In this document: positions 1 to 64,000 of the stretch, one piece after another | Position numbering within the stretch: position 1 is the first letter of the stretch | Layout: each line of letters opens with the position of its first letter | Source: Escherichia phage UE-S1 | Sequence record: ON568341.1 | Length of the DNA stretch: 64,000 nt | Direction: 5' to 3' (one strand) | Notes under the pieces: generated by a model | What the model saw: the letters and a program-made list of their open reading frames with translations, nothing else | What the model was told of the DNA's origin: nothing | Database searches by the model: none | Translations under genes and position numbers: made by a program

Positions 1-27
1 ACGCACATGAAATGAATTTATTTTGAG

Positions 28-55
28 TTGACAAACACATTCAGTACTGTATAAT
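28..55 (+). promoter_or_regulatory. sigma70-like promoter
   Basis: TTGACA(28-33), 16 nt spacer, TGTATAAT(48-55); upstream of 103..657. Confidence 0.5.
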
Positions 56-102
56 GTTTATCAAGGGGATGAACTTCTCATCCCTACAATCGAGGAACGA
101 CC

Positions 103-657
103 ATGATTACTTTTAAGAAAACTGCTAACCACATCCATGAAATCTACATTAACGGTCACAAAGCTGGCCTTCTTCGTTTACTCAGCCATCATCCTGATGT
201 TACTGTATCTGATAATGAACCTAAAGATTGGCGTGTCTTTTTCTTTGGGAAGTACAGTGATTTTCAAGTATCAAACCTGAAGAACATTCGTTCAGTATGC
301 ACGTTAACTGAAATTAAAGAAAAGTTAGTAAAAGCATTGAAAACTAATCCAGATGCAGTTCTTCCACCAGATAATTTTGTAGAGAAAGGTTATGCCTTAG
401 CTCATTTCAAAGATGGCACTATTCAATCTATCAGTACTGCATATGAATATCAATGGACTGAGTACTTCACTTATGGCTCCCGTGAAACTTTGATGGCTTC
501 ACGTAGTAAATTGGAAGAAGTAATAACTATTATAAATGAACGTGAACGTCATTTATATGATAAACCTGAAATGTGGAGTTCAACTTACATTGACCGTATT
601 GACTATGTTATTATGTCTCCAATCTTTGACACTGCTTACTATGATTCTTTGAAATAA
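103..657 (+). CDS. hypothetical protein (184 aa)
   Basis: Long ORF, GAGGA SD-like upstream, promoter upstream. Confidence 0.6.
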   Translation: MITFKKTANHIHEIYINGHKAGLLRLLSHHPDVTVSDNEPKDWRVFFFGKYSDFQVSNLKNIRSVCTLTEIKEKLVKALKTNPDAVLPPDNFVEKGYALAHFKDGTIQSISTAYEYQWTEYFTYGSRETLMASRSKLEEVITIINERERHLYDKPEMWSSTYIDRIDYVIMSPIFDTAYYDSLK

Positions 658-668
658 GGATAACTTAT

Positions 669-845
669 ATGAAACTTCGTACTCGCAATCGTTTGATGGA
701 TGCACTGTACCACGAACAATGTACATTGAATGACACAAAGCGTCAGTTAATGTATACATATCAGTTACCAGCCCGTGCTGCGAAACAACGTGCCAAAGAA
801 TTACTAAAAGAAGCTATCGAGTACTGGGAATCTGATTCGTACTAA
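669..845 (+). CDS. small hypothetical protein (58 aa)
   Basis: ATG with AAGGA 8 nt upstream; fills intergenic gap; below ORF-track cutoff. Confidence 0.35.
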   Translation: MKLRTRNRLMDALYHEQCTLNDTKRQLMYTYQLPARAAKQRAKELLKEAIEYWESDSY

Positions 846-884
846 TATTACGTGAAATGTCACGTTAATTAATTGAGGCGATAA

Positions 885-1136
885 ATGAAAATTTTATTAG
901 TTCTAATACTACTAGTTGTTTTACCATTTACTTTAGTATCACCTGAACTTGCATGGAATGTGTTTGTGTACTTAGTATGTACTATTGTAGTAAATGGTAT
1001 CTTGTTCTTAGTTCTATTCATAAATGGAATAGGACACGGTGGAGGATGGACCAATACTGCTGATATTGTACATAAAACCACTATGTCTTTATTTGTTGTG
1101 TGGAATTTATTCTGGACTTGGTTTGTGTTCTTCTAA
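885..1136 (+). CDS. small hydrophobic membrane protein (83 aa)
   Basis: GAGG SD; strongly hydrophobic sequence (LLVLILLVVLPF...). Confidence 0.45.
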   Translation: MKILLVLILLVVLPFTLVSPELAWNVFVYLVCTIVVNGILFLVLFINGIGHGGGWTNTADIVHKTTMSLFVVWNLFWTWFVFF

Positions 1137-1145
1137 TTAAAAAAT

Positions 1146-1517
1146 ATGAATATAGATTTGAAAGGTGCAACCCGAACTGTTATTCTCATTGGGGAATACG
1201 CTATCAAGATTCCAACTTTCAAAAGCTGGAAGTTATTCTTAACGGGAATGATAGCTAACCTAAATGAACGTTCGTGGATGCAGTACTCCAATCGTAGTGA
1301 CAGTAGTATCTGTCCTACGTTGTGGTCATCATGTACTGGACTAGTAACTGTACAGAAACGTTGTAAGCCAATACATCATAGGGGTTTATTTTGGGTGGAG
1401 TTGTGTGCTTTAGCATTGAATTCAGAGTTAAGTGCTGACTTCTTCTATTCAGATGCGAAGCCAGAAAACTTTGGGTATCTGGGTGGTAAGTTAGTTAAAC
1501 TTGATTATGGAGATTAA
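1146..1517 (+). CDS. protein-kinase-like mini-protein
   Basis: Motifs YAIKIP (VAIK-like), SDAKPENFG (catalytic-loop-like), KLDYGD (DFG-like); too short for a full kinase. Confidence 0.5.
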   Translation: MNIDLKGATRTVILIGEYAIKIPTFKSWKLFLTGMIANLNERSWMQYSNRSDSSICPTLWSSCTGLVTVQKRCKPIHHRGLFWVELCALALNSELSADFFYSDAKPENFGYLGGKLVKLDYGD

Positions 1518-1518
1518 T

Positions 1519-1788
1519 ATGTACGCACTGTATAATAAAGAAAAGAAACAATTTGCTAAGGTTGAAATTTCGATTGATACATTTGATATGTTGGAGTACT
1601 GTATTGTAACGGACCCATATGCTAATTTGTATTACGTTCATGATGACACATCAGTACTGCAACGATTGCTTGAGAGTTCAAAAAGTCAATGTCAGGGAAT
1701 CCATGATGGTTCATCCTATGAAACTCCTGAGTGTTCATATGGCTGTCTGGATGGATATGAGATTGTTAAGTTGGGGATCGTTGAATAA
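1519..1788 (+). CDS. hypothetical protein (89 aa)
   Basis: GGAGA SD 7 nt before ATG 1519; ends just before terminator hairpin. Confidence 0.45.
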   Translation: MYALYNKEKKQFAKVEISIDTFDMLEYCIVTDPYANLYYVHDDTSVLQRLLESSKSQCQGIHDGSSYETPECSYGCLDGYEIVKLGIVE

Positions 1789-1795
1789 AGAAAAG

Positions 1796-1819
1796 GGTTG
1801 ACTTTGGTCAGCCCTTTTT
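1796..1819 (+). terminator. intrinsic terminator hairpin (overlaps promoter -35)
   Basis: GGGTTGAC-tttg-GTCAGCCC stem followed by TTTTT. Confidence 0.55.
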
Positions 1820-1827
1820 GTTATAAT
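1798..1827 (+). promoter_or_regulatory. sigma70-like promoter embedded in terminator
   Basis: TTGACT(1798-1803), 18 nt spacer, TATAAT(1822-1827); upstream of denV. Confidence 0.45.
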
Positions 1828-1855
1828 TTTTTCATCGAAACGTGAGGATGAATAC

Positions 1856-2371
1856 ATGACACGCATTAACTTAGTACACGTTAAAGAACTTGCAGACCAA
1901 CATCTGATGGCTGAATATCGTGAACTACCACGTGTATTTGGTGCTGTACGAAAACACGTTCACGCACGTAAGCGTGTACGTGATTTCAAAATTAACAGTA
2001 CTTATCTGTTAGGTTCAGGTCATGTGACCTTCTTTTACGACAAGTTGCTGTACTTACAGAAGCGTCATATCGATATTGTCAACGAATGTTTGCGTCGTGG
2101 GATGAAGATTCAAAATACTGAAGTAAACGACATTAGCAGCTTCCCTGCTGAGTTTTGTAATGACTATGTACCATCGGAGTCAGAGATTAAAATGTCTCGT
2201 GATCGTTTGATTGAGAAGCTCCAGATGAAGCCTACGTGGTATAAGTTTACTGACGTTGAACGTCCACAGTACGTTAAAGATATTCAGGACGTAAGTAGTA
2301 ATATAGAATCTAGTACGGATATGTTAGACGAAATTGAAGAACAAATCAAAAATGAAATGAATAATTATTAA
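1856..2371 (+). CDS. denV: pyrimidine-dimer DNA glycosylase / endonuclease V (T4 DenV-like)
   Basis: [52 protein letters not shown] matches T4 endonuclease V as recalled; GAGGA SD. Confidence 0.9.
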
Positions 2372-2409
2372 AGGAAAGGATTGACTTCGGTCACATAAAG
2401 GAACATAAC

Positions 2410-2604
2410 ATGTTATTAGTATATTCAAAGCGTTTCTGGATTTCTTTTATTGTACTATCGCTAATCGGCTTCGGTGTGAGTATGCTCTTTTCGTGGAATG
2501 AATTGGGCACATGGTATTATGAAGTCCCGTGGTACATGAAGATAGCTCCTTGTTACGCGGCTTTGTTCGTATCATTCCTTATTGTTGTCTTCAGCGAGGA
2601 TTAG
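2410..2604 (+). CDS. small membrane protein (64 aa)
   Basis: AAGGAA SD-like; two hydrophobic segments. Confidence 0.45.
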   Translation: MLLVYSKRFWISFIVLSLIGFGVSMLFSWNELGTWYYEVPWYMKIAPCYAALFVSFLIVVFSED

Positions 2605-2656
2605 TTGATGTAGTATGTTCTACATCAAAAGTATTTGGATATTTGAGATATAAACA

Positions 2657-2685
2657 TTGACACATGTTCTATCTTTCTGTATTAT
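2657..2685 (+). promoter_or_regulatory. sigma70-like promoter
   Basis: TTGACA(2657-2662), 17 nt spacer, TATTAT(2680-2685), then GTACATCA start region. Confidence 0.5.
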
Positions 2686-2711
2686 GTACATCACCAAATG
2701 AGGAATACAAC

Positions 2712-3071
2712 ATGGCATCTTTAAGTGAAATCGCGGAATACAATCCACTAACAATCTCAACAATTCAACGTACAAAAACTTTTTATTTCCGTCCTGTTGA
2801 TGGATGGAAACGTGGAATGAATAGTGACTATCGAGTACTGGAAGATTCACTCATCGAGCGTATCAACTCTGAACTACAGAAGTATGAAGGTGTTAAAGTT
2901 GTACGTTCAACTTCTCGTTATTTTGAGTACTATATTGAGTCTTTAACAGTAAATGAAAACTCATCATCATCTGTGGATAACACTGATATTCTTCGTAATG
3001 CAGTTGGTCTGTTATGCAACATTGCAGAAGAAATGGGATTAACTATCACAACAATGAGTGAAATAGAATAA
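2712..3071 (+). CDS. hypothetical protein (119 aa)
   Basis: ATG 2712 with TGAGGA SD; track ORF 2664 trimmed to SD-supported start. Confidence 0.55.
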   Translation: MASLSEIAEYNPLTISTIQRTKTFYFRPVDGWKRGMNSDYRVLEDSLIERINSELQKYEGVKVVRSTSRYFEYYIESLTVNENSSSSVDNTDILRNAVGLLCNIAEEMGLTITTMSEIE

Positions 3072-3078
3072 CAAAAAA

Positions 3079-3104
3079 GGGTTGACTTTAGTCAGCCCTT
3101 TTTG
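3079..3104 (+). terminator. intrinsic terminator hairpin with embedded promoter
   Basis: GGGTTGAC-ttta-GTCAGCCC + TTTTT; TTGACT(3082-3087) and TATAAT(3106-3111) overlap. Confidence 0.55.
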
Positions 3105-3139
3105 CTATAATCATTTCATCAACTGATGAGGATAACGAA

Positions 3140-3913
3140 ATGAACCGTACAGAGAAAGCACTCCAAATTGAAAAGAACTTCAACTCCATGATGGCAGCAC
3201 TGGAATGTCTTCTTGATACACAAACTAACTCGATCAACTCGCTGATCGTTTCTGGTAAAGGTGGTGTTGGTAAAACTTACAATGTTGACCAACGGTTACA
3301 GAAAGCTGATGACAACTTTGAAATCGACTACAAGAAAATCAGTGGTAAAGTAACTACTGTAGGTCTGTACGAAGCACTGTATCGTTCACGTCATGCTGCT
3401 TCAGTACTGTTACTTGACGACGTTGATATCTTCTCTGATGAAACGAATATTGATTTGCTTAAAGCTGTATTGGATACTTCTGAGAAGCGTGTAGTGTCTT
3501 ATGCTACATCTGCGAAGTACCTGGAACAGCAGGGTATCCCTAAACAGTTTGAATTCCGTGGTAAAGTAATCTTTCTGACTAACAAAAATCTGTCACAGAT
3601 TGCTAAAGGTAAAAGCAGTTTAGCACCACACATTGATGCACTGATTACTCGTAGTATCTTTGTTGACCTGCAACTGTTCACCAACGAAGAAGTTATGATT
3701 CACATTGAGAATATCATGAACAAAACTAACATCCTTGAGAACAATGGTGTTAACAAAAATGGTTGTAAAGCAATTTTGAACTGGATGTTGAGTAATGAAG
3801 ATCGTCTGCGTTCACCTTCACTGCGTATGCCAGTACTGATCGCTGGACTGTATAATAAATTCCCATATGATTGGGAGTCAATGGCAGAGAATATGTTCCT
3901 TGAGAAAATTTAA
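3140..3913 (+). CDS. P-loop NTPase
   Basis: Walker A SGKGGVGKT, Walker B-like VLLLDDVD; GAGGA SD. Confidence 0.6.
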   Translation: MNRTEKALQIEKNFNSMMAALECLLDTQTNSINSLIVSGKGGVGKTYNVDQRLQKADDNFEIDYKKISGKVTTVGLYEALYRSRHAASVLLLDDVDIFSDETNIDLLKAVLDTSEKRVVSYATSAKYLEQQGIPKQFEFRGKVIFLTNKNLSQIAKGKSSLAPHIDALITRSIFVDLQLFTNEEVMIHIENIMNKTNILENNGVNKNGCKAILNWMLSNEDRLRSPSLRMPVLIAGLYNKFPYDWESMAENMFLEKI

Positions 3914-3921
3914 TTTCCATA

Positions 3922-3950
3922 TTGACAGTACTAACAATGTGTAGTATTAT
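3922..3950 (+). promoter_or_regulatory. sigma70-like promoter for membrane-protein array
   Basis: TTGACA(3922-3927), 17 nt spacer, TATTAT(3945-3950). Confidence 0.5.
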
Positions 3951-3966
3951 ACACTGGAGACACCTG

Positions 3967-4308
3967 ATGCGTATATTTTTTGAATCTAATATAATGCTTG
4001 GTATTACACTGATATACATGTTTGTATTCTTGTTTTATCATTCAATTGTAATTAGTCTTTGGTATTTTAAAAGGAAAATGGTTTTTAAATTATATTCGTA
4101 TGATAATGTATTCTTAGTTGTATATAGTATCATACAAGGTGGATTTGTTCTATTTGGTGTTATGACGTATGTGATTTATAGATTACAAATTGATAACACA
4201 CCATACATTACACAGTATGTTGTGTTCACAGGACTAATCGTATGGTTGTTGGTGTGTATCATGTATTTCATAATTAAAGCTCGTGATAGAATTAAAGGGG
4301 AGTTCTAA
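3967..4308 (+). CDS. small polytopic membrane protein, tandem family member 1
   Basis: ATG 3967 with GGAGA SD; paralog of 4308..4646 (LGITLIYMFVFLFYH..WYFKRK). Confidence 0.55.
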   Translation: MRIFFESNIMLGITLIYMFVFLFYHSIVISLWYFKRKMVFKLYSYDNVFLVVYSIIQGGFVLFGVMTYVIYRLQIDNTPYITQYVVFTGLIVWLLVCIMYFIIKARDRIKGEF

Positions 4309-4646
4309 TGTTAGAATTTTTTAAATCAGATGTGATGCTTAGTATTACATTGATTTATATGTTTGGGTTTTTATTTTATCATATACTAGTTGTAGTTCTA
4401 TGGTATTTTAAAAAGAAAATAGTTTTCAAACTGTATCCACCTAGTAATATTTTATTGTTTCTTTACACACTTATTCAAGGTATGTTTGTGATTGTTGGTG
4501 TTATCACTCACTTAATTTATTGTACTAATCCACATTTAAACTCGATAACACAATATGTTGTTTTCTTTGGGTTGTTCATTTGGTTAGTTGTATACTTAAT
4601 CCATCTCATTATTCATGGTAGAGATAAAATTCGCGGAGACTTCTAA
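4308..4646 (+). CDS. small polytopic membrane protein, family member 2
   Basis: TAATG stop/start overlap; hydrophobic; C-term GRDKIRGDF parallels ARDRIKGEF of member 1. Confidence 0.55.
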   Translation: MLEFFKSDVMLSITLIYMFGFLFYHILVVVLWYFKKKIVFKLYPPSNILLFLYTLIQGMFVIVGVITHLIYCTNPHLNSITQYVVFFGLFIWLVVYLIHLIIHGRDKIRGDF

Positions 4647-4993
4647 TGTTTGAAGCTTATCTTGAGTTTTTAAGGAGTAGTCCAGTTGCACATTCACTTG
4701 CAGGGATTATTCTAACAACTTATGTAACATTTTGGGTAGTTATGTTTATAGGATGGTATTTTAAACGACAATTCTATAAACGTAATGTTGAAGATTTTAT
4801 GAATTCTGCAATTAATCAATCGTTGTTTGCATCAACATTTATTGCATGTATTGTAGCAACACTCACAGGAAAGGTACTACCAGCTTTTTCCGCAGTTTAC
4901 GGTACACTTGGGATGATATGTTTAACTTTTATATTGACCATTAAAATTTGTTGTGTTATGATTGAACTTCGAAACAAGATACCGGAGGAATGA
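4646..4993 (+). CDS. small polytopic membrane protein, family member 3
   Basis: TAATG overlap; WYFKRQ motif; hydrophobic. Confidence 0.5.
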   Translation: MFEAYLEFLRSSPVAHSLAGIILTTYVTFWVVMFIGWYFKRQFYKRNVEDFMNSAINQSLFASTFIACIVATLTGKVLPAFSAVYGTLGMICLTFILTIKICCVMIELRNKIPEE

Positions 4994-5328
4994 TGGAGTA
5001 CTTTATTGATTTACTACCGTGGTATATGAAAGTTAGTACTTTGTACTATATTATTAGTGCTGGATTCTATTTCCTGATGTGGTTCTTTAAACGACCAATT
5101 TCAGTATTCATCTCTGACAACCTACTGCAATTAAAATTACACGCATGGTTTGGTATGTCCATGATTATGCCAATTATTCATTACTCGATGATTAGTAATG
5201 GTTTTCGTTCTAGTGGTGAGCCAGTTGTAATTGTATTTTATTGGGGTTCAACTATAGTATATGTCGGTTTTCTATTGTTCCCGATCATTCATAAATTACG
5301 TGCTAAAGTTCCTGATGCGAGGTACTAA
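4990..5328 (+). CDS. small polytopic membrane protein, family member 4
   Basis: ATGA overlap; hydrophobic; WFFKRP motif. Confidence 0.5.
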   Translation: MMEYFIDLLPWYMKVSTLYYIISAGFYFLMWFFKRPISVFISDNLLQLKLHAWFGMSMIMPIIHYSMISNGFRSSGEPVVIVFYWGSTIVYVGFLLFPIIHKLRAKVPDARY

Positions 5329-5642
5329 TGGATATAGTAACATTGATTTACACGTTGTATTCATTCTATTTTATTATGTGTTGGGTTGGATTTGTATTTG
5401 TACTCAAGATGTTTGATTATGTTGAAAGACAGATAAAAGATTTTTGTATTCCTTTTATCGGTTCAACCATTATTAGTGTTTCTTGTGTGTATTTTTTGGT
5501 GTTTGATCCACCAGATAACACTGCGATGATTGACTTCATGTTACTACCAACCACTATTATTTTTTTATGTAGTCTGATGCCACCTATTAGTCGTGGATTG
5601 ACTGAATTTAGACGCAAACAAAAGCGTAAAAGAGGGATGTAA
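5328..5642 (+). CDS. small polytopic membrane protein, family member 5
   Basis: TAATG overlap; hydrophobic. Confidence 0.5.
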   Translation: MDIVTLIYTLYSFYFIMCWVGFVFVLKMFDYVERQIKDFCIPFIGSTIISVSCVYFLVFDPPDNTAMIDFMLLPTTIIFLCSLMPPISRGLTEFRRKQKRKRGM

Positions 5643-6010
5643 TGGAAATTGCTCTTATTATCTTAACTGCTATGCTGTTTATTAGTACTGTGGTTATAAT
5701 TGGTAAATTCTTTTGTGTATCATTTTTAGAAACGGTATACGATGAAATTGCTGATGATTATGAATTACAAGCCGGATTTTTTATTACGTATTGGCTTAGT
5801 TTATTTTGTCTAGTCATTGCTTGGATTTTGCATATCTTTAAATGGGGTATGGTAGATGGTGATCCTGTCATGGGAATTATTGTTCTAGTGTTTGGTATCC
5901 TTGGTGGTGCAGTGCATAATCTGATGGTTATCTGGCAAACTGTTCAATATGTTTTGGTTCCCTATTTTGAAAAGATGCACAGTACAATTAAAAAACGTAA
6001 ACGAGGTTAG
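5642..6010 (+). CDS. small polytopic membrane protein, family member 6
   Basis: TAATG overlap; hydrophobic. Confidence 0.5.
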   Translation: MEIALIILTAMLFISTVVIIGKFFCVSFLETVYDEIADDYELQAGFFITYWLSLFCLVIAWILHIFKWGMVDGDPVMGIIVLVFGILGGAVHNLMVIWQTVQYVLVPYFEKMHSTIKKRKRG

Positions 6011-6011
6011 T

Positions 6012-6374
6012 ATGAACGGGATAGAATTATCTTTCATTGGTCAATTACTAGTAATGGTGAATACTTTCATTTTCTCATTTATTGCATTGATGTGCATTGG
6101 AAAGTATTTCCACAAACGACCATTATCAAATTTATATGATGTAATAAAAAAGAAATATAGTCCAGCACACACTGTACTTATTAGTAGTTTCAATTTTGGG
6201 TTTGTTGTATTAATAATTGGATTGTTAACATCAACGTCGAATGTACTAATCTTCGGTCTTATGATTTGTTCATTGGTATTAGCAGCAATTATATGTTGTT
6301 TAGTACTGCACCTTGTAGTACTATTATATATAAAGCTCGTTGAAATCCATCAACGTTTAGGGATGAGGAAATAA
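6012..6374 (+). CDS. small polytopic membrane protein, family member 7
   Basis: ATG 6012 with GAGG SD; track ORF 5949 trimmed. Confidence 0.5.
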   Translation: MNGIELSFIGQLLVMVNTFIFSFIALMCIGKYFHKRPLSNLYDVIKKKYSPAHTVLISSFNFGFVVLIIGLLTSTSNVLIFGLMICSLVLAAIICCLVLHLVVLLYIKLVEIHQRLGMRK

Positions 6375-6375
6375 T

Positions 6376-6747
6376 ATGAGTTACCGTGAGATATTTTCCA
6401 TTATTTCAATTATTATGTTCAGTACTGGAACATTGGTGTGGGTATTATATTTTTTCTGTGTAGCACCAGTGTATAATATGTTATGTAATATTAAATCAAG
6501 TGCTGGATATATTACTTTTATGGTCTTTATGGGATATTATTGTCTAAGCATTTTAGGTGTTGTTTTGGTTGTTATATTAGATGTTGGACCGAATAGGGAT
6601 GGTCTGAAAATGTATGAGTTATTAACTATGTTTGGGTGTATGATACCAACAGCACTAATGTTTGTAGCTATTGGTGGTGGATGCATAAAGTTATACAATT
6701 ATTTAAAATCTATTCATCATTCCATTCACAATAAGCGTATGTCATAA
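6376..6747 (+). CDS. small polytopic membrane protein, family member 8
   Basis: GGAAA SD-like; hydrophobic. Confidence 0.5.
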   Translation: MSYREIFSIISIIMFSTGTLVWVLYFFCVAPVYNMLCNIKSSAGYITFMVFMGYYCLSILGVVLVVILDVGPNRDGLKMYELLTMFGCMIPTALMFVAIGGGCIKLYNYLKSIHHSIHNKRMS

Positions 6748-6788
6748 TAAAAATCCAGTACTGAATAGTACTGGACTAATAAGGAGTT

Positions 6789-7439
6789 ATGATGAAATCA
6801 AAATTAGGTTTGTTTTATGGAAACTACTTCATTAAACAGCGTAAATTCATAAAAAAATACTTCTCTACAGAGAAATCTAGTCCTCTAATTTTTAAAAGAC
6901 CAAAATATAATTTTTACTTAGCTGGTGCTAAACAGTCTAAGAAATTCATTACATTTTTAAATAAAAACAAAATTAAAGCTTCTTATGTTGAAACCAGAAA
7001 GAACTCATCAATAATTCCTGGTGATTTTATTGAATACGGATGTTTCAATATTAAGCACAATGATAACACATACTTTATGGATATTGATTGTAATACATCA
7101 AATCTTTTTAACATTGTAATAAATCCATCAAAACAATATAATGTTTATGGTGATTCAATTATCAAATTAATAAGAAACAAAGATTGGTTTGATTTTGAAA
7201 TAAATGTTTTAGATGAAAACTTTGATGAAGTTCCAGTTAATCCTGAAATATGTGATATATTAAACAGTTTAAAAGGTAGTAGCTACAATATACCATCTGA
7301 TTTAATGTTCCAGTACTCATTAATCCATAAAGATATTGAACAGTACATTATGTGTGCTAAAATCTTGAATTATCTGTATGATGAATTTAAAATGAGTTCT
7401 AAAATAACAGCATATACTCTTTATAATATTTCTATATAA
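6789..7439 (+). CDS. hypothetical protein (216 aa, Lys/Asn-rich)
   Basis: AAGGAG SD; long ORF ending at bidirectional terminator. Confidence 0.5.
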   Translation: MMKSKLGLFYGNYFIKQRKFIKKYFSTEKSSPLIFKRPKYNFYLAGAKQSKKFITFLNKNKIKASYVETRKNSSIIPGDFIEYGCFNIKHNDNTYFMDIDCNTSNLFNIVINPSKQYNVYGDSIIKLIRNKDWFDFEINVLDENFDEVPVNPEICDILNSLKGSSYNIPSDLMFQYSLIHKDIEQYIMCAKILNYLYDEFKMSSKITAYTLYNISI

Positions 7440-7450
7440 TTTAAAATATT

Positions 7451-7476
7451 AAAGCCAGCACAAGAGCACTGGCTTT
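7451..7476. terminator. bidirectional terminator hairpin between convergent genes
   Basis: AAAGCCAG-10 nt loop-CTGGCTTT flanked by A/T runs. Confidence 0.5.
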
Positions 7477-7480
7477 AATA

Positions 7481-8626
7481 TTATTTTTTCCAAGGAAGTA
7501 ACGAAGTTGGAATCTTGATAGGTATATTTGATGCAGCAACATCAGGAAAATTTGCATCTCCACAAACATACAAATTATCGATTTCGTCAATCAATAATGT
7601 ATAGTTGTAACTTCTACAAAAACCGCTTAAGCCTCTTCCCTCTAATGCAGATAAATTCATTTCAGTGAATTGAGTTATATATGTTTCATTTGAACCAACA
7701 CCACATTGACCATTAGCATTTATACCACAAGTAAGCAATTTATTATTGTTTTGAATTACACATGATGGTCCAGCAAGGTTCGTACCTAGTTCACCTACAA
7801 CATTAACTTCACCTTTTAATGATAAATTTTGGATCACTGTACTCATAGGGACACGCGATGTATTTCCAACACCTGCTTGTCCTGAGCCATTAGTGGATGC
7901 AACTTTAACAGTACCGTCATTAAGAAAAATATAAGATGTTTCGATGGTATTAACTGCTTGTGTAGCTGTTGTTATTGTCGTATCCTGCTTGAATTTAAGT
8001 ACATTTGTTGTTGTTGAACCAGATATAAATGTAGCACCTGCGTACCAATAGGTTCCATCTTGAAGTACTAAACCAGTACTTCTAATTGAACACCCTGCAC
8101 TGCGAACATTTTCTATATGACTATATGTAAAGGTTGATACGATTGAAGATTCACCATTACCGAACACCCCACCAGTACCTGCACCACAGAAAAACCATTT
8201 ACCGTTTTTCAAAAATACACGCATACAAGCAGAAATAACCACACTATCAATATCACTTGCAGCTACACCAAAATCGGTAAAGAAATGAGTTATATCAATC
8301 CAATTACCACCAGTATTTGATGGGAGATGGGGAATTACAACTCTAGTCCCTGTGTACCAGATTGTATCATCATCTTTAATAACAAGAGTACCTTGAACAC
8401 CACCCCAATACCTTGTTACATTTGTATTAACAAGCCTCCACTCAGTAGATGATTCAGTGGAGCCATTACCACCTTGACCATAAGATGATGAGCCGTGCCA
8501 GTATAAATTTCCATTTTTATCTAAATAAAATTTTGCATCAGCCGAACATTGCAATCTGTATTTGAATACGGTTTTTGGTGCTGGTGCAATATTTGCATAT
8601 TTTAGCATTCTACCAAAAGGTAACAT
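7481..8626 (-). CDS. RCC1-like beta-propeller protein with MLPFGRM tag (paralog 9)
   Basis: N-term MLPFGRMLKYANI; repeats such as CGINANGQCGVGSNET; AAGGAG SD. Confidence 0.7.
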   Translation of the reverse strand: MLPFGRMLKYANIAPAPKTVFKYRLQCSADAKFYLDKNGNLYWHGSSSYGQGGNGSTESSTEWRLVNTNVTRYWGGVQGTLVIKDDDTIWYTGTRVVIPHLPSNTGGNWIDITHFFTDFGVAASDIDSVVISACMRVFLKNGKWFFCGAGTGGVFGNGESSIVSTFTYSHIENVRSAGCSIRSTGLVLQDGTYWYAGATFISGSTTTNVLKFKQDTTITTATQAVNTIETSYIFLNDGTVKVASTNGSGQAGVGNTSRVPMSTVIQNLSLKGEVNVVGELGTNLAGPSCVIQNNNKLLTCGINANGQCGVGSNETYITQFTEMNLSALEGRGLSGFCRSYNYTLLIDEIDNLYVCGDANFPDVAASNIPIKIPTSLLPWKK

Positions 8627-8704
8627 AATTTTTCTCCTTCATTCATTATACTGTATTTAATCCAATTAAGAAAAGCTAGTATCAAGTACTGGCATTTAAA
8701 AGAA
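8627..8704 (-). promoter_or_regulatory. intergenic cassette: terminator hairpin + TAAATA..TATAAT promoter + SD
   Basis: minus strand reads GCCAGTACTTGATACTAGC hairpin ... TTAAATACAGTATAATGAATGAAGGAG-ATG. Confidence 0.5.
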
Positions 8705-9880
8705 TCAAATTGTCGGAAGTGGGAATTCTTTCATCACCGATGAACTGTTTGCTGCAATATTATCAGGAGATTTACCAGCGTAGTATAATTTATTATTAAT
8801 AAACATATATAGCGTTGCATCGTTCCCTGCTACAAGAGAATTACTTTTCTTAAAAATAACCCCTGGGGGTAAAATAGCTTCAACAAATGAACCTGATTCT
8901 CGTGTTGAATTGTTTGCCAATTGACCATTATTATTATAACCAGTACTATAAATTTTACCTGAACTATAATACACAAGACCACGTGTACTAATGTTTTCTA
9001 TACGAATGAATTCACTATCGTCCGGTACTGTAGTTGATAGAACTGGGTATAACTTATAAGCTGATGTTACATTATTATTACCCAATTGACCATAACCTTG
9101 AAAGCCTAGTGCATACATAGGACATGATTCTGGTGTACCTTTTGTTATAATACCAATATAATTCGAACTACAAAAAATATCCACTGCTTCTACAACATTT
9201 GTACCCTTATATTGAACCCAAGGAAATACATATGATTGTTGTTTGCCATTACCCAAAACACCGGAAGTTGTTGTACCTGTACGCCACATTGTATCATCAA
9301 GTTTAATAATCCAGTTAGCAGTTGTTATAGTTGAACAGAATTTTTTAACATTATCAACCAAGTATGTAAATTTATTATAATATGATGCAGTGTTTATTCC
9401 AAATTTAGCACCAGTATTGTCACCTAACAAATATAAACTATTATCTGTACCTAAAATCAAAACATAATCATGACCCACGTATATCTTTTTGATTTTTGAA
9501 ATACCAAATTGTGTAAAATAGCTGGTACATTCAGTGAATATTGTTACATGATTTGATGTATTATTACCTAGCCATTTATCTAAACCACTATAAAAGAACC
9601 TATCATCATTTGTGCGTATTAGACAAAAAGAATTATTTGTACTGCACCAGAAATCTTTGACATTACTATATATTTTTGTCCATTCAGTTACTTGATTAGT
9701 ATGACCTAAACCAAAAATTCCACCATTTTGTAGTCCCATAGCCCATATTGAACCATTTTTATCAAGAAGCATTGTGCATGTAAATGAATACCCACACGCT
9801 GGAGTAACTAATTTAACAAAATTGGGAATATATGGTAAAACTTTATTCCCATAATTCACCATTCTTCCAAAAGGTAACAT
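8705..9880 (-). CDS. RCC1-like beta-propeller protein with MLPFGRM tag (paralog 8)
   Basis: N-term MLPFGRMVNYGNK; STGYNNNGQLANN, LGFQGYGQLGNNN repeats. Confidence 0.7.
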   Translation of the reverse strand: MLPFGRMVNYGNKVLPYIPNFVKLVTPACGYSFTCTMLLDKNGSIWAMGLQNGGIFGLGHTNQVTEWTKIYSNVKDFWCSTNNSFCLIRTNDDRFFYSGLDKWLGNNTSNHVTIFTECTSYFTQFGISKIKKIYVGHDYVLILGTDNSLYLLGDNTGAKFGINTASYYNKFTYLVDNVKKFCSTITTANWIIKLDDTMWRTGTTTSGVLGNGKQQSYVFPWVQYKGTNVVEAVDIFCSSNYIGIITKGTPESCPMYALGFQGYGQLGNNNVTSAYKLYPVLSTTVPDDSEFIRIENISTRGLVYYSSGKIYSTGYNNNGQLANNSTRESGSFVEAILPPGVIFKKSNSLVAGNDATLYMFINNKLYYAGKSPDNIAANSSSVMKEFPLPTI

Positions 9881-9953
9881 ATTCTCTCCTTATTCATTAT
9901 AATATATATTTAATACAAATAATAATGCCAGTACTCAAATACTGGCATTATTA
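9881..9953 (-). promoter_or_regulatory. intergenic cassette: terminator hairpin + promoter + SD
   Basis: GCCAGTATTTGAGTACTGGC hairpin; GTATTAAATATATATTATAATGAATAAGGAG. Confidence 0.5.
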
Positions 9954-11144
9954 TTACAATTGTCTAGGTGTATCCAGAACATATCTATTTGTGCTAGGAC
10001 CGCCATCATCATAAGTTCCGGTTGAATATATATTTTTCATATCAGCAGTTAGAAATGTACGATACGAACCTCTATATATTTTTATTTTATCATACATATT
10101 ATATGTAATTTGTGCTGGCATTGGACATATAGTAAATCTTCCAATAGTCCCCACTGAACCTACCCCCAATGAGCCAGCATAACTACTCGCATTTAAACCA
10201 GTTGCATATACACCAGAACTCGTAACTAGTATACTAGATTGTGATGGGTATCCAGTATGAATTGAATACAAAGTTCCAGGTGGTAATGTCGTACTATTTC
10301 TCCCTAATACAGCAAGTGCCGAACTGGATGTGGTATTATTACCCCATGCACCATTACTTGCTAAACCACCAACTAGGAACTGACGTACACCCGTACTTGG
10401 ATTTTCCACCAAAGCACTGACTGAACCCATTGAGCATCCAGTGTATTGTAACGTTTTTGTGTATGTTGTACTTGGCTGATATAAAGTATATTCATTATAT
10501 AAAGTCCATGTAGTACTGGAACTTATACCGGATGTACCACCACCAATATATAAATTATTTTGTTTATCAAACAACATTACACAGTTATTTGTTGACATTA
10601 TTTGTGCAATATCAACATTAGGTGTTACTGCTTTTACAAATGAACCATCTGTTATTTGTTGAGTTTTTCCAGTACCATCAGCGAATTGTCTAGCCCCACT
10701 CCAACCAGTACTCCATATTGTATTATTATCCATTAAGAAAGTAAACCACGTAGTACCTGCATACATCTGTTTAATTGAAGTACTTGAACTTTGTTTGTAC
10801 AAATTTTCAATATATTGGTTATAACTTAAAAATGATGTAGTACTGGTTGGTAAACCAATATGACTACCAAATCCACAATAGAAATAATTTAAGTCATTAT
10901 CTTGAACTAACAAAGTTCCTTGTGTGATCCAGCAATCATTAACGTTTTCTCTAATTAATGTCCATGTTCTTAATGCAGTGTTGTTTCCTCTCCCAAACTG
11001 CCCAAAACTATTATTACCTCGTGCATATAGTTGACCATCAGTATAAAGTACAACAACATCAGTATCGGTTGTTAGTATTTTCTTAATTTGAAGTGGGATA
11101 GGTACAATATTCCCGTACTTAACCATTCTTGCAAAAGGTAACAT
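9954..11144 (-). CDS. RCC1-like beta-propeller protein with MLPFGRM tag (paralog 7)
   Basis: N-term MLPFARMVKYGNI; ARGNNSFGQFGRGNNT repeat. Confidence 0.7.
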   Translation of the reverse strand: MLPFARMVKYGNIVPIPLQIKKILTTDTDVVVLYTDGQLYARGNNSFGQFGRGNNTALRTWTLIRENVNDCWITQGTLLVQDNDLNYFYCGFGSHIGLPTSTTSFLSYNQYIENLYKQSSSTSIKQMYAGTTWFTFLMDNNTIWSTGWSGARQFADGTGKTQQITDGSFVKAVTPNVDIAQIMSTNNCVMLFDKQNNLYIGGGTSGISSSTTWTLYNEYTLYQPSTTYTKTLQYTGCSMGSVSALVENPSTGVRQFLVGGLASNGAWGNNTTSSSALAVLGRNSTTLPPGTLYSIHTGYPSQSSILVTSSGVYATGLNASSYAGSLGVGSVGTIGRFTICPMPAQITYNMYDKIKIYRGSYRTFLTADMKNIYSTGTYDDGGPSTNRYVLDTPRQL

Positions 11145-11215
11145 ATTTTCCTCCTTTATTCATTATACTATATTTAATCAAAAAGAAAAGCCAGTATCAA
11201 GTACTGGCCTATATT
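11145..11215 (-). promoter_or_regulatory. intergenic cassette: terminator hairpin + promoter + SD
   Basis: GCCAGTACTTGATACTGGC hairpin; GATTAAATATAGTATAATGAATAAAGGAGG. Confidence 0.5.
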
Positions 11216-11953
11216 TTAGACTGAATTGTTAGGATAATATCTCCCCCTTCCCCATATTATTCGCACAGCACCACCACCAGCAGCCGTATAAGAAGAATTA
11301 TCCCATATACTACCACCACCACCATACCTCTTACCAGCACCACCACTACCAGCACCACCATTATATGAACCACCGTAGCTACCACCAATACCATTAGCAC
11401 CTTGAACAATGATACCAGTACCACCACCCGTACCAATGAACGAGGTACTATAGAATGTACCACCCCCACCGCCGCCACCAGCACCATTTTCACCAGTGAT
11501 TGCATCTCCGTTACCACCTTTACCAGTGTAGCCACCAGCACCACCACCAATGACTGCACCACCACTTACACCAGTGTTGCCACCATTACCACCACCATCA
11601 TTAATAGCGTTAGCAGCTTTTCCACCTAGTCCACCAACCGTATATGCACCAGTGAAGCTAACACATAGTTTTTCAGTTCCACGATATAAACCGTTTTCAA
11701 CTGCTGTAGTAGTGTTGGGATGTGTAAGAGAAACACTTAAGTACTCACCACCAGAAACCGGAATATTATTACGCCACGATAAGCCGCCACCAGCACCACG
11801 TTGACCACCCGGCGAAATAACACATACTGATATTTCGGTAACGCCAGCAGGAACTGTAAATTGTGTTGTTCCTATTGTCGTGATTAATTGTTCACCATGT
11901 GGCTTATATTCAATTTTATTCCCGAACTTAACCATTCTTCCAAAAGGTAACAT
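11216..11953 (-). CDS. glycine-rich protein with MLPFGRM tag (paralog 6, non-propeller)
   Basis: N-term MLPFGRMVKFGNK; long GGxGG runs (..GGGNGGNTGVSGG..GAGGGGGGG..). Confidence 0.65.
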   Translation of the reverse strand: MLPFGRMVKFGNKIEYKPHGEQLITTIGTTQFTVPAGVTEISVCVISPGGQRGAGGGLSWRNNIPVSGGEYLSVSLTHPNTTTAVENGLYRGTEKLCVSFTGAYTVGGLGGKAANAINDGGGNGGNTGVSGGAVIGGGAGGYTGKGGNGDAITGENGAGGGGGGGTFYSTSFIGTGGGTGIIVQGANGIGGSYGGSYNGGAGSGGAGKRYGGGGSIWDNSSYTAAGGGAVRIIWGRGRYYPNNSV

Positions 11954-12024
11954 AATTCCCTCCTTTATTTGTTATACTATATTTAATACAAAAAGAAAAG
12001 CCAGTACTCAGTACTGGCATAATG
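11954..12024 (-). promoter_or_regulatory. intergenic cassette: terminator hairpin + promoter + SD
   Basis: GCCAGTACTGAGTACTGGC hairpin; GTATTAAATATAGTATAACAAATAAAGGAGGG. Confidence 0.5.
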
Positions 12025-13167
12025 TCAATAAGTATCCCAAGGTAATGGTGTCTTCCTAAATCCATACCTGGTTGTGCTCGCACCATCACCAGCAATGTAT
12101 CTACCTATACCACATTGGTATAACTCTGTACTACTACATATAGCACCACCTATAGTACCACTACTCCACTGAATTATATTAGAATATGTTATTGGTAAAT
12201 CACTACATTTAGTATATACAGCAACGGTAGAAGCACCACTAATACCACCAAACATACTTCGCTTAGCACCAGTGTAATATATACCATCTGGACTCATAAA
12301 TGCAGAGGTGTAAGTTGTACTGCAATCCACTGGACTTCTTATTGTATTAAGATCGCCTGGATATGTTCTGACACCAAAGGTGTATACATTACCATCAGTT
12401 GTAATACCATTACCTAACTGCCCACTGTTTTGTCCACCACATGTAAGCAACGATGCAGAACCAGAAACAATTGCAGTAGCATTATACGAAGTGCCCATTG
12501 CAATAGAAGCACCAGACAATAGTTTTGGAGTAACAATAGCTGTTGTATTACCCTGGCCTAATTCACCATTTGTGTTTCGTCCCCATGCGTATATGGAAGT
12601 AGTATCCAACCTACATAGTACTGAACCATAACTAAACGTATATCGCATGTCAATTACCGCAGAAGGCAAATTAACCTTAGTTGCAACACTAATAACACCA
12701 CCAGTAACACCACTGTTTGCGTTCATGTTACGACCATATGCATATAAAGAACCATCTGAAGTTTTAATATGCATCATACCATCTGTACAATATAATGCAT
12801 CTATACTCTCCACCGCAACCGGACCCATACTGGTAGTTATATCGGTCCACCCAAGAGTAGTAGTACTAGAAATTAAGTTATTTCCTGCGTATAGTATTCT
12901 ATTATTATTAGTAACTACAACTGTATATCTGGCAGTAACACCAATTAATCGAACATCAGTATATATCTTAGACCACGCACCTAATGAATTGGTGTTTGCA
13001 TCCAAAAAGCCCAACTGCCCATCTGTATTGTATCCAATGCCCCATACATCACCTGCACTGTCCAATAACACTTCATGTGAAAATCCAATCTTAAAATCTT
13101 TTATTGTAGGAACTACCGGATCTGGTGCAATATTCCCGTACTTAACCATTCTAGTAAAAGGTAACAT
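12025..13167 (-). CDS. RCC1-like beta-propeller protein with MLPFGRM tag (paralog 5)
   Basis: N-term MLPFTRMVKYGNI; WGIGYNTDGQLGF, WGRNTNGELGQGN, CGGQNSGQLGNG repeats. Confidence 0.7.
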   Translation of the reverse strand: MLPFTRMVKYGNIAPDPVVPTIKDFKIGFSHEVLLDSAGDVWGIGYNTDGQLGFLDANTNSLGAWSKIYTDVRLIGVTARYTVVVTNNNRILYAGNNLISSTTTLGWTDITTSMGPVAVESIDALYCTDGMMHIKTSDGSLYAYGRNMNANSGVTGGVISVATKVNLPSAVIDMRYTFSYGSVLCRLDTTSIYAWGRNTNGELGQGNTTAIVTPKLLSGASIAMGTSYNATAIVSGSASLLTCGGQNSGQLGNGITTDGNVYTFGVRTYPGDLNTIRSPVDCSTTYTSAFMSPDGIYYTGAKRSMFGGISGASTVAVYTKCSDLPITYSNIIQWSSGTIGGAICSSTELYQCGIGRYIAGDGASTTRYGFRKTPLPWDTY

Positions 13168-13240
13168 AATTCCCTCCCTTATTCATTATAATATATTTAA
13201 TACAAAAAAGAAAAGCCAGTACTTGAGTACTGGCATTATG
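13168..13240 (-). promoter_or_regulatory. intergenic cassette: terminator hairpin + promoter + SD
   Basis: GCCAGTACTTGAGTACTGGC(13215-13234); GTATTAAATATATTATAATGAATAAGGGAGG. Confidence 0.5.
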
Positions 13241-14350
13241 TTATTTTGGTAAATCAATTTTAGTAAAGACTGCAACATCCTCGCTTGCCCCAGGAATGGC
13301 GTAATACGATCCAGTACTATATACATCTCCGTCTTTGGTTAATATTGATGTTAAACCATCACTAAAAAGAACATCCCTAATCTCACTAACTTCAACGGGT
13401 AATTGTAAATTAGTAGCACTATATATTGCACCAGTTTGAGAATTGTTTAATCCCAAACCACGGTTCGCCCCAACACCCTTCTGATATGTACTAGTAATTA
13501 TCATTTGTGTAGCAGTATTTAAGGCAGGTGAATTCGTCATAAACAACGGAGAACTATTAGGCAAAGTACTTGCAGGAACTGCACGAAATGAAGTTGTATC
13601 TGAACTAAGAAAGTTTGGCGTTTGACCACATACGAAATATGATGTACCATTATAGTAATTAAATGCATTACCACCAATGACTGCATCGATTACACCAGAG
13701 CTACGTAATCCCCACGTGTTAATTTGTGTTCGGTTCCCCGTGCCATGCTGACCCCTGTCATTCCACCCAGAACTATATAACTTATTATCTAATGTAATAT
13801 ACATACTGTCATTTGCATTCGTCATTACTTTACGCACATTAGTAGCACATTGAGTTAATGTGTAAATTGATGATGAACCAATACCTAAAGCACCACGATA
13901 TCCATTAGCTCCTGCACCATAGAGTACTGAACTAGTGCTAAGTACAAATATTAAACCATACGAACATACAATATTAGCAATTTCACTCACTGGTATAGCA
14001 CTGGTAAACCAATTAGTTCTTTCAACTAATACTGTGCTGTAAGAAGTAGTTGTAGACGATGTGAACCAATATGTTTCCCCTGATGTCCATATAGTATTAT
14101 CATTTTTAATAATAACAAGTGCACGATCACCTACGAAAAAATTAGAAACATCTGCACTTACTAATATCCATGAAGATACCGTGTTTTTATTACCATTTCC
14201 AGATTCACCACCTTGATTTCTACCTATGTAATATAAATCATGTGAATCAGTTAATAAGAATTGACCCTGTGTAGATGCACCAACTTTAATTATATTTTTA
14301 GGACCAGGTACAATATTCCCATAATCAAACATTCTTACAAAAGGTAACAT
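13241..14350 (-). CDS. RCC1-like beta-propeller protein with MLPFGRM tag (paralog 4)
   Basis: Start set at conserved MLPFVRMFDYGNI (track ORF extends 5 codons upstream); SSGWNDRGQHGTGN repeat. Confidence 0.65.
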   Translation of the reverse strand: MLPFVRMFDYGNIVPGPKNIIKVGASTQGQFLLTDSHDLYYIGRNQGGESGNGNKNTVSSWILVSADVSNFFVGDRALVIIKNDNTIWTSGETYWFTSSTTTSYSTVLVERTNWFTSAIPVSEIANIVCSYGLIFVLSTSSVLYGAGANGYRGALGIGSSSIYTLTQCATNVRKVMTNANDSMYITLDNKLYSSGWNDRGQHGTGNRTQINTWGLRSSGVIDAVIGGNAFNYYNGTSYFVCGQTPNFLSSDTTSFRAVPASTLPNSSPLFMTNSPALNTATQMIITSTYQKGVGANRGLGLNNSQTGAIYSATNLQLPVEVSEIRDVLFSDGLTSILTKDGDVYSTGSYYAIPGASEDVAVFTKIDLPK

Positions 14351-14425
14351 AACTAAAATCTCCATATAATAATTATAATGTATTTACAAAAAAATACCAG
14401 CACATATTTCAGTACTGGTATAATG
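14351..14425 (-). promoter_or_regulatory. intergenic cassette: terminator hairpin + promoter + SD
   Basis: CCAGTACTGAAATATGTGCTGG hairpin; TGTAAATACATTATAAT...GGAG. Confidence 0.45.
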
Positions 14426-15607
14426 TTATGGTAAAATAATAGCTTGTAACGAACTCATACCCAATGTTGGAACACTCGCCTGTGGTGCTGGAGAATTCAA
14501 TTTTGGTGATGAAACCGCATATGACATTCCTGAACCCAAATCTGGATCAAAAACTACAGCACAATAATTCCCACTATATATAAGTCCATTCTTGTATCCT
14601 TGTGCACTTTGAATGCATTTCGTGAACGTACCAATATCTGTAGTGGCATTTATTAAGTTCCTCCCACGATAACCGCAGGTGTATATGAAATTATCATCGC
14701 CTATGTACATACTAGAATCCCCAGAAGAACTACATAGATACGACATATAAGCACGCATGTTTTTAGGAGCAACTGACAATGTACCTGCATAGAATTTATT
14801 ATTCGAACCCGTAATATTACCATCACCCAATGCACCAAAACTTCCCCAGCCAGTACCGTAATATCTCTTATCACTCAAAAATATAATACAGTTGTTATTA
14901 CACATCTTGATTTGATATATCAATGAAGGATCAATCCCAGGGAATGATTCAGTGAATGTTAGAACAGCCGGATCAGTACTAGCATTACATTGATGATATG
15001 TATTAGTACCAGCGGACAAGATTGTTCCATTAGCTAACAGAATTCTCGCAGTACCAGTACCAGCAGTACAAGCAACTGCACTTCCTGCACTTCCGGTGTA
15101 TATTTGTCTGAAAGTAAAGAAACCAACAGTTTTACTTCCCTGCCCACTCCAACCAGTATTATCAACTCCACACGCCCATACTGAACCATCTTGCATGATC
15201 ATCATTACACCAAAGCGTTCTATTGAAATATAAACAATCTTCGTTGTATCAACTGCACTAAATCTAGAAGTTATATCAGTCCATACCTTAACACTTACCG
15301 CCGTCGCACTGGAAGTAGGATCTTCACCAGCTATCATTATCCTCCCATTGTTAGTAAGATACATTGTCTGACTATAACCAGTACTACAAAACTTAACACT
15401 ATCAGTCTCTGGAACTTTTAACCACTCGTTGTAACGTGTTACGTTAGTGTTATTACCTAACTGATAATAGTTATTCATCCCAGATACATATAACACACCA
15501 TCCTTTATTAAACTATAAGTCGCACTATAGTCACTACAGGTATAACGTGTACCCACAGGTGGCTCAACGACGTTCCCGTACTTAACCATTCTCCCAAAAG
15601 GTAACAT
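14426..15607 (-). CDS. RCC1-like beta-propeller protein with MLPFGRM tag (paralog 3)
   Basis: N-term MLPFGRMVKYGNV; TGWGSFGALGDGN, MNNYYQLGNN repeats. Confidence 0.7.
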   Translation of the reverse strand: MLPFGRMVKYGNVVEPPVGTRYTCSDYSATYSLIKDGVLYVSGMNNYYQLGNNTNVTRYNEWLKVPETDSVKFCSTGYSQTMYLTNNGRIMIAGEDPTSSATAVSVKVWTDITSRFSAVDTTKIVYISIERFGVMMIMQDGSVWACGVDNTGWSGQGSKTVGFFTFRQIYTGSAGSAVACTAGTGTARILLANGTILSAGTNTYHQCNASTDPAVLTFTESFPGIDPSLIYQIKMCNNNCIIFLSDKRYYGTGWGSFGALGDGNITGSNNKFYAGTLSVAPKNMRAYMSYLCSSSGDSSMYIGDDNFIYTCGYRGRNLINATTDIGTFTKCIQSAQGYKNGLIYSGNYCAVVFDPDLGSGMSYAVSSPKLNSPAPQASVPTLGMSSLQAIILP

Positions 15608-15680
15608 AATAAAATCTCCGTAATTAAATTATATAGTATTTACAAAAAATACCAGTACATATTTCAGTACTGACCTATTA
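15608..15680 (-). promoter_or_regulatory. intergenic cassette: terminator hairpin + promoter + SD
   Basis: CAGTACTGAAATATGTACTGG hairpin; TGTAAATACTATATAAT...GGAG. Confidence 0.45.
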
Positions 15681-16802
15681 TTAAAAGGGCAACGGTAACT
15701 CAGTAAAAGTACTTACGTCCGGTAAACCATACATTAAATTAGCATCACCACAGTAATACCACTTCGTAGAATCATGTACCACCGATAAACGCTGTGCACA
15801 TAACACTTCCTGTATGTCATTAAACACCATCGGGACTAACTCATATGTATCTGCAAATGAAGATTCACTACCACTCGCATGAAAAGTATTTGTCCCAGCA
15901 TAAAATAACTGATTAGTGTTCTTACCCACAGCAAATGTTATCAAAACCCCATCATTCTCCCATAAAGAAGAAAACTTATCAACACTACCAGAAAGCTCTG
16001 TGTAAGTACTCGTAATGGCACTCGCCGCCGCCGCATTACCCATCTGTTTATTCAAGTTCTGTCCAGCAATAAAATATCTCGTTCGTGCACTAGAATCAGT
16101 ATATAATAACCCAGTGTTCGTAGTCATCATTCCAATGTCCTTAATCGTCATATCAGTCTGTGAATAACTTAGATACGAAGTTAAATTAACATTATTACCC
16201 AACGAACCGTTAGAACTCATGCCACAACGATGTAATATACCACTTGTATCAACGTAGATAGTACTAACTAAACTCGTATACAACTCTTGTACATTATTCG
16301 CAATAAACACAGCAGTCGCCTTATTACTAACCCCACCAAATGATAGGTTATTATCAAATCCCTTAGCGTATAATTGATTATTAGTAGTCAATAATCCAAT
16401 CGTGTAATAAGACATTTTCATATCCCTTACTGTACTCAAATCTACTGCCCCAAATTGATACGTAACATCTGTCCATTTGAAAATCTGTGCACTACCAACA
16501 CCACCCGTTTCAAACCATTTGTCACCACAGTACAATATGCGATTATCCTTAGTAAAGATAACTGTTAACAATCCACTACCACACGCAAACTTTACATCAC
16601 TTCTAACCTTCGTCCAATCAAGTACATAGGTAGTGGTGTTATTACCTATACCTAACTTGCCATAACGGTTATAACCACGCACCCATAAATCACCACTCTT
16701 AGTAATTAATAGTAATGCGTCTCCTGTACTTATTATTCGAAATCCCGAACTAGGATCAGGGGCAATATTCCCGTACTTAACCATTCTCCCAAAAGGTAAC
16801 AT
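15681..16802 (-). CDS. RCC1-like beta-propeller protein with MLPFGRM tag (paralog 2)
   Basis: N-term MLPFGRMVKYGNI; YNRYGKLGIGNNT, MSSNGSLGNN repeats. Confidence 0.7.
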   Translation of the reverse strand: MLPFGRMVKYGNIAPDPSSGFRIISTGDALLLITKSGDLWVRGYNRYGKLGIGNNTTTYVLDWTKVRSDVKFACGSGLLTVIFTKDNRILYCGDKWFETGGVGSAQIFKWTDVTYQFGAVDLSTVRDMKMSYYTIGLLTTNNQLYAKGFDNNLSFGGVSNKATAVFIANNVQELYTSLVSTIYVDTSGILHRCGMSSNGSLGNNVNLTSYLSYSQTDMTIKDIGMMTTNTGLLYTDSSARTRYFIAGQNLNKQMGNAAAASAITSTYTELSGSVDKFSSLWENDGVLITFAVGKNTNQLFYAGTNTFHASGSESSFADTYELVPMVFNDIQEVLCAQRLSVVHDSTKWYYCGDANLMYGLPDVSTFTELPLPF

Positions 16803-16875
16803 ATTTTCCTCCTTTATTCATTATACTATATTTAATACAAAAAGAAATGCCAGTATCAAGTACTGGCATATTAAT
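16803..16875 (-). promoter_or_regulatory. intergenic cassette: terminator hairpin + promoter + SD
   Basis: GCCAGTACTTGATACTGGC hairpin; GTATTAAATATAGTATAATGAATAAAGGAGG. Confidence 0.5.
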
Positions 16876-18024
16876 TCATTGTATAAATGACATATCTACT
16901 TCTGTATAATTAAGAACGTTCTGTCCAGAAATACCACCCATTACTACTATTGCAAGGCCACAATAATATAATTTTCCAGTATCCGTAAGTATAAGTGATC
17001 CAGATGGACTGCGTACCAAATCACACGAACTATTAAAAGAAGTATAAGAAGGAGTATAGGAGTACTGATTATTATTATTACCAACACCTAATTGCCCAAA
17101 CCCATTCGATCCAGAAGCATATAGAACTTCATCTGCTTTGACAATATGTGATGCCATGTTACCAACACAAGTATATAGAGTATAAACTCCTGAACTCAAT
17201 AATGTCGGAGTTTTATATTGTATATCTGTAGATGTAGAAGTACCACCTGTACCAAATTCGTTCCCATATTGTGCACCGAACTGTTTGCCACAAGCGTACA
17301 AATTATTATCCGATTTGATAAAAAATGTACTCTGATAACTTACATTAAAATCTATAACATCCGAAGAAATCATCGTCACCCCAGTAATAGAAGTTTGATT
17401 ACCCGTGCCCAACTGGTAGTAATAGTTAAAACCACAACCCCATAAAGTATTATCTTCTCGCAAATAAATGTTACCAACTGCCTTTTTAACCGAAGTTATA
17501 GTATCTACTCTTTTGAATGTGTTAAAAGAATTAATGTTTGTACCATCACCAAATGATGATATGTTCGATATATTGTTAACTCCACAACAATACAATGTAC
17601 CATCTTTTGTTATCAAATTCACCTTCATATCATAAAAACTACTCATGTATTTTATATCAGAAACATTAACACCACTTGATGTTATCCACGTAGTACAGTC
17701 CGTCCACAAAGTTTTTCTATCAGTTACACCAGTGAATGCCTTCGTGTTACCAGTGATAAAAACTTTTCCAGTACCTTTCTCTTCATACAATTGACAATCA
17801 CTACTGTTATCTTCCAATAGAACTCGTTTAACATTCTCCGCACAAAGAATAAATTTACTCGATGCTACACCTGTACCAGTACCCCAATTCGTCGCAGAAG
17901 ATGCATACAACTTATCAGTATAAGTATCATGAAGATACATAGAATCACTGGAATATATTTTAAAACGCCCTTCTTTCTCAGGTATAATATTCCCGTACTT
18001 AACCATTCTCCCAAAAGGTAACAT
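16876..18024 (-). CDS. RCC1-like beta-propeller protein with MLPFGRM tag (paralog 1)
   Basis: N-term MLPFGRMVKYGNI; GSNGFGQLGVGNNN, FNYYYQLGTGNQT repeats. Confidence 0.7.
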   Translation of the reverse strand: MLPFGRMVKYGNIIPEKEGRFKIYSSDSMYLHDTYTDKLYASSATNWGTGTGVASSKFILCAENVKRVLLEDNSSDCQLYEEKGTGKVFITGNTKAFTGVTDRKTLWTDCTTWITSSGVNVSDIKYMSSFYDMKVNLITKDGTLYCCGVNNISNISSFGDGTNINSFNTFKRVDTITSVKKAVGNIYLREDNTLWGCGFNYYYQLGTGNQTSITGVTMISSDVIDFNVSYQSTFFIKSDNNLYACGKQFGAQYGNEFGTGGTSTSTDIQYKTPTLLSSGVYTLYTCVGNMASHIVKADEVLYASGSNGFGQLGVGNNNNQYSYTPSYTSFNSSCDLVRSPSGSLILTDTGKLYYCGLAIVVMGGISGQNVLNYTEVDMSFIQ

Positions 18025-18060
18025 ATTCCCTCCTTATTCATTATATCATATTTACCCAAA
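18025..18060 (-). promoter_or_regulatory. promoter + SD of first array gene
   Basis: minus strand GGTAAATATGATATAATGAATAAGGAGGG-ATG. Confidence 0.45.
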
Positions 18061-18065
18061 AAACA

Positions 18066-18094
18066 CTTGACACCCTTTCAGTACTGTTGTACAA
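18066..18094 (+). promoter_or_regulatory. sigma70-like promoter (divergent from array)
   Basis: TTGACA(18066-18071), 17 nt spacer, TACAAT(18089-18094). Confidence 0.5.
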
Positions 18095-18120
18095 TAGAAG
18101 GAATATTAGGAGAACTACAT

Positions 18121-18348
18121 ATGACAAATACCCTTAAGTACTACCTCAATACTCTGCCCGACCTAGAGTACGGGAAGTTTCTCGCAGATAGTTCGTGGCT
18201 GATTGAGCTAAAAAAATATAATAGTCCCGGATGCACCCTTATGATGAACAATGCAATTGATACCCTTATAGTGAGTATTTTACATAGCAACATCTACGGG
18301 GATAACAATAAACAATTAACAAAAATCTTAGTACTGCTATCTCTATGA
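18121..18348 (+). CDS. small protein, MNNHKEYY...LLIYRY-type family (75 aa)
   Basis: ATG 18121 with AGGAG SD; C-term hydrophobic ..TKILVLLSL. Confidence 0.5.
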   Translation: MTNTLKYYLNTLPDLEYGKFLADSSWLIELKKYNSPGCTLMMNNAIDTLIVSILHSNIYGDNNKQLTKILVLLSL

Positions 18349-18557
18349 ACACTATGAGCACTGAACAGTTCTACATCAATGCACTACCAACTAAAAGTCT
18401 TCAAGAAAGCTTACTGTATACACAAAAGAATTTTAAAAACTTCAAACGTTGCCCTAAACTACTGAACTCGTACAGGAATAATATTATAAGAAATGTTTTA
18501 CAAGGAGAAGAAAGTATGCAATACTATCACATCCTTATACTTATATTGGAGTACTAA
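18345..18557 (+). CDS. small protein, tandem family
   Basis: ATGA overlap with previous gene; C-term ..YYHILILILEY. Confidence 0.5.
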   Translation: MNTMSTEQFYINALPTKSLQESLLYTQKNFKNFKRCPKLLNSYRNNIIRNVLQGEESMQYYHILILILEY

Positions 18558-18558
18558 T

Positions 18559-18768
18559 ATGAATACTGAACATAAAGAATTCTACACCAAATACCTCAGT
18601 AACGAAGAACAATTGTTTCTAAGAAGTGTATCACCGGTAAGTACCAATACTCAATTCGGTAGAGATTGCTTTAATAATTGTATACGTAGTACCCTAGAAG
18701 CAATCGAATATAATAACAAAAATATTATGTACTCAGGTTTAATAGGACTAATATTCTTCTATGAATAA
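18559..18768 (+). CDS. small protein, tandem family
   Basis: TAATATG junction; MNTEHKEFYTKYL..; C-term LIGLIFFYE. Confidence 0.5.
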   Translation: MNTEHKEFYTKYLSNEEQLFLRSVSPVSTNTQFGRDCFNNCIRSTLEAIEYNNKNIMYSGLIGLIFFYE

Positions 18769-18955
18769 TCATAAAGATTTCTATGGTAGTAAACTACACA
18801 AACATGAACAGCTATCATTCTCTTTAGCACCACCTATGAGAAAGGATAATCTATATTATAATTACGATTTCAGGATGGCGACACGTTATGCAATAGAACA
18901 TCAGTTCCCTGAAACTAAGTACCGCTCTATCCTGAACCTCATCTTTAAGTTCTAA
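18761..18955 (+). CDS. small protein, tandem family
   Basis: MNNHKDFY N-terminus; overlaps previous stop. Confidence 0.5.
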   Translation: MNNHKDFYGSKLHKHEQLSFSLAPPMRKDNLYYNYDFRMATRYAIEHQFPETKYRSILNLIFKF

Positions 18956-19002
18956 AAACAGCACCAGGGTCCGAGTACTTTAACATAGTAAGGCTAATTA
19001 CA

Positions 19003-19188
19003 ATGAATCATATACGCTACTATTACCAACAACTATCCGACAGGGACAAGTACAGCCACAATTCCCATGTATGGTACTACAAACGCGGCAGTATAAGAGA
19101 CAAACAACATTACTTCTGTATTTCTATTAAAGAAGCACTAACAACTAAGTACACGTACAGAGCAGTACTTAAACTAATCTCTATCTAA
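19003..19188 (+). CDS. small protein (61 aa)
   Basis: ORF in tightly packed array; MNHIRYYYQQL. Confidence 0.45.
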   Translation: MNHIRYYYQQLSDRDKYSHNSHVWYYKRGSIRDKQHYFCISIKEALTTKYTYRAVLKLISI

Positions 19189-19196
19189 GGAATACT

Positions 19197-19376
19197 ATGC
19201 AAGAATTCTATATAGAACATATAACCATAAAAGACCGTTTCATGTACCACACCTTCGTGAAATACTACAAACTGGGAACAAAAAGTACTAAAAATATTAA
19301 TCTCAATAGCTGCATTCATTCTGCACTAACAAAAGATAATCCCTTCAGGGAAATCCTCGCACTAGCATCTGTATAA
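19197..19376 (+). CDS. small protein (59 aa), tandem family
   Basis: AAGGAA SD; MQEFYIEHI..; not in ORF track (under 60 aa). Confidence 0.4.
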   Translation: MQEFYIEHITIKDRFMYHTFVKYYKLGTKSTKNINLNSCIHSALTKDNPFREILALASV

Positions 19377-19386
19377 AGGAAACCAA

Positions 19387-20046
19387 ATGAAACTTAATGC
19401 ACACAGCAAACAATACCTTAAGCACTTTAAGTACCTCAACAGTATTCAAGCAGAATCTTTTACACCAGCATATACGTATCACCCTAATGTACTAAAGAAA
19501 CGAAATAAAAAGAAAAAATCCAGAAATGTTCTCGTATCTAAGAACCTCAAATCGTACTTGAAGAAAAATAATATAGCTCTTGCTTTTATTAATATCTATA
19601 ATACTGATTTAAAAGTATTGAGTACTAATACCAGCACAAAAGCACTAAAGAATGCATCTATCTATATACACATGGATAATATCCCGTGCACTATAATTCT
19701 ATCTTCCGGGAATGTATACTTCTTCGGGAATTGTAATAGCACCCATGATATCAGTACTGCACAATTCCAAATCGGAGATATGTACTGCATGGGTTCAGAA
19801 AAAATACACGATAATATGCACTTCTTCCAAAAGCAACGTACTAACGAAACTGATACAGTACTGCAATTCCTCAAAGAACTAGAACACAAAGAATTATCCG
19901 AGGAAGAAGAATTCATGTACAGTACTGTAATCGATAATCCAGGACTCTATAAAAACGCGTACAAACTAACAAAACATGTACAGGAACTTATCAGTACTGA
20001 TAAGAAAATTCATCACCTCATTACGTATATTTCAAACTATGTATAA
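19387..20046 (+). CDS. hypothetical protein (219 aa)
   Basis: AAGGAAA SD; long ORF inside the small-protein array. Confidence 0.5.
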   Translation: MKLNAHSKQYLKHFKYLNSIQAESFTPAYTYHPNVLKKRNKKKKSRNVLVSKNLKSYLKKNNIALAFINIYNTDLKVLSTNTSTKALKNASIYIHMDNIPCTIILSSGNVYFFGNCNSTHDISTAQFQIGDMYCMGSEKIHDNMHFFQKQRTNETDTVLQFLKELEHKELSEEEEFMYSTVIDNPGLYKNAYKLTKHVQELISTDKKIHHLITYISNYV

Positions 20047-20221
20047 AGAATACTACATAGAGAAACTCCCAATGCATCTACAACACCATATACCAAACGT
20101 TGCATTGGGCATAACCGAGCACGCAAAGATAATGTTCCAACAATGTACTAAGTACACGCTCATATACGATGATAATCCATATATGCTGTACTACGTAGTA
20201 ATGCTAACATTCAGGTACTAA
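20039..20221 (+). CDS. small protein, tandem family
   Basis: MYKEYYIEKLPMHLQ..; C-term YYVVMLTFRY; overlaps previous stop. Confidence 0.5.
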   Translation: MYKEYYIEKLPMHLQHHIPNVALGITEHAKIMFQQCTKYTLIYDDNPYMLYYVVMLTFRY

Positions 20222-20222
20222 T

Positions 20223-20402
20223 ATGAATACTTATAAAGAATTCTACCTCTCGTACCTTAATTCCGATATAGTAACATCCAATACATTCAGTACTAAAATT
20301 ATCTATAATGAAGTAATGAAAGAATGTATTAAAGGTGCTATTAACCCTAAAGATACGTATGACTTGTACTATGCAGTACTAACCCTTGTTTTCACGAAAT
20401 AA
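20223..20402 (+). CDS. small protein (59 aa), tandem family
   Basis: TAATATG junction; MNTYKEFYLSYL..YAVLTLVFTK. Confidence 0.4.
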   Translation: MNTYKEFYLSYLNSDIVTSNTFSTKIIYNEVMKECIKGAINPKDTYDLYYAVLTLVFTK

Positions 20403-20410
20403 CACATAAT

Positions 20411-20602
20411 ATGAATAACCACAAAGAATACTACATAGAGAAACTCCCAATGTATCTCCAACACCTTCTACCAACAGAACCATTGCGTATAGAAAAAAAC
20501 TACGAAAAAGACTACTTCATTCAGTGCACTAAATCCTCGATATATATTGAAGACTATAATCGAGTACTGTATCACATCCTTTTACTAATATATAAGTACT
20601 AA
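20411..20602 (+). CDS. small protein, tandem family
   Basis: MNNHKEYYIEKLPMYLQ..YHILLLIYKY. Confidence 0.55.
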   Translation: MNNHKEYYIEKLPMYLQHLLPTEPLRIEKNYEKDYFIQCTKSSIYIEDYNRVLYHILLLIYKY

Positions 20603-20603
20603 T

Positions 20604-20792
20604 ATGAATAACCACAAAGAATACTACACACAATTTCTCCCCAGCATTTTGGAACAATACGCCAGATATAAAGTCCCCCTCGATAACGATTTGGCAGTAC
20701 TGGGATTCAATAACTGCATAGAACGAAGTATAGAAAATAGTAATAGCTATGAACAATTATATAACACTATCCTACTTATATTCAGGTACTAA
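20604..20792 (+). CDS. small protein, tandem family
   Basis: TAATATG junction; MNNHKEYYTQFL..YNTILLIFRY. Confidence 0.55.
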   Translation: MNNHKEYYTQFLPSILEQYARYKVPLDNDLAVLGFNNCIERSIENSNSYEQLYNTILLIFRY

Positions 20793-20793
20793 T

Positions 20794-20982
20794 ATGTATA
20801 AAGAATACTACGCAAAATATTTCCCAATGTATCTCAGAACTAATCTATTAGATAAACCTCGCGATATCAATGCACAAAACGATAAAGTGTACTTTATTAT
20901 GTGCACTAAAGCATGTATACTAGATCATGACAGCTACCATCGAGTACTGTATCATACACTGTACCTAGCTTTCGTATACTAA
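20794..20982 (+). CDS. small protein, tandem family
   Basis: TAATATG junction; MYKEYYAKYFPMYL..YHTLYLAFVY. Confidence 0.5.
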   Translation: MYKEYYAKYFPMYLRTNLLDKPRDINAQNDKVYFIMCTKACILDHDSYHRVLYHTLYLAFVY

Positions 20983-21017
20983 AATGTACTCCGGTTTAAT
21001 AGGACTAATATTCTTCT

Positions 21018-21197
21018 ATGAATAATCATAAAGATTTCTACATAAGCCATCTGGATATAAACTCCCAAATGCTTATACTACTAAACACAATAGATTTCAA
21101 GGATAAGAAAAAGATCCAACAATTCATTGACCATACGGACCGTGCTGTGAACCAAAATTATATGTACTACATTCTCGCCCTAATATACAGGTACTAA
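21018..21197 (+). CDS. small protein (59 aa), tandem family
   Basis: MNNHKDFYISHL..YYILALIYRY. Confidence 0.45.
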   Translation: MNNHKDFYISHLDINSQMLILLNTIDFKDKKKIQQFIDHTDRAVNQNYMYYILALIYRY

Positions 21198-21198
21198 T

Positions 21199-21384
21199 AT
21201 GCATAGAGAATACTATATACAATTTGTTAAAGAAAACTACAAACACGCCGTCCCCGTAAACCCTTTAAATTCTAATGACCCAAGTACTATATTCTTGTTC
21301 CATGACGCAATACGTACAGTACTCAATACTAAAGATGAACAAGTGCAGTACGTATTCTTACTTTTACTTATATACAGACACTAA
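21199..21384 (+). CDS. small protein, tandem family
   Basis: TAATATG junction; MHREYYIQF..FLLLLIYRH. Confidence 0.5.
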   Translation: MHREYYIQFVKENYKHAVPVNPLNSNDPSTIFLFHDAIRTVLNTKDEQVQYVFLLLLIYRH

Positions 21385-21397
21385 AGCACTAACTAAT

Positions 21398-21598
21398 ATG
21401 AATAAAGAATATAAAGACTTCTATATAAGTAAACTAAAAGAAAATGAACAAGCATGGATTCAACCACTAATAATACTTCCATTTAATAGATATTCATTGA
21501 ACCGATGTACCGAGATTGCTATAGACCCTTGTCCTATTAAAGAGAATGTACAATACAATCAGTACTACTATATCTTAATGCTTATATATAGGAAGTAA
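21398..21598 (+). CDS. small protein, tandem family
   Basis: ATG 21398 (TAATATG-type context); MNKEYKDFYISKL..YYILMLIYRK. Confidence 0.5.
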   Translation: MNKEYKDFYISKLKENEQAWIQPLIILPFNRYSLNRCTEIAIDPCPIKENVQYNQYYYILMLIYRK

Positions 21599-22700
21599 TT
21601 AAACACATATAGACAGGGGAAGCTCCGTAGTGGAAGCATTATACAGGCTTTAACATATGTTGCATATGTTAAAATTCAGCCTGGACAAATGCGATCACTA
21701 GGATTCTCCCCAGGCTAAACCCCGTAACTCTACAGAGAAGCCAATAGCTTCTCTTTGTCATAGGTAGTCATAAGTAATCATATATAAACATTTAAGTAAT
21801 CATTCATACGCACGGTAGTGATTAGTATTGAGTACTAGAGTACAGGAATGTTCACGTTTAATCAAGAACGTAGCAGTACTGCCCCAAAAGTATTCAGTAC
21901 TGAAGGTGTCGATATCCCACTAAGTAGGCAGAGGAAGTCTGCCGTACTTTGTAGTTTCCAAGCTCCTTTTCCATTTTTCAAATTACATCAAATGTATTCA
22001 AAAGTAATCACGTAATGATTAGTACTGAATTATTACTTTCACCTTAATTCCAAATACTCTTTTACCCTTCGGGGAAAATCCCATTACCCCTTGAGGCTCC
22101 AGCAAAAAGTTGGAAAGTACTCCATCGTAAATCTGGATCGTAAAAATTTTGGAGTACCTATGAAATAAAAGTTGGATCTTCGAAAGTTGAAATTTACGTT
22201 GGGACATATAGGATTGATGGGATATAATGAGTTTTGTAGAGATACAGATTATACGATTTCAGTACTGAATAATGAAAGAAAGCTATTGACTTTATGATTC
22301 AGTACTGTATAATGTTCTATATAGAGAGATGAGTTGCCGCAAACAATTCATTCACTCTACCTCCTGTCGTGAGACAGTACAGAAAAGATAGTTCCTCCTA
22401 TGGGTGGTACATCTTTTTATAACCTCTTTTTTCGTAATATAAACAGTACTGATATTAACAGAATGGTGTCAGTACTGATTTTAATCTAATACAATACACC
22501 CACCAGCTTGTGCTGGTGGATTATCCACTAACAGTATTCAGTACTACATGATAGTCTTCATCCTCCTAGGGTAACATAGTGAGGGCTATTGTGGGAGTAC
22601 TGAATACTCCTTTCACAAGATAGATCTATGGTATAGTACTGACGGATTTTGGGCGTAGTAAGCCTAGGTTAAATTTAGACGTAGAGATGTCTAGACCTCC

Positions 22701-22830
22701 AGATGGTTGGAAGTAAAGATGGCTATCCCTCTAGGCGGCTGGATGGCTAGATTTCTAGATGGCTGTACTGCTAGACGTTTGGACGGCTAAACGGCTAGAT
22801 GGTTACACGTCTGGAAGTATAGACGGCTAA
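22701..22830. repeat. iteron-like direct repeats (AGAYGGCT / AGATGGTT), CTAG-rich
   Basis: About 8 copies in 130 bp: agatggtt, agatggct, ggatggctag, agatggct, gacggcta, acggctagatggtt, gacggcta. Confidence 0.6.
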
Positions 22831-23452
22831 ATCAAAATTTTTATTCTGTTTTTTCCAATAGTTCCCCTACCGCGTGAGGATGTTTTTCCCCGCAGTATCT
22901 GGTGTTAGATTTTTCTGAATCTGGAATCATTATCTAATAAACTGGGGGCAATGTCAACGGCCTGGATGAATATTTTTAAAAAATAATCTAGTACTAAATT
23001 TTGGGCGTAACTATGCACCCGGTGGGCTTGAGTCTTTCTCGACTTGATGAAATAATTATATCAGTACTGGAAAAATAAAGCAATACCATGGAAGCAAAAA
23101 AGTTTTAATTAATTTGCTTGCTATCCTGGGCCGGACTATGGTACTATATTTCAGTACTGAGAAAGTGCGTTTACCTGCTAGGGTGCGGGAGTGTATCCTT
23201 TTTTTATATCTTGAATTTTGGGCGTAATTCCGCACCCTCTGGGGTTTCCGCTTTCTCGCGTCTATGTAGTAATTATACGCTTTTTTAGTACTGAGTCAAT
23301 AGCCAAAAACAAAATAATTGAAAATAATTTAACGCGTTTAAACGGCCTGTAAAGCCCTGAAATGATTAGAATGGTGCAAATGTATAGCTTAGGTGTATTA
23401 ATGCGTTAGAATGCGTCTGAGGCCGTTTTACGTGGTATAGGGATGATTTAGT

Positions 23453-23547
23453 GGATTGATTCAGTACTGAATAATAGTACTCCTATATAGAAAGATAGTT
23501 CCCCTGGATTGATTCAGTACTGAATAATAGTACTCCTATATAGAAAG
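23453..23547. repeat. tandem direct repeat (2 x 42 bp, 53-bp period)
   Basis: GGATTGATTCAGTACTGAATAATAGTACTCCTATATAGAAAGA at 23453 and 23506. Confidence 0.7.
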
Positions 23548-23579
23548 AAAACTATTTTAAAAGTATTTGTAGAAAGTAC

Positions 23580-23607
23580 TTGCACAGTACTGAAAAAAGC
23601 GTATAAT
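23580..23607 (+). promoter_or_regulatory. early sigma70-type promoter
   Basis: TTGCAC, 16 nt spacer, TATAAT(23602-23607); GTTTTACATC start region then 5' hairpin. Confidence 0.55.
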
Positions 23608-23661
23608 GTTTTACATCGAGAGCGGGAACACTTCCCTACTCACTTTTAAGAGATTAAAACG

Positions 23662-24024
23662 ATGGCGACTCAAATCACTAAAATCATTGCTAACCTGGTT
23701 AACTTCCGCGACGATATGAAAGATCTTCCGGCGGCAACGGTTAAAACTCACATTGACGCATACCGCGAACTGATTAAAATGTTGCCGCTTAAGCGTGAAC
23801 AATACGCCGCTAAACTGATGCTTGATGCGATGATCCATAAGATGATCGCCAGTGATTTGACGATGGTTTATCAGTATATGGGCGAAAATTTCGCGGTGTA
23901 TAGTAAACCAGTACCAGGAATGGAAAGTACAGAAGTATTACACGGTTTAAATTTAAAACAAGATGCATGGGATAATATGCCTCGTTTCCTGGTATGGGCT
24001 GACAGTGGCAAAATTTACGAATAA
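23662..24024 (+). CDS. hypothetical early protein (120 aa)
   Basis: ORF after promoter + leader hairpin; AAGAGA SD-like. Confidence 0.55.
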   Translation: MATQITKIIANLVNFRDDMKDLPAATVKTHIDAYRELIKMLPLKREQYAAKLMLDAMIHKMIASDLTMVYQYMGENFAVYSKPVPGMESTEVLHGLNLKQDAWDNMPRFLVWADSGKIYE

Positions 24025-24037
24025 GTTAAAAATTAGT

Positions 24038-24065
24038 TTGACAGTACTGAATAAAAGCGTATAAT
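24038..24065 (+). promoter_or_regulatory. early sigma70-type promoter
   Basis: TTGACA(24038-24043), 16 nt spacer, TATAAT(24060-24065). Confidence 0.55.
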
Positions 24066-24116
24066 GTTTTACATCAGGTGGGGAATAGTTCCCCACTATA
24101 TAAGAGGATTAAAAAA

Positions 24117-24356
24117 ATGGCTAAATCAAAAATGTTCTTAGGTCACAAAAACAAAACTCATTGGAATGTAAGCCTGTGGATTAATAACGATGAGGGATTG
24201 TATCGGTTGGCCCTGGACTTTATTGCCGCCCATACTAATCGCAATGATGCGGCCCGTCATATGATGTTATTTTTAGAACAGACTGGACAAGATAAAACAC
24301 CGGACGGATTCAAATATAGCACTACTGCGATCCGTGCGGCGATGGTTGGAATGTAA
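24117..24356 (+). CDS. hypothetical early protein (79 aa)
   Basis: ATG 24117 after AAGAGGA SD; paralog of 26157..26396 (KNKTHWNVSLWINN..TPDGFKYSTTAIRAAMVGM). Confidence 0.55.
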   Translation: MAKSKMFLGHKNKTHWNVSLWINNDEGLYRLALDFIAAHTNRNDAARHMMLFLEQTGQDKTPDGFKYSTTAIRAAMVGM

Positions 24357-24442
24357 TAGAATTTATTTAAAGTACTATCATTTTTTTGCGATAGTACTTT
24401 ATAATAGTGTTTTATTCATACACCAACGATAAGGGCAACAGC

Positions 24443-24709
24443 ATGAATATTAAGTATTTTGCGACGCGTGAACAAGCTCGGATCGCCGCACGCCAGGACG
24501 GGGCAACGTTTAAAGATATGGGCGTACAATCGGAACGTGGTAAACGTTGGGCCATTGTAAAGCGTAGTACCGCCAGATCATTACAGTACTGGTTAGCGGC
24601 CTTAAAAAGTCCCGATAGTGTATCGCGTCGAGTGGTAGAAATAAAGCTCGACCGAAAGGGCAACCGCGTGACTGTGTACCGTACTAAAAAGATTGCAGTA
24701 CTTGAATAA
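24443..24709 (+). CDS. hypothetical early protein (88 aa)
   Basis: ATG 24443; paralog of 36151..36546 (FATREQARIAARQ..DRKGNRVTVY). Confidence 0.5.
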   Translation: MNIKYFATREQARIAARQDGATFKDMGVQSERGKRWAIVKRSTARSLQYWLAALKSPDSVSRRVVEIKLDRKGNRVTVYRTKKIAVLE

Positions 24710-24716
24710 AAAGTAC

Positions 24717-24744
24717 TTGCAAACTATGTTTAAAGGCGTATAAT
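24717..24744 (+). promoter_or_regulatory. early sigma70-type promoter
   Basis: TTGCAA(24717-24722), 16 nt spacer, TATAAT(24739-24744); leader hairpin GCGGGAACTCTTCCCGC. Confidence 0.55.
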
Positions 24745-24796
24745 GTTTTACATCGAGAGCGGGAACTCTTCCCGCCTATAACCTGGAGTAATAAAA

Positions 24797-25027
24797 ATGA
24801 CTAATATGTATATGACTGAAGTTAAAACCGTAAAAGATACTACCACGAATAAAACTACTTACTTACAGCGGATCTGTGGTGTATGGCAACGTATCAGCAA
24901 ATCAAAGTACTTTAAATTAACATCATATGCAAACCGTTCGGATTCATTCAGTACTGAAATAAAAGGTAATAAAGTACACCAATACGGCACTTATTATTAT
25001 TACAGCCTGGACGCGATTGCAGTATAA
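24797..25027 (+). CDS. hypothetical early protein (76 aa)
   Basis: ORF after promoter/hairpin; GGAG SD. Confidence 0.5.
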   Translation: MTNMYMTEVKTVKDTTTNKTTYLQRICGVWQRISKSKYFKLTSYANRSDSFSTEIKGNKVHQYGTYYYYSLDAIAV

Positions 25028-25278
25028 TCATATTTTTTGAAAAATTTACAATTGCCGGTATTGACTTATTTTGTCAGTACTGGCATAATGTATTCATTGG
25101 CAGATAAGCCGTAGCCCATAGGGTGCGGGAGTGTATCTATAGAAAAATTAGTTTAGTATAGTTACAATTGTGCACCCGGTGGGTTAGCTGTTGTCATGGG
25201 GTATATTATGCCAGTACTTGATAATGCTGTCAATACTTTTTTTACTATTCAGTACTGAAAACTATTTTTAAAAAGTAC

Positions 25279-25306
25279 TTGCTAACTATGTTTAAAGGCG
25301 TATAAT
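25279..25306 (+). promoter_or_regulatory. early promoter (upstream of tandem promoter pair)
   Basis: TTGCTA, 16 nt spacer, TATAAT(25301-25306). Confidence 0.5.
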
Positions 25307-25400
25307 GTTTTACATCAGGACGGGGAACGAAATAAGTAACCCCGTTAAGTAGTCCAGGAGTAAGACATACGAAAAACTCCCCTGATAAAATAGTTTGACA
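25301..25400. repeat. 100-bp exact repeat (copy 1) carrying structured leader
   Basis: Appears identical by eye to 35214..35313. Confidence 0.7.
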
Positions 25401-25422
25401 AATGTTTTTAAAAGCGTATAAT
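25395..25422 (+). promoter_or_regulatory. early promoter (downstream of tandem promoter pair)
   Basis: TTGACA(25395-25400), 16 nt spacer, TATAAT(25417-25422). Confidence 0.5.
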
Positions 25423-25454
25423 ACTTACATCAACTACTGAATGAGGGTTACAAA

Positions 25455-26066
25455 ATGAAAACTATCACTACTACTACTTTTGTTATGGCTTTTTCTGAAC
25501 TGAACGCAGAACAAAAAACGGCGGCTATCGAACTGGTTCGGGATCGTGAGCGTTCATGTGAGGATAATTTCTTTGCTGAGGGCGTTATCGAGTACTATAA
25601 AGAAACAGTACTACCAGAATACGGCATAGATGAAGCTGAATTGCAATACAGTGGTTTTTGGTCGCAAGGTGACGGTGCATCAATCAGTACTGACAGCGTG
25701 GACGCGGAGAAGTTTTTACGCAAGATTAAAGCGTTAACGAAATATCGTTCTATCCGTCACTTGTTGAATGAAGATGATTTGGCAATGAGTGTAGAACGTT
25801 CACACTCTCGCTACGCACACGAAAACACGGTAAGCGGTTGCGTTGATACTCGCTACACTGATTTAACTGTAAAACAAGCGGCACTTGCTGATGACCTGGA
25901 AAACTTACTGACTGATGCGATCCGTGAATTATCTCGTAAGTTGTACCGTGATTTAGAGAATGCATATGAGGATCAATTCACTACTGAAAACATTACTGCA
26001 CTGATTGAGGGTAACGAATATCAATTCAATGTTATTGATGGCGTAGTGGAATCAATCGAATATTAA
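25455..26066 (+). CDS. hypothetical early protein (203 aa)
   Basis: ORF after dual promoters; GAGGG SD. Confidence 0.55.
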   Translation: MKTITTTTFVMAFSELNAEQKTAAIELVRDRERSCEDNFFAEGVIEYYKETVLPEYGIDEAELQYSGFWSQGDGASISTDSVDAEKFLRKIKALTKYRSIRHLLNEDDLAMSVERSHSRYAHENTVSGCVDTRYTDLTVKQAALADDLENLLTDAIRELSRKLYRDLENAYEDQFTTENITALIEGNEYQFNVIDGVVESIEY

Positions 26067-26078
26067 TTCAAAAAGTAC

Positions 26079-26106
26079 TTGTAAACTAAGTTTAAAAGCG
26101 TATAAT
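26079..26106 (+). promoter_or_regulatory. early sigma70-type promoter
   Basis: TTGTAA, 16 nt spacer, TATAAT(26101-26106); hairpin GCGGGGAGTGGTTCCCCGC. Confidence 0.5.
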
Positions 26107-26156
26107 ACTTTACATCAAGGCGGGGAGTGGTTCCCCGCTCAAACGAGGATTTAAAA

Positions 26157-26396
26157 ATGGCTAGTACTAAAACTTACAACGGACACAAAAACAAAACTCA
26201 TTGGAATGTAAGCCTTTGGATTAATAACGGTGAGTCATTGTATCGGCTTGCACAAAGTTGCATCGCACAAAGTAGAACTAAAGATATTGCTGCGGAATGT
26301 ATGTACCGCAGATTAAAAGCCAACGGTACTACTACAACACCGGACGGATTCAAATATAGCACTACTGCGATCCGTGCTGCAATGGTTGGAATGTAA
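26157..26396 (+). CDS. hypothetical early protein (79 aa)
   Basis: ATG 26157 after ACGAGGA SD; paralog of 24117..24356. Confidence 0.55.
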   Translation: MASTKTYNGHKNKTHWNVSLWINNGESLYRLAQSCIAQSRTKDIAAECMYRRLKANGTTTTPDGFKYSTTAIRAAMVGM

Positions 26397-26453
26397 TATT
26401 CAGTACTGAGATAATGGCGGGTAATAGTTCCCGCCTTTACTGAGGGTTATCTA

Positions 26454-26714
26454 ATGAGTAAAGTAATTAGCTATACAGCACTAAGCAAGACATTATCTAT
26501 TAGCCAGTGCACCGATGGTTATTGGCTATTTGATGAAACGCGTGGCATGAATTTAGCCATGCGTGCAAAAACTGCTGAGGCGGCGTATCTTGAAGCATTG
26601 GAATACTACCAGGAACGTTTAAAGGAAGTAGAAGAAGATTATAAAAGCCTCAAAGCGAAAGTAGATCATTTCGTCGGTCAATTCATCGAGGAAGACGACG
26701 ACAAACAATATTGA
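26454..26714 (+). CDS. hypothetical early protein (86 aa)
   Basis: ORF with GAGGG SD. Confidence 0.5.
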   Translation: MSKVISYTALSKTLSISQCTDGYWLFDETRGMNLAMRAKTAEAAYLEALEYYQERLKEVEEDYKSLKAKVDHFVGQFIEEDDDKQY

Positions 26715-26722
26715 AAAAGTAC

Positions 26723-26750
26723 TTGCAATTAGTTTTCAGTACTGTATAAT
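26723..26750 (+). promoter_or_regulatory. early sigma70-type promoter
   Basis: TTGCAA(26723-26728), 16 nt spacer, TGTATAAT(26743-26750). Confidence 0.55.
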
Positions 26751-26800
26751 GGTTTACATCAAAGGGAGAAATGGTTCTCCCTGGTAATGAGGAAAATAAA

Positions 26801-27022
26801 ATGGCTAATATCACTACTCTTTCCCAACTGGAAGCACTGGTGAAATCTATGCGGGAACATGCCGACAAAATCGGCGTACAAGATCCAGCCGTTTGCTTCT
26901 GCGACGAATTGAATGATGATACACTGGTAATAGCAGAAGTCCAGGACGTTTCTAACTATTCCTCGCGTTACACTGGCGGCGTAGCAAATAAAGGCGACTT
27001 CTGTTTATACCTTACAAAATAA
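26801..27022 (+). CDS. hypothetical early protein (73 aa)
   Basis: ATG 26801 after TGAGGAAA SD and leader hairpin GGGAGAAATGGTTCTCCC. Confidence 0.5.
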   Translation: MANITTLSQLEALVKSMREHADKIGVQDPAVCFCDELNDDTLVIAEVQDVSNYSSRYTGGVANKGDFCLYLTK

Positions 27023-27190
27023 CAACGCGGGGAGATAATAACTCCCCGTTACTTTTTCAGTACTGAATCATTTAATAGACGGATCTCGGCACCCGGTGGG
27101 TTAGTGACTGTTTCGTCTTGATGTAGTAATTATGCCAGTACTGGATGCACTTGTCAACAACTATTTTTCAAATACTTTTTATTAAAATAC

Positions 27191-27218
27191 TTGCAATTAG
27201 TTTTTAAACGCGTATAAT
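27191..27218 (+). promoter_or_regulatory. early sigma70-type promoter
   Basis: TTGCAA(27191-27196), 16 nt spacer, TATAAT(27213-27218). Confidence 0.55.
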
Positions 27219-27265
27219 GTTTTGCATAGGGGGAGCGGTTCCCCTGGTAACTAAGGAATAAGAAA

Positions 27266-27502
27266 ATGCTCGAACAAATCAAATCAACGTCTGCGAATGT
27301 AACGGGAACTGTATCACACTTTACTAGTGATGAATCGCGTGGTGTTCCTTATTGTGCTGTACATGTAAACACTGATGGCAACTACTGGTTTACGGTTTAC
27401 GGATCATATTCATTTGGTCGGCCAGGACATCAAAAAATCCTGGATAAAGTACAGCCAACGGGTAAAAATATCACTGCTGAAATGTTTTATAAAAAATCAT
27501 AA
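27266..27502 (+). CDS. hypothetical early protein (78 aa)
   Basis: ORF after leader hairpin GGGGGAGCGGTTCCCC; AAGGAA SD. Confidence 0.5.
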   Translation: MLEQIKSTSANVTGTVSHFTSDESRGVPYCAVHVNTDGNYWFTVYGSYSFGRPGHQKILDKVQPTGKNITAEMFYKKS

Positions 27503-27507
27503 AGTAC

Positions 27508-27535
27508 TTGATAATAGTTTTTAGTACTGTATAAT
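27508..27535 (+). promoter_or_regulatory. early sigma70-type promoter
   Basis: TTGATA, 16 nt spacer, TGTATAAT(27528-27535). Confidence 0.5.
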
Positions 27536-27586
27536 ATTTTACATCGCAAGGGGGAGCGGTTCCCCCTGGTAACTAAGGATAATAAA

Positions 27587-27886
27587 ATGAAAATTGCAAT
27601 CATCGCCCTGGCTTTATCTGTTTCCTCTTTCGCTGTTAATGCGTCATTAGATGTAAGTAGTGAAAAATTCATTCAGTGCACTGTTGCAATGACCGATGAA
27701 AGTACTGGCGAGATTGTATTAAAGGATTTAGAGATCCAGCCGGAAGCATTTAAAAACGGCCCGTTCCATGAAGAAGACGAAAACGGTAGCACATCAATTT
27801 ATTATGATGCCAGTACTAAACGCGGTTCGGTCACTGTAATGGATACTGAGAAAGTAACGCATACCGGCGTTATTAATTGCCGTTGA
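27587..27886 (+). CDS. small secreted/periplasmic protein (signal peptide)
   Basis: N-term MKIAIIALALSVSSFAVNA-S resembles Sec signal peptide with AxA cleavage site. Confidence 0.5.
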   Translation: MKIAIIALALSVSSFAVNASLDVSSEKFIQCTVAMTDESTGEIVLKDLEIQPEAFKNGPFHEEDENGSTSIYYDASTKRGSVTVMDTEKVTHTGVINCR

Positions 27887-27907
27887 TAGATACTACGGGG
27901 TAACATC

Positions 27908-28138
27908 ATGACTAAGCGAATTGTTTTACTTAACGAAAGCAGTACTACACAACTACTTAACGCCGTGCATTATGATATTGAAACGAGCGTTAATCTTATC
28001 AGTACTGTAGTACTGTTGGACACTGGAAAGGTCGCCAATGATAAAGCGATTGCAGGTATATTAACGGATCTTGAGCCTGGTAGCAGTGCACCAATAACGT
28101 TAAATGGTAAAGTGTTTAATATTTTACTCACTGATTAA
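27908..28138 (+). CDS. hypothetical early protein (76 aa)
   Basis: ORF with GGGG SD-like; followed by terminator. Confidence 0.45.
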   Translation: MTKRIVLLNESSTTQLLNAVHYDIETSVNLISTVVLLDTGKVANDKAIAGILTDLEPGSSAPITLNGKVFNILLTD

Positions 28139-28144
28139 GTACAT

Positions 28145-28166
28145 AGCCCACCTGGTGGGCTTTTTT
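28145..28166 (+). terminator. intrinsic terminator
   Basis: AGCCCACCTGGTGGGCT hairpin + TTTTTT. Confidence 0.6.
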
Positions 28167-28220
28167 GTTTTTGTAGTATCGTAGTACTGAGATACTTTGA
28201 AAATAGTTTTAAGAAAGTAG

Positions 28221-28248
28221 TTGACATTACCGCAGAAAAGCGTAGAAT
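28221..28248 (+). promoter_or_regulatory. early sigma70-type promoter
   Basis: TTGACA(28221-28226), 16 nt spacer, TAGAAT; followed by ~120 nt structured leader. Confidence 0.45.
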
Positions 28249-28371
28249 GTATTACATCAAGACGGGGAGCACTAAGTAGACCGCCAGTAAGTCGAACGAA
28301 AAACTGGACACGTCGAGAAAACTTTGATACACTAATAAACGTAAACTAAACTTTAATTGAGGATTTATAAA

Positions 28372-28854
28372 ATGGCTAATGTAAAATCATTTCTGAAAGC
28401 ACTGATTTCTAACGACACTGCTATTGCGGCTGAATTGCTGGCGGATCTGGATAGCGATACCATGAAAGCAGTACGCAACAATTTTAACATTGCGTACAGT
28501 GAAGCTAAAGAACTGCAAGCCAAAAAGATAGCAGAACTGGAAGAACAGAAAAAAGCCCGTGAAGAAGAACTACAAGCAACGATTGAAAGTATTCAGGCGG
28601 CGGTTGCAGGGTTGGATCTGGAAGTAGTTATTGAAATGGCACATAAAGCACTGGCAGTTAAGTACGGGGAAGATAAGCCAGTAACTAAACCTAAAAAATG
28701 GATTCAGGAACGCGTAACGGTTGTTCTTGATAATGGCGAGGAACATTTAATTCCCGTGCGTGGTAACTGCATTGCGGTAGTTCTGGATGCTATCAAAGAA
28801 AGCGGATTGACTCGCGAGGAATGGATCGAAGCTCACCGCAAAATTGAAGCATAA
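28372..28854 (+). CDS. hypothetical early protein (160 aa)
   Basis: ATG 28372 after TGAGGA SD; track ORF 28357 trimmed. Confidence 0.5.
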   Translation: MANVKSFLKALISNDTAIAAELLADLDSDTMKAVRNNFNIAYSEAKELQAKKIAELEEQKKAREEELQATIESIQAAVAGLDLEVVIEMAHKALAVKYGEDKPVTKPKKWIQERVTVVLDNGEEHLIPVRGNCIAVVLDAIKESGLTREEWIEAHRKIEA

Positions 28855-28875
28855 CAATTAAAGTACTGAATCACT

Positions 28876-28902
28876 AGCCCACTTCTTATAGTGGGCTTTT
28901 TT
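28876..28902 (+). terminator. intrinsic terminator
   Basis: AGCCCAC-ttcttata-GTGGGCT hairpin + TTTTTT. Confidence 0.6.
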
Positions 28903-29129
28903 GTGTTTATCGTTTACCAGTCCACTAGCACCGCCTAGAATCGATTCTAACGCATTAAACTGATTATCTGATGAATAGCCCTAGCTGGTGGCGTTAATGC
29001 CGTTAGAAAGCGATTGAGGACGTTTAAAGTATTTTGCAAAAAGTAATAAAAAGTACTTGCACGATTAAGAGATTAGAGTATAATTAATTACATCAAGACA
29101 AGACACCTTAACTAACTGAGGATATAAAG

Positions 29130-29282
29130 ATGAATACTTATGAACTGGATTGTTTCACTTTACAAGTAATGTCAGTATGCAGTAAAAAAGATTGGTCATC
29201 AAAGGAATTTAAAGCAGTTATTGCGTGTGCAAAACACGGCAAGACTATCAATGAAACGGCATCAATCATTGATAAACTTTAA
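29130..29282 (+). CDS. small early protein (50 aa)
   Basis: TGAGGA SD; preceded by TTGCAC..TATAAT promoter; under ORF-track cutoff. Confidence 0.4.
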   Translation: MNTYELDCFTLQVMSVCSKKDWSSKEFKAVIACAKHGKTINETASIIDKL

Positions 29283-29290
29283 AAAATAGT

Positions 29291-29319
29291 TTGACAATAG
29301 TTTTAAGTACTGCGATAAT
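29291..29319 (+). promoter_or_regulatory. early sigma70-type promoter
   Basis: TTGACA(29291-29296), 17 nt spacer, GATAAT. Confidence 0.45.
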
Positions 29320-29354
29320 ACATACATCAACTACTGAATAGGAATAAAAAAACA

Positions 29355-29582
29355 ATGGCTATCATCATTACTTACGTATCTGGTACTACTGGCACTGCTT
29401 CAACTGTTGCTGTAATTACTAATAAGAAAGGAGCGGAATTACATTTTGCAATGGATAATTGGGCCGTGAAGGAGTTCGGACCGTGGGCAAGTGTAGCATA
29501 CATTGAAACCTATCAAGTGCCATCGATTAGCTTAACTGATTTAGGTGTAGATCGAATCTTATGCCTGGATGAATTAATTTAA
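29355..29582 (+). CDS. hypothetical early protein (75 aa)
   Basis: ORF downstream of promoter; weak SD. Confidence 0.45.
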   Translation: MAIIITYVSGTTGTASTVAVITNKKGAELHFAMDNWAVKEFGPWASVAYIETYQVPSISLTDLGVDRILCLDELI

Positions 29583-29668
29583 AAAAGTACTTGCAAAGTA
29601 AATCGAATAAAGTATAATACATTACATCAAGGGGAGAAAATGGTTCTCCCCACTAAGAGGAAACTAAT

Positions 29669-29812
29669 ATGAAAACTTGTCAATGTGGTAAAAAATCTAT
29701 TACTGGTTTGAAACGGGGCGTTGCACTTTGCCAGTACCATTATAATTTACAAGTATGGGGTAAAGAATGGGCCGATCAAGTGGAAGCAATTAAGAAAGCA
29801 AAAAGTAAGTAA
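29669..29812 (+). CDS. small Cys-containing early protein (47 aa)
   Basis: AGAGGAAA SD after leader hairpin GGGGAGAAAATGGTTCTCCCC; CxC..C pattern. Confidence 0.4.
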   Translation: MKTCQCGKKSITGLKRGVALCQYHYNLQVWGKEWADQVEAIKKAKSK

Positions 29813-29893
29813 AAATATTATCACAGTACTATTGACATAGATTGATAGTACTGGCATAATAGATTTTATCAAGACAACTAAGAGGAAATTAAA

Positions 29894-30238
29894 ATGGCTA
29901 ACATCAATACTATAGCAGCACAAAATATTAACCTGTCTTCTGTTGAAGTTGTACACATTGCCGCCCGGCGTTGGTTCCAGGCGTCTTATGGTAATACTTA
30001 TTTCTCTTTAACGGTAGATGTTGAAATCAATGGCGAATTTATTGAAGTAGTAAACGTGCCGTTCCAATATGGCTACGGGGATCATTTTGACACTGTAGCA
30101 ATGGAAGAATTTAGCAAGGTTATTAATATGGAAGGTAAAGAGTTTTTACGCGGTTCTTATCTTTCCCGTTTTTGCCGTGATAATAATATTACTGTTTATA
30201 GTTCTGTTAGTGATGTTAAACGCAAAAAAGATCTTTAA
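29894..30238 (+). CDS. hypothetical early protein (114 aa)
   Basis: AGAGGAAA SD; paralog of 35732..36055 (shared ..YGYG.. and C-terminal DVKRKKD). Confidence 0.55.
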   Translation: MANINTIAAQNINLSSVEVVHIAARRWFQASYGNTYFSLTVDVEINGEFIEVVNVPFQYGYGDHFDTVAMEEFSKVINMEGKEFLRGSYLSRFCRDNNITVYSSVSDVKRKKDL

Positions 30239-30318
30239 TTAGCTTTACTTTATGCAGATACTTTGATATAGTGTCTGCATAGGGGAAAGAAATTAAATCA
30301 ACTTAAGAGGATAGTAAA

Positions 30319-30588
30319 ATGAAAAATATCAGTACTTTAATCGATGCAGGCACACATGTTCGTCGGTCTATGGTTGCAACCAGTTCTACAAAACAAGTAG
30401 CGAGCGGTTATCTTGTATTTGTGCACGATGGAAAACTCCTGGAACGTTCAATCAATTTTGATGTTAAAAACAATTGCCGTTTTATTATCTTTAAGCGTGA
30501 GCAATATAAAATTGATTTACCAGCAAAGCCCATTAGTGGGGCGTACAACGTGCAATCATTGTTTGAGCGTCAACCATACACCTATTAA
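30319..30588 (+). CDS. hypothetical early protein (89 aa)
   Basis: AAGAGGA SD. Confidence 0.5.
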   Translation: MKNISTLIDAGTHVRRSMVATSSTKQVASGYLVFVHDGKLLERSINFDVKNNCRFIIFKREQYKIDLPAKPISGAYNVQSLFERQPYTY

Positions 30589-30639
30589 TCAAAACAACGT
30601 TAGCGGTCGATTTAGGCCGCTTATACTGGGGATTATATA

Positions 30640-30810
30640 ATGAATACTAATCAAGTACTGAACGAGATTGAAAGCATCATTAAACCGATGAAGCGTACTG
30701 ATGCAATGTTAACACCGGAAGAATGCCGCTTATATGAGCGTTACAGCGTCGAACAAGTCCAGGCAATGGCCCGTATCCGTCCGGTTGCCAGTACTGATAA
30801 GGCGGCGTAA
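30640..30810 (+). CDS. small early protein (56 aa)
   Basis: GGGG SD-like; TAATATG coupling to next gene. Confidence 0.4.
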   Translation: MNTNQVLNEIESIIKPMKRTDAMLTPEECRLYERYSVEQVQAMARIRPVASTDKAA

Positions 30811-30811
30811 T

Positions 30812-31021
30812 ATGCTTACTGTACAGGATAAGATCGACATCTTAAAGGTTAATATGTATGTGATTGATGCCGTACCTGGTAAAGTATTTGCATACGATGA
30901 CACCACTGTAAGCAATTTCTACTATAGCCAGGACGTGGGGGATCTTTCTGTACAGTCGGTTATTGAAAATGTAGTTAATGCAGCGTATGAGCATTTACTT
31001 TCAAATAGTACTTGCAATTAG
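30812..31021 (+). CDS. hypothetical early protein (69 aa)
   Basis: ATG 30812 immediately after upstream stop; track ORF 30734 trimmed. Confidence 0.45.
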   Translation: MLTVQDKIDILKVNMYVIDAVPGKVFAYDDTTVSNFYYSQDVGDLSVQSVIENVVNAAYEHLLSNSTCN

Positions 31022-31090
31022 TTTTCAGTACTGTATAATGTTTTACATGAAGGGGAGAAATAGTACTCCCCACTAATTAAGGAATATGAA

Positions 31091-31237
31091 ATGAAAGCAT
31101 CAAAAAAGAGTAATACTAAGAAAGCATGTTCACCTTTCGCTGGGGTATTCCCTTTACGTTTCGTTGATGAAGTGGTTTCCTACCCGCCGGGCCTTACTCC
31201 TGAGATGGTAGAAAGTTTGCGTAAATCTAAAAAATAA
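31091..31237 (+). CDS. small early protein (48 aa)
   Basis: AAGGAA SD after promoter TTGCAA..TGTATAAT and leader hairpin. Confidence 0.4.
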   Translation: MKASKKSNTKKACSPFAGVFPLRFVDEVVSYPPGLTPEMVESLRKSKK

Positions 31238-31318
31238 TACTTGCAATTAGTTTTTAGTACTGTATAATGTTTTACATGAAGGGGAGAAATGATTCTCCCC
31301 AAGAACAGGAGAAACAAA

Positions 31319-31471
31319 ATGAAACAATACAACGCTCGGTTTGATGTTACTATCGGCAACGGCAAAGGTCAATTCTCTTTCAGTACTCGTAAGAGTTATA
31401 CAGAAAACTTCTTGCGTAATTGTGCACTGACCGCCGCACAAATTAAACATTATTTTCAGGCTAAAAAATGA
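31319..31471 (+). CDS. small early protein (50 aa)
   Basis: ATG 31319 after CAGGAGAAA SD and leader hairpin GGGGAGAAATGATTCTCCCC. Confidence 0.45.
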   Translation: MKQYNARFDVTIGNGKGQFSFSTRKSYTENFLRNCALTAAQIKHYFQAKK

Positions 31472-31706
31472 AATCATTAGCTTATTATAGTTCGGCCCTG
31501 GTCGGTGCATTGATCGCGGCATTGTTAGTAGCTTATCTATTCTTTATGGTGATTTAAATGAATCCTAACGGTATAATTTACAGTACTCCTAAAACGAAAG
31601 CAGATAAAGCTAAAGCACGTAAAGCGAAAGTAAAGGAATACATCAAGCAAGGCATGACACGAAAGGCGGCGATTCTAAAAGCTAAAAATAAATGAAAAAA
31701 GTGGTT

Positions 31707-31744
31707 GACTTCGGTCAGCCATTTTGCTATTATATAATCATTGA
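31707..31744 (+). terminator. terminator hairpin with embedded promoter (composite element)
   Basis: GTGGTTGACTTCGGTCAGCCA + TTTTGCTATTATATAATC; TTGACT inside stem. Confidence 0.5.
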
Positions 31745-31837
31745 GAGATAGCTCACTAGCCCACGGGGTGCGGGAGTGTATCTATTATATAAGCATTGAG
31801 TACTGAAAACTATTTTAAAAGTATTTGCAGAAAGTAC

Positions 31838-31865
31838 TTGCAAACTATCTCAATTGGCGTATAAT
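31838..31865 (+). promoter_or_regulatory. early sigma70-type promoter
   Basis: TTGCAA(31838-31843), 16 nt spacer, TATAAT(31860-31865). Confidence 0.55.
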
Positions 31866-31916
31866 GTTTTACATCGCAAGGGGAAACGGTTTCCCCTAGT
31901 AATAAGGAATAAAATC

Positions 31917-32258
31917 ATGACTATTGCAATTGTACAATCTAACTTTGAAAATGAAATCATCGCCCAAGCACTGCGTTTAAATGATGGTCGGGCCGAAATT
32001 AATTACGGTTTCAATTCAGGCGGTTGTGAAAAATATCAGTACTTTATAACTGCTGATGGCGGTGTCCTGGGTATTAATACAGTTATTGTAAACATTCAGA
32101 AAATTAATTTCAATGATCCAGACGATAGCCAGTTTTACATTATAGGCGTAGACGTGAACTATGAGGATGACTCACTAACTGATGATTACACTGGCGAGAA
32201 GTTAGAAAGTGCATACGGTGAAGATGATTATCAGTCAGTACCAGAAGATTTCGAATAA
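31917..32258 (+). CDS. hypothetical early acidic protein (113 aa)
   Basis: ATG 31917 after TAAGGAAT SD and leader hairpin GGGGAAACGGTTTCCCC. Confidence 0.55.
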   Translation: MTIAIVQSNFENEIIAQALRLNDGRAEINYGFNSGGCEKYQYFITADGGVLGINTVIVNIQKINFNDPDDSQFYIIGVDVNYEDDSLTDDYTGEKLESAYGEDDYQSVPEDFE

Positions 32259-32358
32259 TATTAAAAAATAGTTTGACAATAGATTATAGTACTGTATAAT
32301 AGTTTACATCAAGAAACGGGAAGTAACAGTACTTCCCTACTAACAGAGAGAAAACAAA

Positions 32359-32571
32359 ATGGCTGATATCCGCACTTTACTGAAAAATGCAAAACGAGTT
32401 TTATTTTCTGATCACGAACATTTAAACAAGGATATTACTGGCGTTCGGAATATCAAAGATGTAAAACGTGTTATGGGTATCTATTGCAATATGAAACGTG
32501 TTGGCACGTTCGGTAATAAATTTCTATACCAGGCGGGGGATTACAATTTTACACTGACTATCATTAACTAA
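32359..32571 (+). CDS. hypothetical early protein (70 aa)
   Basis: AGAGAGAAA SD after hairpin; promoter TTGACA..TGTATAAT upstream. Confidence 0.5.
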   Translation: MADIRTLLKNAKRVLFSDHEHLNKDITGVRNIKDVKRVMGIYCNMKRVGTFGNKFLYQAGDYNFTLTIIN

Positions 32572-32653
32572 AAATATTATCACAGTACTATTGACATAGT
32601 TTGATAGTACTGGCATAATAGATTTTATCAACTACACTACTAAGGAATTAAAA

Positions 32654-32833
32654 ATGGCTATCATCGCAAAAACTGAAATCATCGGCCTGGATTCTATCAT
32701 CATGACGTTTGAAGATCAAAAAGGTATGTATGTAGTTTCCTATGGTGATTATGTTCGGGAGTATGAAACAGTAGACGAAGCCTTTGAAAGTTACATTCGC
32801 CAGGTGAATAAAGCATACGACGATTACCGCTAA
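32654..32833 (+). CDS. small early protein (59 aa)
   Basis: TAAGGAAT SD; promoter TTGACA..GGCATAAT upstream. Confidence 0.45.
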   Translation: MAIIAKTEIIGLDSIIMTFEDQKGMYVVSYGDYVREYETVDEAFESYIRQVNKAYDDYR

Positions 32834-32946
32834 AATATATTACCAGTACTATTAAAGATATTGACAACGTTTGATAGTACTGGCATAATAAGTTTTATAA
32901 ACAGTAGTCAAATAGTAGTTAACTTAACAAAAGAGAGAGAAACAAA

Positions 32947-33090
32947 ATGATCGCACTGGATTCATTCATCGATGCAGTTCTGGCAAAAACTGGCGAGGAT
33001 CTGACCGCAGAACAATACGCAATGATCGAGCAATGCCAGCAAGACGGTAAATCGGTGAAAGATACTGTTAAGATTATCCGCAAGATGTAA
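32947..33090 (+). CDS. small early protein (47 aa)
   Basis: AGAGAGAGAAA SD-like; followed by hairpin AGCCCAT..GGTGGGCT. Confidence 0.4.
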   Translation: MIALDSFIDAVLAKTGEDLTAEQYAMIEQCQQDGKSVKDTVKIIRKM

Positions 33091-33196
33091 GATTATAAGC
33101 CCATTAGTTAACGCTGGTGGGCTTTAATCATTTACCCTATACAATGCCAGTACTAAACCGTTTATCTCATTAGAATGCATTACAGGACGTTTAACA

Positions 33197-33394
33197 ATGA
33201 TTAGCATGAAATCAGTACAAAAACAAATAGAAACATTATCAAAAATTAAACGTAAACAGTACTCATTAGAATATAATATCAATGGTAACTATCATCTAAT
33301 GAAAGAGAATAATTTTATCGTCATTGATGAATCATTGCAAATTATTAGTATAGTACTGAAAGCATTAATTAATGATAGAAAAAGGTTAAAATAA
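33197..33394 (+). CDS. hypothetical protein (65 aa)
   Basis: ORF; TAATG coupling to zinc-finger gene. Confidence 0.45.
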   Translation: MISMKSVQKQIETLSKIKRKQYSLEYNINGNYHLMKENNFIVIDESLQIISIVLKALINDRKRLK

Positions 33395-33651
33395 TGGCAG
33401 TAGGATTCGCGAAAGATGGAGCCGAGCAAGATGAGATTAACGCAGTTATTCAAGCCGCCGTTAACCACGCTAGAAAGCAAATTAACGCACAAATAGAATC
33501 ACTGATACATTGCCTCGACTGCGGCGATAAAATCCCTGAGAATCGCCGACAGGCTGTTAAGGGATGTAAGTACTGCATTAATTGCCAAGTGGATCATGAT
33601 AGTACTTTTAAAAGAGATCCGCGTAATTGTTGGCATAGATCTATGAGATAA
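33394..33651 (+). CDS. C4 zinc-finger protein (DksA/TraR-like)
   Basis: C-x2-C (HCLDCGD) ... C-x2-C (KYCINC) spacing typical of DksA/TraR-type zinc fingers. Confidence 0.55.
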   Translation: MAVGFAKDGAEQDEINAVIQAAVNHARKQINAQIESLIHCLDCGDKIPENRRQAVKGCKYCINCQVDHDSTFKRDPRNCWHRSMR

Positions 33652-33715
33652 AAAGTAATTGACAGTACTGAAAGATAGTGTATAATGTTTTATATCTTAA
33701 CTGAGGATAGAAATC

Positions 33716-34072
33716 ATGGGAATACAACATATCACGCGGACCACTGACAATGGCGAGATCACTGGTTATCAAGTACAGGGCAAAGTAGCACAATTGCAGT
33801 ACTGGTTTGTTAAACGTGGAATCATTGCACCGGATCTTGATTATGACCGTGTAGCGTTTATTGATTCTCTTTATGTTGATCCTGATAGTCGGGGCAATGG
33901 TGAAGGTAACGAATTAATGAATGCCTTTATCGATGCCGCCGATGATTCAGATTGTATCATCTTAGAATGCGATACGGGAGAAGATAACGCCTTTAATCTT
34001 AAAGAATGGTACGAAGGATTCGGATTCGAGGTACTGATCGATAGTGAATATCCTATCATGATTTTATCATAG
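33716..34072 (+). CDS. GNAT-family acetyltransferase-like protein
   Basis: LYVDPDSRGNGEGNELMNAF resembles GNAT motif A (R/Q-x-x-G-x-G/A); promoter TTGACA..TGTATAAT upstream. Confidence 0.5.
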   Translation: MGIQHITRTTDNGEITGYQVQGKVAQLQYWFVKRGIIAPDLDYDRVAFIDSLYVDPDSRGNGEGNELMNAFIDAADDSDCIILECDTGEDNAFNLKEWYEGFGFEVLIDSEYPIMILS

Positions 34073-34150
34073 TACTTGCATTTAGTTTTCAGTACTGTTA
34101 TAGTACTTGCATCAAGGGGAAACATCTTCCCCTACTAAGAGGAAATAAAA

Positions 34151-34339
34151 ATGGAAAACTTATCAAGTATTTTAGTACAAGATGATTTCGGTAATCCTGG
34201 AAGTGCTATCATTGTTCGGGGCAATAAAGCAACGTTTGTTATTGCTGGTGGACCCGTACAGCGTAGCATTAAAAATAATGCTGTTACCATTAATAATGTA
34301 CGCTATCGCTTAGATAAAGAATTAATTCATAAACTGTAA
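34151..34339 (+). CDS. hypothetical early protein (62 aa)
   Basis: AAGAGGAAA SD after leader hairpin. Confidence 0.5.
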   Translation: MENLSSILVQDDFGNPGSAIIVRGNKATFVIAGGPVQRSIKNNAVTINNVRYRLDKELIHKL

Positions 34340-34424
34340 AAAAGTACTGGACAATAGATTATAGTACTGTATAATAGTTTACATGAAGGGGAGAAATGAT
34401 TCTCCCCACTAAGAGGAAAGAAAA

Positions 34425-34637
34425 ATGCAAGGTCAACTAATCGTTCGTAAATGGTCTGATACTAACGAAAAACCGTGGGATGTACAATACATCGCCCCAA
34501 ATGGTGAATCCAGATATCAACCAGGTGTAACGCATAGTACTGAGCAATTCGCCGCCGCTCATCGCGAACGTCTGTTACAATCAATGCAGCACGGTTCCGG
34601 TGAAAAATTCATTCAGGATCATTGGCTGAAAGATTAA
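34425..34637 (+). CDS. hypothetical early protein (70 aa)
   Basis: AAGAGGAAA SD after hairpin GGGGAGAAATGATTCTCCCC. Confidence 0.5.
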   Translation: MQGQLIVRKWSDTNEKPWDVQYIAPNGESRYQPGVTHSTEQFAAAHRERLLQSMQHGSGEKFIQDHWLKD

Positions 34638-34723
34638 AAAGTACTTGCACAGTACTGAATAAAGTGTATAATGTTTTATATCGGAAGGGGAATAGTTCCC
34701 CTCCTAACAAAGAGGAAAGTATA

Positions 34724-34897
34724 ATGGTCCAGGTAGAATTAACAGTACTGAAAGATCTGTTTTATCGGATTGGTACTACTGGCGAATATCCGAAGGGTGA
34801 TAATGCAAAACTTTACGTATCACTCGACTTATGGCAACGCGAACAATTAGCAACGGCCTGGCGTAAAGGCAAAGCAGATAGCGAGGTGAAAGCATGA
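34724..34897 (+). CDS. hypothetical early protein (57 aa)
   Basis: ATG 34724 after AGAGGAAA SD; track ORF 34622 trimmed. Confidence 0.45.
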   Translation: MVQVELTVLKDLFYRIGTTGEYPKGDNAKLYVSLDLWQREQLATAWRKGKADSEVKA

Positions 34898-35057
34898 AAG
34901 AATTCTTATTTGAAGTAGTGTTTCAAGGTGTCGGTAATAACCAACTGATTCGAACAAGTGGTTATAATGTTAACCAGGCATGGAATAACATTAAACAAAT
35001 GTACCCGAACGCTATCACATATCGCAACCCGAAAGAAGTTTAAAAATAATTGAAAAA

Positions 35058-35095
35058 GGGATTGACTCCGGTCAGTCCCTTTGCTATTATATACG
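35058..35095 (+). terminator. terminator hairpin with embedded promoter (composite element)
   Basis: AAAAAGGGATTGACTCCGGTCAGTCCCTTTGCTATTATATA. Confidence 0.55.
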
Positions 35096-35191
35096 CATAG
35101 AAACAAATTAGCCCACCGGGTGCATAAATGTATCTATTGTTTGCTGGTGGCTAGTACTATCAAGTACTGAAAACTATTTTTAAAAAAGTAC

Positions 35192-35219
35192 TTGCAAAGT
35201 ATCACGATAAGCGTATAAT
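35192..35219 (+). promoter_or_regulatory. early promoter (upstream of tandem pair)
   Basis: TTGCAA(35192-35197), 16 nt spacer, TATAAT(35214-35219). Confidence 0.55.
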
Positions 35220-35313
35220 GTTTTACATCAGGACGGGGAACGAAATAAGTAACCCCGTTAAGTAGTCCAGGAGTAAGACATACGAAAAACTCCCCTGATA
35301 AAATAGTTTGACA
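35214..35313. repeat. 100-bp exact repeat (copy 2)
   Basis: Appears identical by eye to 25301..25400. Confidence 0.7.
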
Positions 35314-35335
35314 ATAGAAAGTAAACGAGTATAAT
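35308..35335 (+). promoter_or_regulatory. early promoter (downstream of tandem pair)
   Basis: TTGACA(35308-35313), 16 nt spacer, TATAAT(35330-35335). Confidence 0.5.
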
Positions 35336-35368
35336 ACTTACATCAACCACTGATAAGGAAACATTAAA

Positions 35369-35644
35369 ATGCGGACTTTACTTACAGCTAACGAAATCGA
35401 GCAAGTACTGACTACTAATCTGGAACAATGGAAACGTGAAGCAGATATCCAGGCGGTTCAATGCCTTAACGATAAGTTAACGCCAGATGACTTAAGCACG
35501 ATTGTTGATCCACAATTTTATGAAGATATTCACGACACGTCTTTAAGCGTCGAGGATGTACTTGATAAGCACTACATTGATACTGATTTACATGTTTACG
35601 GTCGTAAAAACTTTATCACTATTCACGACATTTACAATACTTAA
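35369..35644 (+). CDS. hypothetical early protein (91 aa)
   Basis: ORF after dual promoters; AAGGAAA SD. Confidence 0.55.
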   Translation: MRTLLTANEIEQVLTTNLEQWKREADIQAVQCLNDKLTPDDLSTIVDPQFYEDIHDTSLSVEDVLDKHYIDTDLHVYGRKNFITIHDIYNT

Positions 35645-35731
35645 GTATTGACAAAGTATCTTAGTACTGTATAATAGTTTACATCAAGCGAGGGGAATGG
35701 TTCCCCTCCTAACAAAGAGAGAGAAATAAAA

Positions 35732-36055
35732 ATGGCTATGATCCTTACCCAGAAAGTAGAACTGAAAATTGTAACCTCCTTTGACATTAAAGTTAATCGG
35801 TGGACTGATAGCCACGGCAATACTTACCACTCCTGCTACGTGTCCGCATTGATTGGTGATCGCTGGGAAGACCTGGGACACGAAACCTTTACATACGGTT
35901 ACGGCACACAAGGCGAGTACACGGGTTTAGAAATCATTAAGGAAACTGTAATAGGTTTCAACCCGAAAGAGAAAGTACTACACAGAATTGAGAAAGAGAT
36001 CAACAAAGAAATTACAGTTCGCTACTACGATGTAAAACGTAAGAAAGACATGTAA
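35732..36055 (+). CDS. hypothetical early protein (107 aa)
   Basis: AGAGAGAGAAA SD after hairpin; paralog of 29894..30238. Confidence 0.55.
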   Translation: MAMILTQKVELKIVTSFDIKVNRWTDSHGNTYHSCYVSALIGDRWEDLGHETFTYGYGTQGEYTGLEIIKETVIGFNPKEKVLHRIEKEINKEITVRYYDVKRKKDM

Positions 36056-36150
36056 TAGAATCCATTTAAAGTACTATTTGACATTGCCCAGATAGTACTT
36101 TATAATAGACTCTAACTTGTAGTACTAACTCAACTAATAGGATGTATACC

Positions 36151-36546
36151 ATGATTACTAAATTCTACGCTACCCGTGAAGCTGCCCGTATTGTTGCACG
36201 CGAGGAAGGAGCAGCATTTAAAGACATGGGCAAAGATGCAACGAAAGGTCAACGCTGGGCCGTACAGTTCAAAGAAATCTCTGATATTGTGAATTCACCT
36301 GAGCCAGTACTGACAGCAGCAGAACTAAAACGAGCGGATATGCTGGCGGCAATACTTGACGCACAAGATGAGTTTATCGCTGACTCTGATATCAAAGTAC
36401 AGGTAAACCACACCGCATGGACTCACGCGGATCACCTGGCAAACCTTAAGCGTCCAAGTGAACTGATTCGCAACCAGAAAGAGATCCGACATGATCGTAA
36501 GGGTAATCGTGTAACAGTATACAGTAAACGCCGCCAGGTTATCTAA
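36151..36546 (+). CDS. hypothetical early protein (131 aa)
   Basis: ATG 36151 after AGGA; paralog of 24443..24709; followed by hairpin GGCGGGA..TCCCGCC + T-run. Confidence 0.55.
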   Translation: MITKFYATREAARIVAREEGAAFKDMGKDATKGQRWAVQFKEISDIVNSPEPVLTAAELKRADMLAAILDAQDEFIADSDIKVQVNHTAWTHADHLANLKRPSELIRNQKEIRHDRKGNRVTVYSKRRQVI

Positions 36547-36607
36547 TAACTTGCAGTACTAACAACACGGCGGGATCAGTTCCCGCCTTTTTTATAGGAC
36601 AAACAAA

Positions 36608-36862
36608 ATGATTAAGGTTCAACTATATAAAGATAACATCTTACGGGTACACTATAAAGCACCTCAGAGAATCATCACAAAGGCCGTACAGCTTGCTAAT
36701 GAGTTTATTAATGGTAACCTATTACCTAGGAAGTTAAGCAACGGAAAACTGCGTGTAATCGACGTGGACACTAACAACAGGATAGTAATCGAGAACACAG
36801 GAAAAATAAACCTATATGAACACCAACAATACAATAAGAAAATAAAACTAATATCACGTTGA
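36608..36862 (+). CDS. hypothetical early protein (84 aa)
   Basis: ORF with AGGA SD-like. Confidence 0.45.
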   Translation: MIKVQLYKDNILRVHYKAPQRIITKAVQLANEFINGNLLPRKLSNGKLRVIDVDTNNRIVIENTGKINLYEHQQYNKKIKLISR

Positions 36863-36915
36863 CAGTACTCAAATGTTTTAGTATTATGTACACATACCAA
36901 CACGGGAGAAACAAA

Positions 36916-37134
36916 ATGAAATTATCTAAAATCGAAAAGAAAACTATTGATGAAGCAGTTAAGCACGGTTATACCTTTCGTAATGATTCACATTTTACCA
37001 ATTTTCAACAGGGGTATCGTACTATTAAAAAACTAATTGACAAAGGTTTATTAGTTGAAGTCAATAATGGGAACGGTATCGAGTATCAGCCAACCCAAGA
37101 CGCATTATCTTTAAAGAAATATAATATTATCTAA
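36916..37134 (+). CDS. hypothetical early protein (72 aa)
   Basis: ATG 36916 after GGGAGAAA; promoter TTGACA(36860)..TATTAT upstream. Confidence 0.5.
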   Translation: MKLSKIEKKTIDEAVKHGYTFRNDSHFTNFQQGYRTIKKLIDKGLLVEVNNGNGIEYQPTQDALSLKKYNII

Positions 37135-37191
37135 TTGACAGTACTCAAATGTTTTAGTACTATATGTACATACCAACACGGGGGAAACAAA

Positions 37192-37434
37192 ATGATTACT
37201 TTAGAAAAACGTATCAAAGAAACTACATCGCTGGTGGAACTGTTAACAGTACTCAAATGTAAAACAACACCATTTAGCACGCCGGACTTTATTAATATGG
37301 TTGATGTTAATGGTCGCTATCGTATCACGGTCGAACAAGGAGCGGCGAAAGTATTCAGTACTAAAAACACGAAGGAAGTGATCCACGCCGTTAATGTTAA
37401 AAAAGTAGTTGCCATTGATAGTAAAGTACTGTAA
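37192..37434 (+). CDS. hypothetical early protein (80 aa)
   Basis: ATG 37192 after GGGGGAAA; promoter/leader duplicated from 36859-36915. Confidence 0.5.
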   Translation: MITLEKRIKETTSLVELLTVLKCKTTPFSTPDFINMVDVNGRYRITVEQGAAKVFSTKNTKEVIHAVNVKKVVAIDSKVL

Positions 37435-37465
37435 TATAGTTTCATTAACTCAAGGAGAACATGCA

Positions 37466-38050
37466 ATGCGTAATTATACTAAATTCATCCGTACACTGTC
37501 AGAAATGGAAACCAACAAAGAGATCCTTTCAGCTTGTCGGTTAGCTGGCCTGGAGATCATCGGTGCTGGTTCTTCCCGTATAGTTTTCGCTTTAAATGAT
37601 CGGTTAGTGATTAAGGTCGCGAATTGTGATGCGGGTGTAGAACAAAATGAAACTGAATGTAAGGTATGGAATTTTTTAGACTATGACCGCCCTCAGTTGA
37701 AACAGTACTTTGCAAAGGTGCATATGCATTTATGCGATCCTGATAATATGTTTATCGTTATGGATCGGTTGAGTACTGCAAGCAAAGGTAGTGTGAAGCA
37801 CGTAAACGCGTGCAATGAATTAAAGTACAATATTAAACGTAATGCAATCGAACGCCATCACCGCTTTGCTGATGCACTACAACACGTCGATGATACATTA
37901 TCAACACTAACGATAAGAGATATCAGAAAACAGAATATCGGCCAGGATCGTAATGGCCTTATTAAAGTACTTGATTACGGTTTAACCTGCAATATCTGGA
38001 ATCAGTACTATAAAAAGCGTGATGTGGCAGCAAGTAAGGTAACACGATAA
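37466..38050 (+). CDS. protein-kinase-like protein (194 aa)
   Basis: G-loop-like GAGSSRIVF, VIKVA lysine motif, RDIRKQNIG catalytic-loop-like, KVLDYG DFG-like; AAGGAGAA SD. Confidence 0.55.
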   Translation: MRNYTKFIRTLSEMETNKEILSACRLAGLEIIGAGSSRIVFALNDRLVIKVANCDAGVEQNETECKVWNFLDYDRPQLKQYFAKVHMHLCDPDNMFIVMDRLSTASKGSVKHVNACNELKYNIKRNAIERHHRFADALQHVDDTLSTLTIRDIRKQNIGQDRNGLIKVLDYGLTCNIWNQYYKKRDVAASKVTR

Positions 38051-38067
38051 AAAAGATTAAAAAAGGG

Positions 38068-38105
38068 ATTGACTCCGGTCAGTCCCTTTGCTATTATATA
38101 TCCAT
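38068..38105 (+). terminator. terminator hairpin with embedded promoter (composite element)
   Basis: AAAAAAGGGATTGACTCCGGTCAGTCCCTTTGCTATTATATA. Confidence 0.55.
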
Positions 38106-38191
38106 TGAGAGATAACTCACTGACCCATAGGGTGCGGAAGTGTATCTATTATATAAGTATTCAGTACTGAAAACTATTTTTAAAAAAGTAC

Positions 38192-38219
38192 TTGCAAACT
38201 ATCTCAATGAGCGTATAAT
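38192..38219 (+). promoter_or_regulatory. early sigma70-type promoter
   Basis: TTGCAA(38192-38197), 16 nt spacer, TATAAT(38214-38219). Confidence 0.55.
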
Positions 38220-38274
38220 GTTTTATATCGAGAGGGGGAAATGGTTCTCCCTAGTACTAAAAGGAATCAAGACG

Positions 38275-38496
38275 ATGACTACTATGACCTGCGTTCACGC
38301 TTCAAATCTTCTGAATGATGCAGCATTTAAAGCAGGTGAAGAATATCAATGCTATCGGGATGAAAATAAAAAAGTTTTTGTAGTTGATAATAATGGTTTC
38401 CATATTGAATTACAATCCGGCTTCACTGGTTTAAATGGTAAATCAGTATGGGGCGTACAGGATGATAAAGGTACATATCATTTTAAACGTAATTAA
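38275..38496 (+). CDS. hypothetical early protein (73 aa)
   Basis: ATG 38275 after AAAAGGAAT SD and leader hairpin GGGGGAAATGGTTCTCCC. Confidence 0.5.
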   Translation: MTTMTCVHASNLLNDAAFKAGEEYQCYRDENKKVFVVDNNGFHIELQSGFTGLNGKSVWGVQDDKGTYHFKRN

Positions 38497-38577
38497 GTAT
38501 TGACAAAGTATATCAGTACTGTATAATAGTTTACATCAAGGGGAGAATGGTTCTCCCCACTAAAAGGAAACAAAATT

Positions 38578-38850
38578 ATGTCCAGCTACTCCGCTACTAT
38601 GATCATTAAAGATATGAACGGTAATCCTACTTCTGCTGGTGGATCATTTGGAAACATTAATTTAGATGGTCGGTTATCCATGCAATCAGCCATCGATGCA
38701 GCGAAAGAAGTTTTTAAGAATGAATGTACTGTTAGTAAGCTGGATTATATGGGTTTCGCTATCGAGAAAACTACTCGTTTTGTGAACTACAAAAATCCAC
38801 TGATGATTGATACTAACCTGAAAGCTAACGAAGTGGGGTACTTATTATGA
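38578..38850 (+). CDS. hypothetical early protein (90 aa)
   Basis: AAAAGGAAA SD after hairpin; promoter TTGACA..TGTATAAT. Confidence 0.55.
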   Translation: MSSYSATMIIKDMNGNPTSAGGSFGNINLDGRLSMQSAIDAAKEVFKNECTVSKLDYMGFAIEKTTRFVNYKNPLMIDTNLKANEVGYLL

Positions 38851-39038
38851 CAGTAGAAGAAGTAAAAAAAGTACTGGCAGTACTACGATATCATAATCAT
38901 TGCAAGGTGAAGAATGATCCTGATTATCTTGATTCATCCCTGGAGGAAGACACCTTGAACGCTATAAGCCATATGCAGACATTAGCAAAGCGTATGACTG
39001 AAAAGAACATGCCGGACTATATCGGAAATAAAATTTAA
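38847..39038 (+). CDS. hypothetical early protein (63 aa)
   Basis: ATGA overlap with previous gene. Confidence 0.45.
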   Translation: MTVEEVKKVLAVLRYHNHCKVKNDPDYLDSSLEEDTLNAISHMQTLAKRMTEKNMPDYIGNKI

Positions 39039-39124
39039 AAAGTACTTGCATTGTAGTTAGATTAACGTATAATGTTTTATATCGAGAGGGGAAATGGTTT
39101 CCCCTCAAGTCCAGGAGATACACC

Positions 39125-39388
39125 ATGAACACTATCGAAATCACTATCAATGCACACGTATACGACAACGTAGTACTGCAAACTACTATGACCGCCAATG
39201 ATACCAGTACTTTGCGGAATACTGTTATTAGTGCTGTATGTGCCGCTATCGGTGATGTATCCCTGGAAAATTCAGAACACATCAACAACGGTTTCACTAT
39301 GTGCAAACGTGATAACGCAAAACATATCATCGTGGAAGGTTACGGCGGTGTAGAATTTAATGTTTATATGAAAAAAGTACTTGCATAA
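39125..39388 (+). CDS. hypothetical early protein (87 aa)
   Basis: CAGGAGA SD after hairpin GGGGAAATGGTTTCCCC. Confidence 0.5.
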   Translation: MNTIEITINAHVYDNVVLQTTMTANDTSTLRNTVISAVCAAIGDVSLENSEHINNGFTMCKRDNAKHIIVEGYGGVEFNVYMKKVLA

Positions 39389-39455
39389 TAACTAAAACAA
39401 AGTATAATGTTTTGCATAGGGGGAGATATCCTCCCCCACTAAAAGGAGTAATAAA

Positions 39456-39680
39456 ATGGCTAACTTTGATGAACTGATGCGGGAAGTAGCTTACCTGGCA
39501 GAAGAGAAGAAATCATTCGATTCTATCTATAACACCGCTCACCGTGATTCAGTACTGGCATGTAACCAGGATCAAAAAGATGAACTAATCGCCACCTATC
39601 ATGAAGCATGGAAGTACTACCGACAATGGGAGAAAGAAGAAAGTGAGTCTACCATTGACGGCCTCAATAATCTAATCTAA
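39456..39680 (+). CDS. hypothetical early protein (74 aa)
   Basis: AAAAGGAG SD after hairpin GGGGGAGATATCCTCCCCC. Confidence 0.5.
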   Translation: MANFDELMREVAYLAEEKKSFDSIYNTAHRDSVLACNQDQKDELIATYHEAWKYYRQWEKEESESTIDGLNNLI

Positions 39681-39756
39681 AAGTTTTATTTCAGTACTAT
39701 TGACATAGCTTGATAGTACTGATGTAATAACTTTACTAACTACAAGGGGAAACATA

Positions 39757-40014
39757 ATGGATCAATTCACACAATATCGGGTAAATCCTCAAGCTATGGC
39801 CTACGTAGAAGACCATAAAACGTTACCAGTACTGCAACCAGTTAAAGGCCGTATCTATCGTGGCCTTGCCTGGGATACGGCCCAGGATGGATATAAAACC
39901 GTCGCCGTGGGTATGTATTGCGGTGATGGTGAATGGTTTGATCCAAATAATCCGGTATCCATTGACAGTACTGAAAAAATGAAATGGGCCGACTACATCG
40001 AAGATATTTCATAA
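39757..40014 (+). CDS. hypothetical early protein (85 aa)
   Basis: AAGGGGAAA SD; promoter TTGACA..GATGTAAT. Confidence 0.5.
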   Translation: MDQFTQYRVNPQAMAYVEDHKTLPVLQPVKGRIYRGLAWDTAQDGYKTVAVGMYCGDGEWFDPNNPVSIDSTEKMKWADYIEDIS

Positions 40015-40104
40015 AAACTATTTGACAGTACTAACCAGTAATGTATAATGTTTTACATAGAGCGGGGGAATAGTTCTCCCGCCAATAGTTTGGAGTAAAA
40101 CATT

Positions 40105-40305
40105 ATGTCTATCGCTATCGCCCTGGTTGAAGTACTGAAAGAAGCTAAAGCCAACCTTATCGACGTAAAGATCCAGGAACTACAAAACGGCTTAATCGGC
40201 TGTACTTGTACCGCTGGTGGAGCGGCAGACTATCGAGAACACGAATCACTCGAATCACTGGTTCGGTATCTTACCATGATCGTTGATGATTGGAGAATCA
40301 TCTAA
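40105..40305 (+). CDS. hypothetical early protein (66 aa)
   Basis: TGGAG SD after hairpin GCGGGGGAATAGTTCTCCCGC. Confidence 0.5.
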   Translation: MSIAIALVEVLKEAKANLIDVKIQELQNGLIGCTCTAGGAADYREHESLESLVRYLTMIVDDWRII

Positions 40306-40322
40306 CAAAAAAGAATAAAAAA

Positions 40323-40360
40323 AGGGATTGACTCCGGTCAGTCCCTTTGCTATTATATAC
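40323..40360 (+). terminator. terminator hairpin with embedded promoter (composite element)
   Basis: AAAAAAAGGGATTGACTCCGGTCAGTCCCTTTGCTATTATATA. Confidence 0.55.
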
Positions 40361-40550
40361 GCATAGACAAAAACTAGCCCACAGGGTGCATAGGTGTATC
40401 CAAAATATATAGTTAATAACGGTGAGTAACTATCTGCTGGTGGAACTAAAACTATTAATAAAAAAGTATTGACAAAGTATATCAGTACTGCAATAATGTA
40501 TCTCGTAGGGCGGCAATGGTGCGACGGCCCACAAAGTTAGGAGATTCACC

Positions 40551-40883
40551 ATGAGTACTTCAATCGCTATCGTTAAAGCTTTCATCCGTACTAATGTTTC
40601 CTCTGTATTCATCGACGGCCTCGACCGTAACGTAGAATACTCAATCATTATCGCACAAACGGCAAACGGTTCTCGGTACATCCTGAATGATAGTGAAGCA
40701 AATCACTACTACTTCACTAAAGCCACTGGCTTTAAACGCATCGATGCTGATGTAGTATACGCTAAGATGAATAAGCTGGTAGACAAGATTAACGCGAAAG
40801 GTACTATCGATTTACAGTACTGGACCGAAACCGATCCAGAATATGGATCTCACCGCTACCTGAATCCAGGTATCAAAATGTAA
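40551..40883 (+). CDS. hypothetical early protein (110 aa)
   Basis: TAGGAGA SD; promoter TTGACA(40470)..TGCAATAAT. Confidence 0.5.
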   Translation: MSTSIAIVKAFIRTNVSSVFIDGLDRNVEYSIIIAQTANGSRYILNDSEANHYYFTKATGFKRIDADVVYAKMNKLVDKINAKGTIDLQYWTETDPEYGSHRYLNPGIKM

Positions 40884-40972
40884 AAAGTACTTGCATAGTA
40901 CTTAGATTCATGTATAATGTTTTACATAGAGAGGGGGAAATGGTTCTCCCTCCTAAATTAAGGAGTTTTATC

Positions 40973-41374
40973 ATGACCTTCTCAATCACTTCCTTCGCTG
41001 ACGTTTTAGTACTGGCCCGGACTTTTGGTAAAGCTGGCCTTGAGCACGCTGTAAGTAATGGTCATATGCACCCTGAATATTGCCGCATCATCGGTAGCTG
41101 CAAACGTTGGGCCGTGTCCCGTAACATTGAGATTGAAAACTTCAATGACGGCAACAACGAATATACAGTTGATGCAGTATTCGAAGCCGTTGATCTCGGC
41201 GGTATCTATAACACTAACCTGAATGATGTGCGTATCGTTCGCACGGGGTTCGGTGCTTATGATGTATCTATCCGTGAAGCTATGGACAAGGGATACATTA
41301 GCAAGGACCAGTTAGCTTACATCATGCAGCAAACTAAGGAACGTAACGAAGCACGTACTATCTTAGGGTTGTAA
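40973..41374 (+). CDS. hypothetical early protein (133 aa)
   Basis: ATG 40973 after TAAGGAG SD and hairpin GAGGGGGAAATGGTTCTCCCTCC. Confidence 0.55.
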   Translation: MTFSITSFADVLVLARTFGKAGLEHAVSNGHMHPEYCRIIGSCKRWAVSRNIEIENFNDGNNEYTVDAVFEAVDLGGIYNTNLNDVRIVRTGFGAYDVSIREAMDKGYISKDQLAYIMQQTKERNEARTILGL

Positions 41375-41442
41375 GCGTTACACATCACCAAACATCATAG
41401 GCCGCCTTGTAGCGGCCTTAACTATATCAGGAGTTCATACAC

Positions 41443-41652
41443 ATGAACTATACAGTATACAGCGTTCTAGGCACTATTGCAGGCGTACATGATAACGTCG
41501 ATGGTGCTATGCGTACAGTACTGCAACAGGTTCCACTAAAGCCTAAGACCATTAAGCAGATGACAGCACGACTAACCAGGGCGACGGCTGGCGTGGAAGT
41601 ATGGCAGGACTATGGGGATACACAGATAATCGTAAGCGTAACGAAGGATTAA
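41443..41652 (+). CDS. hypothetical protein (69 aa)
   Basis: CAGGAG SD; last gene of higher-GC block. Confidence 0.5.
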   Translation: MNYTVYSVLGTIAGVHDNVDGAMRTVLQQVPLKPKTIKQMTARLTRATAGVEVWQDYGDTQIIVSVTKD

Positions 41653-41680
41653 TGCGTAAAAGGATTTAGTACTGATTCAG

Positions 41681-41747
41681 AAAAAAGTCAAGGCGTTTTT
41701 TAAATTATGCGTTAAAAAAATGCATAGGTAATCCCTTGACTTTTTTG
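41681..41747. promoter_or_regulatory. large inverted repeat between early block and LGTNYQE array
   Basis: AAAAAAGTCAAGG (41681-41693) vs CCTTGACTTTTTT (41734-41747); AATGCGTA-like motif three times nearby. Confidence 0.4.
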
Positions 41748-41871
41748 AAATAAAAGGGATTGGACTATGGCAAAATGCGTAGGGGGCTAAAGGGCGGGTA
41801 ACCTTAGCGACTTCGTTAAAGGGGTATTACGAATAAAATGTTATTGACTTTTTATATAAATCGTATAAAAT

Positions 41872-42099
41872 ATGATTGATAATAATTTTAAGGGAGTCCC
41901 TGTGCGTATTTTAACTCAAGCAGAACACCACGAAAGACTTATCAATAACATGGCTATGATAATGTATAAGTCCCATGACCGTGGTATTGCATATAAGCGT
42001 GAATTAGTACTGGAACTATTCATTGGGACTAACTATCAGGAAAGGTATGTCAACGATTGGATTTGGTATTTAATTGAAGATATAACGAGTAAACTATGA
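41872..42099 (+). CDS. LGTNYQE-family small protein (first of tandem array)
   Basis: Motif FIGTNYQERYV; ATG is only 2 nt after TATAAA, so start may be leaderless or internal. Confidence 0.45.
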   Translation: MIDNNFKGVPVRILTQAEHHERLINNMAMIMYKSHDRGIAYKRELVLELFIGTNYQERYVNDWIWYLIEDITSKL

Positions 42100-42290
42100 T
42101 AATTTTAACTAAAGAAGAATATCAATCACTGTTACGTAAAAACTACGTAAAGATTTACAATACAGCCACACACGTAGAACGAATGGAGTTATACCTTTTG
42201 ATTACATTGGGAACTAACTATCAGGAAAGATGGGTGATTCAATATATGGATACATTGAAAAATAAAATATTGTCCACGAGGAAACAATGA
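42096..42290 (+). CDS. LGTNYQE-family small protein
   Basis: ATGA overlap; motif LGTNYQERWV. Confidence 0.55.
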   Translation: MIILTKEEYQSLLRKNYVKIYNTATHVERMELYLLITLGTNYQERWVIQYMDTLKNKILSTRKQ

Positions 42291-42496
42291 AAATCATAAC
42301 ACACAGACAAGCATTGAGTCGTATGGTGAAGTATCTTGAATTGATGGTGTCTATACCAAAGAGCTTACCAAAAACTGAAAGAGAGATACATTCAGCAGAG
42401 TATCGTCTATTAGCAGTACTGAATACTAACTACCAAGATGAATATGTTGACGATTGGATTCTATCATTAATAGAAGATATAAAGAGTAAACTATGA
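42287..42496 (+). CDS. LGTNYQE-family small protein
   Basis: ATGA overlap; motif LNTNYQDEYV. Confidence 0.55.
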   Translation: MKIITHRQALSRMVKYLELMVSIPKSLPKTEREIHSAEYRLLAVLNTNYQDEYVDDWILSLIEDIKSKL

Positions 42497-42708
42497 ATAT
42501 CATTGCGAACTCACATCAATATACCGAACGCGTCGCTGCCAGACAACTTGAAATCCTCATAATATACGAAGAAACTTCTGATTTAAACTTAGCTGAGGTA
42601 TTGGAAAATGAAATACTTTTGGGTGCATTCTTGGGAACAGACTATCAGGAGTATTATGAGGAAAAGTATTTGTCATCTCTTGAGAAATACATCAGGAGTA
42701 AACAATGA
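42493..42708 (+). CDS. LGTNYQE-family small protein
   Basis: ATGA overlap; motif LGTDYQEYYE. Confidence 0.55.
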   Translation: MNIIANSHQYTERVAARQLEILIIYEETSDLNLAEVLENEILLGAFLGTDYQEYYEEKYLSSLEKYIRSKQ

Positions 42709-42932
42709 AACATTTAAGTATAAGAGAGAAGAATAAAATTATCATCAATGTCATGAACCGATATAATCAACTATTGGATAGAGAATACTCAAGTTCATAT
42801 GTGCACAGGATAAACACTACGGATGTACGCATGATGGCTGTACTGGGGACAAACTATCAGGAAAGTTATGTTCATGAGCACATAGTTGCACTCACTAATT
42901 ACATAATGGACAAATGTAATGAACATCATTAA
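42705..42932 (+). CDS. LGTNYQE-family small protein
   Basis: ATGA overlap; motif LGTNYQESYV. Confidence 0.55.
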   Translation: MKHLSIREKNKIIINVMNRYNQLLDREYSSSYVHRINTTDVRMMAVLGTNYQESYVHEHIVALTNYIMDKCNEHH

Positions 42933-43143
42933 TAACTTTGAATACGAGGCCCGTGTTAAGAGTGCCAGAGAAAAAGAGAACACCATTTACTTCACTATGA
43001 TGTACTTACAATGGACTGAAATTGAAGAAAAGGTTGCTGAAGTATGGATGTTGGAATTCATGGGGACGCAGTATCAGAATATGTTTGCGGGTGAGTATAT
43101 CAATGTTCTTATGAAACAAATAGAAAGGAAGGAAAAGAACTAA
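42919..43143 (+). CDS. LGTNYQE-family small protein
   Basis: motif MGTQYQNMFA. Confidence 0.55.
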   Translation: MNIINNFEYEARVKSAREKENTIYFTMMYLQWTEIEEKVAEVWMLEFMGTQYQNMFAGEYINVLMKQIERKEKN

Positions 43144-43179
43144 TGGAGGGATGCTGTACTTTATTTGAACTTTTATATA

Positions 43180-43228
43180 TTCATGAACACATAGTTGCCC
43201 TCACAAATCTAATAAAGGATAAATGTAA
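43180..43228 (+). pseudogene. remnant 3' fragment of an LGTNYQE-family gene
   Basis: ~85% identical by eye to 3' end of 42705..42932 (..HEHIVALTN..DKC..); no start codon. Confidence 0.45.
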
Positions 43229-43486
43229 ATGAAACACTTGACTGATGATGAACATGAAACTATAATTCGTAAACTAACCCCCATCACAAGGATAGTATAC
43301 GGTGATCCCAGCCTTACATGGAACCAAATGCAAGCTAAAGTTAATGAGCTATGGTTGCTGTACTTTATGGGGACTCAATATCAAGATAAGTTTTGCACAG
43401 AATATATCGAACAATTAACGAATGTTATACAGGATAAACTAAATGAACGAATTGTGGAAAAATATGAAAACTTTATCAAGCATTGA
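43229..43486 (+). CDS. LGTNYQE-family small protein
   Basis: motif MGTQYQDKFC; AAAGGA SD. Confidence 0.55.
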   Translation: MKHLTDDEHETIIRKLTPITRIVYGDPSLTWNQMQAKVNELWLLYFMGTQYQDKFCTEYIEQLTNVIQDKLNERIVEKYENFIKH

Positions 43487-43715
43487 GTATCAGACTGCCC
43501 TCTTCTCTCTTCTAAATACCCTCCGCACGAACAATAAACTTTATAATTCCCGTGAAGCTGATATTGTCAACGCTGATGTATATCTTAATAAATTCATTGG
43601 GACTAACTATCAAGAACTGTTTGTTTTACGATATATCTCTGCACTAAGAAACGAAATATCAGATAAAACCCGACAAGCCAGAAGAGAATGGAAGAAACAA
43701 TGCGACACAGACTAA
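43443..43715 (+). CDS. LGTNYQE-family small protein
   Basis: motif IGTNYQELFV; overlaps previous gene end. Confidence 0.5.
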   Translation: MNELWKNMKTLSSIEYQTALFSLLNTLRTNNKLYNSREADIVNADVYLNKFIGTNYQELFVLRYISALRNEISDKTRQARREWKKQCDTD

Positions 43716-43951
43716 ATCACAAAATGTATTGTAAACTATTACAGGAACTGACACAGAAACACTATAATACAATATCTTCCATATTACCCTATGATATCAT
43801 GCGTTTAATTCATAGTGAGGCAGAGATGTTAGTACTGATGACCGGTACTGATAAAATAGCAATCACCAGATCGATAGAGCAATATATTGATGCACACTGT
43901 CAATGTATTAGAACTGAGATATGGAGGCGAGTAAATGAAAGTACTGAATGA
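43688..43951 (+). CDS. LGTNYQE-family small protein (divergent)
   Basis: motif MTGTDKIAITR. Confidence 0.45.
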   Translation: MEETMRHRLNHKMYCKLLQELTQKHYNTISSILPYDIMRLIHSEAEMLVLMTGTDKIAITRSIEQYIDAHCQCIRTEIWRRVNESTE

Positions 43952-44150
43952 GTATCAGTATCATTGGAGGTTACAAACTATAAGAGGGAAAGTTGTTAGT
44001 ATTTCTTTAGACAAGTCTATTGCACAAGAGGACAAATGTGTTATAATAGCTGAAATGAAGTTGGGTGTATTTGTAGGAACAAACTATCAAAACATCTACA
44101 CTGACGTATTATTAAGTGCCTTACGCAACAAGGTGTTATCCAGAGAATGA
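43935..44150 (+). CDS. LGTNYQE-family small protein
   Basis: motif VGTNYQNIYT. Confidence 0.55.
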   Translation: MKVLNEYQYHWRLQTIRGKVVSISLDKSIAQEDKCVIIAEMKLGVFVGTNYQNIYTDVLLSALRNKVLSRE

Positions 44151-44365
44151 GAAAATTAATAGGTTACGAATATGTTAAGCTTCTGAAAACCTGTAGTATT
44201 AGCAGGGTAAAGATTCAATCTGATAAGAGTATTCCTGTTGAACTAAAGTACGCAATGATGGCTGAACTTTATGTAGGTGCACTATTGGGGACAAACTATC
44301 AACAAATGTATGTAGACCTATGGGTTGACGCTCTACAGAAAGAGGTCCAAAGTAAATGCAAATGA
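44147..44365 (+). CDS. LGTNYQE-family small protein
   Basis: ATGA overlap; motif LGTNYQQMYV. Confidence 0.55.
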   Translation: MRKLIGYEYVKLLKTCSISRVKIQSDKSIPVELKYAMMAELYVGALLGTNYQQMYVDLWVDALQKEVQSKCK

Positions 44366-44577
44366 TTCATTTATCTTACTATGAATATCAAAAACGTTTA
44401 AATGCATCAAGAGGTATAAGGATTCAAATCTTCAATAACAAAAGATTGAAATCTGAAGCCAAAAAAATCAAAATCATAGAAGCAGAGTTGTGCAACTTTC
44501 TAGGGACGAACTATCAGGAAGGTAAGATAAAAAACTATCTTAGAGAACTAATGATTAGTATCAAGAGTAAATGTTAG
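44356..44577 (+). CDS. LGTNYQE-family small protein
   Basis: motif LGTNYQEGKI. Confidence 0.55.
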   Translation: MQMIHLSYYEYQKRLNASRGIRIQIFNNKRLKSEAKKIKIIEAELCNFLGTNYQEGKIKNYLRELMISIKSKC

Positions 44578-44581
44578 GCAG

Positions 44582-44839
44582 ATGTACATGAAAATGATTA
44601 AATTATCTCAAGCAAAATATAAAGAACGCCTGGAAAAAATTACACCTAAACTTAATGAAATCCATCACGGAGAAGTCATTAAACACGGAAATAAGATGAT
44701 TATGAAACTTGAGTTAAAGGTGGGTGCATTCATAGGAACAAACTATCAGGAGTATTATGTAGATGAATACATAATCGCACTTAAGAGATACATTGGAAGA
44801 AAACTATATCTACAAACTAAAGAATTGTATTGCAAATAA
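44582..44839 (+). CDS. LGTNYQE-family small protein
   Basis: motif IGTNYQEYYV; true start may be ATG 44588. Confidence 0.5.
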   Translation: MYMKMIKLSQAKYKERLEKITPKLNEIHHGEVIKHGNKMIMKLELKVGAFIGTNYQEYYVDEYIIALKRYIGRKLYLQTKELYCK

Positions 44840-45120
44840 ATGTGAGGTTGATGAACATGCAAATGATTAATTTAAGTAAAGATGAATATACCGAGCGTAT
44901 GACAAAAATTACGCACAAACGTAATACAATCTATCACAACCCAGAAATTCAACACAGTAAGAAAATGATTATGATGCGTGAGTTAAAGATGGGTGTATTC
45001 TTAGGAACAAACTATCAAGATACAGAAGTAAATCGCTTAATCGCGGAGTTACTACTGGAAATCAGAGGTAAGCTGTACTTTCATCAAATGACCCAACCAC
45101 TGAGGTGTACTAAGAAATGA
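44830..45120 (+). CDS. LGTNYQE-family small protein
   Basis: motif LGTNYQDTEV; true start may be an internal ATG near 44857. Confidence 0.5.
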   Translation: MQINVRLMNMQMINLSKDEYTERMTKITHKRNTIYHNPEIQHSKKMIMMRELKMGVFLGTNYQDTEVNRLIAELLLEIRGKLYFHQMTQPLRCTKK

Positions 45121-45332
45121 TCAACATCACATTGCAAGAAAGATTCATCCGAATCAACTATGCAATTACCAAATTAGATGCTACTATAGGATTCCAAAGT
45201 CTACCGTTCCAAACAAGAATGATATTAGAGTGCGAAGCTAAATTGGGTGTACTGTTAGGAACGCAACACCAACAACGATATGTGGAAATCTGGATTGATC
45301 TTTTAACCCAAAATGTACATGAGAAAATGTAA
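45117..45332 (+). CDS. LGTNYQE-family small protein
   Basis: ATGA overlap; motif LGTQHQQRYV. Confidence 0.55.
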   Translation: MINITLQERFIRINYAITKLDATIGFQSLPFQTRMILECEAKLGVLLGTQHQQRYVEIWIDLLTQNVHEKM

Positions 45333-45569
45333 ATGAAAAATGAAATGATATACTTAACGAATGAAGAGTTTCAAGAGAAGATGTTAAAAATCTATGATAA
45401 TACTCTTGAGTACGTTCCAAATCAATCAATATATGAAGTGTCTGCGAATGTATTATTTCAGAAGCTACCATACGTTCTTGGTACTGATAAACAAGAATTT
45501 ATGGTCAAAAATATGATTGAACATCTTATGATGAGTATTAAGGAAAAAGTAAATGCAAAAACAAAATAA
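45333..45569 (+). CDS. LGTNYQE-family small protein
   Basis: TAAATG junction; motif LGTDKQEFMV. Confidence 0.55.
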   Translation: MKNEMIYLTNEEFQEKMLKIYDNTLEYVPNQSIYEVSANVLFQKLPYVLGTDKQEFMVKNMIEHLMMSIKEKVNAKTK

Positions 45570-45816
45570 AATGATATACTTAACACCTGCTGAGTTAACA
45601 GAAAGACTAGTTAAATCCAGAAGATATACAAATCAACTTCCTCACAACCCAAATCAAAGCCCAGCGGAAAGGAGTGCAGAAGTTTTATTCCAATCACTAC
45701 CATACCTTCTTGGAACTAATAGACAAGAGTATCATATCGAACGTATAATTAAATATCTTAAAATTACTATTAAGGAAAAGATACATGCTCAAGAATTTAA
45801 AAATCCTAACAGCTAA
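45553..45816 (+). CDS. LGTNYQE-family small protein
   Basis: motif LGTNRQEYHI. Confidence 0.55.
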   Translation: MQKQNKMIYLTPAELTERLVKSRRYTNQLPHNPNQSPAERSAEVLFQSLPYLLGTNRQEYHIERIIKYLKITIKEKIHAQEFKNPNS

Positions 45817-46027
45817 TGAATATCATAAGATTGTAATGACGACTAATAGTGCAATTTCTAAAAAATCAAATCCCAAATACATACTGGAACACACATTTGA
45901 AGAACGACAATTAACTTTAGTTGAAGCAAAACTTCTTGCACTCCTAGGAACAAACTATCAAGAAGAGTACGTTAGAAAACTAATATACCTTTTAACTAAA
46001 CATATTAGAAAAAAGAAAAACGCATGA
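45785..46027 (+). CDS. LGTNYQE-family small protein
   Basis: motif LGTNYQEEYV. Confidence 0.55.
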   Translation: MLKNLKILTANEYHKIVMTTNSAISKKSNPKYILEHTFEERQLTLVEAKLLALLGTNYQEEYVRKLIYLLTKHIRKKKNA

Positions 46028-46254
46028 AACACTTGACAGATGATGAACATGGGCTTATAGTAATGGATGTAATCAACATCGAATACAAAAAGTTGATACG
46101 CTACCGTTGTTATGAAGATAAGCAACTCGTTCTAGAAGAACAGAAGTTGTTTCGACTCTTAAACACAAACTACCAAGCACAATACGAAGAATCGTATATG
46201 TACCTTTTGGCGAGGAAAGCAAAAAGAGATTATGAAAATTTTAAGCGAAGGTGA
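46024..46254 (+). CDS. LGTNYQE-family small protein
   Basis: ATGA overlap; motif LNTNYQAQYE. Confidence 0.55.
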   Translation: MKHLTDDEHGLIVMDVINIEYKKLIRYRCYEDKQLVLEEQKLFRLLNTNYQAQYEESYMYLLARKAKRDYENFKRR

Positions 46255-46447
46255 TGCAGTAATATTACTTATCGAGAATTCACGTAAATTCGTAAACATA
46301 ACACTGTCTGATATAGATGAAGATGACAAAGAAGTACTGAGAGCAGATTTAAGAGTACTGTTACATCTCGGAACAAACCTACAAGAAAGATATGTAGAGT
46401 TCTACATTGATGAACTTAAAGAATCAGTACTGAAAAGATGCAAATGA
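46232..46447 (+). CDS. LGTNYQE-family small protein
   Basis: motif LGTNLQERYV. Confidence 0.55.
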   Translation: MKILSEGDAVILLIENSRKFVNITLSDIDEDDKEVLRADLRVLLHLGTNLQERYVEFYIDELKESVLKRCK

Positions 46448-46665
46448 AAATCATTACTGACGAAGAATACCTAACAATCATAAATGGACTGTTTTTGAAG
46501 CTATATGCTATTAACATATCAAACCTACCAGATATGGATAAAATTATTAAGAGAAATGAAATCTATGTTCTAGCTACCCTGGGAACTAACTATCAAGAAT
46601 ACGATATTAATGATTATATTAAGACACTTAAACGAGCGATTGAACTAAAATGCCAAAACCACTAG
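46438..46665 (+). CDS. LGTNYQE-family small protein
   Basis: motif LGTNYQEYDI. Confidence 0.55.
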   Translation: MQMKIITDEEYLTIINGLFLKLYAINISNLPDMDKIIKRNEIYVLATLGTNYQEYDINDYIKTLKRAIELKCQNH

Positions 46666-46865
46666 GAACAGCAGAATACATTGAACTCATGGGATTACAC
46701 TTCTCATCCTTTCAGAAACTTATGCGAGAATCAAAGAATGATTTAGAATATACCATCAGAGGTTCAGATTTAAGAATGCTTCTCACCCTAGACACAGATT
46801 CCCAAGAGCGATTTGTCAATGAGCACATTAGAGCACTTTTAATGGAAATTCAAAGTAAACTATGA
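46650..46865 (+). CDS. LGTNYQE-family small protein (divergent)
   Basis: motif LDTDSQERFV. Confidence 0.5.
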   Translation: MPKPLGTAEYIELMGLHFSSFQKLMRESKNDLEYTIRGSDLRMLLTLDTDSQERFVNEHIRALLMEIQSKL

Positions 46866-47077
46866 AGGAAATATCAAACCAAGAGTACTTGGCACTATTC
46901 AGAAAGAATAATCATAAATTTATGGCACTTGATACAAGAACTGATATAGGGGAACTTGAAAAAAATCTTTTGCGTTCAGAGATGATAGTACTGACACTTT
47001 TAGGAACACAGCATCAAGAGAGAACTGTTAATTCATATATTGAGATTCTTACGAAGCTTATACAGGAAAAACTATGA
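46862..47077 (+). CDS. LGTNYQE-family small protein
   Basis: ATGA overlap; motif LGTQHQERTV. Confidence 0.55.
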   Translation: MKEISNQEYLALFRKNNHKFMALDTRTDIGELEKNLLRSEMIVLTLLGTQHQERTVNSYIEILTKLIQEKL

Positions 47078-47295
47078 GAATCATAACACAAACAGACATA
47101 TTTAAGTTAGCAAGAGAACATACATCTGAAATTGATGCTATAGTATCAAAAAGTTACAATGACCCTTATACACAAGATGTACACTACAATGAATTATGGG
47201 TGTATATACTTTTAGGTACAAATTATCAAGAGCAAGCAGTACAGAAGTATTTGACAGCCTTAAGTACTGCTATTGCTAATGGAATAGGTGTTTAA
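47074..47295 (+). CDS. LGTNYQE-family small protein
   Basis: ATGA overlap; motif LGTNYQEQAV. Confidence 0.55.
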   Translation: MRIITQTDIFKLAREHTSEIDAIVSKSYNDPYTQDVHYNELWVYILLGTNYQEQAVQKYLTALSTAIANGIGV

Positions 47296-47539
47296 AATGC
47301 TAGTACTGACAGAACTAGAAATGTATCATAGATTTAACAAGTACTATCATTTACTTAAGCCTATACAGAGGATTAAATGTCCATTTGAAGAGAAACAGGT
47401 ATTAATTTATGAGCATAAGTTATTTGTATCATTAGGTACGAATGAACAAGAGTATTATTTGAAGTTGTACTTAATTACTTTAATTGAATTGATTAATCAC
47501 AAAACTCAGAAAGCTAAGAAATCTAAAAATGAAAACTAA
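47288..47539 (+). CDS. LGTNYQE-family small protein
   Basis: motif LGTNEQEYYL. Confidence 0.55.
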   Translation: MFKMLVLTELEMYHRFNKYYHLLKPIQRIKCPFEEKQVLIYEHKLFVSLGTNEQEYYLKLYLITLIELINHKTQKAKKSKNEN

Positions 47540-47867
47540 TATTCAACTCAAGGTATACATATCTTATGAATCTATATACATCAAATGCAGTCTATGTAAA
47601 GATGTAATGGATTATAAAGGTAAGCCATTCACAATTACTTACAGTCTAACAGGAGGTTTTTATATATCTTTTGTTGATTACGAAAATAAAATATACAAGC
47701 ACATTGATATTAAAGATTTAAGTACCTTGTCAGATGAGGAATACTTTCAAGAATCATTAGTATGGGATTTAGAGTTTCCTATGACATTAGTACACAAAAT
47801 GATAGTTCTAATGAAAGAAACTAAACCTGAGCCGAGTGGTTATGAAGAATTCATTATTGAGTATTAA
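47529..47867 (+). CDS. FQxSLVxD-family protein (first member, interleaved with LGTNYQE array)
   Basis: motif EEYFQESLVWDLEFPM. Confidence 0.55.
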   Translation: MKTNIQLKVYISYESIYIKCSLCKDVMDYKGKPFTITYSLTGGFYISFVDYENKIYKHIDIKDLSTLSDEEYFQESLVWDLEFPMTLVHKMIVLMKETKPEPSGYEEFIIEY

Positions 47868-47879
47868 GAGTACTGATAT

Positions 47880-48095
47880 ATGAAAATATTATCATACAAA
47901 GATTATAGTAAGCTTATCAGTGCTTTGCAACCAGAAATTAGGAGAATTAATTCTCTTCCTGTATCTAATGCAGAATGTACAGTACTGAAAAAAGAGTTAA
48001 TATTAAAACGCACAGTAGGTACTAACTATCAGGATAATAGTGTTCGAGATTTAATTAGAGGGTTAATGAACACAATAAAGGCCAAGTGCCATTGA
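47880..48095 (+). CDS. LGTNYQE-family small protein
   Basis: motif VGTNYQDNSV. Confidence 0.55.
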   Translation: MKILSYKDYSKLISALQPEIRRINSLPVSNAECTVLKKELILKRTVGTNYQDNSVRDLIRGLMNTIKAKCH

Positions 48096-48159
48096 CAGTA
48101 CTTGACGGAGCTTTTCATTACTGATATAGTACACAAACGTTAATCATAGGGTAGAAATT

Positions 48160-48405
48160 ATGTTAAAATTTTTAAATTTCCTTATCGTCTTGTGTATTGT
48201 TCTTGGGATTGCACCGTTTGTACTGGTGTATATGGATTCAGATGAAATGCAAAAGATGAATTGCACAAAGACGGGACAGAGTAGAGAAGAGACGATTCTT
48301 ATGCCTGTTACCGTTATTGTTAATAATATGCCCATTACAAACATGGTCCCTAACCTAACGACAACGTACCAGTACTCTTGTACAGACGGGGAGAGGTGGA
48401 GATGA
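48160..48405 (+). CDS. small membrane protein (81 aa)
   Basis: Hydrophobic N-terminus FLNFLIVLCIVLGIAPFVLV; promoter-like TTGACG-17-TATAGT upstream. Confidence 0.45.
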   Translation: MLKFLNFLIVLCIVLGIAPFVLVYMDSDEMQKMNCTKTGQSREETILMPVTVIVNNMPITNMVPNLTTTYQYSCTDGERWR

Positions 48406-48722
48406 AATTTAATATAGCAAAAACATCGAATGTATGTATATTTGGTTATGCAGATGAGTTAGGTGATCTTGACATTCTTTTGTACAAAAAGGATGGTGTT
48501 ATGCATTTCAAGTACCAGGATGAAGAGGCAGACAATTATCCTTTACCTAATTTAGTACAAATGCAGGAAGAGGAATTATTCCAGTACAGCTTAGTATATG
48601 ACATTGATATTTGCACGATGCCAGTACTAATTAATATTCAAAAAGTGATGCTCGATGTGTTTGATAGGCTAATACAAGGCACACAAGGAAGAACCATATA
48701 TGTCAATGTACAAGACAATTAA
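48402..48722 (+). CDS. FQxSLVxD-family protein
   Basis: ATG 48402 after GGAGAGGTGGAG SD; motif EEELFQYSLVYDIDICTMP. Confidence 0.55.
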   Translation: MKFNIAKTSNVCIFGYADELGDLDILLYKKDGVMHFKYQDEEADNYPLPNLVQMQEEELFQYSLVYDIDICTMPVLINIQKVMLDVFDRLIQGTQGRTIYVNVQDN

Positions 48723-48915
48723 TCAAGAATGGAAGACCCAAAAATACAGAGAATTCAATAGGAATTTTACAAAAGACGAATTGAATATAAAAACAACAGA
48801 ATTTGATATGTTTATTTTTCTCGGAACACGTTCACAGGAGCAATTTGTTCATTATTATATAAATTCGTTGCGAACGGAGATAGTATGCAAAACAAAGGGT
48901 ATTATAAAAAGGTAA
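48700..48915 (+). CDS. LGTNYQE-like small protein (divergent)
   Basis: motif LGTRSQEQFV. Confidence 0.5.
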   Translation: MSMYKTINQEWKTQKYREFNRNFTKDELNIKTTEFDMFIFLGTRSQEQFVHYYINSLRTEIVCKTKGIIKR

Positions 48916-49151
48916 ACCAACATTTGTACGCTACAAAGTACAGGGATTTTTGTTTAAAGGGTGGTGATGAAGATTTTTCTTTGCGATTATCAGAATTTAA
49001 TCTGTTATTTTATCTTGGTACATCGGAACAAGAAGAAATGGCACAGAAATTTATCAAGCACCTTGTACAAAAAATTAATATGCAAATTTTGATGCTTAAG
49101 TTACAGAATGAGATAAATGAATATGAACCCAACAATAGTACTGGATCTTAA
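48885..49151 (+). CDS. LGTNYQE-like small protein (divergent)
   Basis: motif LGTSEQEEMA. Confidence 0.5.
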   Translation: MQNKGYYKKVNQHLYATKYRDFCLKGGDEDFSLRLSEFNLLFYLGTSEQEEMAQKFIKHLVQKINMQILMLKLQNEINEYEPNNSTGS

Positions 49152-49506
49152 AAAAGTAATATTTCTATTGAATGCCAGAAGTGAATTGTATACAGAGTTA
49201 AAAGAGATTAATGCATTTTATCAGAATTTTGTAATCCAAGAGTTCAGTGATTTAATTACAGATGCATTATTTGAATTCTCGGAGAAATACAAAGGAGCCG
49301 AGTTCAGTGTTAAGAATGTATTACGTCCTTTATCTAAGCGTATAATAAAATTGGATCATTTTAAATTTGACAATAAAGATTTATTCAGCTATAATCCTAA
49401 TACAGCTTTATATTTTATTCCTGATTCAGACAAAGATCACCCAATTCATTACGGATGGATTCTGTCGTACATAGAACAAGGAAAGGAGTATCCTATTAAA
49501 TGGTAA
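49117..49506 (+). CDS. hypothetical protein (129 aa)
   Basis: ORF in array; no family motif recognised. Confidence 0.45.
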   Translation: MNMNPTIVLDLKKVIFLLNARSELYTELKEINAFYQNFVIQEFSDLITDALFEFSEKYKGAEFSVKNVLRPLSKRIIKLDHFKFDNKDLFSYNPNTALYFIPDSDKDHPIHYGWILSYIEQGKEYPIKW

Positions 49507-49660
49507 GATTATGGCGTTTAGATTATTACACAATTAATGTAAATTATTTGCTGAGTAATATAAAATCCGATTACAAAATATGGATAAAGAACAGAGATAG
49601 TATGTGTTATGAATTTTATTTAGATTATGCTATCAAACGATTTTTAAGAGAAGAACATTA

Positions 49661-49864
49661 GTGCAAAATAGTAATACGATAACATTAAATGCATTACAGG
49701 ATTCATTATTAGATAGTATTAAGATGTATTACAATATACATTTGAGGGGTGGCATTGATGATTATAATTATTATTTGAGTTTAATTGTAATTGAGCACCT
49801 TTCAGTACAGGACAGGATTTTACATCCTACAAATCCTATGTATCCATCAATAGGTAAATTATGA
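49661..49864 (+). CDS. hypothetical protein (67 aa)
   Basis: ORF; ATGA coupling to next gene. Confidence 0.4.
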   Translation: MQNSNTITLNALQDSLLDSIKMYYNIHLRGGIDDYNYYLSLIVIEHLSVQDRILHPTNPMYPSIGKL

Positions 49865-50418
49865 ATGAGATAGAGTTATTAGCACACAAGATAAGTACAA
49901 TAATGCTTATCCTCAATAACAACCATCCTATATCGCAGATAGATGGAATCCTGAGTCAGAGGACAGGTGGTAGTTTATATTTGTCCATAAACGCAAATAT
50001 CGCAAGGAAATACATTGACATTGGTGATGTTGATGCTGAAATCGAATGTGATACAACTGGAATTGTTGATGTAGGTGCATTAATCAGTTCAAATCCTGTA
50101 TCAGTATCCCCATTGACCAAAGGTGTTAGTACAGGATTCGAAGGATATTTGTGGTATAATGCTAATGATAATTATTTTATATATCAGCATTCCAATACAA
50201 ATTATGATGAAGATAAATTTGAGTTCATTGACCCTTATGATGAAGCTGGAGTATTTCAACAATCATTAATCACAAAACCACATCAAATGATGTATCTAAT
50301 GTTATTCAGTACAATGAATTTGAATCCATTAATTAATGGTTTAAAGTTTTATATTCAATTGAATCTGGTTCATATAGTTTATGATTTATTAATGCAAGGA
50401 TATAGTTATGAAGTATAA
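49861..50418 (+). CDS. FQxSLVxD-family protein (185 aa)
   Basis: motif DEAGVFQQSLITKPHQ. Confidence 0.5.
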   Translation: MNEIELLAHKISTIMLILNNNHPISQIDGILSQRTGGSLYLSINANIARKYIDIGDVDAEIECDTTGIVDVGALISSNPVSVSPLTKGVSTGFEGYLWYNANDNYFIYQHSNTNYDEDKFEFIDPYDEAGVFQQSLITKPHQMMYLMLFSTMNLNPLINGLKFYIQLNLVHIVYDLLMQGYSYEV

Positions 50419-50710
50419 AATGATGTATACTCCAGATATGATTTATGTTGAATTAGAAGACGATGACGACGGGTGGAATTTGATTTATTCAATTAGTTCA
50501 GGTTGGTACATGGCACATTTAAATGATAACAAAGTTACAGATTATTTTGTAGATTTCAACACCTTATCCGATGAAGAATTGTTTCAACAACAATTAGTGA
50601 TTGATACAGGTGGTTATGATGTGTTATTATTAAAAAAGATACAGAAAGCTGTTATTGATTTTAAGCCCAATATGTTGCAAAGGAAATATTATGACATCGA
50701 AGTACAATAA
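50408..50710 (+). CDS. FQxSLVxD-family protein
   Basis: motif DEELFQQQLVIDTGGYD. Confidence 0.55.
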   Translation: MKYKMMYTPDMIYVELEDDDDGWNLIYSISSGWYMAHLNDNKVTDYFVDFNTLSDEELFQQQLVIDTGGYDVLLLKKIQKAVIDFKPNMLQRKYYDIEVQ

Positions 50711-51044
50711 TGTATTTGATATTAAGAAATTAAAAGAATGGGTTTATAGTATTGAAATTGAAGCAATTCCTTATCATAGATACAAACAATATGATTTATG
50801 TAATATAGATATTCGTGAGTTGTACGCATATTATCAGAGTGCATTAGAGATGCATAAGATATTTTTGAGTTCAAATTACATGACACGTTGTAATGATGCT
50901 TTTAAAGAATTTAATAATTATAATTTAGTACAAAAATATGTAGTATCAAAGTACATGTACAATCAAGGAATTAAAGGTTGTATTGAATTCAATTCGGTCT
51001 TTGCTTTAGTTGAGATAATTTTATGCAGTACATGTCTGATTTAG
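50691..51044 (+). CDS. hypothetical protein (117 aa)
   Basis: ATG 50691 after AGGAAA; track ORF 50655 trimmed. Confidence 0.45.
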   Translation: MTSKYNNVFDIKKLKEWVYSIEIEAIPYHRYKQYDLCNIDIRELYAYYQSALEMHKIFLSSNYMTRCNDAFKEFNNYNLVQKYVVSKYMYNQGIKGCIEFNSVFALVEIILCSTCLI

Positions 51045-51520
51045 AGTTTAGTTTAGATGCTGCTTTTAAATTTGTACACAAGATAGAAACAATATATCGT
51101 ACATTATGTGCAATACGATTAGTAACATCTGAACTTGATGTTGGTAAAAGGTATCAGGTATGGAATAACACATTTCTAGACAAAGAGCGTTGTTCAACTG
51201 GGTTTAATATTTTATCATTTAATCCAAGTAATTGTTACCCAGAGAAGCATGAGCGTTATCCGAATGATGACATGTGGTTTGAGTACAAAGAAGATGGTGA
51301 TATGTCGTTCATTGAAGTTCCTGATGATTTTAATGCACAAGATTTAACTGAAGAATGGTGGTTCCAGCAGAATTTAGTCCACGATGATATTGATTTATTT
51401 TTTTATGTAGTATTTAAAATGCTTTATCATAACAAGATAGTACAAGATAGTGTATTTTTTTCATGTCTATATATTGATGATTTGTACAATGAAATTCAAA
51501 TCAACATGCCTGTATCGTAA
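51023..51520 (+). CDS. FQxSLVxD-family protein
   Basis: motif EEWWFQQNLVHDDIDLF. Confidence 0.55.
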   Translation: MQYMSDLEFSLDAAFKFVHKIETIYRTLCAIRLVTSELDVGKRYQVWNNTFLDKERCSTGFNILSFNPSNCYPEKHERYPNDDMWFEYKEDGDMSFIEVPDDFNAQDLTEEWWFQQNLVHDDIDLFFYVVFKMLYHNKIVQDSVFFSCLYIDDLYNEIQINMPVS

Positions 51521-51600
51521 GATATGGGCTTTTTTTGTTTTGGTATTGACATAGAAGTACAAAACTGTTATCATGGGTAATCATTTTAAAGGAGGAATTT

Positions 51601-52134
51601 ATGGCGAGTTTTATGGTTCCAAGTACATACGAAGATGCATCAAGTGCAGTGCATAAGGTTCATCATATTTTTAATTTAATTATTAATGCATCAAAAAATA
51701 AAATGTATGCACCTCTAGTGAAATTTAATAAAAATGAGGAAATTTTTGTTAGTACAGAACAAACGATTTTTCCATATTTCAATAAAGATAGATTATGGTT
51801 CATGCATTCAGTCGCATTACAAAGATATAATATAACAAGATCCAACGAAAATCATAATCCAAGATATTTGCATATATCGTTATACCATCCCGATATTGGA
51901 GAGGATGAATATTTTCAGTACAGCACAGTACACCACCATGAAGATATCTTTGCTGCTATGCTTATTGCTAAATTGAACACCGTTGATTTGGAGAAGCACA
52001 AATACAATAATAAATCATGTAAGATCATAATCCCTGCATTCATAGCTCTTTATGATTATGTGGTGCATAACAAAAAAGATGATACATATGCTTTCAATGA
52101 AGAGTATTTGAATTTTTTTAAGGAGAACATATGA
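51601..52134 (+). CDS. FQxSLVxD-family protein
   Basis: AAGGAGGA SD; motif EDEYFQYSTVHHHEDIF; promoter-like TTGACA-17-TATCAT upstream. Confidence 0.55.
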   Translation: MASFMVPSTYEDASSAVHKVHHIFNLIINASKNKMYAPLVKFNKNEEIFVSTEQTIFPYFNKDRLWFMHSVALQRYNITRSNENHNPRYLHISLYHPDIGEDEYFQYSTVHHHEDIFAAMLIAKLNTVDLEKHKYNNKSCKIIIPAFIALYDYVVHNKKDDTYAFNEEYLNFFKENI

Positions 52135-52661
52135 GCAGTACAACAGTACAGAAAGCAATGACATTCAATGAAATTGGTACATTTAAAGATAAGATCATTG
52201 ATTGCCTTGAATACATGATTTGTAGTAATATTGAGAGTATCGAAATATTTAACAAGAGAAATCGCTCTTACCATATGATGTACACTGCAAAAAATACTGG
52301 TATCATTCCATTTATTTCGGATAGCACAATATGGTACGCATGTGATACGAAAAAATACACAGCAGGTTCGTATAGCGTAGGGTCACATACGGAATTGATT
52401 ATTCCTGAGCATTGTATACAAGAAGAAGAATATTTTCAAATGCAATGTGTACATTCACCATTAGAGTTGTTTAGTTTATATATGATACCGTATATTTCTA
52501 AATGTGTTCATGAGAATAAAGCTCCGTGGAATCATGAATTTGTATCGTTGAAGTTATTGTATAATGTATTAGTAGAATATTATGATTACAGGCACAATGG
52601 TACAATCAGTGATGTATGGGATTTTGAATCGCTAAGGGTGAAAACATACACAGGTGAATGA
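52131..52661 (+). CDS. FQxSLVxD-family protein
   Basis: ATGA overlap; motif EEEYFQMQCVHSPLELF. Confidence 0.55.
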   Translation: MSSTTVQKAMTFNEIGTFKDKIIDCLEYMICSNIESIEIFNKRNRSYHMMYTAKNTGIIPFISDSTIWYACDTKKYTAGSYSVGSHTELIIPEHCIQEEEYFQMQCVHSPLELFSLYMIPYISKCVHENKAPWNHEFVSLKLLYNVLVEYYDYRHNGTISDVWDFESLRVKTYTGE

Positions 52662-53277
52662 TATGACCAGAATTAAAATGTATGATTTGATGCAGTACAG
52701 TAAAATTGCAATTCCAGTACTTAATAAAGTGCTGGATGCATTCATTGCCAAATACCCTGAGAATTCAGAGTTACGCATTCCATTTCGTGTACCAGATAAA
52801 GATGATATATTCCAAGTGAATGTCAGTACACGTGGTATTACATTGCAGCAGAAATACATGGATACAGAATATTATGGAATAAAGTTGGATTCAGTTCAGG
52901 GTTCGAAATCAGCCTATGATTTTTTTGTTCCTAATAATATAGAGTCATGGGAAACAAACATTTCAAAGAAAGATGAAAATGATGTTCCTATTAGCGGTGA
53001 ATTAAACAATAAAGTTTTTTATTATTACGAAACTGATAAATTCCCTGAAGAGTTATATTACAATTCAGAAATGAGTGAAGATGTAGATGCATTTATGTTT
53101 CAATTATCTTTAGTACATGATATCATCGACGTTCAAGAGTTAAGAGCAGAAATCAATTTAGCTAAAGAGTTGTCGGACATGTTGCCACCGTTTAGTATGA
53201 TTTTTTGTGAAGGAGGTTATTTTACAAAAGAAGTGTTTGAACATTTCGTAGATGTTGTAAAAGGGTTGGATATATAG
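52654..53277 (+). CDS. FQxSLVxD-family protein
   Basis: motif DAFMFQLSLVHDIIDV. Confidence 0.55.
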   Translation: MNDMTRIKMYDLMQYSKIAIPVLNKVLDAFIAKYPENSELRIPFRVPDKDDIFQVNVSTRGITLQQKYMDTEYYGIKLDSVQGSKSAYDFFVPNNIESWETNISKKDENDVPISGELNNKVFYYYETDKFPEELYYNSEMSEDVDAFMFQLSLVHDIIDVQELRAEINLAKELSDMLPPFSMIFCEGGYFTKEVFEHFVDVVKGLDI

Positions 53278-53278
53278 T

Positions 53279-53473
53279 ATGCTTACTGATGATATTAAAC
53301 AAAAATACCGTAAGTTTGATTGGTTCACCGACAGTTTCCAGCTTGAATTACTGCATTTGAATATAAGTGAGACATTATGTGCAGAAACACAAGATGAATT
53401 TGATGACAGAGTTCTTAACATAGTAATGCTTTCTTGCTTTAAACATTTTGGTTATTTTTTCGAACAGGATTAA
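53279..53473 (+). CDS. hypothetical protein (64 aa)
   Basis: ORF tightly following previous gene. Confidence 0.4.
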   Translation: MLTDDIKQKYRKFDWFTDSFQLELLHLNISETLCAETQDEFDDRVLNIVMLSCFKHFGYFFEQD

Positions 53474-53481
53474 GGTACAAA

Positions 53482-53997
53482 ATGCATCAACACAAGCATC
53501 ATTCATATGATTTTGCAATTAACATTATGAAGTTCATTCGAGCGTTGGAGGATGGGAAGCTTAGTCATAAGTACAGGAAAGAGGGTAACAATTGGTTCAG
53601 AAATGATTCCGAGTTCAGGAGTCATAACATCGTGTATAGCAATCAGTACAGTGCCAATTACCTACAAGATGTAGTGATGTGTTTTGAATATGTATTGCAG
53701 TTCAGGGGTACAATCCAGAATGAATTAATGGATCACATGTACATCCGATACCTTCCAATGCATAAAGATGAAAATGCATTATTAGGTTCAATATACCAAC
53801 GAGTAAGGGAAATTGAGTGCAGGGATATATTAGATACAGAAGAATCGTATTTCCAGCAATCTCTTATTACTGCACCTGATTCATTACAGGCACATAATTT
53901 GTTTAATACATTACGTCAGAACATCAGTACAGACATATTTTTGTCATTATTGGATTATGATACATTTGTCAAAGATTTAGAGGAAATAGGTTTATGA
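53482..53997 (+). CDS. FQxSLVxD-family protein
   Basis: motif EESYFQQSLITAPDSL. Confidence 0.55.
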   Translation: MHQHKHHSYDFAINIMKFIRALEDGKLSHKYRKEGNNWFRNDSEFRSHNIVYSNQYSANYLQDVVMCFEYVLQFRGTIQNELMDHMYIRYLPMHKDENALLGSIYQRVREIECRDILDTEESYFQQSLITAPDSLQAHNLFNTLRQNISTDIFLSLLDYDTFVKDLEEIGL

Positions 53998-54350
53998 GTA
54001 TATTTTCGGTTTGTGTGGTAAACATAAAAAGTGATGGTAGTTTAATTGAATTTGAACTAGTTGATGACGATTATAATGCATATGGTATTAAAGTACAGGG
54101 CAATGATGTACAGTTCAGTGCAAGAACAGATTATGAAAATCCAGTCCATGTTCCTAATTTCATAGAAGATGAAGCAACCCGATTCCAATACGAAACGGTA
54201 TATGACAATGTACATATGCATATTGTTATGCAACAAAGTTTAGTTCAATTAGTTCCTTTGTTCAGACAAAATATATATGTACACGAGATAACGATTGGTG
54301 GCATAAGTAAATCCGTGTTATTCCGTACAATTGATTCCTATGATATGTAA
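53994..54350 (+). CDS. FQxSLVxD-family protein
   Basis: ATGA overlap; motif EATRFQYETVYDNVHMH. Confidence 0.5.
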   Translation: MSIFSVCVVNIKSDGSLIEFELVDDDYNAYGIKVQGNDVQFSARTDYENPVHVPNFIEDEATRFQYETVYDNVHMHIVMQQSLVQLVPLFRQNIYVHEITIGGISKSVLFRTIDSYDM

Positions 54351-54359
54351 GGAAGTACA

Positions 54360-54908
54360 ATGAGTTTATTAGATACATTAGAAAAAGACAGAAGTGCAAT
54401 TAAGCGTTTAAAAGAGCAAGTACAAAAGATTGTATACAACGTTGATAAGTTTGAGGTTCCCGGAAGATTTGGTGATATTTCCCATACGGAGATCAAATCC
54501 CTGAAGTCAGATTTGTTGATTAAAAATAAAAATGAGTTGATTTTAGTTTTGAGTTCAGATATGATGGGGGCAAGATATGGTTTTAATTCAATATCAGTAC
54601 ATCCTAAGAGTGAAGGGTTATATCTATCACAGGGTTTCAATAGCAACGAGCAGAAGTGTTTTTGTGATGCCGTGCATGATCCTATGAAGTTCAGGAGAAG
54701 TGAAGCCCAAGCGTTATTAGAGCTATCAGACGAAAGTTTGTTTCAGTACAGTACAATATACGACAATGACAAGCTTCGTTGTATGTACGCAGTGAAGCAT
54801 TATGCACATGAGTTCTCTGGATTTGAATACCTTTTAGTCAGAACCAATACAATGTATCTTGATATGTTAGAAGAATACATCGATAAAGTTGTCAATGAGT
54901 ATTACTAA
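54360..54908 (+). CDS. FQxSLVxD-family protein
   Basis: AAGGAAG SD; motif DESLFQYSTIYDNDKL. Confidence 0.55.
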   Translation: MSLLDTLEKDRSAIKRLKEQVQKIVYNVDKFEVPGRFGDISHTEIKSLKSDLLIKNKNELILVLSSDMMGARYGFNSISVHPKSEGLYLSQGFNSNEQKCFCDAVHDPMKFRRSEAQALLELSDESLFQYSTIYDNDKLRCMYAVKHYAHEFSGFEYLLVRTNTMYLDMLEEYIDKVVNEYY

Positions 54909-55069
54909 TGAAAGAGTTATTTGAAGATCAGTTCAATACCTATGTGGATAATATTCTTTATTCCAGTCGTGACAGTCAACGAGGGAATCGTGCTTACAAT
55001 ATTGATTACCTATTAGTGGTACTGAGTTCACAGTACACACACGCTGTACAGAGGATGTATTATGAATAG
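54908..55069 (+). CDS. small hypothetical protein (53 aa)
   Basis: TAATG coupling; under ORF-track cutoff. Confidence 0.3.
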   Translation: MKELFEDQFNTYVDNILYSSRDSQRGNRAYNIDYLLVVLSSQYTHAVQRMYYE

Positions 55070-55265
55070 TTATCACGATATTGCAAAGGAGAAGTTGGAG
55101 TGCAGTTTAGATTACGGTTTAAATGATTTTCTTACATGCACAATGTACAGGAATGATGATTATGAGCAATCCGTAATTTCGTTGCACAGATATTTCGAAA
55201 TAATTTACGCAAGATATCTTAGAAGGTTAGAGGGAATAGGGGATTGGAATTATGATTACGTTTGA
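55062..55265 (+). CDS. hypothetical protein (67 aa)
   Basis: ORF with GAGGA SD-like. Confidence 0.4.
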   Translation: MNSYHDIAKEKLECSLDYGLNDFLTCTMYRNDDYEQSVISLHRYFEIIYARYLRRLEGIGDWNYDYV

Positions 55266-55497
55266 AGAGCCGGAAACAATGAGTCCATATACGATGAAAG
55301 GTTTTGAATTCATGATGGATTCGATTTTGAAGAGTTCGTGTTTAGTACACAATCCTGGATGTGCTACAGTGAGGGAATATCAGGACAATGCATTGCATCG
55401 TGTAATGAATATGTACAGGAATACGAGCCGTAAGCTTTGTGCGATTAAAAGGATTAAAGAAATCAAGGCTTCTAAGATGAATAAAATCAATCCGTGA
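55252..55497 (+). CDS. hypothetical protein (81 aa)
   Basis: ORF overlapping previous stop. Confidence 0.4.
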   Translation: MITFEEPETMSPYTMKGFEFMMDSILKSSCLVHNPGCATVREYQDNALHRVMNMYRNTSRKLCAIKRIKEIKASKMNKINP

Positions 55498-55542
55498 GAT
55501 TTTTGAAATCTTCGTATTCATATATCATAAGGTTTAATAAAA

Positions 55543-56271
55543 ATGAAATATAAAGAATTTTGTATAAAAACATGGATGTACACTGGTGAATTGCTTACGT
55601 GTTGTAATTTGTACAAGCGTGATGTAAACTTCACAAAGGACAAAGTTATCAAGTATGAAAATTCTCAATTTTATTTGATGGATTTTAGTACTGGGTTTCA
55701 TGGTAAATCAACCGAGATGCTGGATTATACATTAATGGATGAGGCGGCACTATTTCAAGAATCATTAGTATTTGATAAGAAGTACATCTGTACATTAGAA
55801 GAGATGATTGAAATTCAGAATAAAATTAAATGTGTTCACAGGGAATGTATTGATAAATGGTGTAAAACTGGTGAAACTGATTTTAGTAATCATTTTAATC
55901 TAGGAGAAAGAGTGATGGAATTTGATTTTTTAATATCAGTGCATACATTCAAGAATACACATCAGTACTTTTGTAATTTAAACAAAGGTGATTTAATGCA
56001 CAGTGCGAATGAGTATATTCATTTTATGGATGGTAAATTCACATTCATTGATTACAGTTCATTACAATATCCACATCAAGATATGCCGGACTATACAATA
56101 ATGAATGAGGCTGAACTATTTCAAGCTTCATTAGTATTTGACAAGAAGTACATCTGTACATTTGAAGAAGTAATTACTATACAAAATGAAATGAAGGAGT
56201 ATGCATCTTTGAATAAACCCAATGAAGGTATTAATCAAGAATACAAATTCAATATAGAGATTCCAAAATGA
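55543..56271 (+). CDS. FQxSLVxD-family protein with internally duplicated domain (242 aa)
   Basis: Two copies: TLMDEAALFQESLVFDKKYICTLEEMIEIQNKIK and TIMNEAELFQASLVFDKKYICTFEEVITIQNEMK. Confidence 0.6.
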   Translation: MKYKEFCIKTWMYTGELLTCCNLYKRDVNFTKDKVIKYENSQFYLMDFSTGFHGKSTEMLDYTLMDEAALFQESLVFDKKYICTLEEMIEIQNKIKCVHRECIDKWCKTGETDFSNHFNLGERVMEFDFLISVHTFKNTHQYFCNLNKGDLMHSANEYIHFMDGKFTFIDYSSLQYPHQDMPDYTIMNEAELFQASLVFDKKYICTFEEVITIQNEMKEYASLNKPNEGINQEYKFNIEIPK

Positions 56272-56627
56272 CATATGATTACTCTATGTACTATTATAAG
56301 TTACCTAAAGGATGGGACTTGTGCTGTAATCTTATTAAGGGAGACTCGGAACATGAGTTGAATTTATATATGCACTACAAAGATTCTTGTTTTAAATTTA
56401 TTCATGTATCACATGATGACTATGACTATGAATCTGAGAGTCTTATAGATTATACAGTACTGGACGATGGCGAACTATTTCAGGAAGCATTAGTGTTTGA
56501 TAAGAATAAGTACTCCTGTACATTTGAAGAAATGGTTTCTTTGCAAACTGAAATGAAGAGATTTGAAAAAGAAAACGTATTTAATCCATCCCCATCAAGA
56601 ACGAATAATTATTATTTCAATATATGA
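56268..56627 (+). CDS. FQxSLVxD-family protein
   Basis: ATGA overlap; motif DGELFQEALVFDKNKYSCTFEE. Confidence 0.55.
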   Translation: MTYDYSMYYYKLPKGWDLCCNLIKGDSEHELNLYMHYKDSCFKFIHVSHDDYDYESESLIDYTVLDDGELFQEALVFDKNKYSCTFEEMVSLQTEMKRFEKENVFNPSPSRTNNYYFNI

Positions 56628-56636
56628 GATTATAAA

Positions 56637-57110
56637 ATGACATTACAGAGTTCATTGGAAAAAGCAAAGAAGATCCATGAGTACATGAATATGGCAAAAG
56701 AAGGTTCAGTTTACGGTGTTTTCAAAGACACAAGTACTCAATATTATGTGCCGGATAACCTCCTTTATAATGACTACTCAGATACAGAAACGTGCGTACT
56801 GGATACCGACCCTAAAGATTATGAATGTTTCATTGATATGCATTATGAGTACATGGTCTATATTAATGATGCAGATATTACCATCTACAGTACTGACAGC
56901 GATTCCGATGACATTATAATTCCGAGTGAAGTTCTGGAAGGTCCGTGGGATAGTGAAGAGTATTACTTCCAACAAAGTACTGTGTATGATGAAGAAGTTT
57001 TAGATGTTATTGTAATTATGTGGTATTTTAAAAGTATTGGTTCTGGGAACTTCTATTTCGATTACAAATACGTAAAGAAAACTGTAGATAACGGTATTAA
57101 CAGGGGTTGA
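56637..57110 (+). CDS. FQxSLVxD-family protein (MSLQSxLEKAK subfamily)
   Basis: motif EEYYFQQSTVYDEEVLDVIVIMWYFKSIG. Confidence 0.6.
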   Translation: MTLQSSLEKAKKIHEYMNMAKEGSVYGVFKDTSTQYYVPDNLLYNDYSDTETCVLDTDPKDYECFIDMHYEYMVYINDADITIYSTDSDSDDIIIPSEVLEGPWDSEEYYFQQSTVYDEEVLDVIVIMWYFKSIGSGNFYFDYKYVKKTVDNGINRG

Positions 57111-57111
57111 A

Positions 57112-57582
57112 ATGAGTTTAGAAAGAGCATTAGAGATTGCGAAGTTAATTGATTTATGCAGCAAAGAAATTGTATCAAATTGTCTCAATGGATATCTATT
57201 CAAGGAAGGTAAATCATATTGTCGAATGAGATACGATGACAGTAGTGAGTATATTCACATGTATGAAGAAGACCTTGATGATTCCGAAATAACACTGAAT
57301 GGGTGTGATGTTAATCTGGAAGATAATTACATTTACTTCAGTCGTGGTGCTGATATTTTAATACAAGAAACATCAATTCAACATGTGAATCCAGATGTAT
57401 ATCTTCCATATTCAGTACTGGATAATGACTGGGGAAGTGAAGAGGTTTACTTTCAGCATAATACTATCTATGATGAAGATGTGCTTGACAAGCTTGTCAT
57501 TCTGTGGTACTTTAAGAACACTGATACTCCCAACTTCTATATGGATTTGGATCTACTACGAGTTATAAAAGAGGATATATGA
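57112..57582 (+). CDS. FQxSLVxD-family protein (MSL subfamily)
   Basis: motif EEVYFQHNTIYDEDVLDKLVILWYFKNT. Confidence 0.6.
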   Translation: MSLERALEIAKLIDLCSKEIVSNCLNGYLFKEGKSYCRMRYDDSSEYIHMYEEDLDDSEITLNGCDVNLEDNYIYFSRGADILIQETSIQHVNPDVYLPYSVLDNDWGSEEVYFQHNTIYDEDVLDKLVILWYFKNTDTPNFYMDLDLLRVIKEDI

Positions 57583-58022
57583 GTTTAGCAAGTGCACTTA
57601 AACTGGCACACAAAATACATCACTTCCACGATAACATAAAAAGTGGGTTTTATGGTGATAAAGTACATACATATGGAAATGAATATTATCTATCAGGTGT
57701 GACAAGATACTCTAATGATATTTTACTTATGGGATGTGATAAAGATAACTTCATGCAGTACACGTCATGTAGCTTATACACTAATTTTATTGTATATATG
57801 CCTGGTGCTAATATTACATTTGACACATCAAATACCTCGGTAGATTTTGGAATACTGGATGGGCCGTGGGGGACTGAAGAGTATTACTTCCAACAGAGTT
57901 TTATTTTCAGCCAAGAAATGCTTGATTCCTTGGTTGTTTTGTGGTACTTTAAGGAATTAGATATAGAACCCTTCTTTATGGACTGGGGGGCGTGTGAGTA
58001 TTTAGAGACAGAGGTATATTAA
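57579..58022 (+). CDS. FQxSLVxD-family protein (MSL subfamily)
   Basis: ATGA overlap; motif EEYYFQQSFIFSQEMLDSLVVLWYFKEL. Confidence 0.6.
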   Translation: MSLASALKLAHKIHHFHDNIKSGFYGDKVHTYGNEYYLSGVTRYSNDILLMGCDKDNFMQYTSCSLYTNFIVYMPGANITFDTSNTSVDFGILDGPWGTEEYYFQQSFIFSQEMLDSLVVLWYFKELDIEPFFMDWGACEYLETEVY

Positions 58023-58510
58023 TGTCATTGCAGAGTGCATTAAAAGAGGCAAAGAAGATTCATGAGTACATGATTATGGTACAGGAAGGTTTAGTGCCTG
58101 GTGTATACAAAACATCAGATACGGAATTCTTTGTTCTGGACAGGGATGATTATGATGAGTCCGAGGTACATGCTGAAACATTAGTTCTGCACACTGATAC
58201 TGGTGATAGTGACAACTGTGAATATCATATGTACAATCAATACATTAGTTATTGCCGTAATGAAGATATTACCATCTACAACACAGATATTGATGCTGAT
58301 GACACTATCATTCCATATTCAGTTCTGGAAGGTCCGTGGGATAGTGAAGAGTATTACTTTCAGAATAGTACTATCTACAGTGAAGAAGAACTGGATGTTA
58401 TTGTGATTATGTGGTACTTTAAAAGTATTGACTCCAGTAGTTTCTATTTTGATTATGAATATGTAGAGAATACAGTAGGAGAAGGTAATGTCATTACAAA
58501 GTGCTCTTGA
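58022..58510 (+). CDS. FQxSLVxD-family protein (MSL subfamily)
   Basis: TAATG overlap; motif EEYYFQNSTIYSEEELDVIVIMWYFKSI. Confidence 0.6.
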   Translation: MSLQSALKEAKKIHEYMIMVQEGLVPGVYKTSDTEFFVLDRDDYDESEVHAETLVLHTDTGDSDNCEYHMYNQYISYCRNEDITIYNTDIDADDTIIPYSVLEGPWDSEEYYFQNSTIYSEEELDVIVIMWYFKSIDSSSFYFDYEYVENTVGEGNVITKCS

Positions 58511-58934
58511 AAAAGCAAAAGAACTACATGGATACTTTGAAGATATAAAGGCAGGAAAGTTCAAAGAAGTATACAAAACCGAGAACGGTAACTACTACAA
58601 AGATGAAATATATAATAATTCCGTTGGTGTAAGGGTTATTCTTGGGTTGAATTCCAATAGTCCTGTGTCGTTTTCTGAATACAATAGAGATGCAGAATTC
58701 ATTAGTTATGTTGAAAATGGTAGCATTCGTTTTATTAATAGACAAAAACCATTAATTTTGAATTATGAAGTTCTGGATGGTCAGTGGAATAATGAAGAGT
58801 ATTACTTCCAAAACAGTACTGTATACGACGATGAAGTACTTGAAGCATTAGTTATTATGTGGTACTTCAAGAGTATTAACTGTCCTCGATTTTATTTGGA
58901 TTTCGAAGAACTTGGTAAAGATCCAGAGGTATAG
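58488..58934 (+). CDS. FQxSLVxD-family protein (MSL subfamily)
   Basis: motif EEYYFQNSTVYDDEVLEALVIMWYFKSI. Confidence 0.6.
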   Translation: MSLQSALEKAKELHGYFEDIKAGKFKEVYKTENGNYYKDEIYNNSVGVRVILGLNSNSPVSFSEYNRDAEFISYVENGSIRFINRQKPLILNYEVLDGQWNNEEYYFQNSTVYDDEVLEALVIMWYFKSINCPRFYLDFEELGKDPEV

Positions 58935-58935
58935 A

Positions 58936-59250
58936 ATGAAAAACTTATTCAGTGTTCAGTACGTTCCAGGTGAAATTAGTTTATTGTATCTCTTTGACCA
59001 TGATAATTCATTATTACTAGTAGTGAAGAAATGCCAAGCTAGTTCGTTTGTTGAATACATTCACGATAATGAATATATACCTGATTTTTTAGAGTGTGAT
59101 TATCACGATGAACATGAATCATTTATTTTCCAGGAATCGCTAGTATGGGATAAGTCGATTAACTTTTTTACGTTAATTGAATTACAAAAGCAGGTGAAAT
59201 ATCATTGGGATTACTTAATTACCCAAGACTACATAGAGATAGAAATATAA
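58936..59250 (+). CDS. FQxSLVxD-family protein
   Basis: ATG 58936; motif SFIFQESLVWDKSINFF. Confidence 0.5.
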   Translation: MKNLFSVQYVPGEISLLYLFDHDNSLLLVVKKCQASSFVEYIHDNEYIPDFLECDYHDEHESFIFQESLVWDKSINFFTLIELQKQVKYHWDYLITQDYIEIEI

Positions 59251-59558
59251 TGACTAAAAATGAATTTGATTCACTTTGTACGGTTTATAATTCATTGACA
59301 GCAATACCTGACTTTATTAATTATATTTCAGCTTTAAATCACATTATGCATAGTTTTGAACAATCATTTGAAGAGAAATATGCTGGAAGAAAAGTTCTAT
59401 GTCATATGACAATGTACTTAGGAGATGGTGAGCCTTACACTACAAGTACTACATGTGAAATAAAAAAATATAATATATTATTGGGAACTATAGAATTCAC
59501 AGTATCCAATGGCGGTAGTTATATGTACTTTAGAGATGGAGTGGTTGAATTATTATGA
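59250..59558 (+). CDS. hypothetical protein (102 aa)
   Basis: TAATG coupling; no family motif. Confidence 0.45.
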   Translation: MTKNEFDSLCTVYNSLTAIPDFINYISALNHIMHSFEQSFEEKYAGRKVLCHMTMYLGDGEPYTTSTTCEIKKYNILLGTIEFTVSNGGSYMYFRDGVVELL

Positions 59559-60004
59559 GTTACGAAAGTGCAATCAAGAAAGCAAATGATATTCTACGCG
59601 TCGTTCAATTCTTCAAAGAAAATCCTGAATACGTAGATGATAAAAACCAAGAGAACGATGAGAGATTGAGACGAAAAATTATCTCTTTATTTGACACTAA
59701 TAAAGATAATTGGAGTCTATGTGAGTTAGCATACGATTATATTTCATTGAACCGAAATGATGATGTAGTTAAGATAGAAAGGCATGAATCAGAAGAATCT
59801 TTTAAAATTTCAGATATTTTATCCCTGAGTACTGAAGAAGGGTACTTCCAGGGTAGCACTCTTTATAATGAAGAAACACTTGACAATCTATGCACATTCA
59901 GTGTAATATATCAGAAATCTGTACTAGATATATTTTATCTTGACACTGCTGAACTGCATACCCTAACCAATTTTGTTACTACCGAAGAGGCTACATTCGA
60001 GTGA
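59555..60004 (+). CDS. FQxSLVxD-family protein
   Basis: ATGA overlap; N-term MSYESAIKKAN; motif EEGYFQGSTLYNEETLDNL. Confidence 0.55.
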   Translation: MSYESAIKKANDILRVVQFFKENPEYVDDKNQENDERLRRKIISLFDTNKDNWSLCELAYDYISLNRNDDVVKIERHESEESFKISDILSLSTEEGYFQGSTLYNEETLDNLCTFSVIYQKSVLDIFYLDTAELHTLTNFVTTEEATFE

Positions 60005-60537
60005 TGAAAGTTAACATTAATGACTTTGATGCATTACAAGATTTATCAAAAAAGATTCGCACCATCGTACCAGTACTTAAAAAATGCAGTACTGGTTTAA
60101 TCGATCCTAGTACTGTTGTTAATGAGAAGTACAATTTTCATCGTGTATTACAGGGGACAGGTGCATTTCAGAAGTGTGAGGTACGTGAGAAACATGTAAT
60201 TGATACATCGTTGTTTTCTATTGGTGCACCTGTGTCAAACAATACTATTTTCCTGGATGCCTCTGGAAATATTCAACAATTAACATTTAAGAAAAGGAAA
60301 AAGAATAATAACATTGGTGTGTACGCGATGAAGTGGGGACAGCCAGCGTTGATGCGTGACATTCACATTCCTAAGTACAATTTCAATGCATTTGAAGAAC
60401 AGTGTTTTCAACTTTCTTGTACTGACCCTGACTATGCTATCATTCAATTCTATATGGAATTGCAGATTGCATTTAATAGTAATTTGTATATTAACTTATT
60501 GGCAATGAACATAGATGAAGTATTCAAAAACATTTAA
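60001..60537 (+). CDS. FQxSLVxD-like protein (divergent)
   Basis: ATGA overlap; motif EEQCFQLSCTDPDYA. Confidence 0.5.
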   Translation: MMKVNINDFDALQDLSKKIRTIVPVLKKCSTGLIDPSTVVNEKYNFHRVLQGTGAFQKCEVREKHVIDTSLFSIGAPVSNNTIFLDASGNIQQLTFKKRKKNNNIGVYAMKWGQPALMRDIHIPKYNFNAFEEQCFQLSCTDPDYAIIQFYMELQIAFNSNLYINLLAMNIDEVFKNI

Positions 60538-60733
60538 TCGAATTGAATACATGAGAACTGTGAGAGCGGTGTGGAATATATGGTACACTACTAAACCAAA
60601 AATGGATTACCATGATTTTAAGCTCTTGTTCTTTGTTGGCTCTAACAAACAGGATGTTGCAATGAAGGGTTATATTCAGCACTTACAGGAACTAATCCAG
60701 AAGAGAATATATGAAAATAATAGACCAAAATGA
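60515..60733 (+). CDS. LGTNYQE-like small protein
   Basis: motif FVGSNKQDVAMKGYIQHL. Confidence 0.5.
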   Translation: MKYSKTFNRIEYMRTVRAVWNIWYTTKPKMDYHDFKLLFFVGSNKQDVAMKGYIQHLQELIQKRIYENNRPK

Positions 60734-60902
60734 CATTGCTAAACTATTCAATATATATTCTACTAGAATGATGCAAACAGATTCATATAGTACTAAATTC
60801 AAAGAGTTGAAAGTACTGATGTACTTGGGAACACAATATCAGGAACAAGTTATTTTAGAATATATTAATTCATTAAAGAAGGATATCCGTGATGTACGAT
60901 GA
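60711..60902 (+). CDS. LGTNYQE-family small protein
   Basis: motif LGTQYQEQVILEYINSL. Confidence 0.55.
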   Translation: MKIIDQNDIAKLFNIYSTRMMQTDSYSTKFKELKVLMYLGTQYQEQVILEYINSLKKDIRDVR

Positions 60903-61452
60903 TTTAGATCTTGCGTTTGAACGCATGAAAATTTTAATGCAATGCAATGAAATGCATGAGACAATCCGTCGCACCAAAGGGATTGAATATACAAGTAAAC
61001 TATTCTCATACGAAAGTCGTCGAGGGATGGATCATTTTTACTGCACTGATTGTTCAAAGTTTTCAGTACTGAAATATTATCATCCTACTGTTTCCAATAA
61101 TAGTTTAATATCCACATATGACGGTGATCTGTTTAGTGTAATGTATGACACATTACATCCATCAATTTCAATATATAAAGATTGCGATAGTAGTCTATCG
61201 TATATAATTGAAGATTACTTATCTCCTAATACTGAAGAGAATATATTTCAAAACAGTGTATTGCATGATGAATTAAGTATAAAATGCATCTATATGTTCA
61301 ATAAGTTAAAAGAATACGTTGATAATAATTACTTAATTGATGAGTTAGCTGTGTTTTCGGTTTCAGTTTTCAATACAAATGATGTTGATATGAAATACTA
61401 TAATGAAATTTGTAAAGTACATAACATGTATAAGGAACTCTTATGCTACTAA
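60889..61452 (+). CDS. FQxSLVxD-family protein
   Basis: motif EENIFQNSVLHDELSIKCIYMF. Confidence 0.55.
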   Translation: MMYDDLDLAFERMKILMQCNEMHETIRRTKGIEYTSKLFSYESRRGMDHFYCTDCSKFSVLKYYHPTVSNNSLISTYDGDLFSVMYDTLHPSISIYKDCDSSLSYIIEDYLSPNTEENIFQNSVLHDELSIKCIYMFNKLKEYVDNNYLIDELAVFSVSVFNTNDVDMKYYNEICKVHNMYKELLCY

Positions 61453-62045
61453 ATGCCAATAAATGTTGTAGTGCAGATGTGCATTTGTTTTTTAAGAAAT
61501 TGGCAAATGATATTATATATATGCAGGAAATGATTTACCACAAACGAACAGATTTAGAAAAAGCATTAGTACAGTTCTCCTTTATGCTTGATGGTGATAT
61601 ATTTCTACATGGTGATACATTGCGAACAGTACTGGACGGAAATTCAAATAGAAGTTTCATTTGTACAAATAATAAATTTTCTTCCACGATGTGCCGTACT
61701 TTTTATAATCCTGATTCGGACTTATATCAAGTGTCGTATTCTAAAGGTGCAGTTGAATCATCATATTGTGATAGTTCAGCTTTAGGTAAAAGTCGTCCAT
61801 ATATGCAATCATTTGAAATTGAACTCATCAGTACTGATGAAGATGCAATGTTCACAAATGATATAACGATGGATCGTGAATCGGCAATGATATATATTAC
61901 AAATTCTATGCATACATTCTTTCAACGATTAGAATTTGATAATGTATATATATCAAATGTAAATATTTTCAATGATCTGTGTCAGTACTTGAAAAGTGTT
62001 TGTGATTTTGATGAAAGCTATTGTAAGCTTTATACTGAGGTATAA
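61443..62045 (+). CDS. hypothetical protein (200 aa), possibly divergent family member
   Basis: Degenerate motif DEDAMFTNDITMD. Confidence 0.45.
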   Translation: MLLNANKCCSADVHLFFKKLANDIIYMQEMIYHKRTDLEKALVQFSFMLDGDIFLHGDTLRTVLDGNSNRSFICTNNKFSSTMCRTFYNPDSDLYQVSYSKGAVESSYCDSSALGKSRPYMQSFEIELISTDEDAMFTNDITMDRESAMIYITNSMHTFFQRLEFDNVYISNVNIFNDLCQYLKSVCDFDESYCKLYTEV

Positions 62046-62050
62046 AACAA

Positions 62051-62413
62051 ATGAACACATTAAGTATTACATACTATACAACTAAAAAATTAATTACTTG
62101 TTTAATATCATTGAAGTCAAAAAATGATGATATGTTTGATATGGCTGCATATGAATTAGAATTATCAGAAGATGGTTTCAAGATCTATGAAGTATATAGC
62201 TATGTTCGTGAAGATGTAATTGACACTACACTAATGCAAGAGGATGAGTTATTCCAAGAAAGTTTAGTATGGGATAATAAGTACGATTGTAACTTTGATT
62301 TCTTATGTTTAATCCAAAAAGAAATGAAAAGAATCTTTGATAATTATCCAATCAAACGTTTCAGTACTGCACCTGAGCAATATAAAAGGATTATATTCAC
62401 CTATGAAGATTGA
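62051..62413 (+). CDS. FQxSLVxD-family protein
   Basis: motif EDELFQESLVWDNKYDCNFDF. Confidence 0.55.
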   Translation: MNTLSITYYTTKKLITCLISLKSKNDDMFDMAAYELELSEDGFKIYEVYSYVREDVIDTTLMQEDELFQESLVWDNKYDCNFDFLCLIQKEMKRIFDNYPIKRFSTAPEQYKRIIFTYED

Positions 62414-62780
62414 ATTTGAAGTTATTACATATAGTATAGGTGATGGTATCCGTTGCTACGTACAAGCAAGGCATATTGTTCCTGATGATAAACTGTCACC
62501 CAAAAGTTTCCTTATTACACAAGAACTCTTAGATATTAACAGAGAGAACAAGTATACATATTATCTCACTAAGGGTTATTGTGGTTCGCGTGGATTTAAT
62601 ATTGTAGCTGTTTCTAGAGATGAAATTGATGATTTAACTGAGTACGGTGAAGAAGAGATGTTCCAGTACAGTACTGTTTTTAATGAACTGGATGTGTTTC
62701 TGTTACGAAAAATACAACACATTATGAAAGAATGTTTGCATCATAAGAGAGGTATTGTATGCGACGTGAATCTGAATTAG
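62403..62780 (+). CDS. FQxSLVxD-family protein
   Basis: ATG 62403; motif EEEMFQYSTVFNELDVF. Confidence 0.55.
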   Translation: MKIEFEVITYSIGDGIRCYVQARHIVPDDKLSPKSFLITQELLDINRENKYTYYLTKGYCGSRGFNIVAVSRDEIDDLTEYGEEEMFQYSTVFNELDVFLLRKIQHIMKECLHHKRGIVCDVNLN

Positions 62781-63100
62781 TTAAAGTAATGTACGCTACT
62801 CATATTAAACTACTACTTGTGAAATTTGATTATAATATAAAACATAATAATTTCTATACGTTGATTCGTGATGAAAATTCATTCTCATTGCGATGCAACA
62901 ATATACAGTGGACGATAAGTGATTTTACTTCACTTGACGAGGGTGAATTATTTCAAGAATCATTAGTTTTTAATAGTAATATAAAAGTTGATATAGAAGC
63001 AATTAAACAGTATCAAATATTATTAAACAAAATTATGGATTGTTATCCATGTGAAATAGGTGGTCATATGCAGTTCAAATCAAAAATGTACGAGTTATGA
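62759..63100 (+). CDS. FQxSLVxD-family protein
   Basis: motif EGELFQESLVFNSNIKV. Confidence 0.55.
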   Translation: MRRESELVKVMYATHIKLLLVKFDYNIKHNNFYTLIRDENSFSLRCNNIQWTISDFTSLDEGELFQESLVFNSNIKVDIEAIKQYQILLNKIMDCYPCEIGGHMQFKSKMYEL

Positions 63101-63107
63101 GGTCTTT

Positions 63108-63644
63108 ATGTTAGATAAAAAAATGAACACTGGAACTCTATACAATCATCTTAAGTTGGATACTTTCGAATCAGCTATCAGTACTGCACAAGATATTATC
63201 GATATTATTAAGTACATTAAAGAAAATAAGTTAAAATGTGTGAAAACACCCGAACGTACAATGTATAAAGATGACTGTATTCACGTATCTGTTGTTAATC
63301 CAAAAGATAAGGATGGTAATAGAGATTTCTATAATAACAGTGAGCAGTTCGAATGTGAATATGATCCAGAATTCAGAGGTGGTTTCATGTGTTACAGTAT
63401 GAAGGATACCTCACACATTGAGATACGTTCATCTAAAGGTGGCATACGTACATTAGAGTTCATTGATATAGTTTTAAATCAGGAATACTACTTTCAACTA
63501 TCATTATTGTTTCCTGCATACGATTTAGGAGTTCTATTCATGTATAAGTACTTTCATGAGCACTGGAATGAAGACTTCTATCTGGACTTAGAAGATTACC
63601 AATTAGTTTGGGAAGAAATGGTAGAACTTCGCAACCACTCTTGA
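63108..63644 (+). CDS. FQxSLVxD-family protein
   Basis: ATG 63108; motif QEYYFQLSLLFPAYDLG. Confidence 0.55.
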   Translation: MLDKKMNTGTLYNHLKLDTFESAISTAQDIIDIIKYIKENKLKCVKTPERTMYKDDCIHVSVVNPKDKDGNRDFYNNSEQFECEYDPEFRGGFMCYSMKDTSHIEIRSSKGGIRTLEFIDIVLNQEYYFQLSLLFPAYDLGVLFMYKYFHEHWNEDFYLDLEDYQLVWEEMVELRNHS

Positions 63645-63670
63645 CACCCACCGATTTTTTGTGATATAAT
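63641..63670 (+). promoter_or_regulatory. sigma70-like promoter
   Basis: TTGACA(63641-63646), 18 nt spacer, TATAAT(63665-63670); hairpin CCCTTTA..TAAAGGG follows. Confidence 0.5.
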
Positions 63671-63703
63671 CCCTTTATATTAATTTTAAAGGGTTATAAC
63701 ACA

Positions 63704-64000
63704 ATGTCCAACGAACTCACATTCACCAATGCACAAAAAATAGCAAAAGACATTATCAGGGTTTATAAATTCCTTGCGAATGTTACTGAAGATTTTTTAA
63801 TTGATAAAAATAAAGTTATTAAGCGAAATGGATACCTTTCCTTTATGGATGGGTTGCTCTATAGTTCAGATGAGTCAGCTTGTAGTATTAGAGTACTTGA
63901 TACTGTACCAAGTGGTGATTTTATTTCATACCATTTTCCAAGTTCAGATAAGTTCAAATACTACAATAGTATTCTCATAGCAGAAGACTTTGATACGATT
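63704..64000 (+). CDS. hypothetical protein (partial, runs off window end)
   Basis: ATG 63704 downstream of promoter; ORF open to window end. Confidence 0.45.
   Translation, partial: MSNELTFTNAQKIAKDIIRVYKFLANVTEDFLIDKNKVIKRNGYLSFMDGLLYSSDESACSIRVLDTVPSGDFISYHFPSSDKFKYYNSILIAEDFDTI

Follow-up and report, generated by a model that had tools for sequence, protein, structure and literature searches.

The window, by which we mean the whole 64-kb stretch of DNA analyzed here, is part of a 121Q/PBECO4-type jumbo coliphage and spans its terminal repeat of about 21 kb. The boundaries of this repeat were inferred by alignment to phage fEgEco12, which has an experimentally mapped repeat of 20,993 bp. 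An early-gene region with a series of sigma70-type promoters lies within it, and an array of RCC1-like paralogues, a name taken from the annotation of relatives, is interspersed with intrinsic-terminator-like hairpins. The palindrome AGTACT recurs in all of these settings (Table 1).

Table 1. AGTACT sites and the features that carry or surround them (window coordinates)
Feature	Position	Strand	Remarks
All AGTACT sites	1..64000	.	257 sites, 68 of them CAGTACTG
Hairpin AGTCCAGTACTattcAGTACTGGAttttt	6752..6777	-	AGTACT in both arms
Intrinsic-terminator-like hairpins, arms GCCAGTACT..AGTACTGGC then T-run	9921..16871	-	AGTACT in arms; between RCC1-like paralogues
Individual hairpins of the preceding row	9921-9952, 11188-11210, 11998-12020, 13212-13237, 14394-14421, 15653-15672, 16845-16871	-	
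Direct terminal repeat, early-gene region (inferred)	21917..42910	+	138 sites, densest zone
44-nt exact direct repeat, 2 copies 53 nt apart	23452..23548	+	Upstream of first early promoter
About 26 sigma70-type early promoters	23575..40918	+	Consensus aaAAAGTACTTGCAa-N14-gcgTATAATgtttta
Promoter AAAGTACTTGCACAGTACTGaaaaaagcgTATAAT	23575..23607	+	AGTACT at -27 and -16
Promoter TTGACAGTACTGaataaaagcgTATAAT	24038..24065	+	AGTACT overlaps last -35 base
Promoter AAGTACTTGCAattagttttCAGTACTGTATAAT	26718..26750	+	AGTACT at -27 and -7
Patchy word-poor stretch	44000..54000	+	Low-GC small-ORF arrays just past the terminal repeat

A preliminary description of positions 23580 to 40520 had remarked on the density of AGTACT, and the excess proved to be real and larger than described. 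Dinucleotide shuffles of the window gave 20.9 ± 4.3 copies (maximum, 31), compared with the 257 observed, and 111 copies fall between 23580 and 40520, where about 5.5 are expected from composition. The form CAGTACTG is expected 0.87 times in the window; 26 of its copies lie within 23580 to 40520. AGTACT ranks first among all 4,096 hexamers in the window. The Markov-model count proposed in the preliminary description gave expectations for the window of 20, 47, and 101 at orders 1, 2, and 3, the latter two being too high because sub-words of AGTACT themselves inflate them. The whole genome of the relative ph0011 holds 748 copies against 118 expected, and AGTACT is the top hexamer there as well. 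This perfect palindrome thus stands far above composition in the window and genome-wide in ph0011, as a highly iterated palindrome does. We found no prior report of its over-abundance in the literature.

Much of the excess lies within genes. About 46% of the window sites (119 to 125) are intragenic, where synonymous-codon shuffling left 42.7 ± 5.6 copies, about threefold fewer than the 125 counted, and shuffling of codon order left 21. All three reading frames are affected, and Ser-Thr dipeptides number 134 in window genes (74 expected). Between 100 and 300 kb of ph0011, which encodes structural and replication proteins, we counted 280 sites, compared with 88.8 ± 7.4 after synonymous shuffling. 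Where the protein sequence permits AGTACT through synonymous codons, 31 to 42% of the positions are filled. AGTACT in genes is therefore under selection at the DNA level, against codon and amino acid usage, and it resembles highly iterated palindromes in populating ORFs as well as intergenic DNA at frequencies that codon usage does not explain. The preliminary description had allowed that copies of a promoter consensus might account for the density; the coding excess, together with unique flanks at 204 of the 257 window sites, speaks against this. Its framing of AGTACT as a promoter and terminator element picked out genuine contexts but was too narrow, since repeated contexts of this kind hold only about 20% of the window sites and the fixed promoter positions described below hold only 36.

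We then compared the sites with those of other phages. Relative to ph0011, at 88% identity, AGTACT is conserved at 80% of sites, flanking hexamers at 68%, and all hexamers at 58%; coding AGTACT sites are conserved at 77%, versus 56% for coding hexamers generally. The word is 6- to 12-fold enriched in ph0011, Munch, RaK2, CBB, GAP32, Yersinia phage fHe-Yen9-04, and Xanthomonas phage XaC1, where ph0011 was covered as a whole genome and every other comparison genome as a 24- to 50-kb sample. It stands at 0.2 to 0.3 times expectation in samples of PA5oct, T4, and E. coli K-12. The K-12 sample has 0.06 copies per kb and phage DNA 2 to 6, so that per kb the phage carries some 30 to 100 times as many copies as the host sample. 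The enriched genera are only about 29% identical in nucleotide sequence, and their hosts belong to different orders. Enrichment thus follows the phage lineage, that of the RaK2-like jumbo phages, and not the host. Conservation above background and taxon-wide spread with word-poor outgroups are again the behavior of a highly iterated palindrome.

The word itself is an exact palindrome with an extended dyad consensus, TTC-AGTACT-GAA, the TTC half-flank being present at 12% of half-sites (about 2% expected). G is disfavored at -1, at 7 to 10% in each of the five genera tested, and the two halves make independent contributions. Exact AGTACT is 6.35-fold enriched, whereas its single-mismatch neighbors stand at merely 0.5- to 1.8-fold. 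The earlier suggestion of a DNA-level signal, be it a binding site, a modification target, or a recombination signal, is supported by the exact palindromy of the word, its selection against codon and amino acid usage, its conservation, and its restriction to one lineage. As the commonest hexamer of this phage and its relatives, present in genes as well as in promoters, AGTACT looks like a selected identity tag for a putative phage reader protein.

At the early promoters, AGTACT begins at -27 relative to TATAAT (n = 17), at -17/-16 (n = 6), or at -7 (n = 13), and so flanks the -35 hexamer on both sides and the upstream edge of the -10. The -35 hexamer is TTGCAA or TTGACA at -22 to -17, and AGTACT adjoins it on either side with one base shared. 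In promoter contexts we found AAAGTACTTGCAA six times, AAGTACTTGCA 13 times, CAGTACTGTATAAT six times, and AGTACT[G/T]TATAAT 13 times. AGTACT is not itself the -35 hexamer, an element expected 16 to 18 bp from the -10. The 17 promoters with the word 27 nt before TATAAT agree with the -35 context reported earlier. AGTACT also lies beside TATAAT, as had been described, but calling it an extended -10 was off by one base: in TGTATAAT no base separates TG from TATAAT, so it is not the canonical TGnTATAAT element. Munch, a distantly related Salmonella phage, arranges its AGTACT words in the same promoter layout, and its AGTACTTTATAAT lacks any TG. Just upstream of the first early promoter, each copy of the 44-nt repeat contains TTCAGTACTGAA and a second AGTACT.

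The array terminators reported earlier do exist: hairpins with arms GCCAGTACT..AGTACTGGC, containing G+C in an inverted repeat followed by a T-run and carrying AGTACT in their arms. They occupy 6.3 to 16.9 kb, chiefly on the minus strand, within the RCC1-like array and immediately upstream of it, outside the range to which they had been assigned; between 23.6 and 40.5 kb the stems are different. AGTACT occurs in 15 of 55 terminator-like hairpins, nearly all at 6.3 to 16.9 kb, and these account for only about 20 sites.

We tentatively favor, at somewhat less than even chance, the reading that AGTACT is a selected, lineage-specific word bound, unmodified, by a conserved, phage-encoded, putative protein of two-fold symmetry. 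We infer the protein, its phage origin, and the effect of its binding from the DNA. Such a reader would recognize AGTACT on duplex DNA without modifying it and, because the word is rare in the host and very frequent in the phage, would load selectively onto the phage genome. In the terminal repeat, where the sites are woven among the -35 and -10 elements of early promoters used by host RNA polymerase, the bound reader would overlap the polymerase footprint and shut off or tune early transcription. The palindrome with its dyad extension, the DNA-level selection, the conservation of sites, the lineage-specific distribution, the fixed promoter positions shared by Munch, and the density in the terminal repeat are consistent with this model. 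Against it, so sharp a specificity is commoner for restriction and modification enzymes than for regulators, and a transcriptional role makes no sense for AGTACT within genes. Outside the early region, moreover, coding and noncoding DNA are equally dense (1.52 and 1.37 sites per kb), with near-Poisson spacing. In the promoters, no other positions would keep the hexamer clear of the -35 and -10 elements, and the fixed layout could reflect simple packing into free space. When 30 window ORFs, most of them from the terminal repeat, were scanned against Pfam, no helix-turn-helix protein and no candidate reader emerged.

Other explanations place the cause elsewhere. A conserved orphan phage methyltransferase might instead target AGTACT as an epigenetic self-mark like HIP1, which is possible but rather unlikely; methylated sites could then separate injected from newly replicated DNA at early promoters or aid strand discrimination or protection. 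AGTACT is the genuine type II specificity of ScaI, and the exact hexamer is sharply preferred with weak flank effects. A candidate PF05869 Dam-family methyltransferase with a conserved neighboring cytidylyltransferase is encoded in Asteriusvirus, Munch, RaK2/K64-1, XaC1, and fHe-Yen9-04, CBB and GAP32 also encode adenine methyltransferases, and no methyltransferase of any kind is mentioned in the PA5oct paper. Two orphan methyltransferases recognize HIP1 (PMC4390886, bioRxiv 10.64898/2026.06.24.733823). The PF05869 family is, however, widespread among unrelated phages, and the reported Dam/Dcm/CpG-type methylation of RaK2 DNA (PMC3622015) fits a GATC rather than an AGTACT enzyme. Ten enzymes cut fEgEco12 DNA as predicted, none of them probing AGTACT. 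A methyltransferase alone would also leave the multiplication of AGTACT unexplained, so that a reader would still be needed. Another alternative, which we consider unlikely, is that AGTACT acts like Chi on a phage or host nuclease or helicase-nuclease, attenuating it or switching it to recombination; phage DNA would then escape the degradation that befalls the word-poor DNA of the host, or the terminal repeats would recombine more readily with each other. Density drops monotonically away from the genome ends (rho = -0.79 in 10-kb bins). In the window it falls at about 42 to 43 kb, just beyond which the 2-kb bins at 44 to 46 and 50 to 52 kb hold no site and that at 52 to 54 kb holds one. Canonical Chi sites co-cluster in the terminal repeat, with nine on one strand against 0.2 expected, and AGTACT, like Chi, is sharp in specificity, scattered genome-wide, and scarce in the host sample. 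Yet the gradient also parallels gene class, early genes occupying the two ends and structural genes the middle, and while density within long ORFs declines from 2.8 to 1.0 per kb from the ends inward, synonymous occupancy shifts by little, from 0.42 to 0.31. The Chi sequences known, targets of RecBCD/AddAB-type enzymes, are asymmetric, orientation biased, and read on single strands, whereas AGTACT, as a perfect palindrome, can have no orientation and points to duplex recognition; of the hallmarks of a Chi hotspot it shows over-representation and the end-proximal gradient but neither asymmetry nor strand bias.

The remaining explanations fared worse. Biased repair or gene conversion that keeps making functionless copies is improbable, even though about 20% of sites differ between genomes that are 88% identical, near-cognate words are mildly elevated (1.3- to 1.8-fold), and the scatter of sites outside the early region is near-Poisson. 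AGTACT is better conserved than its flanks, an argument taken for HIP1 as evidence of selection (PMC5861425), and persists across the divergent genera and host orders noted above. Drive of the very-short-patch type does not fit, since AGTATT/AATACT, the expected deamination products, stand at 1.02-fold and are not depleted. It is very improbable that the word is merely part of a promoter and terminator consensus copied by shuffling of PeSL-like cassettes. The promoters do form a family, alike over about 50 bp and with leader hairpins rich in G/C (-8 to -14 kcal/mol; z-scores, -2.1 to -2.7), and the points where homology to ph0011 breaks off are close to promoters, at a median distance of 83 bp, compared with 209 bp for random positions, in keeping with PeSL cassettes (PMC2839356, PMC4122927). 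Against this, near-duplicate context is found at only 53 of the 257 sites, the intragenic sites are numerous, and the ph0011 structural and replication genes show their own excess. Duplicated cassettes as the sole cause were refuted, accounting for at most about one fifth of sites. The breakpoint clustering concerns the promoter cassette of about 50 bp, not the hexamer itself. Least probable of all is that AGTACT serves as a decoy for SlmA, the nucleoid-occlusion protein of the host, to block or free cell division. The SlmA consensus, GTGAGTACTCAC, contains the exact AGTACT core, but binding requires G1 and T2 (PMC3020112), and G1, T2, and a purine at position 3 do not surround the phage sites: GTR half-flanks are depleted (4 versus 14.6 in the window, 21 versus 41.9 in ph0011), every genus under-uses G at -1, and a complete site is absent throughout. 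A Xanthomonas phage is enriched as well, while T4, with the same host, is depleted. The existing mutational data predict that SlmA does not bind TTCAGTACTGAA.

Beyond a reader protein as such, it is conceivable, though we regard it as doubtful, that AGTACT constitutes a virus-encoded system in which word density separates self from non-self, the word being a palindromic analogue of Chi or HIP1 read by a conserved jumbo-phage protein. If so, the reader could tell phage DNA from host DNA by the densities given above, and might use the difference to protect the phage genome while host DNA is broken down, to guide repair or methylation, or to load a phage-specific chromatin or regulatory protein.

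HIP1 (GCGATCGC) of cyanobacteria is the closest known analogue: a short perfect palindrome, hyper-abundant taxon-wide within and between ORFs, which is conserved above background, implying selection, and shares its genomes with orphan methyltransferases (PMC5861425, PMC4390886). HIP1 has eight bases, however, and AGTACT six; its enrichment is 15- to 300-fold, compared with 6- to 12-fold and locally up to 20-fold; and it resides in cells, whereas AGTACT belongs to a virus lineage, is strongly concentrated in a terminal repeat, and is woven into early promoters. Unlike that of HIP1, the AGTACT methyltransferase is only a candidate. Chi (GCTGGTGG) and DNA uptake sequences are likewise sharp, over-represented, scattered words that mark own versus foreign DNA, and uptake sequences also occur in terminators as inverted pairs and skew the peptides encoded; both are asymmetric and orientation dependent, in contrast to the palindromic AGTACT with its putative reader. 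The SlmA site of E. coli shares the six-base core within a 12-bp dyad, but its required outer bases are those depleted here. T4-type PeSLs resemble the early promoters in being strong and sigma70-type, with A-rich upstream DNA and G/C stem-loops, between small orphan genes (PMC2839356), and in having homology breakpoints at the cassettes; the AGTACT promoters share these features with the stem-loop downstream rather than upstream. The string GTACT is absent from the PeSL paper, and PeSL describes the cassette rather than the hexamer, with cassettes covering a minority of sites. A ScaI-type restriction-modification target would have the same recognition sequence and enzyme-like sharpness but is here multiplied, not avoided. 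Phages normally avoid restriction targets, and the 6- to 12-fold excess is the opposite. Other restriction targets are avoided: GGTACC and CGTACG are absent from the window, and ph0011 has no more than one copy each of CAGCTG, GTCGAC, and TGGCCA.

AGTACT occurred 257 times in the window, compared with 20.9 ± 4.3 in dinucleotide shuffles, and was its commonest hexamer, above every A/T-rich word, which bears out a preliminary description that had called this six-base palindrome very dense there. The longer string CAGTACTG, which contains it, was present 68 times versus 0.87 expected, and the range from 23,580 to 40,520 held 111 copies of AGTACT versus 5.5 expected. When genes were called with our own simple codon model, about 46% of the sites lay inside genes, at 2.8 per kb, and the remainder lay between genes, at 6.7 per kb (expectation, 0.34 per kb). 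The favored neighbors were C at −1 and G at +1, beyond which the sequence was T-rich and A-rich, and the extended dyad consensus was TTC-AGTACT-GAA (12 bp). Information outside the hexamer was limited to the adjacent positions, with none beyond ±3 nt. AGTACT is therefore a short word; this limit and the uniqueness of most flanking contexts rule out a long repeat or mobile element. In ph0011, the Asteriusvirus relative used as the main comparison genome, the exact word was enriched 6.35-fold and its single-mismatch neighbors 0.5- to 1.8-fold. A helical periodicity in the spacing was weak in the terminal repeat (Rayleigh p ~0.04 at 10 bp) and accounted for by promoter geometry.

We looked for AGTACT in the complete 348-kb genome of ph0011 and in 24- to 50-kb pieces of other relatives and of comparison genomes. 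It was also the top hexamer of ph0011 (748 copies versus 118 expected). Counts per 10 kb were 64, 59, and 39 at the terminal-repeat end and 9 to 33 elsewhere (3.4 expected), and density dropped away from the genome ends (rho = −0.79 in 10-kb bins), also within open reading frames (ORFs) of at least 150 amino acids (2.8 to 1.0 per kb). Beyond the early region, genes and noncoding DNA carried the word at equal density (1.52 and 1.37 per kb, respectively), with near-Poisson spacing. The word was enriched in all six relatives sampled and depleted in all three comparison genomes. It is therefore the signature of one phage lineage that spans at least seven host genera (Escherichia, Salmonella, Klebsiella, Cronobacter, Pectobacterium, Yersinia, and Xanthomonas) in two host orders; in the host, copies are few. 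Depletion in T4 and in the E. coli sample rules out a host-driven composition effect. The −1 flank varied, being C in Asteriusvirus and RaK2 and A in Munch, CBB, and GAP32, but the core hexamer was constant, and G at −1 was underused in all five genera compared. A terminase-based search for relatives in viral contigs found two loci.

Observed and expected AGTACT counts in sampled genome pieces
Genome	Sample	Observed	Expected
Salmonella phage Munch	first 50 kb	205	16.7
Klebsiella phage RaK2	40 kb	95	13.2
Pectobacterium phage CBB	25 kb	57	8.3
Cronobacter phage GAP32	25 kb	53	8.4
Yersinia phage fHe-Yen9-04	24.5 kb	96	7.9
Xanthomonas phage XaC1	24.5 kb	93	8.2
Pseudomonas phage PA5oct	repeat region, 30 kb	2	10.1
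T4	40 kb	4	13.5
E. coli K-12	50 kb	3	11.6

The window genes carried 125 copies of AGTACT, compared with 42.7 ± 5.6 after synonymous codons were shuffled within each gene; shuffling of codon order left 21. The structural and replication half of ph0011 (100 to 300 kb, 92% coding) had 280 genic copies versus 88.8 ± 7.4. AGTACT occupied 31 to 42% of the positions permitted by the encoded protein, and 37 to 50% of Ser-Thr positions carried it, compared with 14% expected from codon usage. Amino acid content is also bent toward the word: the window genes had 134 Ser-Thr pairs versus 74 expected, 59 of them written AGT-ACT, and 123 Val-Leu pairs versus 76 expected. A peptide motif is ruled out because all three frames were enriched, and the synonymous shuffle removed two thirds of the copies.

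Conservation was scored after the window was aligned with ph0011 (88% identity). Eighty percent of AGTACT sites were intact in ph0011, versus 68% of hexamers lying 7 to 18 nt away and 58% of all hexamers. The proportion was 31 of 36 for promoter sites, 80 of 104 for coding sites (56% of coding hexamers generally), and 80 of 99 for other noncoding sites (versus 63%). Single sites do turn over, but at a lower rate than the sequence around them; selection on HIP1, the highly iterated palindrome of cyanobacteria, was inferred by this argument (PMC5861425).

By megablast, the window fell among the Asteriusvirus jumbo coliphages (350 to 380 kb; 121Q, PBECO4, phAPEC6, ph0011, and fEgEco12), with ~88 to 93% identity in a mosaic pattern. 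Phage fEgEco12 has an experimentally mapped direct terminal repeat of 20,993 bp (PMC13070987). Two independent fEgEco12 alignments, of the left end and of the right junction, put the start of the repeat at ~21,917 of the window, and its end was placed at ~42.9 kb from this relative; the window therefore has a three-part layout, with the range from 23,580 to 40,520 inside the repeat. The RCC1-like genes are labeled RCC1, regulator of chromosome condensation, or DNA condensation protein in relatives. Small paralogous genes with common starts, e.g., ATGAATAACCACAAAGAATACTACATAGAGAAACTCCC, stand in tandem at 20000 to 21600 (period, 184 to 405 bp), directly before the inferred repeat boundary. Pfam matches among 36 window ORFs comprised a pyrimidine-dimer glycosylase and the six early genes listed below (a DksA/TraR-type zinc finger, a GNAT acetyltransferase, a ParE-like toxin domain, a weak protein kinase match, and two DUF7249 paralogues), which look like host takeover candidates. 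Pfam gave no DNA-binding candidate in these 36 ORFs and no helix-turn-helix in the 30 scanned for it; in each set, 29 ORFs belonged to the terminal repeat.

Positions of features in the window
Feature	Position	Strand	Basis or remark
Right unique end	1-21.9 kb		fEgEco12 alignment; includes nine RCC1-like paralogues
Terminal repeat with small early genes	21.9-42.9 kb		fEgEco12 alignment
Left unique region	42.9 kb onward		fEgEco12 alignment
Nine RCC1-like paralogues, ~375-395 aa	7481-18024	minus	array
64-nt repeated element AATTTTGGGCGTAA..GCACCC..GGG..TTTCTCG	22997-23060, 23214-23277		near inferred genome terminus
Pfam-matched early genes, terminal repeat	33394-33651, 33716-34072, 36608-36862, 37409-38050, 24078-24356, 26127-26396		Pfam
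Canonical E. coli Chi GCTGGTGG	22512, 28984, 33113, 34244, 35143, 37230, 38635, 40213, 40436	plus	terminal repeat

Thirty-six AGTACT sites occupied three fixed positions in plus-strand sigma70-type early promoters. Relative to the first T of TATAAT, they started at −27 (17 sites), −17 or −16 (6 sites), and −7 (13 sites), and the −35 hexamer, TTGCAA or TTGACA, lay at −22 to −17. The words therefore adjoin the −35 element on both sides and border the −10 element upstream, approximately one helical turn apart. The family ran in the order A-tract, AGTACT, −35, spacer, TATAAT, gtttta, and early promoters of Munch had AGTACT at −27 to −30 and −7, as in the window phage. The preliminary description had also built the word into an extended −10 element, which is ruled out: the TG of CAGTACTG directly contacts TATAAT, one base off, and is therefore not the canonical TGn. 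The terminators it described do exist, as GCCAGTACT..AGTACTGGC hairpins followed by a T-run, but they lie at 6.3 to 16.9 kb, outside the range it named. They are mostly located between RCC1-like genes, and between most neighbors in that array a terminator hairpin with AGTACT arms is followed by TATAAT. A G/C-rich leader hairpin (−8 to −14 kcal/mol) followed each of the four early promoters that we folded. Homology breakpoints between the window phage and ph0011 fell a median of 83 bp from early promoters, versus 209 bp for random positions. In their leader hairpins and nearby breakpoints, these promoters resemble PeSL cassettes, by which T4-type phages undergo modular shuffling (PMC2839356, PMC4122927). 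The earlier suggestion of a recombination hotspot is therefore backed for the cassette but not for the hexamer.

Because AGTACT is a palindrome with a dyad extension, is sharply specific, follows one lineage whatever the host, and is selected inside genes, we infer that a phage-encoded protein with two-fold symmetry, conserved throughout the clade, most likely recognizes the word in duplex DNA. The 12-bp dyad and a promoter geometry conserved between genera lead us to rank first, though tentatively, a noncatalytic protein that would bind selectively to phage DNA and, at early promoters, where copies of the word flank the −35 and −10 elements, would work as an operator-type switch. The main rival, an HIP1-like methylation target, seems to us distinctly less probable. 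A Dam-family (PF05869) methyltransferase is encoded in every enriched lineage checked, next to a conserved cytidylyltransferase; in ph0011 its gene is at 62403 to 62927, and the homologue of the window phage maps beyond the window. Data from RaK2, however, suggest Dam-type methylation, and this enzyme is only a putative AGTACT methylase. ph0011 also has a C5-cytosine DNA methyltransferase gene (37301 to 39181 of its genome piece L006; 287301 to 289181 of ph0011), split by an intein with a LAGLIDADG homing endonuclease domain; the RaK2 homologue, gp194, is without the intein.

A Chi-like word for end protection or recombination is less likely again. The density gradient toward the genome ends speaks for it, as does the coclustering of canonical Chi in the terminal repeat, where nine copies lie on one strand (0.2 expected); the palindromy of AGTACT speaks against it. 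The first 23 kb of ph0011 also has nine same-strand Chi sites. In the window, an inverse Chi at 22500 forms a hairpin with the first Chi (CCACCAGCttgtGCTGGTGG, 22500 to 22519) at a distance of ~600 bp from the inferred end of the genome, and four more inverse copies lie at 11.3 to 11.8 kb. The remaining readings are poorly supported. Neutral drive is improbable; a drive of the very-short-patch repair type was not supported, with AGTATT and AATACT showing no depletion. We give still less credence to hitchhiking with cassettes alone. The genic excess under synonymous shuffling, in both the window and ph0011, and the unique flanks at 204 of 257 sites contradict it, and the excess is not accounted for by duplicated promoter or terminator cassettes, including the promoter copies that the preliminary description had proposed to discount. 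Least credible is a decoy for SlmA, whose E. coli binding site, GTGAGTACTCAC, has AGTACT as a common core. SlmA requires G1 and T2 of that site (PMC3020112), but the required flanks were two- to fourfold depleted, there were no full sites, and the word was also enriched in Xanthomonas phage XaC1, which together rule this reading out.

Phages usually purge short palindromes, thereby escaping restriction. GGTACC and CGTACG were absent from the window (~6 expected each, calculated by hand), and in ph0011 CAGCTG, GTCGAC, and TGGCCA occurred once each, GACGTC twice, and ACCGGT five times. This scarcity resembles classic restriction avoidance and coexists with the excess of AGTACT; AGTACT itself, being multiplied, is excluded as an avoided site. 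A lineage of 350-kb phages has thus made one restriction-type palindrome its top hexamer, at a cost in codon choice and even in amino acid choice, which argues for a strong, ancient DNA-reading function. The literature searched, including the genome papers on RaK2, CBB, Sharanji, fEgEco12, and PA5oct, does not mention the abundance of AGTACT. What is new is a hyperabundant, selected palindrome in a virus lineage, concentrated in the terminal repeat and early promoters. The nearest known phenomenon is HIP1, for which these phages offer a tractable viral model. The word may bear on how jumbo phages without a nucleus or hypermodified bases mark and manage their own DNA, and its excess is a simple sequence signature for spotting the clade in metagenomes. 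The early-promoter sites are a defined set open to testing; TTCAGTACTGAA and TTCAGTAGTGAA are the oligonucleotide pair named for a protein-binding comparison.

Rfam gave no matches to known RNA families within the window, including the 64-nt element; a tRNA-Cys (anticodon ACA) called by ARAGORN at 58070 to 58154, within overlapping ORFs, is probably a false positive. Look-alikes of the 64-nt element lie at about 22640 and at 25130 to 25190, and the element may add to the roughly threefold excess of GTGCAC and TGCACC across the clade. The segment from 23000 to 41000 was matched in part by 225 phage records, and neighboring window segments were matched by 36 to 43 each. The matches include Campylobacter phages, Phapecoctavirus, and Justusliebigvirus at 60 to 80% identity; some short terminal-repeat element is common to phages well outside the clade.

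What the first reader, a model, noticed from the sequence alone, without database searches (positions are those of the whole stretch)
23640..41652. Compositional dichotomy: early block is markedly more GC-rich than the flanking paralog arrays
By eye, genes in 23.6-41.7 kb use GC-richer codons (e.g. ccg, gcg, ctg, cgt) and look like enterobacterial host genes, while the arrays on both sides are strongly AT-rich. Either the early block was acquired from a different source, or the arrays are under different mutational or selective regimes, for example rapid turnover with AT drift.
Basis: seen in the sequence. Interest (0 to 1): 0.45.

Follow-up and report, generated by a model that had tools for sequence, protein, structure and literature searches.

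The report
GC-richer early-gene terminal repeat of jumbo phage
The GC-richer block is the roughly 20-kb terminal repeat of an E. coli jumbo phage, packed with small genes that each have their own strong host-type promoter and use more host-like codons than the rest of the genome; this is a clear new example of a known pattern, not captured host DNA.

Summary
The compositional step is real but modest. GC is 0.383 in 21923-41804, against 0.322 to the right and 0.347 to the left, with steps at both edges.

The window comes from an Asteriusvirus-type E. coli jumbo phage. The block matches, end to end, the direct terminal repeat (DTR) confirmed by PhageTerm and restriction digests in phage fEgEco12. 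In a complete relative it is the GC-richest 20 kb of 352 kb, mainly at synonymous sites (GC3 0.37 vs 0.27).

It holds about 50 single-gene cassettes, each built as consensus sigma-70 promoter, 5' hairpin, ribosome-binding site, small ORF. Codon choice leans towards E. coli: CAI 0.41 vs 0.29, and half as many host-rare codons. The avoided codons are those read by the relative's tRNA genes. CAI rises with promoter strength.

The same pattern appears in a Klebsiella RaK2-like phage. Polarised substitutions put block and arrays each near their own GC equilibrium, so the difference is maintained rather than fading.

The block is not host DNA: 38% vs 50-53% GC, and no match in 5,426 E. coli genomes. 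Some cassettes are shared with unrelated coliphage genera, with breakpoints in the promoter motifs.

Verdict: a new member of a known kind (early versus late codon partition), of moderate interest.

The parts
21923..41804 (+). Direct terminal repeat (single collapsed copy in this window), 19,882 bp; this is the GC-richer compartment
   Evidence: Window 21923 aligns to base 1 of vB_Ec-M-J and to the start of the right DTR copy of fEgEco12 (AGTAGGCAGAGGAAGTCTGCC...). Window 41804 aligns to the last base of the fEgEco12 record and to about the vB_Ec-M-J DTR end at 21525. The DTRs were defined by PhageTerm and restriction digests and are annotated in the record. GC steps occur at both edges.
21923..23640 (.). 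Largely non-coding leader of the repeat, GC about 0.375, dense in the palindrome TTCAGTACTGAA, with an exact 44-nt direct repeat at 23452-23495 and 23505-23548
23662..41652 (+). Array of about 45-50 single-gene early cassettes. Median ORF is 89 aa, median gap 81 nt, coding density 71%. GC1/2/3 = .480/.344/.368
   Evidence: CDS of the same size and spacing are annotated in relatives. Every block ORF tested against PHROGs matched a family.
24038..24065 (+). Example of a perfect 12/12 sigma-70 promoter (TTGACA-N16-TATAAT). The other perfect ones are at 25395, 32273, 33659, 35308, 35648, 36078, 38500 and 40022
   Evidence: In the equal-sized right flank there is 1 perfect match against 9 here, and 17 against 40 at 10/12 or better on the plus strand.
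35055..35092 (+). Composite stem-loop plus promoter repeat AAAGGGATTGACTCCGGTCAGTCCCTTTGCTATTATAT, in which the -35 lies inside the stem. Exact copies are at 38062 and 40321 and a variant at 31698
33394..33651 (+). DksA/TraR-type zinc-finger protein, a candidate modulator of host RNA polymerase
   Evidence: Pfam PF01258 E=3.5e-11; PHROG 54.
33659..34103 (+). GNAT acetyltransferase cassette (ORF 33716-34072), present here but absent from relative EC22.5-2. The indel breakpoints lie inside the promoter motifs
   Evidence: Pfam PF00583 E=4e-9; alignment of the junction.
35209..35720 (+). Cassette (ORF 35369-35644 with its own promoter and the next one) that is 91.9% identical over 517 nt to phage muut of the genus Justusliebigvirus
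7481..18024 (-). Left flank: 8 RCC1-like paralogs of about 380 aa (median 29% identity) plus one glycine-rich 245-aa ORF (11216-11953). Coding GC is 0.366 but GC3 only 0.232
41872..49151 (+). Right flank: tightly overlapping array in which 27 ORFs of 64-96 aa belong to one 28-member family (the 28th member is at 60711-60902). GC 0.32, coding density 95%
   Evidence: PHROG 4148 for one member.
56637..58934 (+). Second right-flank paralog family: 5 ORFs of about 150 aa

Best explanation
The block is the phage's roughly 20-kb direct terminal repeat. It is also the phage's immediate-early module, read by the host's own RNA polymerase.

It is built from about 50 self-contained cassettes. Each has an A/T-rich upstream element, a near-consensus sigma-70 promoter, a GC-rich stem-loop close to the 5' end of the transcript, a ribosome-binding site and a small ORF.

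These genes must be translated at once, before the phage's own tRNA genes can be expressed. They are therefore kept closer to host codon preferences. They avoid AGA, AGG, ATA, ACA and GGA, which the phage tRNAs read, and they favour CTG, CCG, GGC, ATC and CGC. This raises GC3.

Their proteins also use more Ala, Gly, Arg and Val, which raises GC1 and GC2.

A second contributor is that cassettes are gained, lost and swapped through recombination in the conserved promoter and hairpin motifs. Swapping extends to the early regions of unrelated coliphages of about 39-40% GC, so the block draws on a shared pool with its own composition.

Shown here: the identity with the DTR, the cassette anatomy, the codon statistics, conservation in a second genus, the compositional equilibrium and the cassette sharing. 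Inferred: early timing (by analogy with PA5oct and from the promoters), translational selection as the cause, and an mRNA-stabilising role for the 5' hairpin.
For: Identity: the block's ends align to the base with the DTRs of fEgEco12 (confirmed by PhageTerm and restriction digests) and vB_Ec-M-J.

Early module: there are 9 perfect and 40 at-least-10/12 plus-strand sigma-70 matches in the block, against 1 and 17 in an equal length of right flank. There are 27 terminator-like hairpins against 11.8 expected. In relative EC22.5-2, 10 of the 30 perfect promoters lie in the block, which is 6% of the genome. In PA5oct most DTR genes are early and highly transcribed, and that phage depends on host RNAP. 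The CBB authors also suspected that its repeat continues the early region.

Outlier status: in the 352-kb relative the block is the GC maximum (0.388, against 0.338 +/- 0.012 elsewhere; next highest 0.370). GC3 is 0.372 vs 0.265 (p=1.6e-17).

Host-like codons: CAI with E. coli ribosomal and elongation-factor gene weights is 0.41, against 0.29 in the arrays (p=6e-12), 0.35 in the core and 0.47 for average E. coli genes. RSCU correlation with E. coli is +0.38 for the block and -0.24 for the arrays. Six host-rare codons occur 36 times per 1000 codons, against 70-77 in the window's other blocks, 69 in the relative's arrays and 56 in its core. The block-minus-arrays shift tracks E. coli preference after controlling for GC-ending codons (partial r about 0.5, p about 1e-5). 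Among GC-ending codons, only host-preferred ones rise (+0.118 vs -0.003).

tRNAs: the relative's 7 tRNAs (Gly-UCC, Ser-UGA, Arg-UCU, Ser-ACU, Met/Ile-CAU, Asn-GUU, Thr-UGU) read GGA, TCA, AGA, AGT, ACA and possibly ATA. These are the codons depleted in the block.

Within the block, promoter score correlates with CAI (Spearman 0.56, p=6e-5) but barely with GC3 (0.28, p=0.06).

Conservation: the Klebsiella RaK2-like phage OU509535.1 has a 20-kb block at the same position relative to the few shared DNA matches, with GC 0.36 vs 0.26-0.31, GC3 0.33 vs 0.21, 21 strong promoters, CAI 0.41 vs 0.30/0.35, and the same codon shifts. Only two 68%-identical DNA matches link its block to the window's.

Maintenance: GC* is 0.366 (CI 0.338-0.393) in the block and 0.312 (0.279-0.339) in the array, bootstrap P=0.004.

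Cassette flux.

Hairpins: 5' UTR stems of -11.5 to -16 kcal/mol have different sequences but the same position.
Against: The shift is not confined to synonymous sites. GC1, GC2, the intergenic DNA (0.351 vs 0.28-0.30) and the non-coding leader (0.375) are all raised. Pure translational selection does not predict this.

Against the core genes the shift is mostly a generic rise of GC-ending codons. The partial correlation with E. coli preference is only 0.09-0.18 and not significant.

CGG, a minor codon in E. coli, is strongly enriched in the block: 8 per 1000 codons, against 0-0.6 elsewhere in the phage sets and 3.7 in E. coli.

A second cluster of perfect sigma-70 promoters at the right genome end of the relative (296-349 kb) has ordinary composition (GC 0.31-0.35, CAI 0.34). 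Promoter type alone therefore does not predict the dialect.

No expression data exist for this phage. The tRNA set comes from a relative, because the window holds no credible tRNA gene. ORFs were called mechanically.
Confidence: 0.6

Rival explanations
1. The composition is inherited rather than selected in place. The terminal repeat is a landing pad for promoter-bounded cassettes that circulate among enterobacterial phages of about 39-40% GC. Constant replacement keeps the block at the composition of that pool.
For: Nine of 45 block ORFs have homologs (33-84% aa identity) in one 3.5-kb early-type stretch of a Phapecoctavirus whose genome GC is 0.389 and whose GC3 in that stretch is 0.36-0.37. 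None of 94 other small ORFs do. One cassette is 91.9% identical to phage muut, whose locus has GC 0.403. About 180 non-Asteriusvirus records match the block by megablast, against essentially none for the arrays. A cassette indel has its breakpoints in the promoters.
Against: ORFs with such homologs are not significantly GC3-richer than the other block ORFs (0.386 vs 0.355, p=0.24). Point substitutions inside aligned DNA already balance at GC* 0.366, without invoking replacement. The dialect is identical in a Klebsiella phage whose block shares almost no DNA with this one. CAI tracks promoter strength.
Confidence: 0.2
2. A neutral, position-linked process raises GC across the whole repeat irrespective of coding. 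One candidate is GC-biased repair or gene conversion during the recombination between the two terminal copies that accompanies circularisation or concatemer formation.
For: Both compositional steps coincide with the repeat's ends. All three codon positions, the intergenic DNA and the non-coding leader are raised. Against core genes the shift is generic to GC-ending codons, including non-preferred CGG. T5's terminal repeat is also richer than the adjacent early region (GC3 0.394 vs 0.318).
Against: Against the arrays, only host-preferred GC-ending codons rise. CTC, CCC, GTC, GGG, TCG and TTG do not. CAI correlates with promoter strength independently of GC3. The Phapecoctavirus early-type stretch also has raised GC3, although it lies mid-record at 79-82 kb; the position of that phage's termini was not checked. 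From general knowledge, biased gene conversion has not been established in phages.
Confidence: 0.12
3. The anomaly lies in the arrays, not the block. Rapidly duplicating paralog arrays drift towards AT, and the block is simply normal phage DNA.
For: The right array diverges 2.6 times faster (0.208 vs 0.080) and has a lower equilibrium GC* of 0.312. The genome-wide 20-kb GC minimum (0.317) lies in the arrays of the relative.
Against: The arrays (0.31-0.33) lie within the normal range of the relative's genome (0.338 +/- 0.012). The block (0.388) is about 4 sd above it and is the genome maximum. Array GC3 (0.27-0.30) is in fact higher than core GC3 (0.19-0.24).
Confidence: 0.05
4. The block is a recent capture of enterobacterial host or prophage DNA that has not yet ameliorated.
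For: Codon choice is shifted towards E. coli.
Against: There is no match in 5,426 complete E. coli genomes. GC is 38% against 50-53%. The substitution spectrum is balanced, with no GC>AT excess beyond that of the arrays (Fisher p=0.80). The block is conserved in position and character in another genus. The proteins match phage-only PHROG families.
Confidence: 0.03

Closest known systems
Long direct terminal repeats of RaK2-like/Asteriusvirus jumbo phages: fEgEco12 20,993 bp, vB_Ec-M-J 21,525 bp, CBB 22,456 bp, PA5oct 39,080 bp
   Same: The block is homologous and colinear with these repeats and has identical end sequences. It holds about 50 small ORFs, and PA5oct's DTR genes are transcribed early.
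   Different: The papers read here (PMC13070987, PMC5259590, PMC7318152) do not report that the repeat is the GC and GC3 maximum of the genome, or that it has a host-leaning codon dialect. This window holds only one collapsed copy.
Early versus late codon-usage partition in phages, with phage tRNAs serving later genes: Mioduser et al. 2017 (PMC5683454), Sf14 (PMC12482277), and classic T4 work by Cowe and Sharp 1991 (from memory)
   Same: Early-class genes differ in synonymous usage and lie closer to the host tRNA pool. The phage tRNAs read the codons used more by the other genes.
   Different: Here the partition is spatially sharp and coincides with the terminal repeat. It also involves GC1, GC2 and non-coding DNA. 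A second promoter-rich region does not share it.
PeSL (promoter-early stem-loop) cassettes of T4-like phages: Arbiol et al. 2010 (PMC2839356), Comeau et al. 2014 (PMC4122927)
   Same: Small ORFs are flanked by conserved composite early-promoter and stem-loop motifs. Indels and exchanges have their breakpoints inside the motifs.
   Different: This is a different phage lineage, and the cassettes sit in a terminal repeat rather than in internal hyperplastic regions. Most stem-loops lie downstream of the promoter, in the 5' UTR, rather than acting as upstream terminators. Exchange crosses genera (Asteriusvirus with Justusliebigvirus and Phapecoctavirus). The motif sequences were not compared with T4-type PeSLs.
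T5 first-step-transfer terminal repeat (pre-early genes), and the SPO1 host-takeover module in its terminal redundancy (SPO1 from memory)
   Same: A terminal repeat carries the first-expressed genes, transcribed by host RNAP. T5's repeat is annotated as entering first, and it is also GC3-richer than the adjacent early region (0.394 vs 0.318).
   Different: There is no sequence homology. Nothing here shows two-step DNA entry, and no injection-stop signal was identified. The repeat is 20 kb with about 50 genes, against 10 kb with about 17 in T5.

Membership tests
Asteriusvirus/RaK2-like direct terminal repeat | Homologous and colinear with a repeat whose ends were determined by PhageTerm and confirmed by restriction digests, with matching end sequences | tested here: met
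   Window 21923 aligns to base 1 of vB_Ec-M-J and to the right-DTR start of fEgEco12. Window 41804 aligns to the end of the fEgEco12 record. Termini were determined by PhageTerm plus restriction digests.
Asteriusvirus/RaK2-like direct terminal repeat | Present at both ends of the packaged genome (twofold read depth) | not testable with these tools
   The window runs straight through both junctions with a single copy, as in a collapsed or circularised assembly. No reads are available.
Immediate-early module transcribed by host RNA polymerase | Sigma-70-type promoters enriched, co-oriented with the genes and placed just upstream of them | tested here: met
   There are 106 promoter-like sites against 68.2 +/- 8.4 expected, and 9 perfect matches. 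At 10/12 or better there are 40 on the plus strand and 7 on the minus strand. Twenty-seven of 49 ORFs have such a site in the gap just upstream. The right flank shows no enrichment (105 vs 122 expected).
Immediate-early module transcribed by host RNA polymerase | Transcripts appear first after infection | not testable with these tools
   The only support is by analogy: in PA5oct the DTR genes are early by RNA-seq.
Early/late codon partition with complementary phage tRNAs | The early class is closer to host codon usage than other classes | tested here: met
   CAI is 0.41, against 0.29 in the arrays and 0.35 in the core. RSCU correlation with E. coli is +0.38 vs -0.24 and +0.05. The result is replicated in a Klebsiella phage.
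Early/late codon partition with complementary phage tRNAs | Phage tRNAs decode codons used more by the non-early genes | tested here: met
   This was tested in relative EC22.5-2. The relevant fractions in the window's block vs its right arrays are AGA .09 vs .39, ACA .19 vs .50, GGA .18 vs .29, AGT .27 vs .37 and ATA .11 vs .34. The assignment of ATA to tRNA-CAU is an assumption. The window itself has no credible tRNA.
PeSL-type mobile regulatory cassettes | Conserved composite early-promoter and stem-loop motif flanking small ORFs | tested here: met
   The cassette consensus is described. A stem-loop/promoter composite occurs four times. The 5' UTR stems are stable.
PeSL-type mobile regulatory cassettes | Indel and exchange breakpoints fall within the motifs | tested here: met
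   The GNAT cassette indel relative to EC22.5-2, and the ends of the homology with phage muut. Only two cases were examined.
PeSL-type mobile regulatory cassettes | Motif homologous to those of T4-like phages and located in T4-type hyperplastic regions | not tested
   No sequence comparison with T4-type PeSLs was made. The lineage and location differ, so this is filed as 'works like' and not as a member.
Horizontally captured host (enterobacterial) DNA | Sequence similarity to host genomes | tested here: not met
   No megablast match in 5,426 complete E. coli genomes.
Horizontally captured host (enterobacterial) DNA | Host-like base composition, or a substitution spectrum decaying towards the recipient's composition | tested here: not met
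   GC is 0.38 against 0.50-0.53. AT>GC 519 vs GC>AT 568, with GC* 0.366 close to the present value.

The most novel reading that the evidence does not exclude
The terminal repeats of RaK2-like jumbo phages may be the local docking site of a cross-genus pool of self-contained 'sigma-70 promoter, 5' hairpin, small gene' cassettes shared among enterobacterial phages (Asteriusvirus, Phapecoctavirus, Justusliebigvirus, rV5-like). On this reading the cassettes keep their own host-tuned composition whatever genome they sit in. The GC and codon dialect would then mark a mobile early-gene pool rather than a property of the phage. A terminal-repeat-linked GC-biased process could still contribute. The roughly 8- to 20-fold over-represented AGTACT/CAGTACTG palindrome would be a jumbo-phage-specific control or packaging site layered on top.
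Probability: 0.3. Interest if true: 0.6.

Novelty: new member of a known kind. Interest (0 to 1): 0.35.

Why it matters
The result gives a simple sequence-only signature for locating the terminal repeat and immediate-early module in the many Asteriusvirus and RaK2-like genomes deposited as collapsed or arbitrarily opened assemblies. The signature is a GC3 and CAI peak, low coding density and dense consensus promoters.

It marks about 50 small genes as the likely host-takeover set.

It suggests that codon dialect is tuned to the moment of expression relative to phage tRNA supply.

It shows that promoter-bounded cassette shuffling, described for T4-like phages, also operates in jumbo-phage terminal repeats and across genera.

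It does not overturn anything. Early versus late codon differences and early genes in terminal repeats are both established.

Tried and rejected
Host origin: the whole repeat was searched against 5,426 E. coli genomes with no match, so this was rejected.

Recent import with amelioration: polarised substitutions are balanced, so this was rejected as the main cause.

Arrays as the outlier: rejected on the genome-wide profile of EC22.5-2.

GC-rich hairpins or promoters as the source of the excess: rejected, because coding GC (0.397) exceeds intergenic GC (0.351).

Known RNAs: Rfam at gathering threshold found nothing in the window. The single ARAGORN call, tRNA-Cys(ACA) at 58070-58154, lies inside an ORF and is probably false.

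Coverage figures, where relatives appear to cover only 40-50% of the block, were not used.

The recursive GC segmentation with my threshold merged 11.2-44.4 kb, because the Gly-rich RCC1-array genes raise total GC. GC3 separates them.

Pfam gave functions for only 2 of 10 block proteins. PHROGs named a function for one of the nine block proteins tested, the DksA-like zinc finger; the other eight matched families of unknown function.

Failed calls with no consequence: searches (range limits; file and module errors), and the end.

The large protein searches, structure prediction and metagenome scans were not used, because they would not bear on a compositional question.

Full report
**1. What the window is.** Megablast places the window in the Asteriusvirus group of E. 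coli jumbo phages (PBECO4, 121Q, slurp01). The best relatives are 88-93% identical. The left flank carries 'regulator of chromosome condensation' (RCC1-like) genes. The right flank carries dozens of small hypothetical genes.

**2. The observation.** GC is 0.384 in the finding's coordinates, 0.322 to the right, 0.349 to the left and 0.349 overall. The difference is far beyond chance:
- Chi2 p=1e-39 against the right flank and 2.5e-14 against the left.
- A step at each edge: 0.334 to 0.381 on the left and 0.425 to 0.340 on the right.

Per gene, coding GC is 0.397 in the block and 0.32 in the right arrays. The difference is 4-6 points, so 'markedly' overstates it.

The left RCC1 array is not AT-rich overall (0.366). 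Its Gly-rich proteins raise GC2 to 0.466, while its GC3 is only 0.232. One glycine-rich ORF at 11216-11953 produces the 11-13 kb bump.

Paralogy of both flanks is real. There are 8 RCC1-like genes on the left. On the right there is a 28-member family of 64-96 aa ORFs at 41872-49151, plus smaller families. The block itself has only four paralog pairs.

**3. What the block is.** In vB_Ec-M-J the homologous stretch is annotated 'Direct Terminal Repeats 1-21525'. In fEgEco12 a 20,993-bp DTR was found by PhageTerm and confirmed by restriction digests (PMC13070987).
- Base 1 of vB_Ec-M-J and the first base of fEgEco12's right copy (AGTAGGCAGAGGAAGTCTGCC...) align to window 21923.
- The last base of fEgEco12 aligns to window 41804.

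The repeat therefore occupies 21923-41804 (19,882 bp). The finding's coordinates run from its first gene to its last. An unbiased likelihood split places the right compositional edge at 41800. The window reads straight through both junctions, so it comes from an assembly with the repeat collapsed.

**4. Anatomy.** The block has 71% coding density with median gaps of 81 nt. The arrays have 95% density and overlapping genes.

The gaps hold near-consensus sigma-70 promoters:

| Plus-strand sigma-70 matches | Block | Equal length of right flank |
|---|---|---|
| Perfect (12/12) | 9 | 1 |
| At least 10/12 | 40 | 17 |

Terminator-like hairpins number 27, against 11.8 expected.

The recurring cassette is: AAAAAGTAC, then TTGACA or TTGCAA, N16 ending in AGTACTG, TATAAT, GTTTTACATCAA, a GC-rich stem-loop, ACTAAGAGGAAA, then ATG. 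Six predicted 5' UTRs fold into stems of -11.5 to -16 kcal/mol. The stems begin 6-13 nt from the putative 5' end (position 8 in most) and leave the ribosome-binding site free. Their sequences differ but their position is conserved. A role in mRNA stabilisation is my inference.

A second motif puts the -35 element inside a 12-bp stem, with three exact copies and one variant.

Few proteins have recognisable functions: a DksA/TraR zinc finger, a GNAT acetyltransferase and a sub-threshold kinase-like match. Every block protein tested against PHROGs matched a family; all of those families except the DksA-like one (phrog_54) are of unknown function.

In the related Pseudomonas jumbo phage PA5oct the 39-kb DTR holds 105 genes. 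Most of gp34-gp105 are highly transcribed early, and the phage depends on host RNA polymerase (PMC7318152). The CBB authors likewise suspected that its 22.5-kb repeat continues the early region (PMC5259590).

**5. Genome-wide context.** I fetched a complete, unannotated relative, EC22.5-2 (351,992 bp, GC 0.341), to which the window maps colinearly.
- Its homologous block is the GC maximum of the whole genome. The best 20-kb window is 0.388, against 0.338 +/- 0.012 elsewhere and a next-best of 0.370. The minimum, 0.317, lies in the arrays.
- At gene level the block differs most at synonymous sites: GC3 0.372 vs 0.265 (p=1.6e-17). GC1 is .467 vs .423 and GC2 is .343 vs .309.
- GC3 declines from the block (0.35) through the adjacent arrays (0.27-0.30) to the core of long genes (0.19-0.24).

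The block is therefore the outlier, not the arrays.

**6. Codon dialect.** Reference sets came from E. coli K-12: 29 ribosomal-protein, elongation-factor and rpoA genes, and 34 housekeeping genes.

| Gene set | CAI (E. coli highly expressed weights) | Six host-rare codons per 1000 |
|---|---|---|
| Block (window) | 0.41 | 36 |
| Right arrays (window) | 0.29 | 77 |
| RCC1 array (window) | 0.29 | 72 |
| Arrays (relative) | 0.30 | 69 |
| Core (relative) | 0.35 | 56 |
| Average E. coli genes | 0.47 | 17 |

- The block-versus-arrays CAI difference has p=6e-12.
- RSCU correlation with E. coli is +0.38 for the block, -0.24 for the arrays and +0.05 for the core.
- Enriched in the block: CTG, CCG, GCG/GCC, CGC, GGC, ATC, AGC.
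- Depleted: AGA, AGG, ATA, ACA, GGA, TTG.
- Host-rare codons counted are AGA, AGG, ATA, CTA, CGA and GGA.
- The block-minus-arrays shift follows E. coli preference after controlling for GC-ending codons (partial r about 0.5). Among GC-ending codons only host-preferred ones rise (+0.118 vs -0.003).

The relative's seven tRNAs are Gly-UCC, Ser-UGA, Arg-UCU, Ser-ACU, Met/Ile-CAU, Asn-GUU and Thr-UGU. They read the codons the block avoids.

Within the block, promoter score predicts CAI (rho 0.56, p=6e-5) much better than it predicts GC3 (rho 0.28).

Points that do not fit:
- Against core genes the shift is mostly generic to GC-ending codons.
- CGG is oddly enriched.
- Non-coding DNA of the block is also GC-richer.
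- A second cluster of perfect promoters at 296-349 kb of the relative has ordinary composition.

**7. Conservation and equilibrium.** A Klebsiella RaK2-like phage (OU509535.1, GC 0.320) has a 20-kb block at the same position relative to the few shared DNA matches, with these properties:
- GC 0.36, against flanks of 0.26-0.31.
- GC3 0.33, against about 0.21.
- Coding density 0.70-0.80.
- 21 strong promoters.
- CAI 0.41, against 0.30 and 0.35, and the same codon shifts.

Only two 68%-identical DNA matches link its block to the window's.

I polarised substitutions in a three-way alignment of the window, EC22.5-2 and vB_Ec-M-J.

| Compartment | AT>GC | GC>AT | Equilibrium GC* (CI) | Present GC | Divergence |
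|---|---|---|---|---|---|
| Block | 519 | 568 | 0.366 (0.338-0.393) | 0.387 | 0.080 |
| Right array | 306 | 325 | 0.312 (0.279-0.339) | 0.325 | 0.208 |

The two equilibria differ (bootstrap P=0.004), and the array diverges 2.6 times faster. The two compartments are each close to their own equilibrium, so the difference is being maintained.

**8. Source of the genes.** The block has no match in 5,426 complete E. coli genomes and is 12-15 GC points below E. coli DNA. It is therefore not host DNA.

However, 224 phage records match it by megablast, whereas only 35-48 match the flanks. The extra records are Phapecoctavirus, Justusliebigvirus and rV5-like phages.
- In a whole Phapecoctavirus genome, 9 of 45 block ORFs have homologs. 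All lie in one 3.5-kb stretch of small genes and low coding density, which is that genome's GC3 peak among full 10-kb bins. None of 94 other small ORFs have homologs (Fisher p=2e-5).
- Phage muut has the same cassette build. One of its cassettes is 91.9% identical over 517 nt to window 35209-35720, and the homology ends in the promoters.
- The GNAT cassette is present here and absent from EC22.5-2, with breakpoints inside the promoter motifs.

This is how PeSL cassettes behave in T4-like phages (PMC4122927; PMC2839356).

**9. Interpretation.** The best-supported account has four parts:
- The block is the terminal repeat and the immediate-early module.
- Its codon dialect is kept nearer to the host because its genes are translated before phage tRNAs are available.
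- Its proteins differ in amino-acid make-up: Ala, Gly, Arg and Val are all higher.
- Cassette exchange with other coliphages contributes.

A neutral repeat-linked GC bias cannot be excluded and would explain the non-coding shift. T5's first-step-transfer repeat shows a similar, weaker contrast (GC3 0.394 vs 0.318).

Early versus late codon partitions are already documented. This is therefore a clear new example of a known kind, not a new phenomenon.

Noticed in passing
whole window; densest in 21923-41804: The 8-bp palindrome CAGTACTG (context TTTCAGTACTGAAA) occurs 68 times, against 0.87 expected. The hexamer AGTACT occurs at 6.8 per kb in the repeat and 2.7 per kb elsewhere, against about 0.35 per kb from base composition. 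The enrichment is genome-wide in EC22.5-2 (919 AGTACT) and in a Klebsiella RaK2-like phage (945), peaking in the early block of both. It is absent from a Phapecoctavirus (9). It is a candidate binding site for a jumbo-phage-specific protein.
   Followed up: partly
window 35209-35720; L020 2501-3014: A whole promoter-gene-promoter cassette is 91.9% identical between this jumbo phage and phage muut (Justusliebigvirus, 146 kb). That is as close as the window is to its own genus. muut uses the same promoter, 5' hairpin and ribosome-binding-site build.
   Followed up: partly
window 23452-23495 and 23505-23548: An exact 44-nt tandem-like direct repeat, each copy carrying the TTCAGTACTGAA palindrome, lies in the non-coding 1.7-kb leader of the repeat. 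A 64-nt repeat pair is at 22997 and 23214.
   Followed up: no
window 23662-41652 (block ORFs): The CGG arginine codon occurs 8.4 times per 1000 codons in the block, against 0-0.6 everywhere else in the phage and 3.7 in E. coli. It is also raised in the Klebsiella phage block. Host-tRNA adaptation does not explain this.
   Followed up: no
window 11216-11953 (-): A 245-aa protein extremely rich in glycine (GGxGG runs) sits inside the RCC1-like array but is not a member of that family. It has GC 0.454 and GC2 0.598 and causes the local GC bump at 11-13 kb.
   Followed up: partly
window 58070-58154 (+): ARAGORN calls an 85-nt tRNA-Cys with anticodon ACA inside ORF 58022-58510. Rfam gives no tRNA hit at gathering threshold, so it is probably a false positive.
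   Followed up: partly
window 18061-21900 (+): There is a run of small ORFs (about 60-90 aa) just before the repeat. They are tyrosine-rich (9.3%), with very low GC2 (0.268) but GC3 (0.36) as high as in the repeat. Relatives annotate them as tightly packed small genes.
   Followed up: no
EC22.5-2 (L003-L010) 296-349 kb: Eleven further perfect 12/12 sigma-70 promoters, all on the plus strand, cluster at the right end of the relative's genome, next to the 7 tRNA genes (317-321 kb). Composition there is ordinary (GC 0.31-0.35, CAI 0.34).
   Followed up: partly
OU509535.1 (L015) 130-140 kb: A second GC-high 10-kb bin (0.376, GC3 0.318) with few short called ORFs, mostly on the minus strand, occurs in the Klebsiella phage. 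It was not examined.
   Followed up: no
T5 NC_005859.1 (L024) 1-10219: T5's first-step-transfer terminal repeat is also GC-richer than the adjacent early region (GC 0.400 vs 0.373; gene GC3 0.394 vs 0.318). This hints that the pattern may be general for terminal-repeat pre-early genes.
   Followed up: partly

Follow-up and report, generated by a model that had tools for sequence, protein, structure and literature searches.

Within the 64,000 nucleotides of Escherichia phage UE-S1 (record ON568341.1) that we analysed, and to which we refer in their entirety as the window, two stretches on the plus strand at 25298-25401 and 35211-35314 (copies A and B) are identical in 104 out of 104 bp, as determined by extending the exact match by script. 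The shared sequence, GCGTATAATGTTTTACATCAGGACGGGGAACGAAATAAGTAACCCCGTTAAGTAGTCCAGGAGTAAGACATACGAAAAACTCCCCTGATAAAATAGTTTGACAA, covers the -10 region of a first promoter (P1), a leader RNA domain, and the -35 region of a second promoter (P2). A consensus scan places P1 and P2 of copy A at 25279-25306 (TTGCTA-16-TATAAT, a member of the early-promoter repeat family D1) and 25395-25422 (TTGACA-16-TATAAT, 12/12), and those of copy B at 35192-35219 (TTGCAA-16-TATAAT) and 35308-35335 (TTGACA-16-TATAAT, 12/12), all of them on the plus strand. The genes that follow on the same strand encode proteins of 203 amino acids 3' of copy A (25455-26066; PHROG 5162) and of 91 amino acids 3' of copy B (35369-35644; PHROG 14947), and neither PHROG has an annotated function.

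A previous inspection of the DNA letters (the sequence-only reading) had described an exact repeat of about 100 bp that takes in the -10 of one promoter and the -35 of the next, in front of unrelated genes and in an otherwise diverged region. These points stand, with the match being 104 rather than 100 bp in length: the sigma70-type consensus scan agrees with the promoter assignment, the two downstream genes belong to different PHROGs, and most flanking blocks of 60 bases hold 12-26 matches. Gapless identity amounts to 22, 12, and 26 matches per block upstream of the tract, and to 36 matches in the block adjoining it downstream, followed by 19, 20, and 14; the value of 36 just 3' of the tract arises because the shared promoter consensus persists there. 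When up to three mismatches are allowed, the 81-nt core of the repeat is found in these two places of the window only, with none expected from 100 shuffles.

The window is 90-97% identical to the Asteriusvirus jumbo coliphages 121Q, PBECO4, G17, and JNE01, and by this identity is itself assigned to Asteriusvirus (121Q/PBECO4-like jumbo coliphages). Its part from ~21.6 to 43 kb corresponds by homology to the ~21.5-kb direct terminal repeat annotated in vB_Ec-M-J, and a terminal repeat of ~21 kb has been experimentally confirmed in fEgEco12 (PMC13070987). This stretch contains a single family of sigma70-type promoters, AAAAAGTACTTGCAA-N16-TATAATGTTTTACAT, with at least 25 members; directly after nearly every early promoter stands a short GC-rich 5' hairpin, followed by a Shine-Dalgarno sequence. 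The stretch is a dense early-gene region under transcription by the host polymerase, and some early promoters of the window share their first transcribed bases, ATCGAGAGGG, with the T7 promoter A1. Upstream of copy A lies a 250-bp intergenic region with promoter-like sites in the opposite orientation, and the promoter of copy B is the first one past a predicted terminator at 35055-35082.

A closed leader RNA domain behind P1

The 88-nt transcribed stretch is predicted to fold with a minimum free energy (MFE) of -21 kcal/mol (z = -2.75). The MFE fold, RNAalifold, and covariation counts delimit a leader RNA domain at 25314-25386 in copy A, and the domain of copy B (35227-35299) is an exact match to it at an offset of +9913, both on the plus strand. 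In either copy, the first bases of the transcript, AUCAGG, pair with CCUGAU located directly after hairpin 2 (25314-25319 with 25381-25386 in copy A), and this closing helix encloses a three-way domain of ~72 nt in the MFE fold and in RNAalifold. Inside it, copy A contains hairpin 1 (ACGGGG/CCCCGU; 25320-25325 with 25340-25345), the linker UAAGUAG (25346-25352), hairpin 2 (25357-25361 with 25376-25380), and the stem of a candidate pseudoknot (25352-25354 with 25364-25366). RNAalifold and folds of single sequences yield the same architecture. Downstream of the closing helix, copies A and B read AAAAUAGUUUGACA, and the folds depict a closed domain followed by an AU-rich, single-stranded tail.

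Scan and fold are in agreement with the structured leader flanked by tandem promoters that the sequence-only reading had described. Its GGGG...CCCC pairing corresponds to hairpin 1, and its AGGAG...CTCC pairing to hairpin 2, which shows compensatory changes across phage families. Its GGAC...GTCC pairing had to be given up, as 7 of 15 sequences break the A-U pair of this helix and carry no compensating change; AUCAGG/CCUGAU forms the outer helix instead.

The core of the domain, i.e., the linker together with hairpin 2 and the pseudoknot, was cast into a 39-position covariance model, R1. It has exactly three matches in the window, all on the plus strand: at 25345-25383 in copy A (53.6 bits, E = 3e-13), at 35258-35296 in copy B (53.6 bits), and at 28272-28310 in a third copy, C, which scores best with 55.9 bits; the next best score is 8 bits. 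A second model (R2), seeded with T7-like sequences only and run with default filters, did not recover the copies in the window that R1 recovered.

Copy C (ACAUCAAGACGGGGAGCACUAAGUAGACCGCCAGUAAGUCGAACGAAAAACUGGACACGUCGAG...) was found by listing what follows each promoter. It lies on the plus strand behind the promoter TTGACA-16-TAGAAT (28221-28248), the first one past a predicted terminator at 28145-28161, and it is followed on the same strand by a gene for a protein of 160 amino acids (28372-28854; PHROG 27871, no function annotated). Predicted terminators are located 0.6-1.7 kb downstream of copies B and C. According to folds and the R1 match, the leader domain of copy C (about 28255-28328) is diverged and contains a hairpin 2 of the form CCAGU/ACUGG enclosed by the helices GACG/CGUC and AUCAAG/CUUUGAU. 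Copy C is also conserved in other Asteriusviruses. Since hairpin 1 is absent from copy C and its relatives, not every part of the domain can be essential. Both copy C and the family that reaches to T7 had been missed by the sequence-only reading.

Distribution of the element among phages

By blastn, the 81-nt element occurs in 44 phage records from three lineages. The sequence-only reading would have let an absence of the repeat from related genomes count against it; the repeat is present in all Asteriusviruses, with two copies of the 81-nt element per genome unit. An element of the A/B type, with an identity of 89-94%, is found once each in the Justusliebigvirus members muut, outra, and EmilieFrey, and once each in the Vequintavirinae A73, W70, A7_1, and A5-4. 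Every one of these copies has a promoter on either side, with different genes following; in muut, the gene behind the cassette has been transferred along with it. The promoters of A7_1 are of another flavour (TAAGAT as the -10 region), and the conserved block runs exactly from CATCAGG in the start-site region to CCCCTGATAAAA; these limits are, by this comparison, those expected of an RNA domain. Much of the identity of 89-100% among Asteriusvirus, Vequintavirinae, and Justusliebigvirus could also reflect recent horizontal transfer rather than selection.

When copy C is used as the query, blastn reaches members of the T7 group (phiA1122, 13a, and others), Munch-like jumbo phages, Erwinia phage Hallingskeid, and vB_EcoM-LTH01. 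Nucleotides 498-640 of T7 in turn match 489 T7-like phage records, for which Escherichia, Klebsiella, Salmonella, Yersinia, Enterobacter, Citrobacter, Shigella, Serratia, Pantoea, Hafnia, and Pectobacterium are listed as hosts. T7 scores 61.9 bits with R1, all true loci reach at least 48 bits, and chance matches to the sequence pattern stay at or below 26 bits. Searches of IMG/VR, metagenomes, and species genomes with a strict pattern of the core returned 121Q-like copies only, or none; a looser, gapped pattern gave 34 further true instances in IMG/VR. In 185,579 bacterial and archaeal species genomes, the gapped pattern produced 29 matches, which are chance matches (at most 24 bits with R1) except for one T3-like contig, and blastn against E. 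coli genomes and plasmids detected no homologue in the host, in prophages, or in toxin-antitoxin systems. As far as the collections searched show, the motif is confined to virulent phages of Enterobacterales.

The position of the element is constant: it lies on the sense strand, no more than ~55 nt past an early promoter of the sigma70 type, and a further promoter follows it. In LIMElight, host promoters are annotated on both sides of the motif. Among the variants outside the T7 group, 8 of 9 have enclosing helices of differing sequence, and those of other myovirus versions include GACG/CGUC, CAGG/CCUG, AUCAA/UUGAU, GACGG/CCGUC, CAUC/GAUG plus CGG/CCG, and CGGC/GCCG.

The window has no match in Rfam 15 at the gathering thresholds. 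At E <= 10, the element itself gave only a chance match to Plastid-rps18 (E = 9, on the other strand), and nothing relevant was obtained at the same cutoff for T7 480-930. The literature that we searched on Asteriusvirus promoters, Vequintavirinae transcriptomes, and the T7 A1-A2 spacer does not describe the element. Structured 5' leaders and pseudoknots are of a known kind; the family and its distribution are new.

Origin of the identity between copies A and B

The two copies are not identical in 121Q, PBECO4, vB_Ec-M-J, JP4, or JNE01, the last of these being the closest relative. Compared with copy B, copy A of these phages carries a 2-nt insertion, with CTTCCCGT or CTCCCTGT against CCCCGT, and, with the exception of 121Q, three substitutions (GCCC versus GUCC; GGCAC versus GACAU). 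Copies from CMSTMSU were left out of the comparison, as they stem from a low-quality, unverified assembly with homopolymer errors. Copy A in the window has an interior of the B type, and its flanking promoter spacers are still of the A type. Because A differs from B in the relatives, including JNE01, the perfect identity in the window goes back to a recent gene conversion over a short tract, in which copy A was overwritten by copy B and which is specific to this phage. On the same comparison, the conversion removed ~5 differences after the split from JNE01, with a tract of at least ~25340-25368 and at most 25298-25401. The sequence-only reading had offered recent copying or strong selection as the reason for the identity; it is the recent copying that the A/B differences in relatives substantiate. 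Even before the conversion, the paralogues A and B were ~94% conserved, although their promoter spacers are unalike.

Covariation and a candidate pseudoknot

The core consists, from 5' to 3', of hairpin 1, the linker UAAGUAG-N-C-N, and the 5-bp hairpin 2, whose loop follows the consensus (A)UAAG(U/A)C-NN-A(C/U)GAAAA(A/C), stated more narrowly as (A)UAAGUC-NN-AYGAAAAA. The stem of hairpin 2 takes the forms GCCUG/CAGGC, GCCUG/CAGGU, GCUUG/CAAGC, ACCUG/CAGGU, CCAGU/ACUGG, GGAGU/ACUCC, ACUUG/CAAGU, and UCCUG/CAGGA, and that of hairpin 1 the forms CCGG/CCGG, ACCG/CGGU, CCAG/CUGG, CCAC/GUGG, CGGG/CCCG, GCUG/CGGC, GGGAUG/CAUUCC, and ACGGGG/CCCCGU. When 34 distinct sequences are aligned with MAFFT, 91.8% of the cells of hairpin 2 are paired, and four out of five pairs show double-sided changes. 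Its covariation score is 0.62 as compared with 0.20 in shuffled alignments, none of 500 shuffles reaches 0.62, and pairing drops to 23-47% when the register of the hairpin is slid. In an alignment fitted to the model, which leans towards the structure, all nine pairs of hairpins 1 and 2 are paired to 100%, seven of them with double changes, and none of 500 shuffles is equal to this. In the T7-like phages, all four pairs of hairpin 1 covary. A covariance analysis with homologues had been proposed in the sequence-only reading as a check; across this family, the changes strongly support both hairpins.

The base that is variable in the rejected GGAC/GUCC helix tracks a base in the loop of hairpin 2, and this covariation between linker and loop indicates a pseudoknot. 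Three linker bases, G-N-C, would pair with three loop bases, G-N'-C, and the middle pair is seen as A-U, U-A, and C-G across the family: the linker is GAC and the loop GUC in T7-like phages and copy C; the linker is GUC and the loop GAC in copies A and B; and the linker is GCC and the loop GGC in the A copies of EcMJ, PBECO4, JP4, and JNE01, and also in outra and muut. EmilieFrey represents a C·A intermediate at this pair, and the T7-like Hafnia phage yong1 combines GUC with GAC on a hairpin 2 stem of the T7 type. The geometry would be that of an H-type pseudoknot, with a stem 1 of 3 bp, a first loop of 1 nt, hairpin 2 as stem 2, and an A-rich third loop of 10 nt. Comprising three base pairs, one of which covaries, this pseudoknot between the linker and the loop of hairpin 2 is moderately supported. 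The loop of yong1 is the same as that of EmilieFrey, and some of the pseudoknot states may share ancestry by recombination.

Pairs of the G·U type are common in the stems, and the opposite strand would have C·A mismatches at these positions. The structure consequently belongs to the RNA of the sense strand. This bears on the possibility that the repeat is a feature of the DNA, such as an UP element, an operator, or a decayed promoter or leader, whose conservation is only apparent and stems from the horizontal spread of the cassette. An A-tract in the T7 loop located upstream of the next -35, the likeness of the leader to the region's generic 'hairpin-NUAAG-AGGAG' leaders, with an ATA in the position expected for ATG, and the evident recent transfer all fit such a reading. 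It is nevertheless the least probable of those we considered: there are compensatory changes in three helices, the G·U pairs fit one strand only, AGGAG is replaced by GCCAG or GCCUG in other members with the pairing kept, and the spacing to the next promoter varies.

The spacing also disposes of an UP element of the next promoter in particular, which would call for an A/T-rich tract fixed between -40 and -60. The next -35 follows hairpin 2 at a distance of 2 nt in T7, 17-19 nt in all three copies of the window, 41 nt in L026, and 47 nt in Munch. The conserved A-tract lies upstream of that -35 by 7 nt in T7, by 23-25 nt in the copies of the window, and by ~45-50 nt in L026 and in Munch; given this variability, the reading was rejected. 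The element contains no ORF, and we likewise dismissed a leader peptide or relic mini-ORF (AGGAG-N6-ATA...TAG), as ATA becomes ACA, and AGGAG becomes GCCAG or GCCUG, elsewhere in the family while the pairing is kept. A riboswitch whose aptamer is coupled to a terminator/antiterminator or to SD sequestration fits poorly in view of the lack of a terminator, a promoter at variable distance followed by different genes, and an AGGAG in hairpin 2 that is not conserved. A ToxI-like antitoxin or pseudo-antitoxin would consist of tandem direct repeats of a ~34-45-nt pseudoknot unit, with a homologue beside a toxN-type gene; single units ~3-10 kb apart and the lack of a homologue in plasmids or E. coli, in itself a weak sequence test, speak against it.

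The terminator scan found no intrinsic terminator between P1 and P2 in either copy (25313-25400 and 35226-35313), and a terminator-defined small RNA is therefore not encoded. The small regulatory RNA suggested in the sequence-only reading could still be imagined as a stand-alone, base-pairing P1 transcript of ~75-90 nt that ends before P2 and regulates host or phage mRNAs as an antisense RNA. P1 is strong, the domain is compact and closed, the AU-rich tail could be an RNase E site, and T7 leaders are released by RNase III. We judge such an sRNA to be highly improbable nonetheless: aside from the missing intrinsic terminator, blastn at its sensitivity reveals no complementary target in E. coli genomes, and the conserved bases sit in the pseudoknot and not in an accessible seed.

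Relation to T7 and proposed function

The left end of T7 is among the most thoroughly studied stretches of DNA in molecular biology. The motif is located there at nt ~538-592 (531-589 in a second delimitation), flanked by A1 and A2, which are E. coli promoters (the T7 record has promoter annotations at 498 for A1, 626 for A2, and at 750). With hairpin 1, UAAGUAG, hairpin 2, and the same loop, this spacer is homologous to the element and not just analogous, and the layout of a strong host promoter, the motif, and another strong host promoter is the same in T7, T3, phiYeO3-12, Kayfunavirus, and others. There are differences as well. The T7-like phages have one copy per locus examined, whereas UE-S1 has three per terminal repeat; they lack the closing helix, and the start of their motif, at +30 to +55, is preceded by an additional 5' hairpin, whereas copies A and B are closed and begin where the transcript begins. 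In most T7-like phages, 2-3 nt separate the motif from the next -35 (18-41 nt in a few), and in copies A/B, P2 lies 14 nt beyond the core. The A2-A3 spacer of T7 looks like a decayed duplicate and has no R1 match, so that a tandem-promoter layout as such can do without the element. The boxA sequence (GCTCTTTAACAA) present in the T7 leader does not occur above chance in the window. The literature searched gives no function for the motif in the A1-A2 spacer, and we know of nothing unusual reported for this RNA from decades of in vitro work with T7 A1 templates.

These observations lend themselves to a model in which the repeat unit is a portable early cassette, composed of a sigma70-type P1, a structured leader of ~72 nt, and a sigma70-type P2. 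The element would act as RNA and not as DNA. Loops that are invariant on stems that drift with compensation argue for recognition by a specific partner, or for a tertiary fold, and not for a generic stabiliser; as the phages share little else, the partner would most plausibly be a host component, and the invariant unpaired bases are most likely what a conserved component of this kind specifically recognises. Produced from very strong promoters, the RNA would be present in the first seconds of infection, and it could act as the leading part of an intact P1 transcript or once it has been released, as with RNase III at R0.3 of T7. Taken as a whole, an explanation that combines a duplicated cassette, an RNA motif of phages, gene conversion, and a putative early leader RNA recognised by a host factor is, in our estimate, somewhat more apt to be right than wrong. 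A host-factor-binding immediate-early leader RNA is our best guess as to the function, held with modest confidence. The further proposal of a new class of immediate-early RNA that binds and neutralises or hijacks a conserved host protein, e.g., a defence sensor or effector, an enzyme of RNA decay, or a translation factor, we put forward only tentatively.

The ordinary leaders of the region suggest a different role. A closed, pseudoknotted 5' end might serve as a protective or insulating domain in cis that blocks the 5'-end-dependent attack of RppH and RNase E and the scanning by RNase E; P1 transcripts would then outlive P2 transcripts, and every gene that follows would receive a standard 5' context. 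Such a role would fit the GC-rich 5' hairpin found within a few nucleotides of nearly every early promoter here, the placement of the cassette before unrelated genes, and the myovirus versions, which sequester the first transcript nucleotides in a helix whose sequence varies by lineage. Stabilising stem-loops of the ompA 5' UTR type resemble the element in that they are structures at the extreme 5' end of a transcript, and the generic early leaders of the window look exactly like them. The element differs by its invariant unpaired sequence, its pseudoknot, and its conservation across families, features that a mere stabiliser could do without. Nor would a generic barrier call for ~20 invariant unpaired nucleotides, and the ordinary leader hairpins in this region vary freely. 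The T7-like phages, with their motif at +30 to +55 behind another hairpin and lacking the closing helix, fit poorly as well. RNase III severs the T7 A1 leader from the mRNAs at R0.3, which leaves no stabilisation of these mRNAs in cis and argues against a purely stabilising or translational role in cis. We therefore regard a protective domain as improbable, if worth keeping in mind.

The put sites of phage HK022 provide another precedent. putL and putR are encoded in cis, comprise ~65-70 nt with two structured elements, and lie just 3' of early promoters; the put RNA acts on the host RNA polymerase without phage proteins. The element resembles put in size, in its two structured parts, and in its place close to early promoters, and one may imagine that the nascent hairpin-pseudoknot binds its own polymerase and suppresses pausing and termination, so that polymerases starting at P1 read further or faster than those from P2. 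Its location near the 5' end on the sense strand, behind an early host promoter, its portability and independence of the downstream gene, its two structured elements in ~60 nt with conserved unpaired bases, and its restriction to one order of hosts all agree with such a modifier. So do the first-past-terminator positions of the promoters of copies B and C and the predicted terminators downstream. A pseudoknot, however, is not among the features of put, and R1, run with filters off on HK022 24000-40751 (the putL/putR region), scores 8.4 bits at best (E = 0.47), i.e., there is no similarity to this early region. In T7, TE is an efficient terminator of the early transcripts, most of which originate from A1, and Rho acts on these transcripts in vitro as well; this argues against strong antitermination. 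A put-like modifier of the polymerase is accordingly a distinctly unlikely reading.

With respect to its fold, the element is comparable to small H-type pseudoknots such as those of the T4 gene 32 leader, ribosomal-protein operon leaders, preQ1-I, SAM-II, ToxI, and the phage 'pseudo-ToxI'. It has in common with them a compact shape, a first loop of 1 nt, an A-rich third loop, conserved unpaired bases, and a position in a 5' leader, and it differs from them by having no expression platform, tandem 36-nt repeats, toxin gene, plasmid homologue, or Rfam match. RNA decoys of this size are known from phages.

What makes the repeat worth attention is less the exact identity of its copies than the membership of the repeat unit in a conserved RNA family reaching T7. 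Despite its long study, the A1-A2 spacer of T7 carries a hairpin-pseudoknot that is supported by covariation and has no Rfam family, and the same RNA has spread by horizontal transfer into at least four other lineages, including jumbo phages of 350 kb. That it invariably leads the units which the host transcribes earliest points to a role in the first seconds of infection that is general and directed at the host. If this is true, the incoming genomes of T7-like, jumbo, and rV5-like phages of enterobacteria would yield this RNA before any other molecule, and it would be a counterpart, at the RNA level, to early anti-defence proteins such as Ocr. Should the motif turn out to be a leader ornament only, the exact repeat would still be explained by gene conversion, and annotators would gain a model for a recurrent element of early regions. 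The motif is short and present in T7, a genetically tractable model.

Relatives of the cassette in other phages

When positions 2440-2920 of muut, a Justusliebigvirus, are compared with 35160-35644 of the window, the element, the downstream promoter P2 and the downstream gene of 91 amino acids are all found to be close to the cassette of copy B. Because all three parts share this closeness, the sequence comparison indicates a transfer of the entire cassette between phage subfamilies.

In T7, the spacer between the early promoters A2 and A3 (positions 626-750) carries GUCAAC..., UUAAGCGCAC and AUAAGGUGAAACAAAAC, followed by the same -35 context, TTGACAACATGAAGTAA, as in the A1-to-A2 spacer. Judged by these motifs, it resembles a duplicate of the latter that has decayed; R1, the covariance model of the leader RNA core, gives no hit on it any longer.

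Promoter families and other repeats in the window

The early sigma70-type promoters (AAAAAGTACTTGCAA-N16-TATAATGTTTTACAT) occupy about 25 sites between 22286 and 40918, for example 24717-24744, 29591-29618 and 38192-38219. A few nucleotides downstream of each come a GC-rich 5' hairpin of the GGGGAGAAAUGGUUCUCCCC type and NCUAA...AGGA. Several of their transcripts share their start with that of T7 A1, whose first ten transcribed bases are ATCGAGAGGG. The 8-bp palindrome CAGTACTG often lies within spacers of early promoters, in contexts such as TTGACAGTACTG... and ...CAGTACTGTATAAT. Counted over the whole window, this palindrome occurs 68 times versus 0.87 expected (e.g., 22300-22307, 23585-23592, 24042-24049, 26737-26744 and 31026-31033); it may serve a phage regulator as its operator or may be linked to restriction-modification.

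Promoters of a second class, which have an extended -10 (TTGACA-17-TGGCATAAT) and are preceded by AGTACTG, lie at 25061-25089 (+), 25205-25233 (-) and 27129-27157 (-), and further at 29832-29860, 32591-32619 and 32861-32889. A convergent pair of this class is located directly upstream of copy A.

A four-copy element (31685-31777, 35042-35134, 38049-38141 and 40308-40400; inverted relative at 25158-25209) contains a 12-bp terminator-like hairpin, AAAGGGATTGACTCCGGTCAGTCCCTTT, overlapping the promoter-like site TTGACT-17-TATTAT, and thereafter a small conserved hairpin, AGCCCACNGGGUGC. The element may form a junction between terminator and promoter, or else it may be a short RNA.

Nine paralogous units of ~1.2 kb each (8592-18068, - strand) possess a conserved start region of 79-105 nt (families D8 and D11); in PBECO4, the neighbouring genes are annotated as RCC1-like. 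Arrays of small paralogous genes (families D12, D13 and D17) are present at 42025-47232 and 55714-62975, with a spacing of ~212 nt and the common sequence GGAACAAACTATCA(A/G)GA. Families D9, D14, D15 and D19 are further repeated gene families.
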